Notes under the pieces: model-generated
What the model was told of the DNA's origin: nothing
Databases searched by the model: none
What the model saw: only the letters and a program-made list of their open reading frames with translations
Position numbers and translations under genes: made by a program
Part shown: in pieces, positions 1 through 64,000 of the stretch
How the letters are laid out: each line of letters begins with the position of its first letter
How positions within the stretch are numbered: the first letter of the stretch is position 1
Source: Laetmonice hystrix
Lineage: Eukaryota
NCBI GenBank assembly: GCA_965235115.1
Contig: OZ249436.1
Span: 35,404,001 to 35,468,000, forward strand
Reading direction: 5' to 3'
Length of the DNA stretch: 64,000 bases

Positions 1-97
1 TGAGTTCTCCCGCCAAAATTCTCTGGTAGCTACGATACTTTTACGTTAGAACATTATCCTTGGCAGATGTGTTTCTGCTTTTTTCTCTCTTTACTAG

Positions 98-938
98 ATC
101 TGCGAATTGATTGGAAATGGAACTTTAACTACGAGAGTCTTTGACAAAGAACTTCAAGTTCCGTATGCTTACGGTAACGTTGGTGAGAAGATGGAATGGG
201 TTGGCTACGATGACTTGGAAAGTTGTGTATGCAAGGTAAGAAGCGCGCCTGAAAAGAAAGTTTGCATGCACATTGTGTGCACGTAATGTCTCTTCATGCA
301 CCTGACGTATAAAATCACACATACAACGCACAAGCACAATAGACGAATCGTTACATGTAATTGATTGTATGCACACCGTGTGATATTTTTACTATTATTA
401 TTTCGTTTACAGATTCATTGGTTGAAAGAGATGGAGTTTCTTGGAGTTATGACGTGGGAACTCGGTCTAGATGATTTCAAGGGCGAGTTTTGTGGCGGGA
501 AGAAATATCCTCTCCATGCATGCATGCGAGACCAACTCGAATCGTATGTGGTCTTACATGGTTTTTGTGTGTGCAGAATCACCCCGGCTAATCAGTGATA
601 AATAACAGTTGAAACCAGTATAGACCATTCGGGAAGGACAGCAAGTTGTATAATAATGATTTTATATGTAAATTGACTGGATAAGATCTAATGATACATC
701 ATTTATCTTTATATGGAGATGAGTTTTAGTAAGGCAACAATAAGATGTAGTCTGTATTTTATTATTTTATTTATATGGACACGTATAGCAAAACGTCCAG
801 ATGTTGATGCACGGGAGAATGGTTGGGTCGATCACTGTATCCGTGCATTACTATATACATGTATATTTAAACTAATGGTGTGGGTCGACCTCTGGTTTCA
901 GGGACGATATCCCTGACGTCAGGCACTGTAACCGGTAG
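98..938 (+). CDS. GH18 chitinase paralogue 1, last three coding exons (5' part outside window)
   Basis: Exons 98-235 (ICELIGN...QVPYAYG...[14 protein letters not shown]), 413-543 ([34 protein letters not shown]), 902-938 (DDIPDVRHCNR*). GT-AG junctions in phase; same exon layout as paralogues 2 and 3; AATAAA near 1066 and 1078. Confidence 0.9.
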
Positions 939-1786
939 GGAGACCTCGAGATGTATCTTGTCGGCAGCTGTATGTCACAGTCCTTGCATATAGTCACCAG
1001 ACAGACGGGTGTGACTGTACCTCCAACCATCAGTGGCATCAATTATAACATTCTGGAAACTGGAAAATAAATAATGCAATAAATCATATTTACTAAAAGC
1101 CAATTATATTATTTACCCCCCCCCCCCTCCCCGCCAATCTCAGTCATGTTTAAAACTATAAATTTACCCCTATTGATACCCCCCCCCCCTAGTTTTAAGC
1201 CGCCGCAACCAGCTCCTCGTTGGTTCGACCTGTGCAGATGCCCCCCCCCCCTCTCGCGCTCAGTGCTCCATACTGGGACATTAAAGGCCGAGTGTCGACA
1301 GTGTTACACGTTAAAGTTAGGAATTACGGCCGCGTATCACCATATCATTCAAGCAAGGTGATCGATAAAACCGTCACATCCAAGCAACATTGTTTCATTG
1401 TTCGTTTATCTCGATCGTGTCGACTTGCACCTGTTCATTCTCAATTTTTTAAAGAAGAATATGTTCTGAGAGTATTTAGGAAGTCCTCGCGAATCAATCG
1501 GTACTATCACTATCACACGCCAGCAAGGTTCACCTGGGAGTGTGCTGAGAGACTGCATTCAGAATACCGAGGTAAGCCGACAGGTGCTATATGCCCATGT
1601 ATAACAGGTTACATTATTTGGGTTGACCCAGCTTCCAAGTCCTTATTAAGATCAAGTTCATTAAAGAGGTCTACGAGAACATGGTAGACCTACAATATAT
1701 CAAAACTAGTAGGCCCTGTTGGAGTTTGCGAATAACTTTAGGATATGGCTTCTTCTGATGACAGAATTGAAATTTGTTCGTCTGCA

Positions 1787-4700
1787 ATGGTGTCTGCAGT
1801 CCTTGGCTTGTTCCTGGTCGTGTCTCTTGGACTAGTAGGTTGTACAGGTATTGTGGCCTACATACCAAGATCTATAGATAAGGGCCTGGAAAAGATGGGA
1901 AGAAAGGTGGAGTAATAGGTGTTGTATGCATGAAGAGGTGCATGCATGGTAGCATTGTAATTAGGCTACATTCGCATTTCCTTGAATCCCAACAATAGAA
2001 CTATTTTATTTGCCCCGGTAGAATATGTCTGTGTGTGTTATTACACCAACTGGGCCCAGTTCCGACCGGACCCAATGAAATTCTTCCCTGAAGACATCGA
2101 TGTCGACATGTGTACACACATCAACTACGCCTTCGCTCGCATGGAGGACAACATGCTCGCCCCCTGGGAGTCAAACGACGAAGAAATGTGCGTGTATTTA
2201 TCATCATTACTATTGCACTCATGCTGATAAGTTTGCTTCTTGCATAATCATGCCACATGCGAAAATGAGGCTAGAAATACAAAACAAGATTTTTGCTAAA
2301 TGAATAGCAGTAGACTCTAAGCCATAGAATCCAGTCTAAATGGCAGTTTAACTCTTCAAATCCTGTTTGTGACATTATGTTATATATGCCTGATCGTCAT
2401 TTCACCTTCACTGCTTGCAGGTACGGTAGAGTTACCGAACTGAAGAAGACGAAACCGAGTTTGAAAGTTCTTATTTCAGTAGGAGGCTGGGGATTTGGCA
2501 CTCGGAACATGACACTAATGCTTGCCACCAAACAGAACAGGACAGAGTTTGTCACAACTTCAATTACTTTTCTTAAAAAACACAAGTTTGATGGCCTCGA
2601 TTTAGATTTCGAATACCCCGGACACCGTGGAAGCCCACCCGAGGACAAGCAGAGGTTTTCAGCTCTTTGTCGGGTAAAAATATATCAGTATGCTAATAAT
2701 ACGAGCGTTAGCCTTTTAAAAATGCAGCGAGGCCAACATTACCTGTAAATCAGTGTTATTTTTATTGTGAATGCCTTGAGAGTATGTTTTCCTTCTCTAA
2801 GCAAATACCAACATTATGACAAATAGAGGAACCTGTTTTTTTTTAAAACCTCTTTGCTTACCTAGGCTATAATTGTATCGTCGTCGCCATTGTTTTTTTG
2901 ATTATGGTGACCTCTATTTATTAGGAACTACGTGAGGCATTTGATAAGGAAGGATTATTAGTAACAGCTGCAGTTGCTGGAAAGAAGGAAAACATTGACG
3001 TCGCATATGAAATGGGTGAGATCGGGAAGTAGGTGTAGCCAAGCGTTTGCTTAGATCTATAGGCTACCAGGAACTCAACCCTGCTTTCATTAATTTTGCA
3101 GTTTTAATTATATACTCTCCCTATAAAGTCACATGTTATTGGCTTAAATTAACATTAGAATAGATTGATTAGCTCATCCTACCTTGGTCGTCTTAACATA
3201 AAAACATTACAAATACATAATGTATACGCAATTGTTATGTATTACAATGTAAAGTTACGTTCGACGTACCGTTAAAGGGCCTTGGACTTTATCAACATCA
3301 TGACGTACGACCTGAGTAACCATTTAAACACGTACGCCAGTCACCACGCGCCTCTCTACGGTCGAGACGGGGACGACGGCAATAGGATCTACCACAACGT
3401 GGTAAGGTTGATGGCGGCCATGAGCTATACTGAATAATGTGCTTACAGTAACTACCACACCGAATAATGTGTATAATGTGGCACAGTGGCAGGGCTATTG
3501 TAAGTAGGCCTATATGCCACAGTGGCTATACATAATGTCATAGTGTGGGTATATACTATACGAATGGGCTAGTGTGCCATACTAGCCCAGTGGCGGATTC
3601 AGGTGCATGGACCCTCCATACTGAAAAGTTAAACCTACGTCTGTGGTAAAACTCACCCCTATCCACACACACACCTGTGCCCCCCCCCCCCCCCCCCACC
3701 CGAAGAAAAATCCTGGAACCGCCACTGAGGGCTATAATGTTGCCTATAATGTACGCCCTAACAGTAATTGGCTCCTATGACGTAGTATAAGGAACGTGGC
3801 AATGACCACCGCAGCAAAAGGATATAACTGTAGGGTTATACAATGATCACCATAACCTTGGATTAAATCTATTTAGCCCTAGTCCAGGTCAACATAAACT
3901 ATGGCTATTACTGTAACGTGGTACTGGCTAAGTATATCATTTGTTTTTTATGTGTCCAGGATTGGTCCGCAAACTACTGGGTGAAGGGAGGCGTCCCAAG
4001 AAACAAGCTGGTGATTGGGATGCCCACGTACGGCCGAGCCTACCAACTATCCGGCACCAATACGGAGCCCGGTGCGCCCATCGACGGGCCAGCCACCCCC
4101 GGCCCGTACACCAGAGAGGGCGGTTTCTGGGCCTACTACGAGGTATAGCCGACCTCCTCACTAGATCCACTCTTCTACTTTCATACCGCTTTATTTCGAG
4201 AAGCTAATACGAGTTAATCTAAATTATTGCTAATATTCTTATATTATGCCTAGCCTATGATGTATTATTTGTCTCCCTGCTATAGATCTGCGATATGTTT
4301 GCGAATAAAACTCTAACCACGCGAGTGTTTGACAAAGAACAGCAAGTTCCCTATGCTTATGGCAACGCTGGTGATGATATTGAATGGGTCGGCTACGATG
4401 ACTTGGACAGCTGTGTCTGCAAGGTGAGGTGTAGGCCTAGACGGACTTCAATATTTGCCGATATTATTTGCACATCAATACGCACCTAATTGGATAAAGT
4501 AATAAGGAGATTATGAACATTGGCTATAAAATAAATATAAACAAGTTATTTTTACCCGCAGATCCACTGGCTAAAAGAGATGGAATTTCTCGGAGTCATG
4601 CTTTGGGCACTGGATCTCGACGATTTCAATGGGAAATTCTGCGGCGGCAAAAAATATCCACTACATTCATGCATGGTGAAGCACCTCGAATCGTAAGTTC

Positions 4701-4963
4701 TAAACCTATGTATTAACATGTCGGCCCCTATCGTGTGGATAGGTGCGAGCCTGACGACTCCGATGCTTCATTGTATAAGGCCAGCTTAAATTTCAACCTG
4801 AATAGGTAAGCTCATTTAGCTGGTGATTTACATTATGGACGTAGATCCTACGTATGATTATGCAGACATGTGTCTCGACATCTAATATCATGTATATACA
4901 TCATGGTCCCACACTGTCTTCAGAGATGACCTCCCCGATATAAGCCATTGCATAGGAAAGTGA
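1787..4963 (+). CDS. GH18 chitinase paralogue 2, secreted, catalytic domain only
   Basis: Exons 1787-1847 (signal peptide [20 protein letters not shown]), 2022-2187 ([11 protein letters not shown]), 2421-2673 ([20 protein letters not shown] with intact DxxDxDxE), 2925-3028, 3278-3401 (IMTYDL), 3960-4142 ([11 protein letters not shown]), 4286-4423 (WVGYDD), 4562-4692 ([11 protein letters not shown]), 4924-4963 ([12 protein letters not shown]). All phases join; AATAAA near 5090 and 5108. Confidence 0.93.
3588..3727. mobile_element. Short MITE-like element in chitinase 2 intron
   Basis: Terminal inverted repeats CAGTGGCGGATTC ... GAACCGCCACTG around a poly-C tract; a degenerate relative lies at about 5370-5589. 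Confidence 0.6.
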
Positions 4964-6845
4964 CACGGCATATACGGCTGAACATATAGGGACCTGACAC
5001 GGGGACTGACCACAAACACAGGACGAAACCAACCGGAAAGGCCTCCTCTCATGTTACGTCTGCTTTACATGCATTATAAAACTATTTCAAAATAAAATGT
5101 TTAATGAAATAAAGAGAGTTCATTGTTTTTAACGTAGAAGGGGGATGTTTTCTCCACATGAAGAATGATACTAATTTTTGTAAGGGCATGTCCCTTTGAA
5201 CAGTATGGACAAAGAGTGTATACTGATTCTGCTTGGTCATGTAATGTCATGAATGTATGTGGTTTATAATTATAACCCGGTTATGAGGTAATTAATGCTT
5301 TGTCCGGTATGTCCACATTTTCAGGGGATTTTTTTGTGTGATTATTATTATTATAGGCCTACATTGGTTCAGTGCGGATCTAAAGACAATGTCGAAGCGA
5401 TGCTGATACGGAAACGGAACAGGCGCTTTGTAATTTAAATTATTGCCGATGTAAGCATCCGTGCGTCAGCTCTCCGGTGTCTTACTATACAGGATGCTAT
5501 ACGACAGGCCATATAATCATGCTGAGCGTAGCGAGGGTAAAATTTCTTTTAGGTGGGCCCCCCTTATCAAAATCCTGACTCCTCCACTGCCTTAACTCCA
5601 TCAGCAGCATAGCTATCTTTGCTGCTTCCATCTCATTCTTGATCTGCACGTAGAAGAAGTCTATAAGATTAACTGAAAATGAAGTGTCATCCTGCTTATA
5701 CTTTCATAAACCTCCTATAGGCCTATATAGGTGGTTTGCATGACAAGTCGAGAAATGACTTGTTTTTCCCTCACCCTGTGCAATGACTGGGTGACTCGGT
5801 GAGGTTATGCACCTTCACCGTGACCGACGAGACCCGGTGCGTGCGTGTGGCCCTGTGGTATGCGCCGTGTCGGCACGGCATGGATGGTCAGCGGGTGTGA
5901 GCTTACAGCGCTTGAGGTGAGCGGGTTAGGCCTGGAATGAGGAACCATCACGGGTCGGCAGGATGTATATAGGTAGCTGCAGGTTTCCGGACTGCATTGT
6001 GTAATGATATCAAAACGTCACGGATGTTCAATAGCTAGGCCGACAGAAGACCGGATTGATGTTAAGTATATTCGCGCTATAGACCTATAGGCCTACTAGG
6101 CCTCTACATGTGGTATATTGCGGGTATATTTTAGGAAGTTCCCTAAAAGTTTTACAATAACCTGACGGTAAAGCTAGGGGAACGCAATTCCAGCGACGGG
6201 TGGAGTTCGACAGCGCTTCTTTTTTTGGTCGGGAGTGCGCCCGGTGCAAGTGAGTTAAATGCATACTAGTATACCACCTCCTATACGAATCAGAGTAGAA
6301 ATAGAACATATATATGCTGTCTTGTACCAAATCATACCTAATATCTTTTTTTCTGAAATAACCATAACAAATGATTATTGACCTTTATTGACGTGCGAGG
6401 AAAAACGGATTGAAGCTCGCCATGGATGACGTATAAAAATTATAAGGACTTGCTTACTTTGGTGCTAATCCGCACTTTCACAAATTTTACCTCTATAGGT
6501 GTAAGCTGTCAGGGATGAAATAGAGTTTTGTGAAGCGTGTTAGCCTCAGCTGGTGTACTGAGTGACAGCAGTCAGAGCTGGACGGACCTATTGCGGGAGT
6601 ACGGACAGCGGGTAACACCTTGTTAAAGCCGTCAAAACGTATCGGTCTCATCTCGGGACGTTTTCTGACCCTTCTTGTACCATGTGTTGAAACGTATTGG
6701 ATTCATTCAGAGGTCTAGATGTGTGAAGAGGAGATTCCATTCCAGGAGATTTGAGAAAATAGAAACTACCTCAAGGATGGACGGGTGCACATCTTCATGA
6801 AGTGATCGCATGTTCTCGCCTTGGTCTCAACAAAAGCATCGAGCC

Positions 6846-9800
6846 ATGGTTGCTTCCATCCACAGGTAGGGCACTGATTACACACCAGAAGATGCTGCTC
6901 CGTAGAAATAGTGATGGCGGCCGCCACATAAATTAACTGACGGCCGCTATATAATTTATGTGAAATATAATCCCACCCATTATGTGGCGGCCGCCAGATA
7001 ACTTATCTATATTGGCGGCCGCCAGATAAGTTATATAAACAGATATTGTCAGCCGTATGGCACCTACGGTCTTCCGTATAGTGCATGCATGCAGATATGG
7101 TTAATACGTATACTGAGCGTTGCTAAGTATTAAAGGACACAAAATAATCTGATCCATGCATGTTTCCAAGCTGCTTCAAGAGTGTCCTAACTATCAGTAT
7201 ATCCCATCTTTGCGACAGTGTCACGTTTGCGAAGGTAGCACGAATCATCAATGGATTTCTATTATTTGGAACCGTTAGTTTAGTAGTAGGCCAAGGTATG
7301 TTTTAATTGCCATCTTGTCTTCTTACGTTTCCTTTGGAACCATAACATCATTTGCTCTAATAGAAATATTGTAAAAATGTAGGCCTATAATAGTTCATGG
7401 CTATACCAGCAGTGTGATCGGTAGGCACCGCTGCTATTGCTACCCCAAGTATATACATGTAGGCCTATATGTACGTCCGAACAGGTCAATAACCGGAAAC
7501 CTTTAAGTATTGTCCTATTTTTTCCTATAAATGTTGGCATGACTGTTGACTGTATACCGGCCAGAATACCTTCGCGTGTGTTACTACACCAGCTGGGCTC
7601 GGTACCGTTCGGCGCCCATGAACTTCACCGCCGATGACGTCGATGTCCGGCTGTGTACGCACATTATTTTTGCCTTCGCTCGCATGGAGGGAAACAACCT
7701 CGCCCCTTGGGACAACAGCGATGTGGAAATGTACGTCGACATACTGATTAGTAGTGCATTATGCATCAGTTATGTTTTGTTTATCTTTAATCCCATAGTA
7801 AATCGTTTTCATAAAGGGGTATAGTTTAATTTTCTTTTTACACACGGCGTTCCCCATTTCAGTTTTATGTAGGAGGGTATACCTAGAGTTCTCAATATTG
7901 GCTTAAATGGTCAATGATGAGTGTCGGTGCGGCTATTGCTACCAGGTTATGTATCTGTATTTCAACTGTCATTGAATATGATAAAAACCTAACCGGCCCC
8001 CTTCATATAAAACAGCTTCATACGTAGGCCTACCGTCACCGTGTGTGTTTGCATCCGCAATATCTAGGTATGGTCGCCTGGTGGCACTGAAGGAACAGAA
8101 ACCCGAGTTGAAGGTTCTCCTTGGCGTGGGCGGTTGGCTATTCGGGACGAGGAACATGAGCCTGATGCTGGCCACGCCCAGAAACAGGGCCCACTTTGTC
8201 AGATCCTCGCGCCGCTATTTGATGAGGTACGGGTTTGACGGGTTGGACTTGGATTTTGAGTTTCCCGCCCACCGCGGAAGCCCGCCAGAGGACAAGCAAA
8301 GGTTCACATACTTATGCAGGGTAGGCCTATACGTGCTTTGTTTCATTCATCAAACTCAGGCGTCCATTTTGTTTTCCGTTTTGATGTTGTCTGAATATTA
8401 TAATCCATAACATGGAAAGGGCTATGGCCAACTAACGTCCTTTAGATAAAGGAAAGGGCCTGTTTTTAACAACCCCTGCGAACACAATTTTGAAATAGAA
8501 ATGATTTTGTTCGTGTGGGGAGAGTACAAACAAGAGTAGACAGTTTTGCAATATCCATGCTTGGTACAACGACTGAGTGAAGGTCTCATGTCATTGACCA
8601 TCGCGGCGTTTTGCTGCTGGTTCTCTGTACAACAGGGCCTTGGAAGGGCCTTCCGCCGGACTGGTCTACTCCTCACGGCTGCCGTCTCTGGTATCAAAGA
8701 AACCATCGACAAGGCTTACGAAGCTAGAAAGATTGGAAAGTATGTCAAAATAAACACCTAAATTATCTTGTTAGCGTTTGAAAACAGGCTATAGGCCCAG
8801 TCTATAAGGACCTAGACTACGTATACAAAAATATAAAGCTGACAGAAAGTGTTTTACCTTCAACTCCAAAAACATGCATCGAAGTTGAAATATGCCTTCC
8901 CATGGATCAATTTTACCTGGTCACTTTAACTTTTTCCCTATCATAAAATCTAAATCTGCACCGTTTACAAAGTATACTGGTGTGTTGATGTGTCCCTTTA
9001 ATGCCTGGTTTGTATATTACTTTTGTTATCTGGTTTATAAACGTCTTGTCCTCGAACAGGGAGTTAGATTTGATCAGCATAATGGCGTATGACCTTCACG
9101 ACGCTCACAACTCCCACGCCGGTCATAACTCGCCTCTGTACGCCAGGTCCGGCGAACGTGGTACCAACCGCCGCCTCAATGTTGTATGTTCAACTCAGCC
9201 TTTATTATAACCATACAACATCATCCACTGAGGGTTAAACGTGTACCTAGTTGTATCTTACGTCAATTCAAAACCTTTCCAAGTGGACCTAGTCCTTCAA
9301 ACTACACAGAATCACCCCCTAAATGTTGCAATTATTTATACATATGTAGTTTATATCAAAACTAGAAACTCAAACCAAATGAAAAAAATGTTAACCATCA
9401 AGAATGCATACAGGATGTTATCTCTGATATTTGTTTCTTTTCTTTCGAAAACCAAACACATTCATGATCCAACGACAGATTTGAATCTTTTATAACCCTC
9501 GTTTTCCACCACAGAACTGGGTGGCAAACTACTGGGCGTGGCTGGGAGTACCAAGGCATAAAATCGTGGTAGGCATGCCGATATATGGCCGTTCCTACTT
9601 ACTGTCGGGGCCCGACACTGACATCGGGGCACCAATCTCTGGGGCCGCCATGCAGGGACGATTTGTCGGCGAACCTGGCTACTGGGCGTACTACGAGGTA
9701 GGGACCCTCTGCATTATCAGGGATGTTTTAAAAAAAAGTAATCAGGCCTTTATTGATCTAAGCTAATCAAATAATTTGGTTACGTAAAAAAAAGGATCAC

Positions 9801-10640
9801 GCGTGGTCAGGTATAGGATGGGAGGGGGGGGGGGGGGCGATAAATGATAAATACATTTTGTTCTTGGCACTCTCCCTGTACAGATTTGTGAAAAGAACTC
9901 GACACGGGTTTTTCACCGGGAACACGAGGTACCATATGCTTATGGGAATGCGAGCGGCCGTATGTTCTGGGTCGGCTACGATGATACCGACAGCTGCGTC
10001 TGTAAGGTACGCAAGGTTTTTTTTTATATAGTTGGTTTTTGTCTTGTTTTATCAACCTGTAACCATGTGTAACATGTTTCCTTCATAAAACATGGTGTCA
10101 GTGACGGAATAAAAAAAATGGAGAGACAAACAAATTAAGTTTGTTATCAATAATCCTGTTCAGATTCAATGGGTGAAGGAAATGAAATTCCGAGGAATCA
10201 TGATATGGGCTCTCGATCTGGACGACTTCAATGGCAACTTCTGCGGGGGCAAGAAATATCCCATGATTTCATGCATGGTGGATCATCTTAAATCGTGTGT
10301 ATACTTTAACATATCTTACATTCTTTTAGCTACAACCCTCTTTTAATATCCAGGCCCCGCATTAAGTCACAAGGGGAGCGATATACATTCAATTTCAAGA
10401 ATTGTATGGATTTATTGTTTTAAAACTGAAATTTTGTCTTATATACCACCCTTATGGAAATGCTTTTCTTCTTGCAGTGACAGCATATCGAACACATCAT
10501 TCTGCAGCGCACCACTAACTCACCGGAACAAATACATACCAACATACACTGAGAGTTCCAGTTACTCTATGCGTGCCACATTACTATTAACATCAATACC
10601 TTTACTGTGGGCATTACTACCATATATCATGAACATTTAA
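6846..10640 (+). CDS. GH18 chitinase paralogue 3 with hydrophobic C-terminal tail
   Basis: Exons 6846-6865 and 7219-7295 (tentative start and signal peptide), 7565-7730, 8068-8320 ([11 protein letters not shown]), 8636-8739, 9060-9183 (IMAYDL), 9515-9697, 9884-10006, 10164-10294 (GIMIWALDLDD), 10478-10640. Intron positions match paralogue 2. Confidence 0.9.
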
Positions 10641-11075
10641 CATGTACCGGCACATGTTGTCGGCGAACCTGGCAAAAATTTAATTAATGCTACTTCAGAC
10701 TGATGGATAGGGGATATTATTCCACTGAACCTGGATGTGTTAGGATAGACAAACACCCAACGTTTTATAAGCATTTATGTGTTGTGAAGGAAATAATGCA
10801 AAGAAAGGTTACCCCGGTACTCACCTGCTCATGTGAAAATACAAACAAAACACTTATGTTTCTGCTAAGTTTACTCCATAAAAGCTTATTCTCCCTACCT
10901 TTTTTTTTAAAGGGTAGTGGTCATTTAATATTGCACATAACCGTCACAGCCTTACAACTTCACAAACATTTTTGATATTCTTTAATAATGCTGATAAATT
11001 TAAACGGAATGGTCACAAAATCCAATCCGGTGATGAGATTGTTTGCTTGTCAGAATACCAGCAGTCCCAAACCAG

Positions 11076-11790
11076 CCATTCTGGCGGTCCGAAATCACCC
11101 ATTCTGACAGTCTGAACCACCCATTCTGACAGTCTGAACCACCCATTTTGACAGTCTGAACCGCCCAACCACTCATTCTGACAAACTGCACCACCCATTC
11201 TGACAAACTGCACCACTCATTCTGACAAACTGCACTACCCATTCTGACAAACTGCACCACCCATTCTGGCAATCCGCCCCACCCATTCTGACAAACTGCA
11301 CCACCCATTCTGGCAATTCGCCCCACCCATTCTGGCAATCTGCACCACCCATTCTGACAGTCTAAACCGCCCAACCACTCATTCTGACAAACTGCACCAC
11401 CCATTCTGGCAATCTGCACCACCGATTCTGACAATCTGCCCCACCCATTCTGACAATCTGCCCCACCCATTCTGACAATCTGCCCCACCCATTCTGACAA
11501 ACTGCACCACCCATTCTGGCAATCTGCACCACCCATTCTGACAAACTGCACCACCCATTCTGACAAACTGCACCACCCATTCAAACAAATTGCACCACCC
11601 ATTCTAACAAACTGCACCACCCATTCTGACAATCTGCCCCACCCATTCTAACAAACTGCACCACCCATTCTGACAATCTGCACCACCCATTCTGACAACC
11701 TGCGAACCACACATTCAGACAGTCTGAACCAGCACCCATTTGGACAGTCTGCACCAACTATTCCGACAGTCTGAACCACTAATTCTGGCA
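11076..11790. repeat. 22-bp minisatellite, about 30 copies
   Basis: Unit CCATTCTGACAAACTGCACCAC with variants; starts about 13 nt past the WDR41 stop codon. Confidence 0.95.
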
Positions 11791-11802
11791 GTCCACTGTG
11801 GC

Positions 11803-14800
11803 TTACACTATGCCAGCCATGGCTGAGCCCAGCAGAAGCTCCCTGATGACGTCACTGCGTTTCCAGTCCTGGCGACAACCATCCTTCCACAAGATCAACA
11901 AACCATCCAATCCACAGGACACAAAACCTTCACTTTCATAGTCTAGACACATCTGAAACATACCCAGATTATGACCATCAGATATTAGTGAGACTTGTTA
12001 CGGTGATCAGATCACAGTGAGCCACAGTTTGGTCTGTCACCTTTCTATTTGAATCTGGTCTCAGAATGTCAGCGTGATAACATTTTGTGTTAAAAGGTTC
12101 CAAGAACCGGTCTTACCTGGACAGCTCCTGAGTGAGCCAGACATTCTCCGAGCAGGCTGGGTTCCATCGGTTCAGATCCTTGTGATGCCCTCAGCATATC
12201 CTTACTAAAAACAAACCAATAAGTTCAAGTTATAATGTTAAAACCTCCGAATGTTGCTTCAATTTATCTCTGACTAAAACTGAAGGTGCAGTGATGGAGC
12301 AATGTACCAAAGTAGTCCCACCTGACACCCATGAACTTCTCGATGACTGTCCTCTCCTCCGGCCCTCCAGGCGTGCGGCACACTTCTTTCTCTTTCTCCT
12401 CCTTCGGGGTAGTGGCCACACGAGTCCGTGGACCCCACAACCTGATGCTCCCATCCTCGGAACAACTTGCCAGGAAGACACTGTGGTAAAAGAAAAAAAC
12501 ATGACCTCTAAGAAATTAAAGAAAAAAATATCTCAGAATGAAGAATGTGTCCCAAATATTTTTAATTATGTAGCATGGCTGTGATATGGTCTAATTTACT
12601 GGTTTGACTCCCTATGTTAAAGGTTTATGATGAAGTTGTATAATAAAATGGTGGAAGCATGAACACTGTACCCATCATAGACGAACTCTAGATGCAGAAT
12701 CTTGGAATAGTGTGCATTTAACTTCTTGGCCAGAAGACGTCCTGTCATGCAATCAAAGACACAGAACCCTGACCCAATCGCAGCAAACATGTAGCGCTGA
12801 AAGCAAATGTTACCTGAAACCTAGTAACTGCAAGTAGAAGGCAGGAAACGAATCTCTTGTGTATCAGTTTTGGAAATAAACTTTTTATTGCCTATAATTT
12901 TGCATGCCGTTCAAAATGTGAATTCTTTAGAAATTAAAATTAACGAACATTATAGCCAGGAAATAAAATAATTACATTAGTTACTTCTCTTGCTTAGTAG
13001 TTAACTGATCCCAAAATGTGCATACCTCCTCTGCTACTGTTATATGCTGAATACTGTAGGGATACATCTTGTTTTCGCCCTCGTAATCTCGTAGTGCATT
13101 AAAATAACGTGACGGCGTCAGGGCAGGCACAGTCCACAATACCACAGTGCCATCTAGAGAACCACTGGCAAAACACCCATCTAGAAGAAATATGTCACGA
13201 TTTACCAATAACATAACACACAAACCTCAATGGTATTTTACTACTTTTACTCAATTATTTTTCCAGGCTCACCATTTCTACTCACCATTTACTTGTACAA
13301 GACTGCGAATGGCCTCTCTATGTGCAGGGAGTTTTCTACGCAGCCGTACACTCCATTTTTCTCCACCTACTGGGCCCTCAACGTTGGCGCTATAAACCAC
13401 TATAACAAACATTAACCCTTTTTCACTTGTATCAAAAACATAAATCTGTTAAACATTAAGAAATTCCAAGTGCAAAAAGGGGCTTAACACATTAAGAAAC
13501 TCACCCAACTGGCGATCCACAATTGTTATAAGGAGATCAGTTCTCATCACAACCATTGCTTGGATATCTGAAATAAAAGAAGTACTGTAATGTTTTTTCA
13601 TGTACTTAACTTAAGTTTGTAAATAGTCAAGACTTATTGCTTTTTCTTATTTTGTTAGTTTGAACTATTGCATAGGTCTAAGTCAAGATAATAAAAGATT
13701 TACAGTGTCAGGAGAGAATTACATGTCTTTACTGACCCTCCTCTTCATGTCTGTTGTACTTTGTAAGAAGTCGGCCATCCCGATCCCACAAACACAATTT
13801 CTCTCCCCCTGCACAAAAGACGTCGTACTCTGGAAGGGTCAAAAGACACTAGAAAAAAATAAAGAAAAAACAGATTAATCATACAACTTTTCAAAAACCT
13901 TCCGTGTTCATCCAATTTTTGCTCCTAACATTAAAACCAGTTTCTAACAGGAGTGTATTAATTTATTTAAAATGACTTATCAAAAATGATGATTGTGTCA
14001 CATCACAATTTTAATACATGGCTCAAACATACCAATAGATTTAGAAGAGGTGGTAGAAATCGCAAACAAACGTGATATACTTTGATATTCCTTCAAACTG
14101 TCACAGGTTGTCACTCTACAAGAATACTGTATACAATAGTGAAGATGTGCATGGTGCAAATATTTGTACATACCCGAATGGGACCATCATGGTCAGTAGC
14201 TGTGAAAAGGCAACATCCTGCATCCACGTTCCATGCCTGGTACAAGTTAAGGTTGACTATACACCTCCAAACACTCAAAGTATCTGAGCCTGTTGTATAT
14301 GACAGTAATACCGTGGCATTCTGTGGGTAATTCTTCAAAAGTTTTGAGAAATAACAATCCCCAATCTGACATATTTAGGGAATTATAAATTTTTGGGGGG
14401 ATTCAGTTCAGCTACCTTGACTAAATCAAGGATACACAAACTAGTTTGTCCGATGCAGCTGTCAATAGGATGGGTGGCTCCCCCTGGTGGTCGGTGGAGA
14501 TAGTAATGGTTGCCTCCATTAGACACATGCTGGTGACTGGGCGCCGATGGCCAGATAACACATGAAGCCGTCTACCAACCTAGAAAGCATTACACAATTT
14601 ATCCTTTTTTTTTTTTTTTTTTTACAACAATAATGCAGTTTTCTCATTATGTACAAATCTTAACCCCAAACTCGGTTTCATTACAATTGATACAAAACTG
14701 AAAAGTAAAAACTTTTAAATTATTTCTTAATCATTTTAACTGTTAACAGTTGCTTAATCTTTAAGGTTGTTGCTTAACTGACAATGATAATCTGTAAATT

Positions 14801-16031
14801 ATACTCTATTTCTTTTATCCAAAATTGATTCCATTTCAACAAATGCAAACTGATATGTAAACATGTGTGACATCTATCTAAGCAATTTTGTTGAAGTGAG
14901 TAGAGGGAAATGACAGTACCACATTCTTACCTCTATGTCCCACACAACAAACAGACAGTCATCCCGTACCACATTCTTACCTCTATGTCCCACACAACGA
15001 CCAGACAGTCATCCCGTACCACATTCTTACCTCTCTGTCCCACACAATGACCAGACAGTCATTTCGTACCACATTCTTACCTCTATGTCCCACACAACGA
15101 CCAGACAGTCATCCCGTACCACATTCTTACCTCTATGTCCCACACAAGGACCAGACAGTCATCTCGTACCACATTCTTACCTCTATGTCCCACACAACGA
15201 CCAGACAGTCATCCCGTACCACATTCTTACCTCTATGTCCCACACAATGACCAGACAGTCATCCCGTACCACATTCTTACCTCTATGTCCCACACAAGGA
15301 CCAGACAGTCATCTCGTACCACATTCTTACCTCTATGTCCCACACAACGACCAGACAGTCATCTCCTGCCGAGGCACACCTGAACAATTGACGACATGTC
15401 TACTTCATCATTTTTGGATAGCATGTACCAACTGATTAGCTTCTAAATGTCAAGGCTACAATATTTAACAATTACTTAGATACAAGATCTATAACAAGGT
15501 TATACTGTTCCCAAGAAAATCTCCTGTCTGCTGAATATTCTTTAATGAAAACATTTAAAGGGGAATTTTTTATAGCAAACAAAATAATAGCCAAGGTTAA
15601 CCTATTGAGACTTTCAATGCTTACTTGGTAGAGCTGACCTGGATGAGGAGGCGGACAATGTCGCTGTGGTGGGACAGTATTTGAACCTCAGTGAAGGGGT
15701 TCTCTGGCTGGTTTTCTTTGACTTGAACAACATCATTCTGTCATAACCATCAATGCAGAACAGAGTAAACTTAGCTAAATTAATAAATTGATAAAATAGG
15801 TATATATTAAACTTTAAAAGATCAGAAGCAACTTCAGAGCTATCTTTTGAGACTGTCATATATTTAAGGTTAAGTCTTACGTTAAATGAGTATACACATA
15901 TTTGTAAGTACATGCACATGATGCAGAGTATCATGTACTGCATTTACATGTACTGGGCTTTTTATGTTAAAAAGTTTACCCACCTCTGAGGTATCATCTC
16001 TTCGTTTACGACTCCTTGAACTTCTTCTCAT
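11803..16031 (-). CDS. WDR41: WD40-repeat protein 41 (C9orf72-SMCR8 complex subunit) orthologue
   Basis: Exons in transcript order: 16031-15984 (tentative start), 15737-15625 (QPENPFTEVQILSHHSDIVRLL), 15379-15331 (CASAGDDCLVVVWDIE), 14579-~14436, 14236-14174, 13848-~13737, 13567-13505, 13399-13286, 13180-13026, 12796-12672, 12480-12322 (LASCSEDGSIRLW), 12204-12117 (LLGECLAHSGAVQ), 11952-11803 (FVSCGLDGLLILWKDG...*). Motifs are colinear with human WDR41 as recalled (NPYTE..L..HHDIVR, ASAGDD, SCSEDGSVRIW, LIILWKNG). Confidence 0.9.
14916..15365 (-). repeat. 50-bp tandem array (9 copies) spanning a WDR41 exon/intron donor junction
   Basis: Minus-strand unit GAGATGACTGTCTGGTCGTTGTGTGGGACATAGAG|GTAAGAATGTGGTAC = 35 nt exon + 15 nt intron; copies every 50 bp from 14921 to 15321. 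Confidence 0.95.
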
Positions 16032-16761
16032 AACTTCAGTCACTCACACAAAGGTATCAAGAAGAAATTTCACTGATTGTGGATGACCTTCCAATGTTTT
16101 TTCAAATCACTGGACAAACAAAATTATGAAAATTTATTACCGGTAAGCCTATAGAGATTGTGTCCTTGACATGTAAATGAGCAGAAATAGCCTTGAAATG
16201 CATCACTTTGGTCCCTAAACGATTGTTATGTCAGGATTTCTCCATTGGTTTAACATGGGATGAGAAGACACACTTTTAAACATTGACAGATTTTTGTCAA
16301 TTTAATTTTTGATATACACGTATGTAAAAAATGAAAAGTATTCTTTCATACGTAAAACAGGTTGGTGCTCTTGTTTTTTGTAAGCTACAAAAATGAAAGC
16401 ACCCTAACCATGAAATAGTAATATTGCCAGCTATCCTATGCTATTCACAATGCTAAATGGGGTACTATACGCCAAAACACTCGGAAGGTGGCGCTTCCAC
16501 CAACTAAGCCATCCAAAAACGAGGTTGCCATTGTAAAGGATAGGGTGGCTACCATCAAGCCACGATTACACTTCTTTCGGGTCGTTTGTAATATTCAGAC
16601 ATCGTGAAAAGTGCAGACATATGTCTCTTTTGTTTTCGACATCAAACGATACCTAATTTAAAAGATGACAAAAATTTTAAAAACCATTATTTGTATCAAT
16701 GTTACCGGTTCGAGGCTAGACCTATTGTCAGAACCAATCAGCCTAGACTAGCGTGACATTC

Positions 16762-16771
16762 AAAATGGCGG
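16762..16771 (+). promoter_or_regulatory. YY1-like motif in the probable WDR41 promoter region
   Basis: AAAATGGCGG about 730 bp upstream of the tentative WDR41 start; motif match only. Confidence 0.3.
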
Positions 16772-17658
16772 AGTTCCAGCTGTCACTTCAACTTTTGTAA
16801 CTATTGGAATAACATGCAAATCACGCCAAATGAACACCTAACGTGGCGTAGGTATCTGAAATGTGATATTTCATGAAATACCCCTCGTACAGAACTGAAG
16901 ACTTGTCTATTATCTTTAGTCTACGCCCATAAGGTACTGTCGGCAGTGAGCAGGGACAATGTTTTGATCACGTGATTTGATTGTGCCGCAATATAGCCTA
17001 GACGTCTAGGCTGATAAAAGACCTTCAGTTCGTCTATTCAGACTTAGGACAATCTTCTATGTCTCGATGTCGTGATGCTTCTTCTGTTAATGGTTGCTAC
17101 TATGCTCACAATCTGTGATAAGCTAACGTGTGGTTCAGCAGAGCCTCCAGTCAGGCTGAGCCAACCCTATCCTGGCCTACTGCATGGCGTAGTTGCTGAC
17201 AGCGCCACCTGTCGGATTAGTTCTGAAAGTACCCCATTGACAAGATTACGACCACGTTAGGACCAAACTCGGCTGTTCTCATGTTTTCTCATGACCCACT
17301 TGCACACCCATAGGAGTCATGAAAAAAGGAAGAGAAATCACAATGGGTGCATCTGGGGCCAGGGCATCTTGGACTTCTTAGAAGGACAATCTGCATCATC
17401 ATCCCTATTTTTTGGCACGAGTTAGGTGCCAAAATTTTAAATTGTAAAAAATGCTTTTTTTCACACTGATTATGTTATCATGATGGAAGTCTAGAATTTA
17501 TCTGGCAACGGCAAGTATTCTGGCAAAATAAGCAGGCTAAACGAGACTGTCAATTTTTAACCTTAATTAAAAAGCTATGTGCTATTTATAGAAGTCAATT
17601 TCAATGCTACAGTACACCGGTAACATTGAATTTTACAAGAGATGAGGTTTTATACACA

Positions 17659-17828
17659 CCGTATATGTCCCTTTAGCCGCGCATGTGGGCAGAAAAGCAG
17701 TGCCCGGCAATAGGGAGGTTGCGCCGGAAGCTTACAAAATTTTACACTAGGTGGTGCATCGAATACGGGTTTCCGGCACAGCTTGTTTGAAAAAATGAGG
17801 GGGTGCGTGGCTAAAGGGACATATACAG
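17659..17828. mobile_element. MITE with about 25-bp terminal inverted repeats
   Basis: CCGTATATGTCCCTTTAGCCGCGCA ... TGCGTGGCTAAAGGGACATATACAG. Confidence 0.75.
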
Positions 17829-20236
17829 TATGTTTAAATTGACTAGATTTTAAGATTGAATCGATCGATCTTATCTGTATTTTATTGCCATTCTATGTCT
17901 TTTGGAATGTGTGAATAAAGATATTATTATTATAGCCTATATAGGATGGTCGTAGTTATGTTATACGCCACTATTACATTACGCCATTAATGTTATTAAC
18001 AACACTGTCAATGTCATTAATGTTATGCCAGGGTTAATTTATAATTAGTAGACGTCTAGACTAGTTTGGGCGCTAATGAGAGAGATAATCTGCTTTTTTA
18101 ACCACTGTTCTTGTGCCATACTCTTGAATTTCCATAAATCCAGTTTGAGAAAATAAAGTGGCGCCATCTGGTGAGTATGATCTTGTGCAGCAAAAGCCAA
18201 AACAAGGCCGTGTGATGACACTCACAAAGTGACAGCAAGCACTATCATATGCTAAGTTATAGCGCGCAGCGCGCGCCGCCGAAGGCGGCGCCGCGAAGCG
18301 CTGTTATGGCAACGTACGTGGATCTTCTCTACCTCGGCCCGATCCACCAAGCCGACAACTTAAACCGGATGGTAACCGGACCGCAGTCCATGCACGGCGC
18401 CATCTTGAATGTCCGAGTTGCGGGATTTTCTCGATTGTGATTGGTCGAATAAATGTCAATTAATGAGAAACTCGTAAAGAATGCAAAAATATTCCAGCTA
18501 TATTTAAATTATGGCTCCAGTGACTGAAGGAGAAATATCGGATCTACTTTCACCAGCCGATCGCTGTCTGTAAATTACTTTAGCTTGTGCGATTCTCAAA
18601 ACTAGTTCACTCAAATCCCGCTATGCGCCGCCAGCGCTGAAAGCCCACTTCCGCCACTGGGACTTCCAGTGTCAACATCCAGTACGACACACTGCCGCTC
18701 TGTTTCCGAGTAGCTATAGGCCTATACATGTCATGATCGTCGGGCTCGATTGGGCTATAAATAGAGTTAGGATTAGTTAAGGTTAGGGTTAGGGTTAGCT
18801 CTCAATCATTTCTGTCTGATGAATAGATATTCATACTAGTCTACCTGTGATCGTTAGTCCGCAGCCCGCAGTAGGCTACCTCGCCGTAATCGTTTAACAT
18901 CCACCTACCACGGCACTAGACTAGTACTACCAGACATGCTGCGCGCTCCCTATGTCCCCGACATTTCATATTACGCCCTAGGTCAGGACAGGTGCGCGAA
19001 GATAGCTGCACTAGCATGGCACAGGCACGCAGCCTCTGCCTCTACGTATTGTTGGCTCGATTACAACACAAGACAAGGAAGAGTAAACTAAAGAATGGAC
19101 GACCAACCTGACTCCCATCCCATCCATAAACAGTTTCACGGTTGTAGCCGCAAAGTTGTGCACACTTAAATTATGCTTGATGTTTCCGCTAGGGGTAAAG
19201 GCAGGTATCACCTCGGTTTGTCTATTTATACGGTGGCCCCAAATCAGGGAAGAGAGATCCCTCCTTAGAACTCTACATTCTCTTTCTCATTTTATAATGT
19301 GGGTTTCATGAAAACAGTGTGCCATGCAATACAATCAAAGTCCGATTTAGCACATTATTTTAAATTCCGGTACAACAGCATTGAACAGCATCCAACACTT
19401 GCCACGTGCATTTGTGCCAACAATTTTAAATAGCATTGTGAAACCTAAATCGAGCACCCAAAACAGTGACAGTGTGTCAAATTTCCGGCTTGTCAAATTC
19501 ACTTGTTGTGTTTGCCAGATAGTGACAGGAGCAAAGAAGTTACCCGGAAGCTTTGGAAAATCGTAACCGACTCGTGCAGATCTGTCTGAGTGACTCCTGC
19601 TTCAATTGCAGCTCTTTTGACGAGCACAAAAGAAGATCCAGTTACTTTTACTTTTACGAGAAGGTAGGTAAGGTAGGGATTGAAGAAATAAGAAAGTCTA
19701 GATCTATCTAGTATAACAATTAAAAGACAAGTCAACGAATATAGATCTATGAGTATGAGCAAGGGAGGCCCAAGTTTTTTCGAATTTAGTTAGTTTCAGT
19801 TTCAGTCAATGTCTCAGTGTCTGTGACTGTGATACTCTGTGACTCATGAGTCATGTCTGTCCCTCTCTGTGACAGTTTATTTATTTATTCGCAGTGGTTG
19901 TTCTGCCGCCAGACTGCAGAATAAATAAATTAATTAGTTTGACTTATTACCGACACGAAACAATGAATATGTTTAATTTAGAGTGACTGTTATAGTGTTA
20001 AGCCAAAGGTTAGGCCTAGGGTTAGTGTTAGTTTAGTGCAAAAATTCTTATTAATTAAGTACGGTACAAATTAGATAATCTGCTATTCTTCCGCAAGATA
20101 TCATCCAATAAGAATCCAGTATTGCAGTCACATTATTTATTTGGCAGTGGTTATTCTGCTGACATGTGTTCAGGATGAGATGTGTTTGATTGATTAATTA
20201 ATATTAATATTAATGCATCTCCTGTTGATATCTTAA

Positions 20237-21420
20237 GGGGAAGGAGGACCGTAAAATTTCTGTAGTAAACTTTGACATTTTTTGAGTTTTTTCAATTTAT
20301 TACCATGTAAGCATCACATAATCGCCAAAAAAATGATATGCTTCCAGGCTAATTTTTGTAGTATGGGGTTTTTTTGTACTGCACCCCCCTGAAAATATGG
20401 CAAATTTTGGCGCATTTCCATGTATCGTTTCAGGCAAAAGAAATACATCAAATAATATCAAATGTATACATTTTTTCACCCAGAAAGACTGATATGTAAC
20501 ATACCTACCACACTGTACTAAAAAATATGCCGATTAAACTTTTTTTTTTTCAGATTTTGTATTTTTTCGAGGTGGTTGCCTATATTTTTCATCGTAAAAT
20601 CCCACCTTTTTCAATAACAGGAGAAAACTGGTAGTAAATGTTATATTTTTTTTGGCTAAAATTAAAGACAATGACCAACTCTCATCAAATCAGTAAAAAA
20701 AAATATACCATTCCAGGGTAATTTTTTTGGTAGGACCCCTTTTTTGTAGGAAATTTACCCATTTTTACCCAAAATTCGGGTTTTTTGCTCCTACAAACTA
20801 ATTAGTGGTGAATGTATTTATACAGTTTTGGCCTATAATTAAAGATAATGACCATTTTCATCAAAATAAACTAAGACATCTATGTCATTTCAGGTAAACG
20901 TGTCCCTGTGACCACCTTTTATGTTGTTGAAAAGGGCCCCAAATCACCCCCCCCCCCTCCCTGGGAGGTCACACTGTGGCCAGTGGCAGTGGTACAGGCC
21001 GGCTACTATTGTGACGTTAGAAATTAGGCCCTATTGTTCAGTAGTTCCAAAAGTATTGTGACGTCACAGTATCTGAGTGATGACAATAGGACTGTTCTGT
21101 CAAATATCATAGTCATTCTACTCAGATTCACTCAGCTAATTGACTCAGTTGAGTCTAACAGAAACCCAAATAATCCACTCAACTCCACTCGACTTAGCTG
21201 AGTGACTTTGCTGAGTGTGTTGAGTGGAGTCAAAGCCCTCTACTGGTAGTGGACGGCTTTGGTGGAGTGAAACTTGAGTGTAAGAGAAACCGGGCCCTGG
21301 CAGATGGAGACACTGGATTTGTGACTGCTAGTTCTTGTCTGTGCCACTGGGGCGCCACTGTAGGCCTACTATGCGCGTAAACCTGCGCAGTGGTCTGATT
21401 TGCTTCGGTGCTCCTTCCCC
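20237..21420. mobile_element. Non-autonomous DNA transposon with TTAA target duplication (Kolobok-like termini)
   Basis: TTAA|GGGGAAGGAGGACCG ... CGGTGCTCCTTCCCC|TTAA; 15-bp TIR with one mismatch; purine-purine 5' end; no transposase ORF. Confidence 0.75.
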
Positions 21421-21953
21421 TTAACATATCCATTATAAATACCCCCCTCCCACCATGACTAGTCAGTAAAACAAAATCTAGGTAATGAAAACGGGCCGTG
21501 AGCAAGCGCCCCCATCCCACATTGATGTCACCGTGCTGTTTGCTACCACTGGAAGAGACACATACTGAAGTACTGCTGTAGAAATTGTTATCATGACATA
21601 ATCGTCTGATTTAGACAGAATTTTTTCTAGTAATGAACTCAGCTCTGAAATAGAATCTCTGTGATTCTGGGAGTAATAGAGAAGATGTGGGAGGTTATCA
21701 AGAAGTTGGTAGGTGGCTGTATGAGCCCCAGAGGCAGGCGTACATACTAGAGGAGGTTGACCATACCTTGGGGCTTGGGGACAGAGAGTAACATGACATG
21801 AATTAAATTGGTGCCATCTTTATGGTGAAAGTGAAAGTGGTTGGAATTACACAGATTTATCAATAGGGGGCACTCTGTTCACAGGCATTGGGCTACTACC
21901 AGAGCCACCGTGTGGCTCATCATCAAACTACTCCAACCAAATGAGATGTACCT

Positions 21954-22132
21954 CCTGGGGTCCGTTCCACTAACGAAAGACGTCTTTGGCAAAGACGTCT
22001 TTGGAAAGACGTCTTTGCGGCGCCAATGTTAAAGAATAGGATCTTAGTGGAACACCCGTCGCCGCAAAGACCTCTTTGGGCTCAGCGACCATTTCAAAGA
22101 GGTCTTTCGGGCTTAGTGGAACGGACCCCAGG
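21954..22132. mobile_element. MITE with PIF/Harbinger-like ends
   Basis: CCTGGGGTCCGTTCCACTAA ... TTAGTGGAACGGACCCCAGG; internal AAAGACGTCTTT palindromic repeats. Confidence 0.8.
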
Positions 22133-25100
22133 TTCACATGTCACACTCTCATGAAAAATCCATTCAGTCACAATAATAATTGTGAGACATTTTATCACAA
22201 ATGGTAGTGCAGAGGTTTAGTTTCAATGTTTGTCAAGAATAAGATATAGAATGCAGTTCAAGAGTCTAATTTCATTTAAAGTGGATTTAACTTATTCTGA
22301 AACCTGTTAGTTAACAGAGAGGCAGTGTTTGAAATAAGATTGCCAAGTGTCTCTAAGAATCATCCATTGAAATGTTGAATTGGAGAGGCAGAAATATTTC
22401 AAATCAGTGTAGACTGAACGGGGGAATGATAATTAAAAGTTGGTTAAGGGGATAAGGGTGTGAACCTTCAAACCAAACTTTCAAGTGCAAACCCAAGCCA
22501 GCATGTTGAGAATTAGAGCAGGTAAGGCAAGGGTGTTGGAAAGCTCATTGTAAATAGTCATTCATTATGGCTGAAAGTTTTCTTCATTTCAATTTAGGCA
22601 CATTGCTTCTGAATTTCTGCTTTTAATTTTCAGAATCCTTAAGGGGAACTCCTGGACTAATATTAAAAATAATAGTAATACCAAAATTCTAATTTTTTAT
22701 GTATAACGTATTCATGGTACATTGTTATATAGCTTCAAAATAAAGCACTAAAAATGATAGCTTTCCATTCTAAAATGATGGGCGTGATACACCATTGACC
22801 AAAACTTAAAAAAAGTACTGCAAAAATTCTAATTTTTTTGTGTATAACATACGGTACTTCATGGTATTAGCTTTAAAATAAGACATTTAAAAATAATAGT
22901 TTTCCATTCTAATTTGTGGAAAAAAAAATTATCAATTTAAAATTGAATTCAATAGAGAATATATCATCAGTACCCAGCTCAGCCACCAGATGTCATGACT
23001 GTTCCCATGCCTGTGTAGTTTTAAAGAGGCACTTTGAATAAATTTGAAAACTATTCTTTTATTGCTTTTGTAATGTGATTCTTACTAGGAATGGGTAAAC
23101 AAATGAAGGACAGTATACTCAGTTTAATATAAAAAAGAATATTAATTATATTATAAAGTCAAGGCATCTGAGAATGAAATGATATTTTGTTTATCTGTAA
23201 GTGTGACCAAGAATTATAGGAGAGTATAGGATATCAAACTCCACTGCTACCCTTGTGCGCAGGTGATCGCAGAGCCATCTGTCCACCACAGAGTAATTGA
23301 GTCAAGTCTTAGGGGCTTAGTCAGATCGTGATTGTCGGCTCTTTTTTTGGGGGGAGGGGGGGCGCTCAAGCCGGGGGGGGGGAGGGGGGCTCAAGCCGGG
23401 TTGACTATGTTTGGTTTGAACATTTAAAGCAGAAAAAACTCTGTAAACGGGGTGGTGGTTGGGAAGGGGGGGGGGGTTGCAAACCGCTACCCCTCAATGA
23501 TTTGGATCCCTCACTGTATGTGTAAGTATTTCATTGCAGTCAACTCAATGAAATAAATTAAATAAGTAGAGCTACTGAATAGGCTGGTGAGACATGTACA
23601 TTTTAAAATAAACACAAAGCTGGTTTCCACAGCCACAACCACAGTCCCTGTGCCTGTGGCTGTGGTCGTCGATGAGGACCTCAATGCTGAGACATCGGGC
23701 CCGGCTGGGATAAAAGTGAGTACAGTACCGGGCCCCCTCCCATTCGGTGCTCGGTCTTGGTTCCATCCTTTTTTTACTCTGTGGCAGATAGATGGCGCTG
23801 CCGTTTATTATGTCACGCCCTGGCCTATTCAACATGGCGGATATCAGTTTGATATCCCATACTCTCCTATAATCACGGCTTGGTGTGACTGTTTCGAGCA
23901 TCGAGAGATTAGGCAAAAGAAATGGAATAGCTTTTTGTCCTTTGAGATAAAAAAGTTGGTGCTCTCACATTAAAATTTTTTTTATGCAACCAGAATGGCC
24001 TATTCTCCGAGTGCAATAGCTGTTGGGTACAGGAAGAAATCTTGAAGAAAGTAAAACTCATGTAACGATGTTCAGTGTTTTTTGAAAGAATGTGAAAAAC
24101 TCACATAAAAGGTAATAAAACATGCAGCGTTGCGATGTTCCGCCACAGCGCTACAACACTCATCACCCATGGGTAATCACCCAGGTATAAAACCCAATCC
24201 CAAACTGTTTTATGTTCAGTTAGTTGTAATAGCAGAGTCAGGGAAAGTCAGGGTTGGCCTAGGAGTATTGAATTGGTTGTTCTGTGTTGTAACTGGAAGC
24301 GAATTATAAAAAATATACATTGCTTTTGCAGACAGAATTTACTTGCAGTATTGATTCTTCCATGGTACATTATAAAGTCTAGCAGGTATAAAATGGAACA
24401 TATATATTTCTTTTTGTCAGATCTTGAGGTTGCATCCAGGAGAGTCATTTGCCAGCATTCGCTCAAAACTTGTGCCAAGTGACCAAGCAGTATGACGTCT
24501 GTCGATGCCCGAGTGGAGAGACCTGCAGGTCGGGGTGACAGCAGGGACATGGCAAAAGAACCTCAGAAGTATGTACTTATTGTATTTATTTAATACTATC
24601 AGCTGCTTAGCCGCCATCTTGGAGGCACACATTTGGAGCAATAACTCTGTCAAAACTGTTGGAATTTCTTTTAAACTTGGTGCAGCAAGTAGGTATATGA
24701 GGGGCAACATGCATGTTAATCTATTTTGTTTATCCAATATGGTGACATGGCAGCCATATTTGTTTTTGACCCCGATGATAACACTATTTTGACTCATATC
24801 TTGAAAATAATGCAAGATAACATAGTAATTTTAAATATTGGTAACAGATATGAAGTGATATGACATTTGGTTTGACACTTTTGTCTGTGACATAGCCAGT
24901 CTCGGTAACGCCAGACTCTCAGAGAAGAGAGTCTGGGAGATTTCCGATCTTTTTTATTTTTTAAAAGCATTTTAAAATAGGAACTTGTATGGGAAGTATA
25001 GAATGTTGTTTTTGATTTTGTGAAACATGGATATGCACTTAAAAGATAAACTTTGCATGTATAATGAGCAGTATTAAGGTACCGGTGGTAAGGATAACTC

Positions 25101-25848
25101 AGTACGAGTACACTCCGGTGTCTCACTTGGTTTATTCAAGTTGTAAACTAGGCATTCTACACACTTGTCTCAAGCTGTAGTTATTGATGATAGAGCAGGG
25201 CACATGTAGATCCTTTTTTTTCATGGACGACACAAATTGCTGTCTAAACAGGTATCAAGGTCTGTTTGGTAAATAAACTATCGTAAAAATGCGTTACAAT
25301 ACAAGAAAGACAATACATCGAGATACCGCAGCACACGCACACCACAAATACATGACAATACTGCTGTGGATAACACATCTAACAGCTCTTTCGGCTATTG
25401 TCTAAGACAATTCTTGACGACAGAAATACTTAACAGTAATGCAGAGAGAAATATGAATCAAAATCAGTGTCTTTGTACATATTCATCACAGAAAGGCTGT
25501 ATGTTTGCATTAAACTGTCATTATGAATTCACAGGAGGCAGATTAGCCATCAAAGCATCACGTAAACTCTTGCAATAAACATTGCAAGAATAATTAAAGC
25601 ATGGAAGAAAAAGAAATTAAATAAAATTCCTAGAGCAATACTCAATGTGTTGTTCCAATGAAGGACGAGGGAGCGTTGATCTCTATGTGTGGTTGGCCGA
25701 CATTGTAGCAGTGATGATGACAGACCTTGATAGCTCGTACATACTACAGGTGACATCAAGCAATGCTCCTACGCCGGGCACGTTTTCCTAGTAGGAATTG
25801 ATACTTGGACACGTTCTTCTACGCTATTCGTGGTAAATTAGAAGATCC

Positions 25849-28800
25849 TTATACTCTCTTGTGCCAGGTTTTGCTTGTGATGTTTCGCACTCTTGCTGTC
25901 TGTAATATTTAGAAGAAAAAAATACTGAAATAATCTTAGAAAACTTGTGACTTCTCCCAATTAATATTTTAGGTTCTTTGAAATGGGGGTGGATGGTAGG
26001 TTAACTTTAGAGAAATATATAAATATGGTATCCGATGTGTGGACGTGCTTCTTTTTTTTACCCGAAGTGTTGTGTCAGTCTTTATAACATGGTACCGGTC
26101 AATAGTCTGCCCACTGGCTGACCGCAAGAGAACAAGACCACAGTGTCTCCATTCAGGCCAAGCTGACACTATGCTGAAGCCTCCGTTTTCTTTTAAGCTG
26201 TTATGTTCAGTGACTTTTTAAGGAGGTACTTAACTTCATTCTAAATGAGGAAGGAAAGAAGTGTTATGAGGAATTGGTGATTCACTATACCCACCACCAC
26301 AAGCTGATTGCCGATAACTTCTCGGGTCATCTGTGCATCGAGGTGAGGATCATCCTTGTCACGATGCAACTCCACAAACTTGCCATCCTCAACGTTCACC
26401 TTACTCTGAAACATGAGAAACATTCAGACTGGTAATGATGGCAACTGGGCACATTCAGACTGGTAATGACAACCATCAGACACATTCAGACTGGTAATGA
26501 CAACCATCAGACACATTCAGACTGGTAATGATAACCATCAGACACATTCAGACTGGTAATGACAACCATCAGACACATTCAGACTGGTAATGAATGTAAA
26601 ACACCTTTAGACACATTTAGTGGTGATGACCATCAGACACATTCAGACTGGTAATGAATGTAAGACACTTTTAGACACATTTAGTGGTGATGACCATCAG
26701 ACAGATTCAGACTGGTAATGATAACCATCAGACACATTCAGACTGGTAATAAATGTAAGACACTTTTAGACACATTTAGTGGTGATGACCATCAGACACA
26801 TTCAGACTGGTAATGATGGCTGTCAGACATTCAGACTAGTAATGACTTTTAGACACATTTAAACACATTCAGATTGGTAATGATGACTTTCAATCACATC
26901 CATACCGGGATTGATGACCGTCAGGCACATTCAAACTGGGAAAGAAGACCGTCAGAAATGTACTGGTGATGATGACCATCAGTCACATTCAGACTGGTAT
27001 TGATGACAATCAGACACATTCACACTGGTAATAACTTTTAGACACATTTATACACAATCAGACTGGTGATGATGATCATCAGTCACATTCAGACTGGTTA
27101 TTCAAACAGGCGATTCCAAGGGATAGGTCTACTTCAAAGATTCTTCAGACAGACACTGAGCTGTGACTAAGCGGTGATAGTATGTAGGCCATCTTGGTAC
27201 GTGTAGTCGTAACAGTACTTAGCAAATGTTAGTTTTTTAAAGGCTACAAGATAGGAATGATTCACCGTTGAAATGGGGAATCGCCTATGCAATGAGCACT
27301 CAGACACCCAGGTTCAAGTTTTATGGTCACACAAAACAAAACACAATACAAAACAGAAAGTGTAAAGTTGGCAGTGCACTCAAATGAATATAAAGTCTCA
27401 ACAGTTTAAGGCGTTTCAGTACCATCGCCGTTTCGGCACTTCAACAAGTGATACTGTTCACTGACATCTTGTATGACTTAAAAACGTTTGCAAAGTTCCA
27501 TGTTTTTACAAGATTTTAGCTGTTTGAATCACTAATCTATGATATTCGTTGTCTGATCAGTTTTGTGGCAAAGCTCTAGGGAAGAGGGCGCCGTGATCCC
27601 ATCGAAGCAAACAAAACTTTCTGCACTTTCTAAGTACAGCTGTGGGTAGTATGTACAAATGGTAATTTTAATCAGGGTTTCTTCTCTTTGGCACAAAGTT
27701 GGCAATAAGAAATCCAGTAGCAAGTAACTGACATGCATACAAGTTTAAAGAAGCCAGGTATAGATCTTTCTATTTTACAAAGGGCCGAGAAAGCGGGAAA
27801 TGGTCCTACCTTGATTGGTCTGCCATCCAGTGTGTAAGAGTCAAATTCCTTGCCAATGGTGTAATTGAAAGTTCGGCTCATACCGTTGGGCATATACACT
27901 GTGTAGGTCCATTTGTCACCGTCACGCATATACTCCATTGTAAAATGCATGTCAGAGTACATCTGCCGCTTCTCTTCCTCCATGTCTGCCAAAGAAGCAA
28001 AGGTTACAGTTAGTAGGAGACCAAAGAATAATCATCCTGTGTTGCATAATGCATCGGTAAAGTCTCAATAATATGAAAATGTTAGATGTTATTTTGAGCA
28101 TAAAGGTCTACACAGGGCCGTACTCGGTCAAATACGGCTAGGGGCCATATGTAGAACATAAATTTCAATCAATTTGTCAAAAAGGGTGTTTTTCCTCCTT
28201 GTCAAAAAGGGTACTTTTCCCAGATACCAAGCGACTGCAATGACAAATTCCTAAGACACTCGTTTAGATACGCTTAGTGAGAAACATTAGCAGTGGTTAG
28301 ATGGACACCAACCAGTGTTGTGTTATGATTTGGCCATCCCAAGCCGATCCACACTTTTAGTAAGTGTACGTGGGCCCAGATGCTGGAAGGCCGGTGACAG
28401 GACGAACTTCGATGAAGACCGTCACTGGGTGAACGTGGATCATATCAAACAGCAGCCATGGCTGTCATATCGCTTTTACTTGATTGCCCATCACATTTGA
28501 TTTAGCCACACCGGGTCGTTGCCCTTATAAAACTAGACAGGAGTCTGGTGCAGTCTATTAACATGGCTAGAGATTGGAGATCCACTCAAACAAATTGTAA
28601 GTAGCAATCCCATACTATGGCATAGTGTCGGGTATAGGGTCGTATTTGATGGAATTAAAAGTTTGCTTTCAGTTCAAAACTTTGATGAGAAACCAATCCA
28701 ATATCCAGTATCCAATATCATAACCTGTTCTCGTGCGAGGAGGAAATGCTAGTTATGTGTACTGAGTTGCAAGGGGTTTGGAGTCGAGGTCATTTCCCCA

Positions 28801-31800
28801 GCAAAGTTTCCGAGGACGTGAGACCTGCATCGTTTATTTGGTTTTGACTTAAGTTAGAAGCGGCCTGATCCAAGTAGTGGTACTGTATTGACTAGTGCAG
28901 TGTACTTAAAGCCCTCTCCATGGCCTGTTTTAATATTTCCCTATCTTTTACAATCTAATTAAAAGCTTTCATTCGAAATTGGCAAATCCGTCTGCTTATT
29001 CAGTAGACAAGTGCCCAGGAAAGCTAAATTGCATGAAATTAAGGAGATCTTTTTCAGTTAAAGCCCAAGTCCGGATCTCAGCGCTGTGTTGGGTAGCCAG
29101 TAGTCTCATTATTTTTAAAAAGATTCTTCTGGGAATAATGAATTGTGTGGTGGCGGCAGTGAGTCTGTGTTCGAGTCGACAGTGATAAGGCGGATAATCG
29201 GGCTGTCTGCCAGACAGTCCCCTGTTATGTCTGTGGTGATTTTATGGACTTTCCTAAAGCAGACAGTCCCCTGGGACGTTTTGGTTGAATGCTTTTGTTC
29301 AAATTCAAAATCTGAAAGATCTTATCCAGACCAACTCTGTAAATCAAAGCAATAAGAATGACAATGATCAGGTTTGAAGTTATTGTTTTGGATTTCACTG
29401 TTGGTTTTAAAAAATCCAGAATGCCTTGATCATGTTACAAAAAGTAAGGACAGACATTGGGTTCTAGTCAAATCCTGTTTTCCCAGCTGTGACGGCACAG
29501 TACATAAATTCGCCTTCGAGCCAGAAGTACCAAGTGACCCTTCATTATTCTAACAAGATTTGCCTTAAATTGCGATCGAATCATGCACTCCAGCTAGAGA
29601 GCGAGGCGCTGGCCTGACGCATCCGCAGACCAGCCATTTAGTACGAGCCGGGCGGTGATTTTGATTTCTTCCAGAGTGTCTTCATTTATGGTTGATCTGA
29701 GATTCATTAGGGAACATTACACAAAGTTTTATGTCATAATAAATGTCAATGACAGATCCCTGGAGGCTACAAAGAAGGGCTTCTGGTTGAGGGCAATCTT
29801 TAAGGGACCCTTGCTGTATGACAGGCAGAAGGATTTCATTAAGATAGTGTGCGTGGCAATTTTTGGTTGCTGGACATTGTTTCCTTGACATTGTCCCATG
29901 CGTCATCAATTGCTATAATCAGTGTCATGATTTCTGACGTGGTCGTCGCTACGATGGCCAAACAGATCTTACTGCAGGAGGCCAGGGACTGCAGGGGTTA
30001 GGGACATTGGTCATGAACCCTTGTGAAAGCATCGAAGCCTTTGTGTAGATCATTCACTTTGAACTGGAATTCGCTGTACAAATTGTTATGGTTCCCTCCT
30101 CGACCCTTTATAATAAATTGTGTATCATCACCACATTTCAAGGTCCAGAGATGACGGACAAGAAAATATCACATTCAGAATTGTCACTGAAAGAAAAAAA
30201 AACAAGCAGAACTTTTACAAACAGGAGATTACGAGTGCAACTATTGGAGTTGTAAGGGCACATCGGTACTTTGCTGCCATATGAGAATCAATCATGCGTG
30301 TCTGCCAACATTCCGTCTGACCTGATATCTAGGTGTCTCGGTATAATATACAATGAAAGTCTGGAATCGTTACCTAGATGCCTCTTATATTATTCTGCGG
30401 AAGTTTGGAATTCACCTACTTTGAGCCTCGTAGTGTGACTAAATGCGTGGGTCGGGTAGTGTAATGCCACACTACCGCTAGACAAATTGGCCAGGATAAC
30501 GGCCCTGAAGCCATCGGTACCAAATGAAAGAGTAGAGCAGTGGGATGGTTAAGAGGTATAATGGGAGCTAAGGGCCATACTTCATTCAGGACAAACCGAG
30601 TGATGCATGCCAGTGTGTCCTTGAGAGGTCATGCGGGGACGTTGCATCATCGGCGCTGTTTCACCCCCCACCTCCCCCCTCCCTAAGACATGCCGGCCGG
30701 TCTCCGGGGGCGAAGGGGTGGGGAAGTGTTCAGGAACTTTCATGGCAGCCCAACTGCACCCGGACCGGTGCTGTGTCTCCCTCAGAGTAAATAGAGTCTG
30801 GCCAAAGTCTGGGGTAGACGGACGCTGATGTAGCAGCAGGAGAGTAATATCCAGATTTGATATCAGTGATGGAAACATGAGGGTGGAAATCAATGCTGAC
30901 TGTTTGCTATTACCCAGGATGACGTGACCAGATGCAGCCACGCGCTGCCATTGGAGTGATTGGGGGTGGGGTGGGTTGGGATGGGGGCTGCCTCCATCAG
31001 CTCCAGCACAGCTGGGGCATTATGTAACAATCCAAGGTAATGGCATTTGTTCAGGATCCGCTTTATGCTGGTAATTCTGTTATCTTTTGCCGGTCATAGT
31101 AGGATTAATGCGGCCCAATAGATGTTTTATATAAGTTTTATTGGAGGCATTTTTCACTTGAATTGGTGCTGGGAGCCGTTTCCTGTATTTTGTGGAGACA
31201 GACGGCGAGACTGGGGGATAATGCTTTCATCCATAAATTGGTTGTATTCATTACAAATTACCTATTGTCTGCTGTTTTTTTATGCCTATTCAATCACAAT
31301 AAATCAGAGGTCGGTGCATGTTAACATTTCAAAGTTAAATTTGGCCGTTACTTCAGTTTAAGAGACTCCGCTAATAAACGGAAATCCAGTGTTAGATAGA
31401 GTCGCGTATATGGTTTTCAACTCAAGGCATAAAACTAGTGGGATTGAGTTGAGTTGAGTCGGGTCGGTAGGTTTATGACAGGTGTGAAAGGAATGTCATT
31501 CCGCCGGTGTATAAGTCTGCCGGACTGGGATTGCCGATTCTTGGCCGTCCACTTCGTGGTTTAGGACATTAGAATTAAGAAAGTTAACATTATGAAGATG
31601 TATTGATATTAATGGACTTCAAGTTTCAGGAATCCGGGTCCGTTGGACCTATATATTGGGGATTGCAGGTCCGTCGGACTTGCAGTCCAGGGGGACTTGT
31701 ACTGCTTTCGCTAACGAGCTCACGAGTCGTATATAGTTCACGACACGTGAATTTCTTTCCAACTGTATTACGACAGGGGAACACCACTCGTGAATTCGGA

Positions 31801-34800
31801 GGTTCTCGTAAGGAACAACTTTGTGACCTTAACTTTCACATCCGAACCATACGAGTTCAGACTGGTGGTGACAACGAACTAGCTTGTTTCTTACAGGTCG
31901 ACATGAGTTGTATTCACGATCACTACCGAACGCAGCTTAAGAAAGCTCTTACGCCAGCTTTCTAGGCCTGCTTCCCTTAAAGGTGCTATTCGTCTCGCGC
32001 AGATTGGCATTTCTCCTATCATACATTGTGCACATAGTACTAGAAAAAATTCCTATCGATACCATTGGCCTGATGAACCTTCTATTAGTCTGTGTGCAGC
32101 ATTTGAAACCTATCTCGGTGCGCACCGAGATAGAGCCATTTCCTATGGTGGGGCGTGTCAGGGTCTCCACAGGCCTTCTGAGAGAGCTCCATTTGTGCCG
32201 TTATCCATGAAAAATTTTGATTTCCTTTGTTGTGAATCTATTTCCATGATAGGTGGGATCACATAAACGTCAACAAAATTAAAAATAAAAAAATTGAAAT
32301 TTTTTTCACGAATAGCACCTTTAATGCTCACTGAATATTTCAGCCCTTGTCTGCAGAGCTGGTAACCACAGCTGAATTGACCGAGGTGACCCCAGGAGAT
32401 GTGTGGAAGGAAGTACACAAATGTACAGAAAACCTGTCACCACCCCAAGCACTGGGCAGACCATCTTAACAGACCCGAATCATTGAGATCATTATTTATT
32501 TCAGAAAGTGATGGACAGTGTCATACATGTTGTATAACCACCCCCGTAGGTATCTCCGGACAGAATGCGTAGATCCAGGAGTCATTCGGTCTTGGTTAAA
32601 ATGTAGTGGTTATTTCACGTAATGATCCAAAGCGATGCTGACGCACAAGCTGACCAAGGTAACGTTTATCTCTGGCCGTGATTTCTTTCGGTCTACCAGA
32701 ACCAGGTCTGGCTCAAGATACATACTGCAGGAACCGTCTACGGACTCTTGTCACAGTTCGTACAGAACATTGCAGGCGTAATGCGATTTGAGCAGCAGAG
32801 ATACCATCTCTACTGAGCTCAACTATTAGTTTACGTTCCCTCTCAGATAGACACCTCATAATGTTATTTCTCCACCACCGAATCGATCGAAACACATGTT
32901 GCGTAACTCTGTGAACTTTCTAGTGGGTTTGAACTTTCTAGTGGGACCTCAATCACTACTATATACCGAGCCGTTTCAAGTACTCAGTCATTTAAATGAG
33001 CGCTACTGTCTGAACTCTTGCAGGCGTGCGGTGGAGTGGTGACAGGTTTTGTGCTATGTGAGTGTATAAACGTGTGGACATAAAGTTTCATGTCGGCTCC
33101 CGTTAAACTTCTGTCAATATATTTTGTTTGCCCTTAACGACTCCTCTTATTTCATGTAATTCCATCCATAATGAAGTGTCTTTCCAAACATTATATTGAT
33201 ATTACCAAAACATTATAACGTTAGGGGATTTTCCTCTCACTAGATCGCAGAGTCGTACGTAAAGACACTCTGTTGATTTATGGACTTTACTCAAGCTACA
33301 TATTGAACTTTATAATATTATCTGCTGTGAAAGTTGATGATTCTGTCAAACTCAGAAAACATTGCCATATTTCAGTGCCCTTACTCAACTTAATGATGCA
33401 TGCAAGGAGACCATGTAATGATTATGCACCAGGTTGACTGCAGCGCGCCTCCCAACACCCCAGTTCCCTCAGCAGTGGGATCTAGGTTTAACAGCTGTCT
33501 GGGCCCGTTTTATTACAACATCTACACGTCCAGACACCGGGTGGGTGCGTAAAGAGGCATCACGTCTGGGTGTAATTGCATACCCAGCACGTTCGACCAT
33601 TTAAAAGGCCACATGTTTGGTATTGCAAAGTGCCCCACCATGTACGAAATAACTCACGGATGCTCCATCTTCAAGCTTTAAAAGCCTCTACAATTTGTCA
33701 GAAAGATGCACCATAAAGATGGTGCAGTTACTATATAAACCAGGCACCGTTATACTGATCGGGGTGCCAGTCAATGAGCCATGTAAATATTGGATTAGTC
33801 ATTGGTCGAGTTGTGTCAAGTATTTGGCCAGTTGTTGATTTAGTTGTCACGCCAGAAAGCCATTATCTTATGGCATGAGTATTCCTTGCGGCAACGGCTT
33901 CCTGTGTGACCTGCGACATGTTTGAGATGAAGACCTGCATTATGTCTCGTGCAGAAAGAGTTTTGACTTCATAGCGACCTTGGGGGTGGGGCCTTCTACC
34001 AGAAAATATACTTTTTTCTAGCAGTACTTGCAGTGGTAGTTCAAATGATGGCAAGTAGGGCCTTTGGGGGTTGGGCTTGTAACAAGAAAACAGGGACATG
34101 TATGCAGCCTAAAATTGCTGGAGGGGGGGGGGGGGGGCAGTACTAGGTTCGGAAAGGTACCCTGATCTCGATCAGACGGAATTGGTGTTCCCGTAGTGCT
34201 CCCCAGTTCCCCAAAAATCTGTGAGAGCTATTTTTAAAGGCGCACTTCTATTAAAAGGGCGCCTGCTCATAAAAAGGAACCTTTTTCATCAAGATTACTG
34301 GGGGGGGGGGGGGGGTACGGCCTTGGAAAATAGTATTAATATTTATACTATTCACCACCCACACCCACTGGTCAATACATGCAACCAAGCCGTAAATCTG
34401 CCAAGTTTAAGGAACCTTGAGCAGTGCTCGGATTATGTAGTTTTCTTGCCGACAGTCACGTAGTGCTTTACGTGCATGCTCAACATGACTTGCAGCAGTT
34501 ATAGAAATGTCGTCAATCATCAGATATCACTACGACAAAACCACCTATCATGTTGGTAGAAAGAGTTCATGCGTTTCGGAGCCTGCCTGCGAGGGGACTG
34601 TCTTGACGGAGTAAATCACACCAAATAGTGTGGGAGTATCAGTCTCAATTACGCCAACGCAATATGTTTCAGGCGCAGTGATATACATACGCACCCCGGC
34701 AGGTTTCACACACACAGCCCCCACCCACCCCCAAACACACAAAAACGAAAAACATGACAAAAAAAAATATTGTCTAGACTGAAAATGGCAACCAACTGCA

Positions 34801-37452
34801 GTGAGTAGCATTGTTGTGCTTGAAGCATTTGAGGCCAGATCAATTTACAAATTATAACCGATGAGGGAAAGGACCGGCTGGATGTTGAATAATTCACAGG
34901 GATGCTGTCCCAACGATTAGTGAATCACCTGTTCTGGGGAAAGGACTTAAAACACAGTCCGGGGTTAACCGTCCAGTCGGCTGCACTCGGCCAGTCGGAA
35001 CTCGTACTGGTTGCTAGCGGTTTCGTACTCGGTTGCCTGCAGTGTGTAGACAGTCAATGGATCACTGACCTTTGATCATGACCTTTAAATAATCTTTCTT
35101 TGGAATTCTGTGGATTATTATGACATAGAGGATCTAAATCATGGATTTTGGAAATAGGATGATTTTCTCTCGATTTATAAAGTTGTTGTAGAAGAATGCA
35201 AATAATATTTTTTGTCAAGATTGTTTTCTTTTTCAATGTTCCGTTTGCCAGTCGTATAAACGGTGCCATACAAGTTCCCATCGAAGGCTATAGAATTGCA
35301 AGGAAAACGCAGTATTTTTTCAAATGCGCGATATTGATGGTAGGAATTATATCTGGACGAAAACTGCGCACTCGGGCACTGCGCTCAACCCGTTTACAAG
35401 AAGTGGCAAGGGGTCACATTGATTAATGAACATGAGCCATTCGGGAACACTGTGTTTGTGGTTTGACGTCCTGTCGGCAACTGTTGGCTATCTTCATCAC
35501 GGGGACCTGGCCTTTAAGCTAAGCAGAATTACGGCAGCCCATAGGGACATAGACCTTTAGTGTTTTTAACTTTCTAGATTGATTTTTATCGATATTTTCA
35601 TATTGATAATAATTTATAGTGGTAATATTTTCACCGCAGTGTTATTTCCACTGCCGTGAAAAGTCCATTAAAAGCGATGTAGAAAGTTAAAGCTTGCTGC
35701 TGAGAGCCTTTCTGAAACCGGGCACAGGTCCTACTGTCGATAAGTGGCAAGGGTTCTTTTTCGTGCAACACTTCATAGCAGAGTGTCCATCCTATGGACC
35801 TTTCCAAATCGGGATTTAAATTGTAGGGGAAATCTTCGAAATCTGGAGGCCTTGGAACACAATTTCCAACACTCAGATAAAATATTTCTTTGAAAAAGGC
35901 TCTGTAAATTGATCGTCATTCTAGGCTTGTTTTCCATAAAAAATGTTATTGCAATAAATTGCAATTCTCGTAATTCGTTTCATCGTATGAGAATTTGACG
36001 AAAATATCTTTCTGGGCTCGTTGCTCGTGGGAGCAGATCTTCCAGATCGGGATTTTTCCTATCTTGACTGATTCGGGATTTTCAAGGGTACTTTGTTTTG
36101 TAATCCCGACGAAATCGGGATGATTGGACACTCTGTCATAGTCACAATACCGATAGTCCAGTCGCCAACCGATATTTGACGCCGACTTGTCGCTGGAACA
36201 GACCAGTATGGCGACTTTATCTAGTCAGGGTTGATCACCAGACGATCTCAGTGACTTCATTCAACAACGTCGCTGATTAACTGCTCTGATTAGTGGGTTT
36301 CAAGAGAAATGGGTTGAAAGGAAATGAGTAGAGTCGGATCGGTACGTGTATGCCCGTCCCGCCCTTTGATAACCGAGTTAGGGGCACTGGGTGGGCAAGA
36401 GGCGCTGGCCAGTAGTAAGGGGTGAACCCACGAAATGCTGACTGAAGGTTTTAAACATAGCCAGCTTAAATCTAGTCGGCCACTCTCCTCCATCGGGAAC
36501 ACAGAAAGGCTGCTTCATGAAGGATAATGAGTCTTAGAAATCTGGAAGGAATTTATAAGATACCCACTCAGCCTATGTGACAGTGCTCTGGAGAGTCGCG
36601 ATTGCAAGGAAAACTCGCGTAGTGGACCCTACAGTCCACTGTATACTAGAAGAAAGTGTAGTAGGGGTTTCCGATCTAGAGGTTTAACTCGTCACATCGG
36701 GCTGATGGACCCTGGCATGTAGTCAGATACTCTGGCAACCCATATATGTAGGCCATGCCACATTAATCCATGGTAACGAGCCGTACCCGAATGGCATGCT
36801 ACATCGCAAGGACATATTGGCAAGCGCACAAGCTCATAGCAAGACTTGTCTATGAAGACAAACACGTTGAGAAAAATATAGATCGACTTTTTAAATCTAG
36901 AGTAAATCTAGTGGCAATTCACAACGTAGGTCACGTGTTTAAGTTAATGGCAGTTATGGATTAAAGATTTTAAGTGTCGTAAAATCACTTTACTTTAGTT
37001 AGTAAAGCGACCTTTAGGACATCGAGTATTGCTCCGTTATTACCTCTAAACAAACTAGTTGTAGTCAATGGACACTTATGGGAGTACTTGTTCTGTACAG
37101 GGTGATTTCTTTTTCCAACATAAACCACTTTATCAAATTCAGAGTTGACTTCGACACCTGATCATACCAAGAAACAAAATTACAGGTAATTATATCTCCA
37201 AGAAGATCATTCTGGATTATGTTACTGCGAAATGAACGAATTCTACATCCTGCAAGTGTGTAATCTAAAAGTCCAAAGGAAATAAATTCACTGCTATCTG
37301 CCCTCAGAACCAAAACATTGACTCATTTTTCAAGTCGATACAAATAAAAAAAGAACGTAAAAAGAAAACTCACCAAAGGCTTTAAGCATCTCGTCCATAT
37401 TCTCGGTGCTGGTCACCTCCCACTTGCCGATGAAGGCGTCGATGTCGGTCAT
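25849..37452 (-). CDS. Intracellular lipid-binding protein (FABP family), 138 aa
   Basis: Four exons: 37452-37374 (MTDIDAFIGKWEVTSTENMDEMLKAF, GxW motif), 27985-27810 (...FNYTIGKEFDSYTLDGRPIK), 26405-26295 (...AQMTREVIGNQLVV), 25899-25849 (TARVRNITSKTWHKRV*). Classic FABP 4-exon layout with phases 1,0,0; 417 nt total; first intron 9.4 kb. Confidence 0.9.
26420..27100. repeat. About 31-bp minisatellite in FABP intron 2, abutting the exon-3 acceptor
   Basis: Unit ACACATTCAGACTGGTAATGACAACCATCAG with variant subunits; decays away from the exon. Confidence 0.9.
31981..32320. mobile_element. 340-bp MITE with TTAA target duplication (Kolobok-like)
   Basis: TTAA|AGGTGCTATTCGT ... ACGAATAGCACCT|TTAA, perfect 13-bp TIR. 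Confidence 0.8.
32426..33053 (-). mobile_element. Internally deleted Tc1/mariner element with transposase N-terminal remnant
   Basis: TIRs CAGAAAACCTGTCACCAC / GTGGTGACAGGTTTTGTG with TA at the left flank. From 32859: MRCLSERERKLIVELSRDGISAAQIALRLQCSVRTVTRVRRRF (HTH), an in-frame TGA, then ARPGSGRPKEITARDKRYL...SVRRYL (GRPK linker and second HTH). No DDE domain. Confidence 0.85.
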
Positions 37453-40400
37453 GGTTGCTGTGGTCCGATCCCGGACAGGTTCGGATGTCCTGACCGTTAC
37501 TTGACAGGTGTCCCTCTCTCTGGCTGGCTGGCTGGCTGGCAGGCTGGCAGGCTGGCTGGCTGGCAGTCCTCCCACTCAAGATCCTATGCTCAGTCCTCAA
37601 GTTGGGCCAGAAGCAAGCCACTCACTGCTCCGTCGGTAGTGGGACTTTTGCGAAGAGGTTTTTTCTGTAGTAGGAGCGGGGTAAAGAAAGTTTGCTATGA
37701 GGTCTGGGTTTGTTATCAGTTTAGTGTTAGGTATTCGACCTCCAGCTGCCGGGTGCTCTCCGTGTAGGAAGATAGCGGCTGTCAGCTCCACACCTTGATG
37801 GTGTTATCACCTTGGGGTCGAGAGGTGCAGTGGAGGACCGTCAGGAGGACCGTCAGGAGGACAGACTCAGGACGCTGGAGCACTCATGGTCCGGCTGTAG
37901 CCACCGCTGGAGGCACACAGGGAGCCTAATGAAGAGTTCTGCTCAACCAGCGGCAGCAGCAGCAGCAGACTAGAAGTTGGTCTCTAAGAAAAGTGTGTGG
38001 TATTGTTGTGGCAGGAATGCACTTCACAAAAGTGAGCTGGTTGCAAGAAGCCGGATGAAGGGTGGAGAAAATATAGCACTGGGAGGAAGTGACTGTCTGA
38101 TGGAGGTGTGGTGGGCTGGAGGGCTGATTGGTGACCCAGCTACAGGAGTCTACTACAGGCGATGGTAATCAGCACCAGGCTGTGTGGAGGGAGGAGAGAG
38201 AAAGAGAGAGAGAGAGATGTCTGCGGTTCACCCTGATCCACACATTTCCCATGCTTGGGCCACCACTCTTATGTACCCCCGAGCCACGCATAATCTAAAG
38301 CTCATTATCGGTCGGTCTCGGTGGCAGCATGGCTAGGTGGGACGGGGCGCTCAATGGTGACATGTAACACCCACCAGAAATTATGACATCTGCCTATGAA
38401 TAATAATTGGGGTAATGCCAGTCAGGCCCATTAATAGTGGATACCGGCAGGCTGGGAGGCTGGGCCCCTGGCCAGAATATGCTAGACAGAGAGACAGATA
38501 GAGACAGGCAGACAGACAGACCAACAACAGACAGCCGAGCACATTGCAAGGGGTGACTGTGGACATTTGGCTCATCAAGCCGGTGGGCCAGTGATGCGGG
38601 CCACCCTGCTCCCCCTGTCTGAGCCAGTGGACTAGGCTCTGTTGGCTACACTAAACATGCTCTCTCGACCTGGTCAATAATCAAAGGAGACATGGCCAGA
38701 CGTCCGCCAGACACACAGACAGACAGGCCTAAGTGATGGCTTACATCACTGTCTCCCGCCGGGACTAGCCAAGCGGTACTCGCAGAATGGGATGAACCGT
38801 GCAGCTTGGGCCAACATCCAGCCATTCCTTCATCTCATTGCCAGTCCGCTCAGTCGGTGATGAGTTGGGATCAGGAAGAGCAGCCACTTCCCATGAATAT
38901 CATCGGTGCGAGGCATTCGCCAAAAAGGGATGGTTTTAGTTCACTAAGAATTACTTTTTAGATGAGCGCTTTTATACTTGAAAAGTTAATCAGAAGAGTG
39001 ACTTGTCCTGTACTGCCAGACTGAGACCAGCCCGTGAGGAGCAGCCGTGGCGAGTAGGGCATGAATGGGAACTTTCTGTTTCGATTCTCATCTGGTTCGA
39101 ATGGCCCTCCTCTTACACGCCCTTTTAGCGTTCAAGGAGGACCACATGGCTCAGCCTTCCCAACTCTGGATGACTCATCATTCTAAAGTAATAGTTCGCT
39201 TGCTCGAATAGTTAATGTATGGAAGTTGTGAAGTCAATCAAGATCAGGCACCGACGATTCCTATGTAGATTCATAACACCTTTAGATAAGCACTTACGAA
39301 TGATGAATGAAGACATATGAAGTTTCTTTGTGGATCATGTATCAAAGATATTCTCACATGGAACGCATCTCAAAAATACAAATCGGGCATAGTTCCTATA
39401 CCCCAGATAATTAGTTCCTACCCAGTTGGGGGATGTGACCCCGACGGGGTCTTGTTAAATTTTCCGTCATTTGTGTGTGGGAAGGGGGCGGGGGCTTATG
39501 TTTCCCCAGGCCTGAAGGTGCTCTTTAGTATTCTACCCCCCCCCCCCTCCTTCATGAAATCCTGGATCCGTGCCTGGTAATCCTGTAATGTGAAAACGGT
39601 ACCTCTGTCAGCTGGCTCTCCGTGTAAATGACGAAACCACTCTCGTTTATTTAATGTTCCACTATGTCTGTATTAATCAGGCAGTGTATATGTGGGGGTC
39701 TGCGTTGTTGTTGTTGGGAAGTCAGTCCGGGCAGGCGAGATTCCCCTGGTGGGGCTGTGGAAATATAGCCAGAGAACAGTACACGCAAGGTGGCGTTCAC
39801 GTGACCAACCTCCAGACAGGGTTCCCACTGGCGCTAAAAGTTCTAGGGGGGAATGTGAAAAAAAATTGTATACACTTTACTCGTAAAACTATTTGCTGTC
39901 AACATGAGAAATAGTCATGGAAAATGGGAGATTTGGATGCACGAGTCTATTGGGATTTGGGGAGGATACACCCCATGAAAAAACTTACATAGGTTTAAGA
40001 TTAATGCCTGCTACATATTTTCTCCATTCATGGGAACACCGCCGTGCCCCTTTTTGATCTGCCCCTAAGTTATTCGAAGAAAAGTTACATGCTGAAAAAA
40101 AGTGTACACGAGCCAACAGTATGAGAACGCTATATAAAGCATGTAGTGCAACTGCAGTGTGCAACTGCAGGACGCTGGCCGAAGCCCTGTATGTTTTCCT
40201 TCATGGCTGCGAGTAACTGGATATGACGTTGTCGCAGTGGTACGCTGAAATACTCGGCATGTAGTCAGGCCATGATTAGTACGATTCCCACCTGATCTTT
40301 ACTGTGCGGTCAGTCTCTGTGAGTGTCGGAAACACAGGGCACTCGTCCCATTCAGACGGTTCCCCAGTGCCGGTCACCGGTGGAACGTTTTCGGTCATAT

Positions 40401-40476
40401 TGTCCTTGGGAGGGGGGGTAAGGGAGAGGGGGATCGGGAGGGGGGGGGGGGTGAAAGGCTAAAAAAGGTAGGCATC

Positions 40477-40880
40477 TGATGCATAGATTCCTATGTAACT
40501 GATGCATAGATTCCTATGTAACGTTTGTAAACCATGCATAGATTCCTATGTAACTGATGCATAGATTCCTATGTAACGTTTGTAAACCATGCATAGATTC
40601 CTATGTAACTGATGCATAGATTCCTATGTAACTGATGCATAGATTCCTATGTAACTGATGCATAGATTCCTATGTAACTGATGCATAGATTCCTATGTAA
40701 CTGATGCATAGATTCCTATGTAACTGATGCATAGATTCCTATGTAACTGATGCATAGATTCCTATGTAACGTTTGTAAACCATGCATAGATTCCTATGTA
40801 ACGTTTGTAAACCATGCATAGATTCCTATGTAACGTTTGTAAACCATGCATAGATTCCTATGTAACGTTTGTAAACCATG
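40477..40880. repeat. Compound minisatellite of 23-bp and 32-bp units
   Basis: ATGCATAGATTCCTATGTAACTG interleaved with ATGCATAGATTCCTATGTAACGTTTGTAAACC. Confidence 0.95.
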
Positions 40881-41065
40881 CACTCCCTCTCAGAGTAGAC
40901 TGCTATACCTGGGTAGATGGCGTTTCCCAGATTGGACCATTCACACGTGGGCAGATGACGACACTAATTGATTTCTTCGCAATACATTATCTTGTGTGTG
41001 GCCATTTACATCAAGTCGGATACCAACACCGTCGTGTTACGAGCAACGAGTGCGACAGGCAAACA

Positions 41066-41270
41066 CCTAATAAATTCTTCAGTTGCTAAAAAAGATTGAA
41101 ATGGCCACATAACGCCTAATAAATTCTTCAGTAGCTAAAAAAGATTGAAATATATATAGTACATGTATATACATAACGGAGCCAGCTAAAAGGAATGGCC
41201 ACATAACGCCTAATAAATGCGTCAGTATAGCTAACAAGGATTGAAATAGTAACATAACGCCTAATACATG
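41066..41270. repeat. Degenerate ~49-bp tandem repeat, about 4 copies
   Basis: CCTAATAAATTCTTCAGTWGCTAAAAAAGATTGAAAT...ACATAACG recurring. Confidence 0.7.
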
Positions 41271-42055
41271 CCTTCTATATATTAACAGACCATATTTTAT
41301 ATGGCGACACGGATTGTCAGTGAGGAAAGGCTAATGGTAATTCTGACAAGTCTACACTGCGCCTTCGTCTCGCCGTCCGTGGCAGGAAGCCCCAGACTTC
41401 TGTGAAAGCGACCCTTGAAGGCTTCACTTTCTGAGAACGACCAATCTCATTCATTAAGGTAGCCTAACAATAGCCTCAGAGTTCAGAGACCGCACATGGC
41501 ATAGACTGCGGGGGATGGCAAACTCGCCGGTAATTCATGAAAAGAGCGCTGTTGGAATAATACGATAAGGCTTGCTTTTGGAAAAACGGCTTGTTGCGGC
41601 AAATCCGGCCGCATGACGTTAAAAACGTATGGTTGTGCATAGAGAGTTATTCCTTATTATTCTATGACCACAGATGGTTAATGCCAAGAAGATACTACCT
41701 GCTGCCAACACTGTTTTCTCGTCATTGAAACATTGATCAACCATATCAATGTTCACAGACGTTCTGGAGGTTGGGGAGTTGAGGAGAGTCAGGTTTCATC
41801 TTACCGCGATTAATGCCACTTAAAAAAAGAAGCACAATATTTCCGACTGAACGGATCAGGTTCGTTCGACCAAAATAAAAACTACTAAATGAAGGTTGTT
41901 CAAACCACCGAGACAAAACCTGTACAAATGATCAGAAATCGGTGTAATGGCACTGTTTGTCTGACAATTTTCAGAAACCAGCACTGCTTACAGAGAAGTG
42001 GGCTTCTGAATCCGGTAGTGCTATTTTCTGTAGCATCGTTTTAATACTGTTATTA

Positions 42056-42364
42056 AGGCCTATCAAAAATGTTTCCGGTTTGTGTCTCCTCAAAAATAGG
42101 GTCGGTAAGTAGGGGGTTTATTTGATTTTATTTAATATTTTATTAATATATTTCAATATAGCATGATAACATTTACTTAGTAGACCTATTTAGTATGCAG
42201 TCTCCCGTGGAAGTAGGCCTAACTATGCCTGACTATTTGGCGAGTTGCCTATTGGCGTAATTATGTCGCCATGTTACAAACGTGACTGGAAAAACATTTC
42301 GAGTCGGTAGGTTTTAACAGGGTCTGACGGAAACCGGAAACAAACTTTTTTTTGGTTTCGCCTA
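42056..42364. mobile_element. Degenerate MITE
   Basis: AGGCCTATCAAAAATGTTTCCGGTTT versus AAACCGGAAACAAAC(T)nGGTTTCGCCT, imperfect inverted ends. Confidence 0.5.
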
Positions 42365-42688
42365 AAATGCGAATACGTTTACGCCTACGTTTTTTTTTTT
42401 GCTGTTGAATATTAACGATTTAACAAATGGTGGTTAACATTCAGTATCAGTCTCAACTTGATGACGTCACGCAGCAGGAACGTTTATTAAAACACATCCG
42501 ACGACTACTGAACATCTTCACTGATTTGTTATAATCGTTCACACCTAAAGTTGCAACGTTTTCATGTTGTTTACTTACATTATTTCTGCATTGATTCCGC
42601 GTCTGACATTATGTTGGGACGGAAAACAGGCTTAGCATTTGGTTTATTCATTAAGCACTCTCGTTTATTAAGTACAAACATTGAAGTA

Positions 42689-42962
42689 CAGGGGTGTCGG
42701 AAGCTATTGATAGCTGGGGGGAGGGGTCCAAGCCTGAGGCCAGGAGCCGTCTACCTCTGGTCAGCCTATGCCATTGACAGGGGGTAGCTTTGGTTACCAT
42801 GCAACGGCTGCCGGCTAAAATATGGGGGCATTTTGGGGTAATTTAAGCATGGAATTTTGACCTTTGGACATTGGGGGGGGGGGGGGGGGGCAAATAATAA
42901 TTTGGCCCCCTCCTGTAATATCGAGAGGGGCATGCCCCCCGCCCCCTGTTCCCACACCCCTG
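42689..42962. mobile_element. MITE-like insertion upstream of the caspase coding exons
   Basis: CAGGGGTG ... CACCCCTG termini flanked by AAGTA on both sides; internal poly-G. Confidence 0.6.
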
Positions 42963-43275
42963 AAGTATGAACGTGATCAGGTAATATGGAAACTGAAGAC
43001 TGTCGTCTTGAAAATACATGAAAACTCGGACAGACGTTGAGCCTTTAGATCAGCCTATAAACGACGGGTTGATGTAGTGTAGAGCATTGTAAAGGTGTGA
43101 CCATTTCATAACTGAAGGTTTCCCTCAATGCTATCTTTGTATGCTGACACCTTCCATGTATCTCACCATATATCAAAGACATTTTATATGATAGAATCTC
43201 TTTAATTTTTTTTTTACATATTTTTTTTACTCGTTTTGTTTCCCATGTAAAACAATGCCATGATGATGTTGACAG

Positions 43276-46085
43276 AGGCGATAATCCAGATGGACCCCTG
43301 CCGACCGAGATGAGGTTTGACCGTTACAAGTTCACCTTCCCCCGGCGTGGCCGTGCCATCATCATCAACAACCATACCTTTGACCGGAGACTTACCGGCC
43401 AGCAGGACCGCGACGGCACTGACGTGGACGCTGCCGCCTTGGAGAATGTTTTCATGGCGCTGAACTTCGAAGTGACTCGGTATGATAACCTGACGACACT
43501 CGACATGTCCATGAACATGAGGGCAGGTATGGTGTTCAACTGGTATAGGTCTAGTGGGAAAGGTTGATTTACTTAAAGATGTATTTACCTGGCGATAGCA
43601 ATATCCCAGGTTTCGATCAGAAATGCATGAATAAACAATAACAACAACATCGAATTTTTGTGTGGTTAATTTCGTGCTAAGACTTAAGTTCAGATGAAGA
43701 GGTGATCGTCTACAATTTAATTGTGGATGTGTTAATGTTTCAGTGGCAACCGAAGACCACAGTGATGCAGACTGTTTTGCGTGTGCCATTCTCAGCCATG
43801 GAGAGATGGGGGAAGTTTATGGCACCAATGGCAAGATAAAGATTGATAACATCACCAAAAATTTCAAGGCAGATGTCTGCCCTACGCTAGCAGGAAAGCC
43901 TAAACTCTTCTTTATTCAGGTTTGTATAAAAGAATCGTTTGACAAATCATATATTTTTTTTTACCAAACATGAAGTTGTGATCTTTGGAGATATTTACAC
44001 TTATTTTAAATGTCATTATTTCATGGAAAACTAGACTGCCTTTAGAGGACTCAGAAATCGTTTCTGTGTCCCTACTGTAGGCTTGTGTTGTAGCTTTGAC
44101 TGGGGTGCCACTGGGGTGTCGTGGGAGGAGGTTTGACTGGGGTGCCACCGTGGCCAGTAGAGCAGACCGTCCCTGTTTCCCTGTTGTAGGCGTGTCGTGG
44201 TAGGAGGTTTGACTGGGGTGCCACCGTGGCCAGTAGATCAGACCGCCCATGTTTCCCTGTTGTAGGCGTGTCGTGGTAGGAGGTTTGACTGGGGTGCCAC
44301 CGTGGCCAGTAGATCAGACTGTCCCTGTTTCCCTGTTGTAGGCGTGTCGTGGTAGGAGGTTTGACTGGGGTGCCACCGTGGCCAGTAGATCAGACCGTCC
44401 CTGTTTCCCTGTTGTAGGCGTGTCGTGGTAGGAGGTTTGACGTGGGGTGCCACCGTGGTCAGTAGATCAGACTGTCCCTGTTTCCCTGTTGTAGGCATGT
44501 CGTGGTAGGAGGTTTGACTGGGGTGCCACCGTGACCAGTAGATCAGACCGTCCCTGTTTCCCTGTTGTAGGCGTGTCGTGGTAGGAGGTTTGACTGGGGT
44601 GCCACCGTGGCCAGTAGATCAGACCGTCCCTGTTTCCCTGTTGTAGGCCTGTCGTGGTAGGAGGTTTGACTGGGGTGCCACCGTGGCCAGTAGATCAGAC
44701 CGTCCCTGTTTCCCTGTTGTAGGCGTGTCGTGGTAGGAGGTTTGACTGGGGTGCCACCGTGGCCAGTAGATCAGACCGTCCCTGTTTCCCTGTTGTAGGC
44801 GTTTTGTGGTAGGAGGTTTGCCTGGGGTGCCACCGTGGCCAGTAGATCAGACTGTCCCTGTTTCCCTGTTGTAGGCCTGTCGTGGTAGGAGGTTTGACTG
44901 GGGTGCCACCGTGGCCAGTAGATCAGACTGTCCCTGTTTCCCTGTTGTAGGCCTGTCGTGGTAGGAGGTTTGACTGGGGTGCCACCGTGGCCAGTAGATC
45001 AGACCGTCCCTGTTTCCCGGTTGTAGGCGTGTCGTGGTAGGAGGTTTGACTGGGGTGCCACCATGGCCAGTAGATCAGACCGTCCCTGTTTCCCGGTTGT
45101 AGGCGTGTCGTGGTAGGAGGTTTGACTGGGGTGCCACCATGGCCAGTAGATCAGACCGTCCCTGTTTCCCTGTTGTAGGCCTGTCGTGGTAGGAGGTTTG
45201 ACTGGGGTGCCACCGTGGCCAGTAGATCAGACCGTCCCTGTTTCCCTGTTGTAGGCCTGTCGTGGTAGGAGGTTTGACTGGGGTGCCACCGTGGCCAGTA
45301 GATCAGACTGTCCCTGTTTCCCTGTTGTAGGCGTGTCGTGGTAGGAGGTTTGACTGGGGTGCCACCGTGGCCAGTAGATCAGACCGTCCCTGTTTCCCTG
45401 TTGTAGGCGTGTCGTGGTAGGAGGTTTGACTGGGGTGCCACCGTGGCCAGTAGATCAGACCGTCCCTGTTTCCCTGTTGTAGGCGTGTCGTGGTAGGAGG
45501 TTTGACTGGGGTGCCACCGTGACCAGTAGATCAGACCGTCCCTGTTTCCCTGTTGTAGGCGTGTCGTGGTAGGAGGTTTGACTGGGGTGCCACCGTCGCA
45601 GACGGAGTTGAGGACGAGACTGATGCCGGATCTATTGATGACCAGTCCATTCGAAGAATCCCGGTGGAAGCAGACTACCTCGTGGCCTACTCTGTCGTGC
45701 CAGGTAAATATTTGTCATAATATGCTCGTCCGAAGTATTTTCAGTATTCTAATAAACTGAATAGCTTCACACATACATGTATAATGTGATTGAATTTCGA
45801 AGATTTAAATGAGTCAATGATGTAGTTTTAACATTGTAACTGCCGGTAGGTTACTTCTCTTGGCGTAACAACGTGGACGGGTCGTGGTTCGTTCAGGCTA
45901 TCTGCCGGGTTCTCCGCGAACATGGCCACACGGAGGAACTGATGAGGATGATGACCCTCATCAATAAAGTGGTCGCCTACGACTTCGAGTCGTGCACCGA
46001 TGACGACTTCACTAGCAAAATGAAACAGGTGCCATGCATGGTGTCTACTCTCACTAAGGAAGTGTTTTTCACACCAAAATATTGA
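43276..46085 (+). CDS. Effector caspase (caspase-3/7-like); N-terminus unresolved
   Basis: Exons ~43276-43526 (RGRAIIINN, RDGTDVDA), 43744-43919 (CAILSHG catalytic His; LAGKPKLFFIQ), 45559-45703 (ACRG completing QACRG; linker EDETD/A; IPVEADYLVAYS), 45850-46085 (GYFSWRN, GSWFVQ, KQVPCMVSTLTKEVFF*). Phases consistent. Confidence 0.93.
44050..45596 (+). repeat. 76-bp tandem array spanning the caspase intron/exon acceptor junction
   Basis: Unit GCGTGTCGTGGTAGGAGGTTTGACTGGGGTGCCACCGTGGCCAGTAGATCAGACCGTCCCTGTTTCCCTGTTGTAG. Acceptor AGs end at 44189, 44265 ... 45482, 45558 (19 copies) plus a degenerate copy at 44080. Confidence 0.97.
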
Positions 46086-46492
46086 TAGTGTACCAACATG
46101 CACGGGTGTTTCCAAAACATTTTTTCCGTTTTGGAAGGCAGCAAATGGGCGGTTTATGTGTATTGTGCAACCCTTTACCGTTTATACATATCTTACAAGG
46201 TTGTAAGTAAATTTCACGAGATTACCAATGCAGTATATTTTTCACAAGGTGTTTTTAATGAATTGGTCCTTTGAATTATTTTGAATTCGTTTTTAGGCAC
46301 TGCCGATGATGTATGGGGAGCGAATAGAAGGGGATTTAAAATTGTTTAGGCAATTTTTCGGGGAAGACAGGCAGTATTGAATAATGGTTAAATTCTGCCG
46401 GATTGCCTTTCTGGGAAGTTTGAAATCAGGTATTGTTTCTACCCCATGAACCCTCCCGAAAAGAACAGGGCGGTGTCTGCCTAGTTATATAA

Positions 46493-46690
46493 AGGGTGAC
46501 CCAGCAAAATTCAGGATGAAATATGAAATAATTCATGATTTATTACATAATATATTTTGGGGAGCTCAACTAATGTCCTAAACGAACGCTCCGATGTGGT
46601 ATACCTGTGGGTAGAAAAGGATTGAAATTAATTATTATGATTAGTAGTTAGAAGTACTATGTAAACTCCTGAATTTTGCTGGGTCACCCT
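46493..46690. mobile_element. MITE with perfect 24-bp TIRs
   Basis: AGGGTGACCCAGCAAAATTCAGGA ... TCCTGAATTTTGCTGGGTCACCCT; flanks ATAA / TCAA resemble a decayed TTAA. Confidence 0.8.
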
Positions 46691-49600
46691 TCAATTGTAA
46701 TCGAGGTGATTTATATATCATTGACGGGGTTTAGCAGAAAGGCTTACGGCAGCATCGTTTGGTTTGACTCGGATTGTTGTAGGACGAATTGGTGGAATTA
46801 TAAATGTTATGTAAATCTTGTGTGGACACGTTAGTGTTCAGATTGAACTGATCACGCCGCATTATATTGTAATGTACTAAAACATAGTATTGAATATATT
46901 TTGATCTAAATTAGTCAACGGATGGATCTCAAATAATATCGTCGCGCAGGCTTTATTTGAATAGAAGGGTTCTCTCATGAGCTTTACAACTGTGGCCTTA
47001 GTAAACGCTGCCATGATTGCTGGCCGTGGTCACCAAATGCTTACTGCATATCTTCACTGGCTTGCTCAGATAGATCTGTGATATTATGTGTAGACCGATA
47101 CAGAGGTGTTCCAACACAGGGATAGCATTACAGGAGTTCCTCGTCTTCCTAAAGACGCAAACTAACTGGAAACGTGCATGGTGTCTTTCCCAAAAATCTG
47201 ACATTCCTCATATAAAACTGCAGATCTAGTACACTTTTTTTAAATGAGTAAAAGAAAAGGTTTTATTGGAATCTAACTAATTTCAAGGCGAGGTGTTCCC
47301 GGTTCCAGTACCATTGTGATATTGATATTTCTAAAGTTTTGAAGTCTTCTGACTCGCAACCAGCATCGCCATTTTCATCGTCCATGACACGGTCATGACA
47401 CAATATTATGGCCATGAGTCGTCAGTGTCTGTCAGCAGTGGGTTTTATGAAAGTGCGTAGTTATTGCACTGGTGGTCGCCGTGATATGGAACCTCCTTTT
47501 AGGTGCTTTCAATGTATGTTTCCTTTTGATTTGCCGAACCTTTTTTTTCATTTTCGAATGGTCTTGCTTTGATATACATTATGCTGAATCTCCTGGGAGA
47601 TCGTTGTAGAATCTCCCCCTGTCGGCGATAGGTGGCTCATGGCACTGGAAGCGACATCTAGTGGCGAGAAACGTTACCATTCTCCCCAAAACTGGTAACC
47701 AGGTGATGATAACTTGTGAGCGCACGCTCGTAGTGAGAGATTCACGAAGTGCATCCATGACAAAATTTTAACTGCTACGGTCTGTGAGCGAGTGAATATA
47801 CTTGTTTATTACCCCTAAAGTCTGTATCCAGGGGAACTGGTGCTTTTGCTGTTTTTCCCCCCGAAATGTTTTTCTTTAATGTTATCATAATATAAACATC
47901 GATCTTCTGTGTCTGGAGACCGGATTGATTTTCACATTTTTGTGTTCATGATCGCTGATCTTCGTCTGGCACGAGGCACATGTAAATTTACCAAACAAGG
48001 TTGCCTACCTGATTTGTGATAAAGTCGCAGCATGATGCCGTATCGACAGGTATTTTACACAAGGGTTGTTTGTAGGTTCAATGTTCCTATTGTATTTGTG
48101 CTTGTGTAAGAAAAGTCAGATGAGCGATCATAGGAGAGATGGGGCCAGACACTGGAATGTCTACTAGGACTACTAGCTTGAAACGCATAATTCGACAGTG
48201 ACTGAAAGTGCTGACGTAGGTTTTAGATGAGTCACTGATATTAAGCCTATGTAATACTAGGCCTACTGCTCTGTATCCGAGCAGGGCCTATCACCGACCC
48301 CTTCACTGAGAACTTTATAATATAATTAGGGCCGGCGAAAAGCAAAAACCCTTTTCAAAATTTATGTCAGATTAAATAACAACATGGCAATATACAAGAT
48401 TCCACTTGCCGCCTATGTTGTGTCAGATCCAGGGTGTTTACGCAGCTAGATGTACGAATATTTCGGTGTTTCCACCAGCTCAACCGTTTTTTCCACTAAT
48501 TACTCAGATACCCGCTCTCCTAAGGACTTCCGGTGATGGGGAAATCAAAATGGTACCCAAATTGTTCGTCGTCCCTAGTTAAGGATTTCAAAGTTGAAAT
48601 TAGCTTTTTTTCACACAGAAAATCGTTATCATATGTAATCGGAGGTATAGGTAATGGCATATTTTATTAGTTGTGCTATGCTAATTAATTAATTAATTAT
48701 TAGAATTTTTAGACGGATCGAGTGCTGAACGAGCGCCAATGCTCATTCACTAAAATCTAGGCCTACAAGTTGATGGCCGTCCTGGGATAGCCTTGACGGG
48801 ACGGCTACGAGATCTACACGGATATATTATAATACACTTTACAGAATCAATAAAAATATACATCCGAGGTGGCCGGCTTATGTTTTCAATCCTAGAGGTT
48901 GTGGCGACATAATGGGGTAATATTACAGATTGTTGAAAGAGGTGAGAAATAGTTTGCCCAGGTTAAATGATGAAGTATTGTCATTGGCAGAGATTACATT
49001 AGATTCATTCCGTCGCCTAGTATTGGCCGCAAAAGTCTAGATCGGCTTAGGTGCTGCCACCTGGTGAAATTTGCAGCCTTTAAAGATCATATTACATGGT
49101 CTTCCAACGGGTTTGGAGAAGAACGGACCTGTATGGTCGACGTAAGTTAATGTCATACAGTTATAGTAAAGAGAAATGGTAGGAGGGGTGGTGGGTTAAA
49201 GTGGTCTTATTTTTGGAACCTAATTAAAAGTAAGGATAAGATGGATTGCTAAGGTCATTATTCGCACTGACACCTGGAGGCTGCAGGTGGTACGACTTGC
49301 TCAAGCCATTCGAGAGATGCTTTCTTCGTTTAGACTGGCCGAAATAAATCGGTATCACAAGGCAAATTTGTAGGATAAACTCCGGAATCCGGAACCTGCA
49401 GATAATTTTGAGAACGAATCGAGAAATCAGAAAACAATTCTTTAAAAACTAGACCTAGGAATTATCCAGATGTGAGAATTTTCTGTGTAACATTCTTTTT
49501 AAACAACTATGCATTTTCTTGCAAACTACATGTACTTGTATTTTCTTAGAAAGAAAATTCCCACAGCCTCGCAGCAATAATGTCTAGTCGCCATAGGTGG

Positions 49601-50402
49601 CGAATGTTAAAAACATGCTAGTGCAGGTAAGATGCACCATGGCGGTCCTCGTCTAGGAGTAGGAATGGTGTAATCCTAGATTGCCTTAATCCATAAATTG
49701 CAGGATCGAACGACATGAAAGAGAAACTCCATAGTTTCCAGGCATCCAGCTGTTATAGACTCACAGGTTAGAACAGGGCATTATTTGCGGCTTGTTGTAA
49801 TTGAGTGTATATGATTACATATAGTTACAGGTCCGTAAAGGTCTGTTATCAAATGTCAGTGCGATATAGGCTGACAGTAAGCAACATTTTCTAACTTTAG
49901 GATGGACTATATAGATCTCTATTAGTAATGCGAAGTATACCCAAGTATCGTTGCCTTTGAAGAATTGCGATCCCACGCGTGTCTTTTTCATAACGGTCCA
50001 TCACATAGGCCGTTATAAACCGATATTCATAAGTGAAAATCAAATGGGCAGCTATAGATTCTAATCATAAGGTATTAGTTGAGAATGATGCGATATTGTC
50101 AGATTAAAACCTGGTTCCATCTACACATCAGTGAACCGTCAAAATGAACGGTTAAATAAACTGACTTGATCTTGATCTTGGGCCAAATTAGACGCCGATT
50201 GACAAGATATGGGCGAGTTAAAGGATATATGAAGGACACCAGATCAAATATAATATGTATAATGTATCTTTAGGCCAAATAGTACGATCCAAATTATCAG
50301 GTATGGTCATTGAAATCGTGTTGCTGGTTGTTAGGTAAGATTTTAAAATGTCAAAACACGTAAAACTGGTAAAAGTGGTGTACGAGTGATTTCGGCCTAA
50401 CT

Positions 50403-50490
50403 AGGTTCTGGATTTTGTGAGGGACGTTCGGTAAGGTTCTGGATTTTGTGAGGGACGTATGGTAAGGTTCTGGATTTGGTGAGGGACGTT
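50403..50490. repeat. 31-bp tandem repeat, 3 copies
   Basis: AGGTTCTGGATTTTGTGAGGGACGTTCGGTA and variants. Confidence 0.85.
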
Positions 50491-51149
50491 ATTTCATGGG
50501 TAATTGGATCATGTAATAACGGCGCACAGACAGATCCCACGAGTAGCTCTGCACAATCACGTACCTGACTGGTATTTGTGTTAAAGATAATACTTGTTTG
50601 TGTTGCATCTTTTGGACGGCTGCGGTTTAACAGCAGGCCCTATACATAATCTCCAAGCAACAATATAATATGTAAGACTGACTTTATTTTGGCACAATGC
50701 ATTTTGAGACACGCTGTATGCCCCGGGATACATGTATGATCCTATTGGGCTCATTGGCAAATCGTGGAGCTTAATAAGCCTTCCCGAATGTATGGCCTCG
50801 AATTCAAGTCTTTGTTCGGGTTTCGTTCGTTGAATAGACCAACACCCCAAGGGTCATGGGCAGCTGGCCATTTAAAGGATAGCAGGGCGATTGTTTCTGC
50901 CGTTATTTTACAGCACTTGATCGAATACGCTAGACGGAATTTTTGGAGTCTCGCGTCAGCAGGCAAGGGAATGTTGGACTATATGGATTCGTGAAAAATG
51001 GAGTTTCCTACTAAGGTCCTCCTTCGTAAAGAAAGGATCACTTCCTCTGAAAGACTGACGTGACGTGAGAATGTCGGCCTAATTCAAGTGGTATTTCATT
51101 CATTAACTTTACTCGTTAAGGTGTATGGGTGCATGAATACATCTAAACA

Positions 51150-54100
51150 ATGCCGTCTGGAGTGACCATTTCCCATGGTGTATTCGTCACCGACAGGACT
51201 CTGAGAGAAGGTTCACGGCTGACCTATGCGGGTTCTGGCATTGGTCAGCCGCCGGCGAGGCAGTGGGACGGAATGACACCCATTGACGAAGTATGTAGAA
51301 ATTATTCCATCAGACGACCCGCCAGGGCAGACGTCCGCCCTGGCCGTGAGGTTTGTGGCGGGCGTGGACAGGAGGACAGGGGCAATACGGGACAGAGGAC
51401 AGAGGGGATGCCACGCCCACCGGCTCAGGCAATCCAAGGGTGTCAGAAGGCTACCAATGACAATGGACACCTGGTAGATGTTTCTTATGCTTACCAAGAT
51501 ATGCCAGGGTTGTTCCAAAGACGACGGAAGTCTTCAATGGACTTGTTTCAAACGAATCCTACGACTGTTAACCGCTTGTTGGAAACAAACAATAATGTGC
51601 AACCTGACGGAAGAATGTCTAGTCGGGAGAATGTTTCGATTCCATGCCAATCGACGGATACAAGAGTTTCTGATGACAAGCTGAAGTATCTGGTCAATAG
51701 TTACAATCGGTCTGTCTCCATGGAAGCTTTTCAGATCACAGTCTCTGAAAAGGTAAGACACTTGAGTGGTAGAACACTGTTTTATCTATCGTATAGCGCA
51801 TTTAGGCCTATTCATACAGCCCCGGTGGTTGTTTCCTTCACAAGAGCTAAGTCGTACACAATTTGACTCATGATCTAGACCAGTCCTATACTTTGAGAAT
51901 GGAGGGAATGTCATTAATTCTGATGAAGCCTGGGCCCGGTTTTTTTGTTTACTTTTCCACTGTGAGCAAGGGTGAGCTGAGCCGAGCAAGGGTGAGCGTG
52001 AGCTCATTCTGACCGTTTTCTTGGGTTACTTTTTTCCATGAGGCGTGCTCATGATGAGCAAGCTCGCAGAAAAACACCCCAAAAAACGAAAACTGTGAGC
52101 AAAACGGTGAGCATGAGCTTCTGCTCACACTTGCTCAGCTCAGCTCACCCTTGCTCACGGTGGAAAAGTAAACAAAAAACCGGGCGCGTTGAGAAGTTCT
52201 CTCTTGCCGCTGTTGGCATTAGTACGGGATATATGCTTTATGGCAGGGGGTAAAAGTAGATAGGATTTAAAGTTACCTGTACAGATTTACTGAACTCAAT
52301 ATGTGAACGTTGTATGTTATATCCAGAGCCAAGGCTGTGAATTCCACGGAGCCCTGCGGTTTTACATGGAGTCGGGTGGACAGCAGGTGACCAAGGCGAT
52401 CAGGCTGAGCAGTACGACCACAGTGAGGGACGTCCTGCCGCTGCTCGCCGAGAAGTTTAACCTTACTCGCCTCATGTCAGCTGAACAAGACCCAAGTCAG
52501 GTCATTGGGATTGTTCAGAGGAGGCGAGGAGGCGGTCAGTACCTAGTACTCTTCCTGCTGAAAGGGGGGGGGGTGTCACCGAGCCGGACTAAATGAATGA
52601 TATAAATAAACAAATAATTAGATAAGTAAATAAATGAGTCAATAGTCAATGAGCCATTTCGGCATCTAAGGTGAAGTCGGTGCAGCCAACATACAGCTTG
52701 TGAACCCCGTCAGACCTTATTGGAAGCACCGTACGAGCGTACTGACCAATCACAGTCCGTTTAGGTCTGGAAGTGGTCACTGGGAGGATTTGGCTTCAAC
52801 AAATAATGGTCCAATGGCAACCCTTATCTGACTAAAGTAACCCTCACTCTAAGTCGAGCTCTAGGACCAGTGCTAGGCCTACAGTGGTTACCCCTCCTAA
52901 GTTCAGAAGGACGGATTCCGCGTTTAAAGACCGTCTTCCTATAGTGAAACGAAGTTGACCTGGATCTATTGATGGATTTCTGGCGAACTTATAGTTTTCA
53001 TTGATGTCTAGCTCAGGATACGGCAGGATTTTCAGCATTACGTGCACTTCATGGCGGCAAAGTATAGGTAACTGTGGGAGAAAACTAAAGCGTGATATTT
53101 ATCATCATACCTGTATTTATTTCTCAGAGGGTCCGTTTAAATTAATATTTTGTTAATAATATCGTTAATTTACAAAAGATTAGAAAGTTATCCGTTTGGT
53201 ATCCTGTTCAGACAATGATATTTCAACGTCTGCAATACCATTATGCTCTATTCCATCATTTTTGCGGTTTTTGAAATTTTAAAATTTGACCTCAATTATG
53301 CCTTTGTATAACAGACTTTCCGTGCTTCCTGAGACACTTCCAGCCAAGACTGCGGTGGCCAGTGCATGGAATGTATTTCCATGAGGATATATAGGTCCAG
53401 ACCCCAGGTACCAGTGAGGGCGGTCAGGGTGAAATCTGGGCTGGAAGGATAATACGCTTATTGTTGGCAGCAATAATTGATCGACTGCAGCCTAGATAAT
53501 CCCCGCTCAGTGTAAATAAATGGGGTGGCTTGGCATCCACAGGCATTCCCCCAATAGGACCATTCTCAAGTGCTGGTACTGAACCAAGTCCTGTATTTTC
53601 TATAGGAGTTATCTAGACTCCTATATTTATATAAGTTGTGTAACTCTCAATCGTTATTCGCATTTTAGAGGATGTACCACTAGCCGAAAACGACAGGCCA
53701 CTGGCATTGGCGTTGAACTGCCGGAGTCGACCGCGCTTTGTACTTCGGATTGTTGAGCCAGCAGCATACCACGACCAGCCAAACACATCTCACTCGGATG
53801 CCGTTCAGTGTGACAATGCTGTGTTACAACAGGAATCCGTGATAAATGACTTTGGTGAGGGCTGTAATCAATGGAAGGCATCTGGGGAGGACAAGCAATC
53901 ATTGGCAGCGGCGACCTTCAATCGCCAGAGTCGGGCTCGCTCTGTGAAACAAAGAAAATCTTACAAGGTTGAGGACCACCAGGGAACCCACTTAGAAGAG
54001 GTTGCGCCTCCTGGTGGGGAGCAAGGGTTGGCGCGTCCGGTAACGGGACGCAGGAGACGTCGCGAGAGGTGGCCACGTGACACGAGTCTCGACAGGATAT

Positions 54101-57100
54101 CCACGAGGGGTAGCGTGCCGTTAACAACCCTGCTGCCGAAAACATTTAGTTTTCGTCACAAAGGGGATAAACATCGACGTGACATGACCGAGCTATCCAC
54201 CGAGGAAACCTCTCCTGGGCTGCTGAAGATTTTCGGGGATTCCATAAGTCCAGGAGCCCAGTATAAGAGCGTCCTTGCAACGCGTTCCTCGACGGCACAA
54301 GAACTAGTGAAGGAGGCATTAGAAAGATACAACATTCGCAGGAAACTCGCGCCAGAGTACGTGCTCTGTGAGGTTGTGGGAAGACTCGCTTTATCAGGGA
54401 ATCATGTTGAGGAAGAAGAACCCAGAAAGAGATCGCACCAGAACAAGGCGACATGGATGTGGGTTGAGGAATGCATGCGGGTTGTAGGCGACCATGAGCG
54501 CCCGCTAACCCTGCAGTCGTTCTGGAAGCCATCCGGACAGTACAGCCGACGGTTTGAACTAAGGCGTCGATCAACCATCGACTCTGACGTCGACACCATC
54601 ACTTCCGGGATCAACGCAAACGCCAGAAAACTCCTTATATCAAAAACAAAACTGGAAATCAATACGCAAAACGAGGCACCGGACTGCGAAAGTGTTGACG
54701 ATACTGATTTCAACGAAGCCTGCCCCAGGAGTGGCCAAACACCTTTATTGACATCTGACATAGAACCACAAGTCGATCTTGCATATCTCCCAAAGCCACA
54801 AACCCACTCTCCAGGTCAGCAGGGGATGAAGGCCCCTACATCAGAACCATATTTCCTCACTCTGAGGGGTTTTAACAGTGCGTATGATGATCTTGTTTAT
54901 ATCATCAATGAAAGGGTGACGATTGTAGGGAATCCAACCGGACAGTCCAAACGAAGCCGCATATGTCTGCAAGCTCCGGATGTTTTACCCGAGCACTGTT
55001 GGCTGACCAAGATGGCCGAACTATCTGAGGATAACAACAATCGAACTCAAACTGTAATAAGTCTTGATCCTTTACCTAATGCCCCAATCTGGATTAACAG
55101 CGTCAGTATAAGTACAACCGCAACACTGAAACACGGGGATATAGTTCACCTGGGGCATCATTATGTGTTTCTTTTCAAGGATCCGATGTGTGACGATCTT
55201 GACCTGACGTCTATAAAGCGCCTTAACGTTCGACAGCCTGATCAAGGGACCTGTCCCAAATCCACTGTCAGCCAAGGCAAATTCTCACTTTCCCATTCAG
55301 GGGACAAACATGACTTAAACCCAACCGGTCTTAACTCAGGTTTTACCACAGAAAAACAGGAGGATCTCTTGAAGCATATAATGAAAATAGTAGATTTATA
55401 TCCGAACTTTGGTAAATTAACGCCTGCCTACATGCTGTCTTCGTGTGTGGTCCAGGCCTATACAGGAAACAACCACGAACGGCTGGCGGGTCTGGTGGCT
55501 AGGATGATGACGATGCTCCAGGATATCGTCTGGGTACGTGTATGCTCATTTTCTTTCCGATTCTGGGATCATATTCCTTTAGTTTGGGGAACAATTCATT
55601 TTTTTCAACAGAATATTTATCATTTATTTGCGTTTTTTTAGGATTCGACTAAGAAGTTAGCAGACAGACAAGCAGACAGGTGGGTTGTCTTATGTGTAAC
55701 TGAGACTGTTTACAATGAAACGATGCCTTCGCAATTGTAGGCCTATATTTAGGGTCTATTGTCTCATAGCCTTTCAAGCTCGCTGGTAAGGGTCTGTTTC
55801 GATGTTAGTTATATTTTGTTATGACTTCTTCTATTTAGGGTTGAAATATTATAGTTACACGTAGTTTTACGGGGCACCACATCATGAACGAATTGCACAG
55901 TTATTACTACATTCTTTGTAGGTTGACGACAGCATTTTCTTTCTGATATTGTCAGATATTGCTAACATTGATGTGTTATTTCACAGACCAAGTGCTAGCC
56001 TTGACGAGGTACTTCCAGACCTGAAGCCTGTCATTCTGTGGCTATCCAACTCGGTCGAACTCCTTGGCTTCCTTCGTGATGACACGAACGCGTTCTATGA
56101 CGTGATAGAGACGCCGAACAAAGACGGGGACGACACTGAGTCTGACGTCCTCATTCTCGAGGATGTCGTGATTTATACATTTCAACAGACGGTGTACTAC
56201 ATAACAAAGGTAGGCCTACTGCGACTATCAATGACGTATACAGGAACGGGGGTTCCAAAAAATTGGTCTGGGGGGGCAAATTTCCCTGTTATCATGTTAT
56301 AATATTGCCAGGGCAAGTTAGGGGGGGTGATTCCAGGATACTTGGAACCCCCCCTGGATACACCACTGAATATGGAATCTGAAAGTTCATTTTTATATGG
56401 TTGTATTGCGTAATAATGAATACAAAATACAGTTACAATCTGAGGTATAGATTTTCCATCCAATAAAGCCCACACTACCTTAGTCTCAGGTCTAGGTGAA
56501 CGTAACGATAGCCTACTGCCAAAGTAACGTTGCCCACTTTCTGCAGACGCTGTACTCTGTCCTCTCGGCCATTTTGGACTGTAACCCATTCCACACTGAC
56601 GAGGTGCCGACTGTCAGTGGTCCAGGGCCCACAGTGGAGACATTGTTGTCGATCCTACAAACAACTCTGACAGTGATGAGGGAACACCTTCTCCACACAC
56701 ACGTCCTCTCCCAACTCTTCTGCTACCTCTTCTTCTTCACAAGCACGTCACTCGTCAACATGCTCATGGACAAAGGTAGGTAGGGTTGTTCAGGTAACAT
56801 TTAGGGTTGTTGTAGAGCGATTGCCCATTAACTGTTCCCGCCTAATTGTGGCACCGTTTGGACAAACAAGCGGCTTAAATTGTAGTAAAAAGAGAATTGT
56901 TTAGATTCACAAAAAGTCCTTTTTATGTAATAAGTCTATCCCATATAATATTATGTTAACAACGTGGTGCTATAGTATAGGCCTATATAATGGACATCAA
57001 TTATCGTTCTTGCTGTCCTGCCAGGTAGTGGAAGCAAATATTATCGATGGTCTCGTGGGGTCCACATCCGTGGGAACCTGGACGCCGTCGAGAGCTGGGC

Positions 57101-60100
57101 GGTTGTGTCGGGGCTGGGCACGGAGGCGTCGCTCCACCTGGGGCGGATTAACAGCCTGGCCAACCTGCTGGCCACGCCCAGATTACAGCTACTGACGGTA
57201 GGAACATTAGGACTACCTCGGGTCACACATATACAACAACCCAGGGGGGTGCGTTTCAATATAGCCCAAAGATATCTTTAAAAACCTCGCTGGAGCCATG
57301 TGCGAGGTTTTTATTGAAACACTCGCTCCCCCCCCCATCCATTTTGATTAAATCACGCGAATTAATGTCTCCATCCCCTACCCCCCCCCCCCCCCACCCG
57401 ACCCCCCACCCCAAAAAACTATATTTGAAATTATTTATGTAGGCAGACTGGAATGGCCTAAGAAGAAGTCACCCCGGAGTACGTGCGGAACACCTTCTGA
57501 AGGTTCTCAGAGAATACGAGTTGGGCCCCGGTCAGGACCGGCCGGAGGCGTGGGAACCACCACCTGGCGATCTTGACCTGGAGACGTGGACTGAGCGTCT
57601 CACAGACAACTTCAGAGACCACCCTCCGCTCCAGTTCCCAGACAACGGCTTTTCACGTGATCACCTCGGCCGACACCATGTACAGCATCCGCCCTGGTGT
57701 GAACTAGTTGATCGCATCTCCGACACCTTCCCCGACCCCGACAGTAAGAGAAACTACGCTCACTTTTCGGCGTTGTGTCCAAAACCTAAATTTCTTTATC
57801 TTAAAAAAATCATTAAAACCCCAAAGGACCCCCCCCCCCTCCTGAAATAGCTTCTGTAAGACCCATATTACCAGGGCTTTGAAGTCAAAAGCAATAACCC
57901 CCATTGTTAAATCTACTGTGGGTCATATTTGCGTACCGTACTGCACGAAATAACATTTGTTATTCATTTAAAATTCGTTTGTCAGAATCCGCTAGTGGTC
58001 GTGAACAAGCACCGATTGCTGCCCGGCCTGTGGCACCAAAGAGAAGAAGTCGGGAGGAGAAACGCCAGGCGGCGCTGCTGAACCAAGAGACCAGAGTGTC
58101 AGGCTCAGGTCGGGATCCGTTCGATCAGAAGGTGCTGGCACGGTACAAGGAAGGAGACCTTGGGGACAGCGGTATCAGTCTGTCCGGTGATAAACTGCTG
58201 TCCGGGGATAAACTGCTGTCCGGGGATAAACTGTTGTCCGGGGACAAACTGCTGTCCGGAGATAAACACGACACCAAGGACAAAGATACCAGTCAACCGT
58301 GTCGCTCTCACACAGACATCAGACCAGCTTGGCAAGCGATTGATCACTCTAAGATTGCCGCTCACAATGGCGGACAAAGAATGACGGCGACTTTTGGAGA
58401 GGAAGCCGTGACCGATGGCCATTCCAAGTCGTGGATATCTAAGGGAAATAAGTTAAGTTTTAATGGACAGGGCAGGCATATCGATACCGACCCCTATGGG
58501 ATTGAACCAGTTTATGTCAATGCTCCGTTTAGACCAAATTGTTGCCTACAAGAGGTAAGAGACCTAAAGGACACTACGTGCAGCAATGACGTCACCCCGG
58601 TGGCTCCTCTGGCCATGTCATCACCTCTGACGTCAGACAGTAGCACACCATGTCCGTCACCCACTGACGATATACTCATACCGCCTCAGCCGAAAATACC
58701 CGCACCGGTTCTTGAACGATCGTCAATAAAAAGACGAAGCAACAAGTCAGCGCGAAAAATCCAACATGCTGTCATAGAAGAAATCGATGCTGCTGATGGC
58801 ACTGAAACCACGTCCCGTACGTTCGCTGGGAATGAGGCTAAGATCGTTGTGGTCAACCAACTAAGACAGCCACCAGGTGGTGTTGTGAATGGTCTGTGTG
58901 TTCGTCCTTTAAGCTCCGACAACGAAAGACGATATAGTTTTGACAAAGGTTAGTTCTTTCCCTTGTTCTTACTGTGCTGATTTTGAACCGGCCAGCGATC
59001 TTTTCTTCTAGTCTGGAAAGTCGAAAATTGCCTTCTATTGGAACTTTCATCTTTTTATACCATGGTCACACATGGATACATAAAATCAGTTGTGGCCGGG
59101 AATAGGAATTCATGTGCACCATAATTCATGACTACATATTCCGTATTACTATTGTGTTCTAAAGAAGCTCTCAAACATTCTCTTTTTTTCAAAAACGGAT
59201 GCCCGTCCACAGGAGTAGATTTGAGGGAGGAGTGCGACTGTTCCGACCTGCCACGGTCCCAGAATGGACACGTTGTTCCAGGAGCTAACACTGATGAAGA
59301 TGATCCAGATGATATGTTTCTCATCAACTTGGAGAAAGGATCCCGGGGGTTGGGTCTTGGGCTCATCGATGGAATGGTGAGTTATCGAAGCAGGTCTCTG
59401 GGGCCCGTCTCACTAAAGGCTGGTTAATAACCAGATCGTTAAGTTAACATAGGAGTGAATGGAAGGCTGCTGGTTACTGTAACCAGCAGCCTTCCATTCA
59501 CTCCTATGTTAACTTAACGATCTGGTTATTAACCAGCCTTTAGTGAGACGGGCCCCAGGTCTGTTAACGTTTCCGGGTCATCAACGAAATGATCCCCTCG
59601 ATTACCGAAACGACTCCCTACTCCAGCCCTTCCAGTCAAACCTTTATAATCTTTATAACCCTTTATTTTTGTGGGCTTCCCGTATCTACTTTATTTTGAT
59701 CCAAATAGCCTTTATAACCTTTTTTAGCATGATGAGTGTGAAGTGTGGGTGGACTGAACAAAATGCAGTAGGCACCCTATAACAAAATTATAAATATAAC
59801 AGTATTGGAGGTAAGTGACTTCACGTGAATGATAAATGGCTGCAAAATCACACACTAAGGAAATACATGAGCTTTTGACTCTATACTTCACACTGAAATG
59901 CTCTATATGTTTGAAATCATAAACTTTATAAAAACCTTTCTGTCTCTATCCACTGGGAGGGCTGCTACTCTCATGCCGAATCGATCTCTAGGGACCCAAT
60001 TTTAGCTCATGCAGTTGTATGTTCGCGTTCATGTTATATTCCTACGTTCATGAAGATTCACGTCTTCCATGCCATTTCTGTTTGCAGTACACAACATTAC

Positions 60101-60416
60101 GGCGCCCTGGGATCTACGTGCGGACGTTGGTGCCATCCGAGCCGGCGGCGACGGACGGACGATTTCAGCTTGGAGACCGTATCCTAGCCGTCAACGGACA
60201 GAGTGTCGTGGGCGCCGACTACCAAAGGTAACAGTTAATAATGAAAACGGCATCACATCAGGTGTTCTCGTACGGTCTTGTGTCATGGCGCTTCATGTTG
60301 GTTTTTCTTCTTGCAGCGCGATGACAATTATCCGGGACGGCGGGAAGATACTACAGTTTCTAGTCGCCAAAGGGAACCGAACGATTACCATGCAGATCAC
60401 GTCGTCTACTTGCTGA
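51150..60416 (+). CDS. RADIL: Ras-associating and dilute domain protein (RA-RA-FHA-DIL-PDZ)
   Basis: Exons 51150-51752 (tentative start), 52327-52534, 53669-55533 (PGLLKIFGD...YKSVLAT...ELVKEALERY; DVDTITSGINANARKL; FHA LQAPDVLPEHCW...LKHGDIVHLGHHYVFLFKDP), 55642-55679, 55987-56209 (WLSNSVELL; YTFQQTVYYITK), 56547-56775 (SQLFCYLFFF), ~57025-57197, 57443-57742, 57986-58948, 59213-59376 (LEKGSRGLGLGLIDGM), 60088-60227 (DGRFQLGDRILAVNG), 60317-60416 (FLVAK...*). PDZ at the extreme C-terminus favours RADIL over afadin. Confidence 0.88.
51934..52185. mobile_element. MITE with long (~60 bp) imperfect TIRs in RADIL intron 1
   Basis: GCCCGGTTTTTTGTTTACTTTTCCACTGTGAGCAAGGGTGAGCTGAGC ... GCTCAGCTCACCCTTGCTCACGGTGGAAAAGTAAACAAAAAACCGGGC. 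Confidence 0.85.
58180..58266 (+). repeat. Coding 18-bp tandem repeat (LSGDKL x5) in RADIL
   Basis: CTGTCCGGGGATAAACTG repeated in frame within exon 57986-58948. Confidence 0.9.
59398..59558. mobile_element. 161-bp perfect palindrome (foldback MITE) in a RADIL intron
   Basis: 80-bp arms around a single base at 59478; ends CTGGGGCCCGTCTCAC ... GTGAGACGGGCCCCAG resemble the element at 21954. Confidence 0.9.
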
Positions 60417-60956
60417 TAAATTTTCAGTCCATGTGAAAGAAAAAATCTCTGATTGGAGACAAGTATAATTTATAATTTCCACAGTTGTGTCGAACCTCCT
60501 AAACGTTGGACACAAATGATACGTTCAAATGTGTAGAGCTTAGGTGTCTGTACTCTTTGGGTGTTCCTGAAATTGTGGCATACATTACGACTTCACTCAC
60601 ATTATATATTGGTATACTTTACTTTGTGTATATGAATTATTTATGTTAATTGTACAGCCACGCAAGCTCCACAGCTAAACGCCATGCCTGGTAATTTCTG
60701 ACTCTGAGCATGACCGACGTTAACATTTTTCATTTCTCCTATTTTTACTCTCTGTATGTAACTTTTTGGTGGTAGAATAAAGATGTCGCACTTCCCTGCA
60801 GAGCTGTCTACTTGCTGTGCGAAGTTGCACCGTATCTTCGAATAATCTGAACAATACTATTTCGTAGAACGTTATAGCAATATTCCACCGTTATACAAGT
60901 CGCAGTGTTCCAGTGCTCCACAGAGTGATTATTATATCTCGTAAATAACATAAGAA

Positions 60957-62758
60957 TTACTTGGAATAACCGTTACCATTACTCTTATACCATCGTGAAA
61001 GACACAGAAGGGTAATGAAGTCAACTATTTCACACACTGTCAGTACACTGGCGCCGAGAAGGAGTCCAAGGAAGCCTCCGACTTCCGAAAGCAAACTAAC
61101 ACTTGTGAACGAAACCTGCTGGGTGATCTTTTCGAAGCTCAACTCCGGGTAGTAGAGATCCATGGCTATGATATTATTCCTATAAAACAGAATACAAGTC
61201 TTATTGAATAGTGAAACAAAATAGAATATAAGCTGGGTGTTAAAGATTAGGCCTATAAACGGCGATAGTGGTTGTGTTTTTACGTGCATGCAGATACAAA
61301 CAGGTGCGAACTTTTTCTAACCGCTGTTGGCACATTTTCTGGATCAGGACCTCAGTCTGTTTAGCGTATACCCAATCAAACTATCCCACCCCTATTGTAT
61401 AGGTAATTATTGTTCCATGATGGAAACTTACAGAAAGAACGTGGCCGACATTTCGTTCCCTTTCAGATACGTATTCAGATTTTTCTGACATATTTCCACT
61501 CTTTCAACTAAATCTTCGAGATTCTTCTGCACCTCCACGCGTGCCGTCTCCATGATGGAAGCGAGTGGATATAGAGTTTTCTGAACAATCTCTGGAAGGT
61601 TCGACTGGGTGCCGTTTTGGATGTCCGTTAGTAGGTTTTCAATATCTGGAGAAGTCGCATTTCGGACCGATTCGATAAGAGGAAGGCGTTGGATGGAGTT
61701 CTTATCGAGGAGTGGCACAAGGAGGTCGAGAATGGATGTATACCACCGTTTCATGCCTCCCTCGATATCGTTTATATTCTCCACGATCGACTTGCAAGAT
61801 GACCGAAAGTCATAAACACGGGAGTTCATGTCGGATAAGAAGCTTTGAATGACCAGGGCGTTAAAACTTTCAGCCAGGGACTTCTTGGTGATTTCACCAT
61901 CCAGGTAGGAGGATAGCTTTGTAAACACTGGTACGGCCCGTTTACTGAGCACCTCGCTAATGGTTATCAGGTCTGTCGATAACGAGGGAAGTTTGTTTCC
62001 TATCATCAAGAGTTTGTCGTCAGCTTCCATCACCGGGCCAACGTATTTGTTCAGGTCTTGTTCTGCCTTGCTTGCCTTGGAGCCACCCGACACCCAATAT
62101 CGTTTGAACCACATGCACACAGACAAATCAATGGCTTTCAATTTCTCCAGAGATTCATAGGATTTGGAAAATTGTTCAAACACGCTATCGTGCATCGCCA
62201 ATGCCTGCCCAATGGTTTCCGAGACATGGATGCCGTCAAGATCCGTGATAATGTGTAATGGATCTAATAGTAAAGCGAGTTGTCCTAAGACATTCAAGCA
62301 GGTTTGGTGGAAATGTATAGTGGAATAGTTACTCCAGGTATCTCGATAAAGATACGCGACCGTTTTGTGGTACATGCTAGTGAATTTCTTCAGTTTTCTT
62401 GCCCCTATTTCCAGATCATGAATGGGCCTTGTTTTCATTGTGCAAATTCCGTATTTAAGGGTCTGGCATATGCTAAACTGCGGCGGGGGCGATATGGTTG
62501 GGAAGTAGTTCACGTTTGATTCAGGGGGATTTTTAGATCTTCCATCATCCATCCAACTATTATCCTCCTCTTCCTCCCCTGACGAATCGAAATCTTGACC
62601 CTCGTCCGGTCTGGGCGGCGGACGCTTGTCTCTATCACCGTACAGGTTTGGTGGACCTGTCATCGACGGCTTGTGACGCATTGCCGTCACAGGGCAGGCT
62701 TGGTCAGCTGGAATCACCACAACATGGCAGGTTTTCATTGATGTGGCGCTGGTTTGGC

Positions 62759-62799
<41 letters not shown>

Positions 62800-64000
62800 G
62801 GTGTTGTTGTGGATGTTTGAGATGTTGATTGGGATGTCGTGGGTGCTTTTGTCGTTGGGCTCACTGTAACTGGTTGCGTAGATGTCGTTGAGAGGGACGG
62901 CATTGGAGTGACAATAACCACTGGAGACGTACTGCTAATGGTTGTAGATTTGGCGCTTGTTGATTGTAAGGTACTTGACGGTAGGGGGTTATGGGTGAGC
63001 GTTGGCGCCGTACGCAGGGATGTTGTCGTGTCTCTAACTGAATAATCAATGGTTGGTGGGGCAGCCAGTGTTGTTTTATCGAGTATGTCATGTGGATGTG
63101 TTCCTGAGGTTGTTGTCACAGACGCTGGAGTAAGATATGTTGTCTGGTCGCCGGAAGGACCTGAAGCCCCGCTAGAAAGCCAATACGGGTCCATTCGGGT
63201 AGTCTCACCGACTGGGGTAAACACATGGTACGAGGTAAGGCTATCAAGAGTATCTCCTGAACTGTCGTAGTCGGTGGAGATCCAAGAGTCACCACTCCAC
63301 GCTCCAGAAGTGTCCCATGACATATCGGACATGACGTCACTATCAGGGTACGCACTGGTAGGTATATGTGACAGGGTGTCACTTGTCACCCAAGAACTTC
63401 CCTGACTGGTTTCCCCTGGAACTTGACGTTTATAGCGTTGATGACTCTCTGGTGGTCCCTCCATATTTTCTGGTGTTCCATTTAGTGGTCCTTCTGGTGT
63501 TCCATGCGGTGGTCCCTCTGGTCGTCCATCTAGTGGTCCCTGATCTGGTGGTCCATGCGGTGGTCCCTCTGGTGGTCCATCGTGTCGTCTATCTGGTGGT
63601 CCATCTGGTCGGCCGTCCGATGGCCTCCGTCTAGGATGACCATGTGGAGGGTGATTGTGGTCCAATCCGTCGTGGCCCCTATGGTAGTCGGCACCACGGT
63701 CGGGATCCCCATGGTAGTCGGCACCACGGTCGGGATACCCATGGTAGTCGGCGCCACGGTCGGGATCCCCATGGTAGTCGGCGCCATCGCCGGGGCTGCC
63801 GTGGCCGTGACCGCCGTGACCGGCACCGCCGTGGTCGTGGCCGGGACCGCCGTGGCCGGGACCGCCGTGGTCGTGGCCGGGACCGCCGTGGCCGGGACCG
63901 TCGTGGCCGTGGTCCCCATGGCCGTGGTCCCCATGGCCGTGATCGTTGGGCGGCGGTGAAAGGAAACGTTTCATGTCGGAATCGTCACACATGCCCATAG
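60957..64000 (-). CDS. DEG/ENaC (ASIC-family) sodium channel, last two exons; 5' part outside window
   Basis: Last exon 61179-60957: NNIIAMDLYYPELSFEKITQQVSFTSVSLLSEVGGFLGLLLGASVLTVCEIVDF (pre-TM2 strands, TM2, GAS filter). The upstream open exon (>64000-61432) joins in phase (CT|GTAAGT ... TAG|G gives Leu). Confidence 0.88.
62761..62810 (-). repeat. Coding (ACA)n microsatellite encoding poly-Thr
   Basis: (GTT)13 on the + strand inside the 856-aa ORF. Confidence 0.9.
63681..63786 (-). repeat. Coding 30-bp repeat (GADYHGDPDR x4)
   Basis: ATGGTAGTCGGC recurs at 63681, 63711, 63741 and 63771 on the + strand. Confidence 0.9.

Follow-up and report, generated by a model that had tools for sequence, protein, structure and literature searches.

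Tandem Arrays Spanning Exon–Intron Junctions of a WDR41 Gene and a Caspase Gene in Laetmonice hystrix

The amphioxus Adh3 gene is reportedly the subject of a 2002 paper by Canestro et al. Minisatellites in which the repeated unit spans an exon–intron boundary, called mirages, are known in amphioxus from Adh3, the globins BflGb6 and BflGb9, troponin C and PGBD5 (PMC3087553, PMC3902484). Normal splicing is reported for these mirages (PMC3087553, PMC3902484), which have been proposed as a source of new introns in amphioxus, with their origin called unclear (PMC3087553). In the 37-bp VNTR of human F7 intron 7, the first unit spans the boundary, 5–9 identical donors follow, and the most upstream donor alone is used (PMC1557585). 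In principle, introns or alternative transcripts can result from duplications of minisatellite size at exon–intron boundaries (PMC2812944, PMC3265369), and the earthworm metallothionein gene is described as carrying intronic minisatellites and exon duplications, which are not junction arrays (PMC12783039). In the largely open-access literature, the matches listed included neither a test for mirage enrichment across a genome nor a report of mirages outside amphioxus.

Here, we analyzed a window of 64,000 nt from L. hystrix (contig OZ249436.1, positions 35,404,001 to 35,468,000), in which TRF detected five large non-coding tandem arrays. The first-pass annotation of this DNA had placed four of the five on a gene boundary. 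All five arrays exist, and two of them contain a junction inside the tandem unit, at the WDR41 donor and at the caspase Q|ACRG acceptor, but the other two, a 22-bp array at the WDR41 stop and a 31-bp array at an acceptor of a FABP-like gene, merely adjoin a boundary without containing it. The count of four pools these two classes, and the claim of repeated anchoring on boundaries is only partly supported.

The arrays and their host genes

The WDR41 gene, on the reverse strand, was identified by PDB matches to human WDR41 (E = 5e-6 and 1.5e-4) and was modeled with 11 exons and an open reading across 406 aa; a protein search with one of its exons gave no match. The donor array consists of nine 50-bp units (14916..15365, reverse strand; TRF 14916-15363, 95% matches), each comprising 35 nt of exon end and 15 nt of intron start. 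The first unit forms the 3′ end of a 49-nt exon (15331..15379, reverse strand) that has AG/GT flanks and an open frame with donor 1 alone. All nine GT donors are intact, including the predicted productive one at 15330-15329 and eight decoys. The units differ from each other by 0–3 nt, with the donor itself invariant, and the edge copy is barely more diverged (3/50) than the interior. Upon translation, read-through from any decoy donor meets a stop within 45 nt.

The caspase gene, on the forward strand, was identified by a Pfam Peptidase_C14 match, and a protein search gave two caspase matches; its first exon was not located in the window. Its acceptor array (44114..45596, forward strand, from the unit table; TRF 44116-45596, 19.5 copies, 97% matches) is built from 76-bp units of 38 nt of intron end and 38 nt of exon start, the exon part including the catalytic Cys codon. 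There are 19 intact acceptors, of which the last (exon start 45559) is the predicted productive site and the other 18 are decoys, and a donor-like GGTAGG lies inside the unit, 10 nt past each acceptor. A single G/A variant, located 37 nt upstream of the productive AG, occurs in 2/19 units. The intact exon that follows the last acceptor (45559..45703, forward strand) was defined by tblastn, the C14 match and a spliced contig from run X4, and carries two allelic differences, both synonymous. At the outer edge of the array is a decayed copy (44041..44113, forward strand; AG at 44079-44080), which is identical in 54/79 columns and gave a score of 77, whereas the highest score among 500 random draws was 39.5. 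Translation from a decoy acceptor runs into a stop after 15–40 codons.

The sequencing runs all derive from one sample and were available as contigs only. The caspase joint leading from 45596 back to 45523 was present in 3/3 DNA-like runs, at 8–10 times the single-copy depth, and this joint, the structured unit variants and the decayed edge copy make it hardly credible that the arrays are assembly artefacts. In favor of an artefact, contigs cannot fix the copy number, the depth ratio of 8–10 being less than the 19 assembled units. This shortfall may have arisen because variants of the unit were distributed among several contigs, or because the second allele is shorter. In run X4, which was considered RNA-like from one spliced contig, no run being recorded as RNA, splicing of the following caspase intron was seen as a skip of 146 nt. 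This contig begins at 45583, short of the upstream exon, and leaves the array intron unbridged. The absence of X4 coverage from the intronic half of the caspase unit was not used as evidence.

The unit does not span an exon–intron boundary, the defining property of mirages, in the 22-bp, 31-bp or mixed 23/32-bp arrays. The 22-bp minisatellite (11070..11797, reverse strand; TRF 11070-11787) lies in the inferred 3′ UTR of WDR41, with the stop at 11803-11805 outside the array, separated from it by 5 nt, or by 15 nt if TRF's own end is used. The stop-proximal unit is the most decayed of the array, with 15/22 matches. The degenerate 31-bp minisatellite (26409..27098, reverse strand; TRF 26412-27098) occupies intron 2 of the FABP-like gene and contains no exon sequence, ending 3 nt from the acceptor AG (26407-26406). 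Judging from its motif, this unit probably covers the likely branch-point region, but neither the AG nor the exon. Both would be ordinary minisatellites, with edges that likely settled against constrained sequence. The fifth array (40476..40882, no strand assigned; TRF), with its mixed 23/32-bp units, lies between the FABP-like and caspase genes, >2.3 kb away from every annotated exon edge. Strong G skew was observed in two of the four genic arrays.

Two exons of the FABP-like gene match Lipocalin_7, below the curated cut-off, and exon 3 had no FABP match of its own in Pfam and protein searches. By itself, exon 3 matched only de novo beta-trefoil proteins, which we took as spurious. When spliced together, the three exons keep one reading frame that is free of stops; exon 4 was not located in the window.

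Placement and shared sequence compared with chance

To obtain a null distribution, each array was collapsed to one seed unit and placed at random. Shuffling of full-length arrays was not adopted as the principal test, since no real junction can lie within an array's interior. For a window that was itself picked for showing boundary arrays, which bears on all of the placement P values, the probability that at least two of the five arrays span a junction was 0.037 over the whole window, and 0.076–0.17 when the three intronic arrays were compared with intron-only space. The probability that at least four of the five lie no more than 6 nt from a stop codon or splice site was 0.00024, for a class that was defined post hoc. 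When all 13 non-coding TRF loci were included, two spanned a junction (0.54 expected, P = 0.10) and four touched a boundary (0.82 expected, P = 0.006). The first-pass annotation had proposed a check against shuffled positions; the nearest form that was run found no excess at exon edges, with a local copy at 2/99 edges, compared to 14/150 random positions. Overall, the excess of boundary arrays over chance is borderline.

These values bear on the possibility, which we consider fairly unlikely, that a mutational process favors junction sequence or a short core, so that junction arrays arise more often than by chance while still being functionless. Examples of such a process would be nicking or recombination at sites of the CAGAC/TCAGACTG type, or R-loops formed during transcription where exon edges are rich in GC. 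Besides the null P values for spanning (0.037) and touching (0.00024), a bias of this kind is consistent with the CAGAC counts in the four genic arrays (7, 9, 24 and 19) and with the 8-mer CAGTCTGA, which is common to 3/5 arrays (null P 0.005–0.008). However, CAGAC was found by eye, several word lengths were tried, the shared-word null P is 0.035–0.06 for 7 letters and 0.16 for the 5-mer when allowing for all 5-mers, the core is absent from the fifth array, and the orientation of the motif relative to the gene varies among arrays. In minisatellites of other organisms, CAGAC occurred in 2/11 TRF rows (loci L001-L080), both from one array, compared to 0.55 expected, which says little. As for R-loops, the two WDR41 arrays have sense-strand G skews of 0.55 and 0.58, compared to 0.06 in the WDR41 introns, and by GC content the caspase unit ranks within the top 2.4% of junction windows, but the skew is 0.02 in the FABP array and 0.21 in the caspase array, whose own introns have 0.19. 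Furthermore, the array units are no more folded than other junction windows, 28–90% of which are more stable. Hairpin-driven slippage as a cause found no support: the predicted folds of the five units are not more stable than those of multimers built from other junction windows.

It is unlikely, in our judgment, that minisatellite birth in this lineage is directed by sequence, such that the core CAGAC (extended TCAGACTG / GACNGTC), present in all four genic arrays, marks the starts of amplification and exon edges hold more seeds than chance would give, with mirages representing the footprint of a hotspot together with selection for frame-breaking unit lengths. The suggestion that selection tolerates only the geometry of the two junction arrays, which mirror each other and have units that are not multiples of three, is not carried by these features. 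The lengths of 50 and 76 bp are indeed non-multiples of three, but the chance of this for two of two units is 0.44. Tandem duplication across a junction always yields either exon-(unit)n-intron or intron-(unit)n-exon, and in each arrangement one site remains next to the complete exon. The mirror layout is thus the geometry of any junction duplication, and no sign of selection.

Probable origin and tolerance of the junction arrays

We assign a probability of roughly 0.65 to the WDR41 and caspase arrays being mirages that arose as local duplicates spanning existing junctions in a repeat-prone genome and that are likely tolerated. Slippage or unequal exchange would duplicate a short stretch. With the short introns of this DNA (median ≈250 nt), 17–38% of stretches of 50–76 nt that overlap an intron also cross a junction. 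Turnover then expands and homogenizes the interior while the edge copies decay, as shown by the variant pattern, in which interiors with 95–97% matches, compared to the 54/79 of the outermost caspase copy, indicate concerted evolution with the edge units excluded. From the geometry, one splice site would always be left adjoining a complete exon, and exon definition and the F7 experiments suggest that the first donor and the last acceptor would be used. The likely reason for their tolerance is that the spliceosome would go on choosing the one site that adjoins the complete exon. Transcripts spliced at decoys, which meet an early stop, would be removed by nonsense-mediated decay.

This by-product account is supported by the observation that spanning is not clearly above the intron-only null, by the ordinary size of the host introns once the arrays are collapsed (351, 745 and 199 nt), by the age of the caspase intron (see below), and by continued transcription of the caspase, with splicing of its following intron. 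Against it, the placements (P = 0.037, 0.00024 and 0.006) exceed what pure chance predicts, though the class was post hoc, and the shared CAGAC core and 8-mer are not predicted by random birth. Scanning from 5′ to 3′ fits the donor case, but does not explain the skipping of 18 identical upstream acceptors in the caspase.

The position of the caspase intron was compared across 79 caspase-family loci, which are family relatives whose orthology to this caspase is not established. The position was kept, with a GT directly after the same Gln codon in 30/79 loci, but the duplication of the acceptor was not: it was single in 21/21 loci with a findable acceptor. Judged by these loci, the intron position is old and common to distant relatives, and the array therefore did not create that intron.

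It is very improbable that the arrays gave rise to their introns, through a proto-splice site duplicated in tandem, or that they now generate exons. Such a model has been proposed for mirages (PMC3087553) and intron gain was demonstrated experimentally for segmental duplication (PMC3265369), while the GGTAGG past each caspase acceptor could act as a donor for a new exon. However, the intron position in 30/79 loci refutes intron creation for the caspase, unique sequence persists beyond both the WDR41 and the caspase array, so that neither intron is wholly a duplicated exon piece, and a 10-nt micro-exon would break the frame. The idea that the arrays supply raw material for new exons, introns or copy-number-tuned splicing found no support: no instance was seen in the window, read-through from the decoys meets stops, and the caspase intron is shared with distant relatives.

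We also consider it improbable that the arrays are functional, with the copy number tuning decoy use and thereby setting WDR41 and caspase levels via RNA decay, or giving a truncated caspase that has the large subunit only. The decoy sites (8 donors and 18 acceptors) are intact, and human tandem repeats have been linked to splicing variation (PMC10078293). Across one unit, both genes retain an open exon frame, and a stop arises only after a frame slip, so that a unit length that is not a multiple of three is what makes mis-splicing destructive. However, homogenization alone predicts intact decoys, the acceptor was duplicated in 0/21 of the caspase-family relatives (orthology not established), and splicing is reported as undisturbed by the amphioxus mirages (PMC3087553, PMC3902484) and the F7 array (PMC1557585). 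No transcript using a decoy was present among the matches listed, which cannot show absence.

Comparison with known systems

The WDR41 and caspase arrays add two new and clear-cut cases to a type of repeat that has been described but received little study. The caspase array amounts to a natural experiment in acceptor choice, with 18 near-identical upstream acceptors to skip, unlike the prediction from plain 5′-to-3′ scanning, and it places the catalytic-site codon within sequence under concerted evolution. A junction bias or seeding motif, if true genome-wide, would offer a mechanism for the origin of mirages and a measurable source of new introns.

The F7 VNTR is a direct parallel to the nine-donor array of WDR41, in which the choice of donor is predicted; it differs in involving donors only, and as described gives no account of why, among 19 acceptors, the final one would be selected (PMC1557585). 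Compared to intron gain by tandem duplication, as presented in PMC2812944 and PMC3265369, the caspase intron predates its array, and neither a new intron nor a new exon was observed. A close resemblance is to the mirages of amphioxus, in which the units likewise span the exon–intron boundary, both 5′ and 3′ boundaries are affected, and the copies keep their splice signals; the unit sizes found here fall within the reported 10–160 bp, and BflGb6 shows the same homogenized interior and diverged edges (PMC3087553). The differences are that the host is another animal, that the caspase array has 19 copies, compared to 3–6 in BflGb6 (PMC3087553), and that the amplified piece of the caspase carries the codon of the catalytic site.

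Arrays across the WDR41 and caspase junctions

Five large non-coding tandem arrays were identified in the window with TRF, and two of them span an exon–intron junction. The WDR41 donor array (14916–15365, minus strand) consists of nine 50-bp units by TRF and unit comparison, each joining the 3′-terminal 35 nt of a 49-nt exon to the 15 nt at the start of the intron. The units differ from one another by 0–3 nt, and the donor is intact in all nine. Upon translation, read-through from any of the eight decoy donors (extra splice sites that do not adjoin the whole exon) reaches a stop 45 nt beyond the true exon end. The WDR41 intron that directly follows the array-bearing one (14237–14435, minus strand) has the donor GTATCCTT and a branch box, CCTTAAC, near its AG, two elements that make it resemble a U12-type intron.

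The caspase acceptor array (44114–45596, plus strand; TRF and unit table) is made up of 76-bp units, in which 38 nt of intron end are followed by 38 nt of exon start. Nineteen acceptors are intact, and the last of them (45559) leads into the complete exon, which continues the QACRG motif. A twentieth, decayed copy at the far edge of the array is identical in 54 of 79 columns; its alignment score is 77, and 500 random draws reached 39.5 at most. For each of the 19 decoy acceptors, translation runs into a stop 15–40 codons past the junction. In the presumably productive unit, a G/A variant at 45522, 37 nt ahead of the AG, creates a branch-like TGAC that is found in only one other of the 19 units, the one before 44571. 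Since the chance of this pattern is 0.11, we consider it a lead rather than a finding.

The first-pass annotation had placed four of the five arrays on gene boundaries and pointed to the mirrored geometry of the two junction arrays, proposing either genome-wide amplification of junction sequence or selection for this geometry alone. The observation is real, but as described only in part: the 50-bp and 76-bp arrays span a junction, while the 22-bp and 31-bp arrays only touch a boundary. A tandem duplication crossing a donor would yield exon–(unit)n–intron, and one crossing an acceptor intron–(unit)n–exon; in either case the whole exon would keep one adjoining site and the extra copies would end up in the “intron”. 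Any tandem duplication across a junction thus forces the mirror image, which is silent on selection. Both unit lengths are indeed not multiples of three, as had also been noted, but this would be expected by chance with a probability of 0.44. It may still matter, because in both WDR41 and caspase one unit can be read through in the exon frame, and a stop is met only once the frame slips. Read-through RNAs with such early stops would be targets of nonsense-mediated decay.

Probable expression of caspase and age of its intron

Four sequencing runs were checked on a stretch containing the last caspase unit and the next 13.8 kb. The joint 45596→45523 was present in three of them, all with introns covered throughout, at depths of 457, 377 and 366 vs. 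57, 36 and 46 in adjacent single-copy contigs; all four runs came from one sample, possibly the assembled one, and hence lend no independent support. The fourth run (X4) contained one spliced contig, in which 45583–45701 was joined to 45848–46516, skipping 146 nt that correspond exactly to the next caspase intron. Because this contig is spliced, X4 is probably RNA and the caspase gene is probably expressed. The contig stops short of the upstream exon and covers only the joint downstream of the array intron. Two allelic differences in the exon after the last acceptor, among those listed, are both synonymous. X4 also covered ≈2 kb downstream of caspase (46693–48664), unspliced and at a depth above that of the caspase contig, so that this stretch may belong to a long 3′ UTR or form a transcript of its own.

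One caspase exon served as the query in a metagenome scan, which returned 80 loci; 79 of these were examined (L073, in which the match ended early, was excluded). The same Gln codon was directly followed by GT in 30 of the 79; 44 were continuous and five were other. The intron position is therefore old, and the array amplified a pre-existing acceptor. The acceptor could be located in 21 loci (≈15 distinct introns) and was single-copy in all 21, which are relatives within the caspase family (34–79% identity), without orthology being implied.

Placement of the arrays and shared motifs

The WDR41 stop is followed, 5 nt downstream, by the last recognizable unit of the 22-bp array (11070–11797). 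In the FABP-like gene, the 31-bp array (26409–27098) ends 3 nt short of the acceptor AG. The fifth array, of mixed 23/32-bp units (40476–40882), lies >2.3 kb from the nearest annotated exon edge. A candidate acceptor, consisting of a pyrimidine run and an AG ≈10 nt past this array, occurs at 40883–40912; if it borders an untranslated exon, the fifth array abuts a boundary too.

For the chance of such placement, each array was collapsed to one unit and placed anywhere not wholly coding, and 90 annotated junctions were scored. In the whole window, the probability that at least two of five units span a junction was 0.037. For units touching an intron, that of at least two of three was 0.076; leaving out the interior of the sole 9.4-kb intron raised it to 0.17. 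The pooled class of arrays lying no more than 6 nt from a splice site or stop gave P = 0.00024 for at least four of five (0.001 at 25 nt); the class was defined post hoc, in a window selected for showing it. Among all 13 non-coding TRF loci, two span a junction vs. 0.54 expected (P = 0.10) and four touch a boundary vs. 0.82 expected (P = 0.006). The annotation lacks UTR exons, FABP exon 4 and the first caspase exon, so that junctions are undercounted and the P values are too small; furthermore, six of 88 intron ends are approximate in the null, with one WDR41 acceptor 19 nt off its final position. The null presumes pure insertion, and an old array could also end up against constrained sequence once its neutral flank has been lost or replaced. 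Of the 99 exon edges tested, only two have a copy nearby. The window contains a hint of an excess, without establishing it.

Each of the four genic arrays (all but the 23/32-bp one) contains CAGAC or its complement, with 7, 9, 24 and 19 occurrences. The fifth array has neither this core nor the palindrome GACNGTC, which three genic arrays share. The chance of such sharing is 0.16 for CAGAC, with all 5-mers allowed for. CAGTCTGA occurs in three of the five arrays, all three genic, with a chance of 0.005–0.008 for any 8-mer and 0.035–0.06 for 7-mers. CAGAC was spotted by eye, several word lengths were tried and its orientation differs between arrays, so the sharing may be due to chance. No unusual folding was found in the repeat units, and strong G skew was present in only two of the four genic arrays. 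We consider it improbable that the amplification is both motif-seeded and biased towards junctions.

The window otherwise holds three GH18 chitinase genes in tandem (1–10641, plus strand), with matching exon structures and no large tandem arrays, WDR41 and the FABP-like gene on the minus strand, caspase and an RA/PDZ-domain gene on the plus strand, and a minus-strand gene end. The latter, a coding exon of >2.5 kb (61431–64000) with poly-Asn and His/Gly/Pro-rich coding repeats, probably belongs, by its sequence pattern, to a gene of the DEG/ENaC type. In this animal DNA, introns are short (median 249 nt for 44 annotated introns with arrays collapsed). Upstream of the RA/PDZ-domain gene and outside annotated exons, a 31-bp repeat (50403–50490, 2.8 copies) carries a donor-like GGTAAGG in its unit. 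A perfect 80-nt inverted repeat with a 1-nt spacer (59398–59558), ≈20 nt past a donor of this gene, is either a genuine palindrome or an artifact of the assembly folding back on itself. A MITE-like element with 84-nt inverted arms (51936–52184) is covered very deeply by the DNA-like runs and is skipped in some contigs, and is therefore probably polymorphic between haplotypes.

Proposed origin and relation to mirages

The junction arrays most likely started with a local duplication across the junction, after which the array expanded and homogenized while its edges decayed, as the variant pattern indicates. By geometry, the array would be tolerated since one site keeps the whole exon; the spliceosome would favor that site, and mis-spliced products would be degraded. 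That the last caspase acceptor would be chosen is probably due to exon definition from the downstream donor, and the classic duplicated-site experiments of Reed and Maniatis reportedly point in the same direction. In F7, only the most upstream of 5–9 identical donors is used (PMC1557585).

The term “mirages” was introduced for tandem repeats across exon–intron boundaries in amphioxus Adh3, with further cases in globins, troponin C and PGBD5 (PMC3087553, PMC3902484). In these papers, both boundaries are affected, units are 10–160 bp, length varies and splicing is undisturbed; the origin is given as unclear, and a route to intron gain is proposed. The WDR41 and caspase junction arrays share the structural features of the amphioxus mirages, whereas the other three arrays do not. 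Mirages are already known, and what is new here is the WDR41 and caspase junction arrays as further examples.

Follow-up and report, generated by a model that had tools for sequence, protein, structure and literature searches.

The closest described counterparts of the array reported here are the mirage minisatellites of amphioxus, known from Adh3, the globin genes BflGb6 and BflGb9, troponin C and PGBD5 (PMC3087553, PMC3902484). The BflGb6 array lies on the acceptor side of its intron, has been found with 3 and 6 units, is unstable in length and carries diverged copies at its edges; as the cited part of that report puts it, RT-PCR suggests regular splicing (PMC3087553). The Adh and troponin C mirages are stated, in the cited part of the second report, to yield no aberrant mRNA (PMC3902484).

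Human genes provide further cases. In CBS, both the insertion c.844_845ins68 and the 31-bp VNTR c.1444_1467+7(16_21) are described with use of the exon-adjacent site (PMC2630376). The 37-bp VNTR in intron 7 of F7 contains five to nine identical donors, which are functional, and only the first of them is used. Structure did not account for this choice, and 5′-to-3′ scanning to the first site was proposed; the discussion of the same paper describes experiments with duplicated splice sites as having given conflicting results (PMC1557585). Among caspases, the truncated form caspase-2S depends on a dedicated 61-bp alternative exon and has its own promoter (PMC2490756). In the literature searched, made up of main texts lying largely outside subscription journals, no caspase gene has been described with such an array.

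Caspase gene and the intron B array

The window is the whole stretch of 64,000 nucleotides of the Laetmonice hystrix assembly that was analysed (C1:35,404,001–35,468,000), and positions are counted from its first letter. On its + strand it carries a caspase gene with four recognised exons, A to D. Exon A (43276–43526, +) encodes the start of the large subunit (Pfam PF00656, E = 7.6e-11); its 5′ edge was inferred from the AG at 43274–43275 and its 3′ edge was taken from a spliced contig of sequencing run X4. The same joint, present in one contig at a depth of 5.8, defines intron A (43527–43743, +; 217 nt, GT..AG). Exon B (43744–43919, +; PF00656, E = 2.1e-16) contains the catalytic His (SHG) and the sequence ...KPKLFFIQ, and ends on the Q of the QACRG motif. 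Intron B (43920–45558, +; 1639 nt, phase 0) begins with the GT donor at 43920 and splits the motif as Q|ACRG. Exon C (45559–45703, +; 145 nt, donor at 45704) encodes ACRG with the catalytic Cys, an acidic linker and the start of the small subunit. By itself it falls under the Pfam cut-off (PF00656, E = 0.007), and it was aligned to caspase-7 and caspase-3 chains over amino acids 1–48 and 4–48. After intron C (45704–45849, +; 146 nt), the last coding exon, D (45850–46085, +; PF00656, E = 4e-15; stop at 46083–46085), encodes the small subunit with the SWR motif. Its best match among solved structures is the caspase-7 small subunit (E = 7e-22 over 74 aa). An upstream 5′ exon, where the prodomain would be expected, which in an effector caspase is short and has no CARD or DED, and a start codon were looked for and not located.

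Homologues of exon B are caspase-3/7-like, with 55–76% identity among the 120 listed of 236. The named ones among the matches listed come from molluscs, an annelid, amphioxus and insects and have similar identities. The predicted caspase has both the catalytic His (SHG) and QACRG, and the gene is predicted to be an intact effector caspase of the caspase-3/7-like type, with a small subunit nearest to those of caspase-7 and caspase-3. The Q|ACRG intron split is also present in paralogues on C13, C4, C11, C3, C7 and C1, the one on C13 being close (69% in exon B). In all of these, where readable, an array at the Q|ACRG acceptor is absent.

At the present locus, head-to-tail duplication and expansion of a 76-nt segment over the edge of intron B and exon C has produced 19 copies, next to which lies an older diverged one. 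A preliminary description of this DNA had held that the intron splitting Q|ACRG measures 1.6 kb and is nearly all a 76-bp array; indeed, the array occupies about 88% of the 1639 nt, and ~161 nt are left once it is subtracted. Tandem Repeats Finder reports a period of 76, 19.5 copies and 97% matches over 44116–45596 (+). In all 19 clean copies the unit consists of 38 nt of intron end, including the AG, and 38 nt of exon start. The 19 clean acceptors have exon starts from 44190 to 45559, lying 76 nt apart with one spacing of 77. Eighteen of them (exon starts 44190–45483) are decoys, the number given in the preliminary description, which had overlooked a diverged 20th acceptor. This 5′-most copy of the intron/exon edge (44045–44111, +) was recognised by pairwise alignment with the unit and by translation; its AG is at 44079–44080 and its exon start, 44081, lies 161 nt from the donor. 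The frame-preserving acceptor (AG at 45557–45558) belongs to the last unit, whose intron part spans 45521–45558 (+) in the variant table.

Neighbouring units share variants, and the edge copy is diverged. The inside of the array appears to show concerted evolution, which the 5′ edge copy does not. All 20 matches of the 76-bp unit in the 627-Mb assembly (35 contigs; the counts are lower bounds) are at the caspase locus, and the unit was therefore rejected as a dispersed element.

Contigs from four runs (X1–X4) of one sample, possibly the assembly's own source, were compared over 43000–44265. The repeat collapses to a 106-nt contig in X1–X3, with depths of 457, 377 and 366 versus 36–64 in single-copy flanks. 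This corresponds to a ratio of 6.7–10.4× in three DNA-type runs of one sample, the value expected if the assembled array is on both haplotypes being 10.4×. Contigs in X1 and X3 run from the unit into the unique exon C sequence, and both array edges are present in contigs. The raised depth and the contigs reaching exon C indicate that the raw data contain a long array, which argues against an assembly artefact, an outcome that the preliminary description had named as refuting its claim; the exact copy number is that of the assembly, of which these runs may be the source. The shared 38 nt of exon start are longer than the 31-letter words of the contigs, which for this reason would not phase the junction reliably. 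In X4, one spliced contig joining exons A and B (depth 5.8, ending at 43810) shows that the gene is expressed, contig depth being no measure of expression. No X4 contig matched 43811–44265, a gap to which no weight is given as evidence. Both exonic haplotype differences found in exons A and B (2/2), at 43432 and 43787, are synonymous.

Only the acceptor with exon start 45559 stays open through donor 45704, and the 19 others reach a premature stop; the preliminary description had said as much of the 19th clean acceptor (AG ending at 45558). Splicing to 17 of the 18 clean decoys would add 29 aa followed by TAG, and the remaining one, with a 1-nt insertion, would add 15 aa. The truncated peptide quoted earlier as typical is predicted, in exactly that sequence, for 6 of the 18. 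The diverged acceptor would add 40 aa before a TAG at 44201, and the decoy at 44799 is without the catalytic Cys codon. As had been suggested, translation from the upstream acceptors predicts a large subunit without the small subunit. NMD is expected of a transcript whose stop lies more than 50–55 nt before the last junction. The upstream stops sit 131–1500 nt ahead of it, so the earlier expectation of NMD for decoy-spliced transcripts is borne out by their positions.

Over −20 to −1, 15 of the 18 clean decoys do not differ from the real site, and locally the acceptors are as equal as had been claimed. This does not extend to the whole unit, identity falling to 9/18 over −20 to +3 and to 1/18 over −38 to +38. 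The first exon codon in the 18 clean decoys is GCG in 12, GCC in 5 and GCA in 1. The decoy copies carry missense and synonymous changes, a frameshifting insertion and, in one copy, loss of the Cys codon; there was no sign of hidden selection on decoy codons, missense changes and the insertion occurring beside synonymous ones. The units were also rejected as in-frame micro-exons, since their internal GT sites give 10- or 17-nt frameshifting pieces. A 36-nt in-frame micro-exon would depend on a very weak donor and was rejected as well.

Comparable arrays in the genome

Locus-specific minisatellites arise at high density in this genome, and real donors or acceptors lie within many of them. We found 54 arrays (period of at least 20, at least 2.5 copies) in 400 kb and listed 44 in 322 kb surrounding genes of other families, some of the latter double-counted in overlapping loci. 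Thirteen further arrays have a real splice site in the terminal copy, six on the acceptor side and seven on the donor side, with exon edges placed by homology and reading frame. Six of the thirteen are spread over 4 of the 14 further caspase loci. These are a donor array (38 bp, about 30 copies) and an acceptor array (70 bp, 22.7 copies) on C7, a donor array on C13 (37 bp, 6.4 copies), a donor array (86 bp, 6 copies) and an acceptor array (88 bp, 2.5 copies) on C4, and an acceptor array on C3 (52 bp, 5 copies). The other seven are in non-caspase genes: a donor array of WDR41 in the same window (50 bp, 9 copies), an acceptor array of a DEG/ENaC channel gene just downstream (45 bp, 9 copies) and splice-site arrays in four AMP-binding-domain genes and one kinase gene. 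The exon-derived part measures only 3–8 nt in some arrays. The other acceptor arrays, at least six, have about 2.5–23 copies with an exon-derived part of a few to about 65 nt.

The preliminary description had suggested that acceptor choice and copy number could tune the dose of active caspase. A dose control specific to this caspase is not supported, because arrays also occupy splice sites, both donors and acceptors, in other caspases and in unrelated genes, the same architecture being present in WDR41, DEG/ENaC, the four AMP-binding genes and the kinase.

Pfam was run on 145 flank frames of 47 arrays, that is, the 54 minus seven caspase-linked ones, and gave two convincing matches in a test that misses short exons. 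One was the DEG/ENaC acceptor array and the other an in-frame repeat ahead of ankyrin repeats. In the non-caspase sample, 14 of the 44 arrays, picked for splice-like motifs or closeness to exons, were examined by eye; five are clearly on a splice site, one is unclear (L166) and eight are off. The Sugar_tr loci are mostly single long exons and hence uninformative.

In seven caspase paralogues, arrays were on splice sites in 6 of 12 cases versus 1.9 expected (P = 0.003) under a crude null with hand-read intron lengths, in which array-free genes and one in-exon array were excluded and the C29 array was counted as lying off a splice site. Arrays may be enriched at splice sites; pure random placement does not explain the 6/12 under this rough null.

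Choice among the acceptors

We consider it likely that the array is a mirage minisatellite, a product of genome-wide repeat instability that is tolerated via exon definition and NMD and has little effect on caspase output. It is a head-to-tail array whose unit runs across an exon–intron boundary, it is locus-specific, and the real site is in its terminal copy. With the amphioxus mirages, as far as the cited parts of those reports describe them, it shares head-to-tail copies of an intron/exon boundary, occurrence in several genes of one genome and edge copies that escape homogenisation (PMC3087553, PMC3902484). Like BflGb6 it is acceptor-side, comprising an intron 3′ end and the 5′ part of an exon; unlike BflGb6, with its 3–6 units, it has 19 + 1 copies of a 76-nt unit, in a different animal, and unlike the amphioxus mirages it holds a catalytic residue in the copied exon part. 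Splicing was judged by RT-PCR in amphioxus, whereas acceptor use in the caspase gene is read from the sequence. The CBS variants, as described in the part cited, differ in that there is a single additional copy in the acceptor-side case, the case with many copies lies on the donor side and the setting is that of long mammalian introns (PMC2630376). The F7 repeat likewise consists of tandem identical splice sites, but on the donor side (PMC1557585). Scanning at an acceptor array would choose the wrong copy, so the mechanism proposed for F7 is not directly transferable. With these precedents, the earlier suggestion that splice-site choice can be studied at this locus as a test case is sound, although not new.

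Slippage or unequal crossing-over would have driven the expansion, as the variants shared by neighbouring units and the 5′ edge copy that escaped homogenisation suggest. A head-to-tail duplication of a boundary always leaves one site adjoining the complete exon, which here is the last acceptor. The majority of transcripts would be spliced to this acceptor, since no other defines a short exon with donor 45704 and since it adjoins unique purine-rich exon sequence. The exon would be 145 nt long from the last acceptor and 221, 297, 373 and so on up to 1623 nt from the next ones; five GAA/GAG triplets are present at +39 to +101 after the real site versus one after the nearest decoy. In the minority spliced to a decoy, the stop would precede the last junction by a long distance, and NMD would clear these transcripts. 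Under exon definition and NMD clearance, the array would be a tolerated and probably length-variable by-product. The simplest account of the catalytic motif inside the duplicated piece is chance, a frequent mutational process having happened to hit this spot.

The gene structure also provides counterpoints to this explanation. Introns A and C, on either side of intron B, are short, at 217 and 146 nt, and before the expansion intron B itself would have measured ~161 nt. In short introns, splice sites are paired across the intron. Together with the order of transcription, this would favour the first acceptors, against the tolerated-mirage explanation. In addition, 18–19 competitors exceed the acceptor-side precedents in the cited parts of the reports (3 and 6 units in the amphioxus globin, 1 in CBS). 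The excess of arrays on splice sites over the rough null (6/12 versus 1.9) also counts against it, as does predicted folding, in which the last acceptor is no more open than the decoys.

Two further candidates for the selection of the last acceptor were examined. In predicted folding this acceptor is 0.37–0.53 unpaired versus 0.33–0.74 for the clean decoys, the diverged first acceptor being the only one with lower values throughout (0.18–0.26). Since local folding (37 and 20 °C, spans of 80 and 150) does not favour the last acceptor, RNA structure was rejected as the main selector. The real site might also have an improved branch point, since G>A at −37 gives TGAC there, but the change is present in 2 of 19 copies, being shared with one decoy only (44571). 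It may be due to chance or be the ancestral state and is a weak lead only.

Alternatively, acceptor choice could be leaky, with each unit diverting transcripts to decay, so that the copy number would act as a dose dial, either passive or selected. We regard this as rather unlikely. The identity of 15/18 decoys to the real site at −20 to −1 and the premature stops that all decoys give are consistent with it, and the short-intron context would favour upstream sites. Human tandem repeats are, according to the cited part of one study, associated with splicing variation genome-wide (PMC10078293), and the depth ratios, mostly below 10.4×, would also fit a second allele whose array is shorter or more varied. 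As in a poison isoform, an alternative acceptor would introduce a stop well ahead of the last junction; the array would thus have the stop codons of regulated unproductive splicing but, among the paralogues compared, not its conservation. Against a dial, many unrelated genes carry the same architecture, the mirage precedents, in the parts cited, report no aberrant mRNA (PMC3087553, PMC3902484), and one sample is the basis for copy number and expression.

Decoy use could also be rescued by re-splicing, if the joint of exon B with a decoy recreated a GC-type donor (CAG|GCGTGT) from which the spliceosome ratcheted on to the real exon; the real exon's own strong donor would then win. Twelve of the 18 clean decoys start with GCG. 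In a paralogue on C1, a GC donor of similar weakness seems to be required for the frame to be kept, which suggests that GC donors may work in this animal. The same junction motif is present in the C13 and C3 paralogues, which have no array at this intron, and this argues that the motif is no adaptation. GC donors normally require a near-perfect consensus, and the donor regenerated at a recursive-splicing ratchet point is canonical AG|GT, whereas the one predicted at the decoy joint is GC-type. We regard re-splicing as very unlikely. That the upstream acceptors are really used at all, with the 19 copies acting as a decay dial or a GC-donor ratchet in a short-intron invertebrate, appears unlikely to us.

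It is still less probable that the array largely silences the gene, the upstream acceptors winning, most of the mRNA decaying and paralogues covering the function. The pairing of splice sites across short introns would fit this, as would the single spliced contig at a depth of 5.8, which is no expression measure, and the close C13 paralogue with its 69% in exon B. However, the catalytic motifs, the linker and the small subunit are intact, the two exonic haplotype differences are both synonymous, and the older diverged copy implies that the duplication has persisted for a while and that the coding sequence has not decayed meanwhile.

A stable protein consisting of the large subunit only and acting as a dominant negative, in the manner of caspase-2S, is highly improbable. 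The predicted product does retain His and Cys without the small subunit, and caspase-2S, termed pro-survival in the cited part of its report, also comes from a premature stop that removes the C-terminal part of a caspase (PMC2490756), although here such a product is predicted only and its stop would stem from repeat copies and not from an alternative exon. The stops at least 131 nt ahead of the last junction speak against stability, the tail differs among copies and one copy is without the Cys; moreover, a title cited in the same report says that caspase-2S mRNA is extremely short-lived (PMC2490756). Finally, an assembly artefact can practically be dismissed: all runs are from one sample and the depth ratios mostly fall short of 10.4×, but the repeat contig reaches 6.7–10.4× single copy in three runs, both edges are in contigs and the variants between copies are patterned.

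On the best reading, the array is a member of the mirage kind already described and not a caspase-specific device. It is a clean and extreme case, with 19 near-identical acceptors before a catalytic exon. Its value is that of a test bed: scanning fits donor arrays, where the first site wins, and would misplace the choice in an acceptor array. The published acceptor-side cases, as described in the parts cited, have few copies, and here the context is one of short introns, which raises the question of how a short-intron animal would skip 19 upstream acceptors. The six or more other acceptor arrays of this genome could help to separate the contributions of exon definition, enhancer position and NMD. 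Should copy number alter caspase output, an apoptosis effector would be tuned by a mutable repeat. If the upstream acceptors did serve as a dial or ratchet, a few percent of splice sites being arrayed and apparently more of them than random placement would give, copy number would form a layer of splicing control across the whole genome, which would offer a natural panel for 3′ splice-site choice among identical copies.

Haplotype divergence upstream of the caspase gene

The haplotypes diverge strongly in the region directly 5′ of exon A, the first located caspase exon, where 18 substitutions and two indels were counted over 225 nt (window positions 43027–43260). One of the differences is a 4-nt insertion at 43260, near an ATG; its presence between haplotypes argues that this ATG is non-coding.

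Arrays and neighboring genes in the window

The gene for WDR41, on the reverse strand, carries a donor-side array at 14916–15381, in which each unit combines 35 nt of exon end with 15 nt of intron start, and the donor is intact in all nine copies. A 22-bp array (11070–11787, reverse strand) lies a short distance past the apparent WDR41 stop codon. A diverged 31/95-bp array (26412–27098, reverse strand) occupies an intron of a gene that we take to resemble a fatty-acid-binding protein, for which no Pfam match was found. This array stops a few bases short of the acceptor, which is not clearly inside it. Further genes in the window were located by ORF reading. They include two tandem genes at 2314–9766 (forward strand), presumed to be chitinase-like, a forward-strand gene at 51147–60416 that is presumably RADIL-like, and, at 60957–64000 (reverse strand), the terminal part of a gene for a DEG/ENaC channel.

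Arrays and splice sites in caspase paralogues

The caspase paralogue on contig C7 features two large splice-site arrays on the reverse strand (L081 4870–6475 and L082 2765–3931; here and below, L-numbers denote loci elsewhere in the genome, with local coordinates). One contains about 23 acceptors and the other about 30 donors, with AG immediately followed by GT in every copy of the donor array. Exon C of this paralogue encodes ASRG, whereas the other caspases have ACRG, and thus, judging by its sequence, the C7 caspase may lack the catalytic Cys.

The 62-bp array of the C29 caspase (L010 610–1051, forward strand) begins at a donor and is similar to the exon end, with GT missing from its copies; it is possibly a boundary array with inactive decoys. 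The C30 caspase has a 60-bp array (L017 2775–3523, forward strand), and the stop codon of this gene lies inside the first copy. A candidate GC-AG intron with weak consensus was found in the paralogue at 48.79 Mb of contig C1 (L187, about 4787, reverse strand), where the in-frame Q-to-SCRG join seems to require a GC donor. Behind the C3 caspase, there are four arrays of 21, 28, 28 and 21 bp (L188 7910–8966), which look like a mirror-image, inverted structure about 1 kb long.

Shared motifs at array borders

Short shared motifs flank the donor arrays of the C7 and C13 caspases and of locus L165. At the acceptor array of an AMP-binding gene (L177 884–1191, reverse strand), the intron end and the exon have a direct repeat of ~10 nt in common, a likely seed for slippage.

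Follow-up and report, generated by a model that had tools for sequence, protein, structure and literature searches.

In the usual view of the DEG/ENaC family of channels, the finger of the ectodomain varies and the knuckle does not, a picture that is altered by a knuckle domain of about 500 residues unnamed in Pfam. The alpha and gamma subunits of ENaC possess furin-type sites in their ectodomain, located in the finger, and ENaC is activated by the proteolytic release of an inhibitory piece from this finger. In the ASICs, a wrist residue, His73, and a palm residue, Lys211, act as determinants of proton gating, according to the accessible part of PMC10507113. The N-glycans of the knuckle and the palm of alpha-ENaC have been presented as tethers to the matrix by which shear is sensed (PMC6955349, in the portion available), and the tether model is discussed for DEG/ENaCs in the accessible text of PMC10148893. 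The palm and the knuckle helix of FaNaC1 move relatively little when this channel gates, as reported in the available part of PMC11026163. The locus considered here, which occurs at the end of a 64,000-nucleotide stretch of DNA (the window), very probably corresponds to the 3' end of a gene for a lophotrochozoan, and probably annelid, ASIC/BASIC-like DEG/ENaC subunit, in which the knuckle of about 25 residues has given way to a helical stalk of about 500 residues interrupted by a loop. The residues equivalent to His73 and Lys211 map upstream of the window.

The last coding exon (60957..61179, minus strand) encodes, according to the Pfam ASC profile and an ASIC alignment, the strands beta11 and beta12, the transmembrane helix TM2 with an intact GAS filter, a short tail and the stop codon. 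It matches positions 399-455 of the 455 positions of Pfam ASC (E=1.2e-15, above the cut-off) and residues 403-456 of ASIC1 (E=7e-9), and the DEG/ENaC feature consisting of beta11-beta12 and TM2 with a G-x-S filter is present, in the form GAS. At the positions corresponding by alignment to Asp433 and Gln437 of ASIC1, two residues with assigned roles, the window gene exhibits Glu and Phe, respectively. The best matches of this exon among solved structures are ASIC1, ASIC2 and BASIC (PDB codes 6l6p, 6ave, 9mky; E 2e-9 to 5e-7), whereas the FaNaC/WaNaC match is weaker (E 5e-5 and 2e-3) and that to ENaC is weak (E about 1e-3). This comparison with the FaNaC clade concerns the last exon alone and suggests a subunit nearer to ASIC/BASIC than to FaNaC or ENaC, i.e., a member of clade A in the terms used in the accessible part of PMC10507113. 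The short two-helix knuckle of the ASIC type is absent, at least 855 residues being located ahead of beta11.

These residues are encoded by a giant coding exon (61432..64000, minus strand) of at least 2,569 nt with an open 5' end, which was delineated from the reading frame, the donor with its phase and the homologues, and which takes the place of the knuckle between beta10 and beta11. The reading frame (61428-63998, minus strand) runs over 856 codons up to the window edge without any stop, in agreement with the preliminary description of a segment of more than 850 residues contained in one exon of at least 2.57 kb. Three donor-like GT(A/G)AG sites occur in this frame, among which the site at 61431 is the sole one with the canonical GTAAGT context; it leaves phase 2 and fits in frame the predicted acceptor TTTTATAG at 61179, across a GT-AG intron of 252 nt (61180..61431, minus strand) whose position is common to the family. 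The in-phase splice to the conserved pre-TM2 exon that had been proposed earlier is retained as a predicted junction (61432/61179), based on DNA and homologues, and we similarly infer that the locus is spliced and that upstream exons encoding the thumb and TM1 lie beyond 64000. A true start at the Met1 codon located at 63998 is unlikely, the frame being open upstream and the relatives running about 190 residues further. Taking into account these 190 or so upstream codons, as predicted from the nearest relative (P0001), the whole insert is estimated at about 1,000 residues.

Residues 500-855, used as a query, retrieved 29 relatives among 1.84 billion representatives, all of them single-exon gene calls, with an identity of 46% for P0001, 26-28% for two others and 18-26% for the rest. 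The apparently helical sequence noticed earlier turned out, when this region was searched by itself, to be half of a conserved two-bundle stalk, of which the window contains the C-terminal half (aa 506-855, 61434..62483, minus strand), recognized from the family cysteines 511, 567 and 628 and from AlphaFold models of the relatives. These cysteines are kept in 30/30, 33/33 and 35/35 aligned rows, respectively, and the window sequence also possesses the other features of the stalk family, namely Trp630, Lys705, Pro762, the M-x-x-x-F-F-[ML] end and the phase-2 intron. The end motif preceding beta11 was found in 24 of the 29 relatives, 22 of which stop right there, an outcome to be expected if they share a phase-2 GTAAG donor. 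At the opposite end, the sequence of six of the 29 opens on the last cysteines of the thumb, followed by beta10, and the thumb-end motif occurs in 13 of 40 proteins; starts of this kind match positions 335-389 of ASC weakly in six proteins (E from 7e-4 to 0.09, in each case under the curated cut-off). Since the relatives span the region from the thumb end to beta11, the domain replaces the knuckle, and the insertion at this place put forward in the preliminary description is thus supported from both sides (6/29 thumb-end starts, 24/29 end motifs). As judged from these sequences, the segment is not a single lineage-specific novelty, and just the loop is unusually long.

No stalk match above cut-off was obtained with Pfam for the reading frame and 28 relatives, sequence searches of the stalk against the PDB gave no significant match (best E 0.005, for a myosin coiled coil, and 0.05), and two queries of the ESM Atlas gave no usable match to the domain. 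Full-length relatives were looked for in the protein database by a single-sequence search restricted to 624-2000 aa (one match among 4,280 candidates), by an alignment search restricted to 1114-3180 aa (none of 7,676 candidates) and by a third search (10 of 7,999, all single-exon pieces), while none of 116 pattern matches in JGI metagenome loci was confirmed.

Homologous long channels occur among the published transcripts, as far as the available parts of PMC10507113 and its supplement go. Platynereis comp416177, of 904 aa, displays the HG motif, TM1, the palm and the thumb, followed by the N-terminal stalk motif of the family, and its C-terminal part comprises the family end motif and a TM2 stretch in which 25 of 32 residues, compared by eye, are identical to the window. 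The 5'-partial transcript Lingula comp141642 shows the C-terminal motifs of the stalk directly joined to beta11 and TM2. Judging by length arithmetic, about 500 residues located between beta10 and beta11 are missing from the trimmed alignment for three Platynereis entries (1017, 1055 and 1067 aa) and one from Owenia (1054 aa); the insert was trimmed out of this alignment and is not mentioned in the accessible parts of the article. To judge by these transcripts, the subfamily comprises at least annelids and a brachiopod. The condition held to count against the preliminary description, namely that the exon belongs to a separate transcript, fails at the family level because TM1, the thumb, the start of the stalk and TM2 all occur in the single chain of comp416177. 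In the supplement, Ptychodera 1g20484 and 1g16645 show a shorter, apparently helical segment past the thumb, a region that is also long in A0A267FD09 of Macrostomum and A0A5K4FAF1 of Schistosoma; knuckle expansions may have more than one origin or be older than lophotrochozoans.

The fold of the stalk was predicted by AlphaFold on the relatives P0027 and P0001, the N-terminal helices of the window gene lying beyond 64000. The short form P0027 (31 sequences) was predicted as all helical, with a mean pLDDT of 82.4 and a pTM of 0.71, except for one disordered loop (183-227) containing RKKR. In the long form P0001 (35 sequences, including the window reading frame), helices extend over 50-199 and 600-945, with pLDDT values mostly of 70-97, and disorder over 201-571. 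In both models, small four-helix bundles align either jointly to the N- and C-terminal helices (about 60-580 and 85-940) or to another group of helices (128-369 and 149-740), and the stalk is therefore predicted to consist of two stacked bundles closed around the loop. Given the order and the lengths of the helices, the stalk would measure about 13 nm and the loop would leave it at the far end. A joint prediction of three copies of the distal stalk, in which the alignment was not used, had an uninformative score of 0.00. Foldseek gave no row at E<=0.001 among the 500 rows listed. With VIA-align, for which a Z under about 13 means little in helical proteins, an artificial maquette ranked highest (Z 13.2 and 12.6), along with generic bundles, among them helical pore-forming toxin folds, which were set aside as shape-only likenesses; the sensor domains of McpZ (Z 8.0, rmsd 14.7, 302 aligned residues) and TorS (Z 9.6, rmsd 4.0, 145 aligned residues, i.e., one bundle) both stand at the level of generic bundles. 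This absence of structural matches does not prove a new fold.

The variable loop (aa 5-510) is set into the conserved family stalk, and every module named in the preliminary description (His/Gly, GPP, RYKR, Ser/Thr, acidic patch and helical part) was found in the reading frame, on the minus strand. Cys4 (63987..63989) is probably the second N-side cysteine at the base of the loop and would pair with Cys519; this extra pair, with one cysteine on each side of the loop, is restricted to the long forms, the C-side one occurring in 4 of 30 rows. The His/Gly-rich repeats (aa 20-69, 63792..63941) form a candidate metal- or pH-binding patch and are private to the window gene, with 12 His in the best 40 residues as compared to 3, 7 and 6 elsewhere in P0001-P0003. 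They are followed by GADYH repeats of 10 aa (aa 70-110, 63669..63791; 30-nt period, 3.7 copies) and by Gly-Pro-Pro-x repeats (aa 111-184, 63447..63668). The latter are not collagen, because their period is of 4 residues (12 nt), and no uninterrupted Gly-X-Y triplets occur. A furin-type motif, RYKR (aa 188-191, 63426..63437), precedes the Ser/Thr/Pro-rich, mucin-like stretch (aa 192-421, 62736..63425), which contains 41 Ser and Thr in its best 60 residues and is probably O-glycosylated; residues 301-420, with 36% Thr, 17% Ser and 11% Pro, qualify as a mucin-type PTS tract, the counterpart of which is disordered in the P0001 model. The stretch is closed by the Cys424/Cys435 pair (62694..62729), common to all four long forms. 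A second furin-type motif, RDKR (aa 456-459, 62622..62633), is absent from P0001-P0003, and the acidic patch (aa 470-488, 62535..62591) ends in a Ser-Trp motif common to the four long forms.

Depending on the relative, the loop between the flanking cysteines comprises 57-60 aa in P0016 and P0027, and 405, 551 and 687 aa in the long forms P0001-P0003; it exceeds 506 aa in the window. The four long forms, the window gene among them, share a series of ordered landmarks, consisting of the extra flanking cysteines, a dibasic site, a Ser/Thr/Pro tract, the internal Cys pair, the acidic patch and Ser-Trp. Ser and Thr account for 25-32% of all four loops, and the intervening sequence is unrelated and varies in length.

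The 30 bins of 58000-64000 are all covered by contigs, which come from three runs on the same sample, and the intron 61180..61431 is crossed, together with both exon ends, by single contigs. Among 40 of the 68 variant rows, 19 fall in the reading frame, of which 8 are synonymous and 11 non-synonymous, with no stop; the synonymous share expected is 0.22 against the 8/19 seen (p about 0.04, with no transition correction). The indel rows keep the frame in 3/3 cases within the reading frame, all three sitting in triplet-based repeats, versus 1/9 outside. These data give weak support to a live and fast-evolving giant exon. The length of the loop is polymorphic, with changes that keep the frame (15, 3 and 6 nt at 62835, 63541 and 63866), and a 59-residue repeat distinguishes P0001 from P0030, the nearest relative being represented by these two alleles or close copies.

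Several other features were observed in the window. A gene resembling RADIL/afadin, with RA, FHA and PDZ matches, occupies about 51147-60416 on the plus strand and is convergent with the channel gene, the two coding ends being separated by about 550 nt; since the nearest AATAAA on the channel strand (59695) is located inside its span, the 3' ends may overlap. A perfect 80-nt inverted repeat at 59398-59558, where the summed contig depth reaches about 150,000, resembles a high-copy MITE in an intron of this neighbouring gene; it would be polymorphic here, since in each of the three runs contigs pass over 59398-59555. Two similar GH18 chitinase exons (2314-2745 and 7985-8407, plus strand) belong to tandem genes or to a two-domain chitinase; a fatty-acid-binding-protein-like exon (27675-28031, minus strand) is below the cut-off, and a caspase exon occurs at 43148-43564 (plus strand). 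A minisatellite of 19.5 copies of 76 nt with 97% identity extends over 44116-45596, and others are located at 11070-11787, 14916-15363, 26412-27098 and 40476-40882.

With respect to function, our tentative reading is that the stalk acts as a built-in lever or tether to mucus, glycocalyx or cuticle, with force-from-filament gating, and we infer its gating steps as follows. The stalk would be rooted on the palm strands beta10 and beta11. Two disulfides probably clamp the base of the loop, and furin cutting would therefore leave two tethered tails. The glycosylated, His-rich loop would grip one of these materials, from which shear or stretch would travel down the rigid stalk to beta10/beta11, altering the open probability. 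Since the long-form loops keep their composition and landmarks, and not their sequence or length, a physical tether fits better than a specific pocket, and the matrix-tethering glycans of alpha-ENaC (PMC6955349) and the tether model of DEG/ENaCs (PMC10148893) serve as precedents. Against the tether, most family members are short-looped (57-60 aa in P0016 and P0027), so that a mucin tail cannot be required for what the stalk did ancestrally, the position of the His-rich patch is not conserved in the relatives, the 11 non-synonymous variants out of 19 (among 40 of 68 rows) point to a weak constraint, and the static knuckle and palm of FaNaC1, as described in the available part of PMC11026163, imply that the pore does not necessarily open when the knuckle is pulled. 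A broader proposal, which we hold to be doubtful, is that of a widespread, hitherto undescribed lophotrochozoan subfamily with its own force or ligand antenna, made of three knuckle stalks of about 13 nm at the apex of the trimer, whose long forms would end in furin-opened, disulfide-clamped, glycosylated and His-rich tails binding mucus or cuticle.

Other explanations have to be weighed against this tether. The stalk could be a ligand sensor, in which a peptide, a small molecule, a transition metal or a proton would bind to the bundles or to the His/Gly patch, upon which the long helices would slide like a piston or rotate and thereby gate the palm, by analogy with the bacterial bimodular helical sensors. 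The predicted architecture of two stacked bundles linked by long helices, the 28 His within aa 1-190 and the divergence of the paralogues (18-28% identity), which would suit a ligand repertoire, are consistent with such a role, as is the knuckle helix of FaNaC1 lining the peptide pocket (PMC11026163, available part). However, the weak structural rows of McpZ (Z 8.0) and TorS (Z 9.6) that speak for it are no better than generic bundles, the conserved residues are cysteines, one Trp, one Lys and one Pro, with no pocket motif, and the His patch is private to the window gene; we regard a ligand sensor as unlikely. It is quite unlikely that the loop works as a proteolytic switch, from which furin or surface proteases would cut and release an inhibitory piece as in ENaC, but at the knuckle and not at the finger. 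An R-x-K/R-R motif occurs inside the loop of 12 of the 16 non-redundant relatives spanning it, short forms included, and the two sites of the window flank the mucin stretch (aa 188-191 and 456-459), but 10 of these 12 carriers belong to one subfamily favoured by one database search, the loop of P0002, P0018, P0025 and P0029 is devoid of a canonical furin site, the second site RDKR is not conserved, and, should the inferred topology be correct, a long distance would separate the loop from the pore.

The appendage might also be non-gating, as a spacer, a shield or a sorting device in mucus or microvilli, or serve to block toxins or proteases or to restrict co-assembly among paralogues. The quick turnover of the loop, with its in-frame indels of 15, 3 and 6 nt and the 59-residue repeat difference between P0001 and P0030, agrees with this, together with the static knuckle in FaNaC1 gating (PMC11026163, available part); a cysteine-pinned fold of about 500 residues kept in annelids and a brachiopod would nevertheless be costly for a passive role, and we consider this explanation improbable. 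It is highly improbable that the big exon lies outside a working channel, as a separate or secreted transcript, a skipped exon or a decaying copy, even though TM1 and the thumb would be located outside the window and 11 of the 19 variants of the reading frame (among 40 of 68 rows) alter a residue. Indeed, 2.57 kb are open, none of the variants listed introduces a stop, the indels keep the frame in 3/3 cases versus 1/9 outside (an argument weakened by the triplet repeats), the splice phase fits, the GAS filter is intact, the homologous transcripts, in the accessible part of PMC10507113, join the stalk to TM2, and exon skipping would, as deduced from P0001, also delete the thumb end and beta10.

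The stalk considered as a channel-borne tether would, if true, provide a DEG/ENaC gated via its knuckle by a tether encoded by the channel itself, and render the long-debated tether model testable with a single cDNA. If the stalk gates, force-from-filament gating could be tested with one gene, whereas it has so far been difficult to demonstrate because the tether partners are separate proteins, and the natural short- and long-loop forms are ready-made comparisons. The stalk domain also represents a new structural target. A knuckle stalk is not described in the DEG/ENaC and Platynereis-expression literature searched, in which subscription papers are thinly covered, including the accessible parts of PMC10507113, PMC9234716, PMC11026163, PMC10148893 and PMC7992859; the knuckle graft, the unnamed fold and the long-loop subtype appear to be undescribed, the sequences themselves being already in the databases.

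Compared to the known systems, the window gene resembles ASIC1, ASIC2 and BASIC by its beta11-beta12-TM2 region with the GAS filter, but it differs from ordinary channels, the knuckle of which comprises about 25 aa, by an insert of about 1,000 aa, as estimated from P0001 and the window. FaNaC and WaNaC are also lophotrochozoan DEG/ENaCs, with a knuckle helix that borders the ligand site (PMC11026163, available part), but they belong to clade B in the terms of PMC10507113 and possess an ordinary knuckle, as far as the accessible texts go. Large ectodomain additions are common in invertebrate DEG/ENaCs, which contain LDLa-, MAM-, WSC-, EGF- and mucin-like modules (named by eye, except WSC and EGF, taken from record titles, in the available part of PMC10507113). 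These modules sit after TM1/beta1, on the finger side, whereas those of the window occur on the knuckle, borne by a dedicated helical stalk; finger-side additions being common, the window segment is less surprising. In the same source, Owenia G19963 and amphioxus 237150R exhibit dibasic sites and Thr-rich tracts in the finger, with a loop chemistry as in the window. The long DEG/ENaCs comprised in the accessible part of PMC10507113, i.e., Platynereis comp416177, comp413124, comp411397, comp400938 and comp419518, Owenia G051249 and Lingula comp141642, likewise have a long beta10-beta11 segment, with inserts of about 450-530 aa (by length arithmetic) of the short-loop type, to which the window loop adds about 450 aa. 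Finally, alpha and gamma ENaC share with the window gene the furin-type sites of the ectodomain, and the knuckle glycan reported as a matrix tether in ENaC (PMC6955349, in the portion available) is comparable to the tether proposed here, the ENaC tether being a single N-glycan in contrast to the protein stalk of the window gene.
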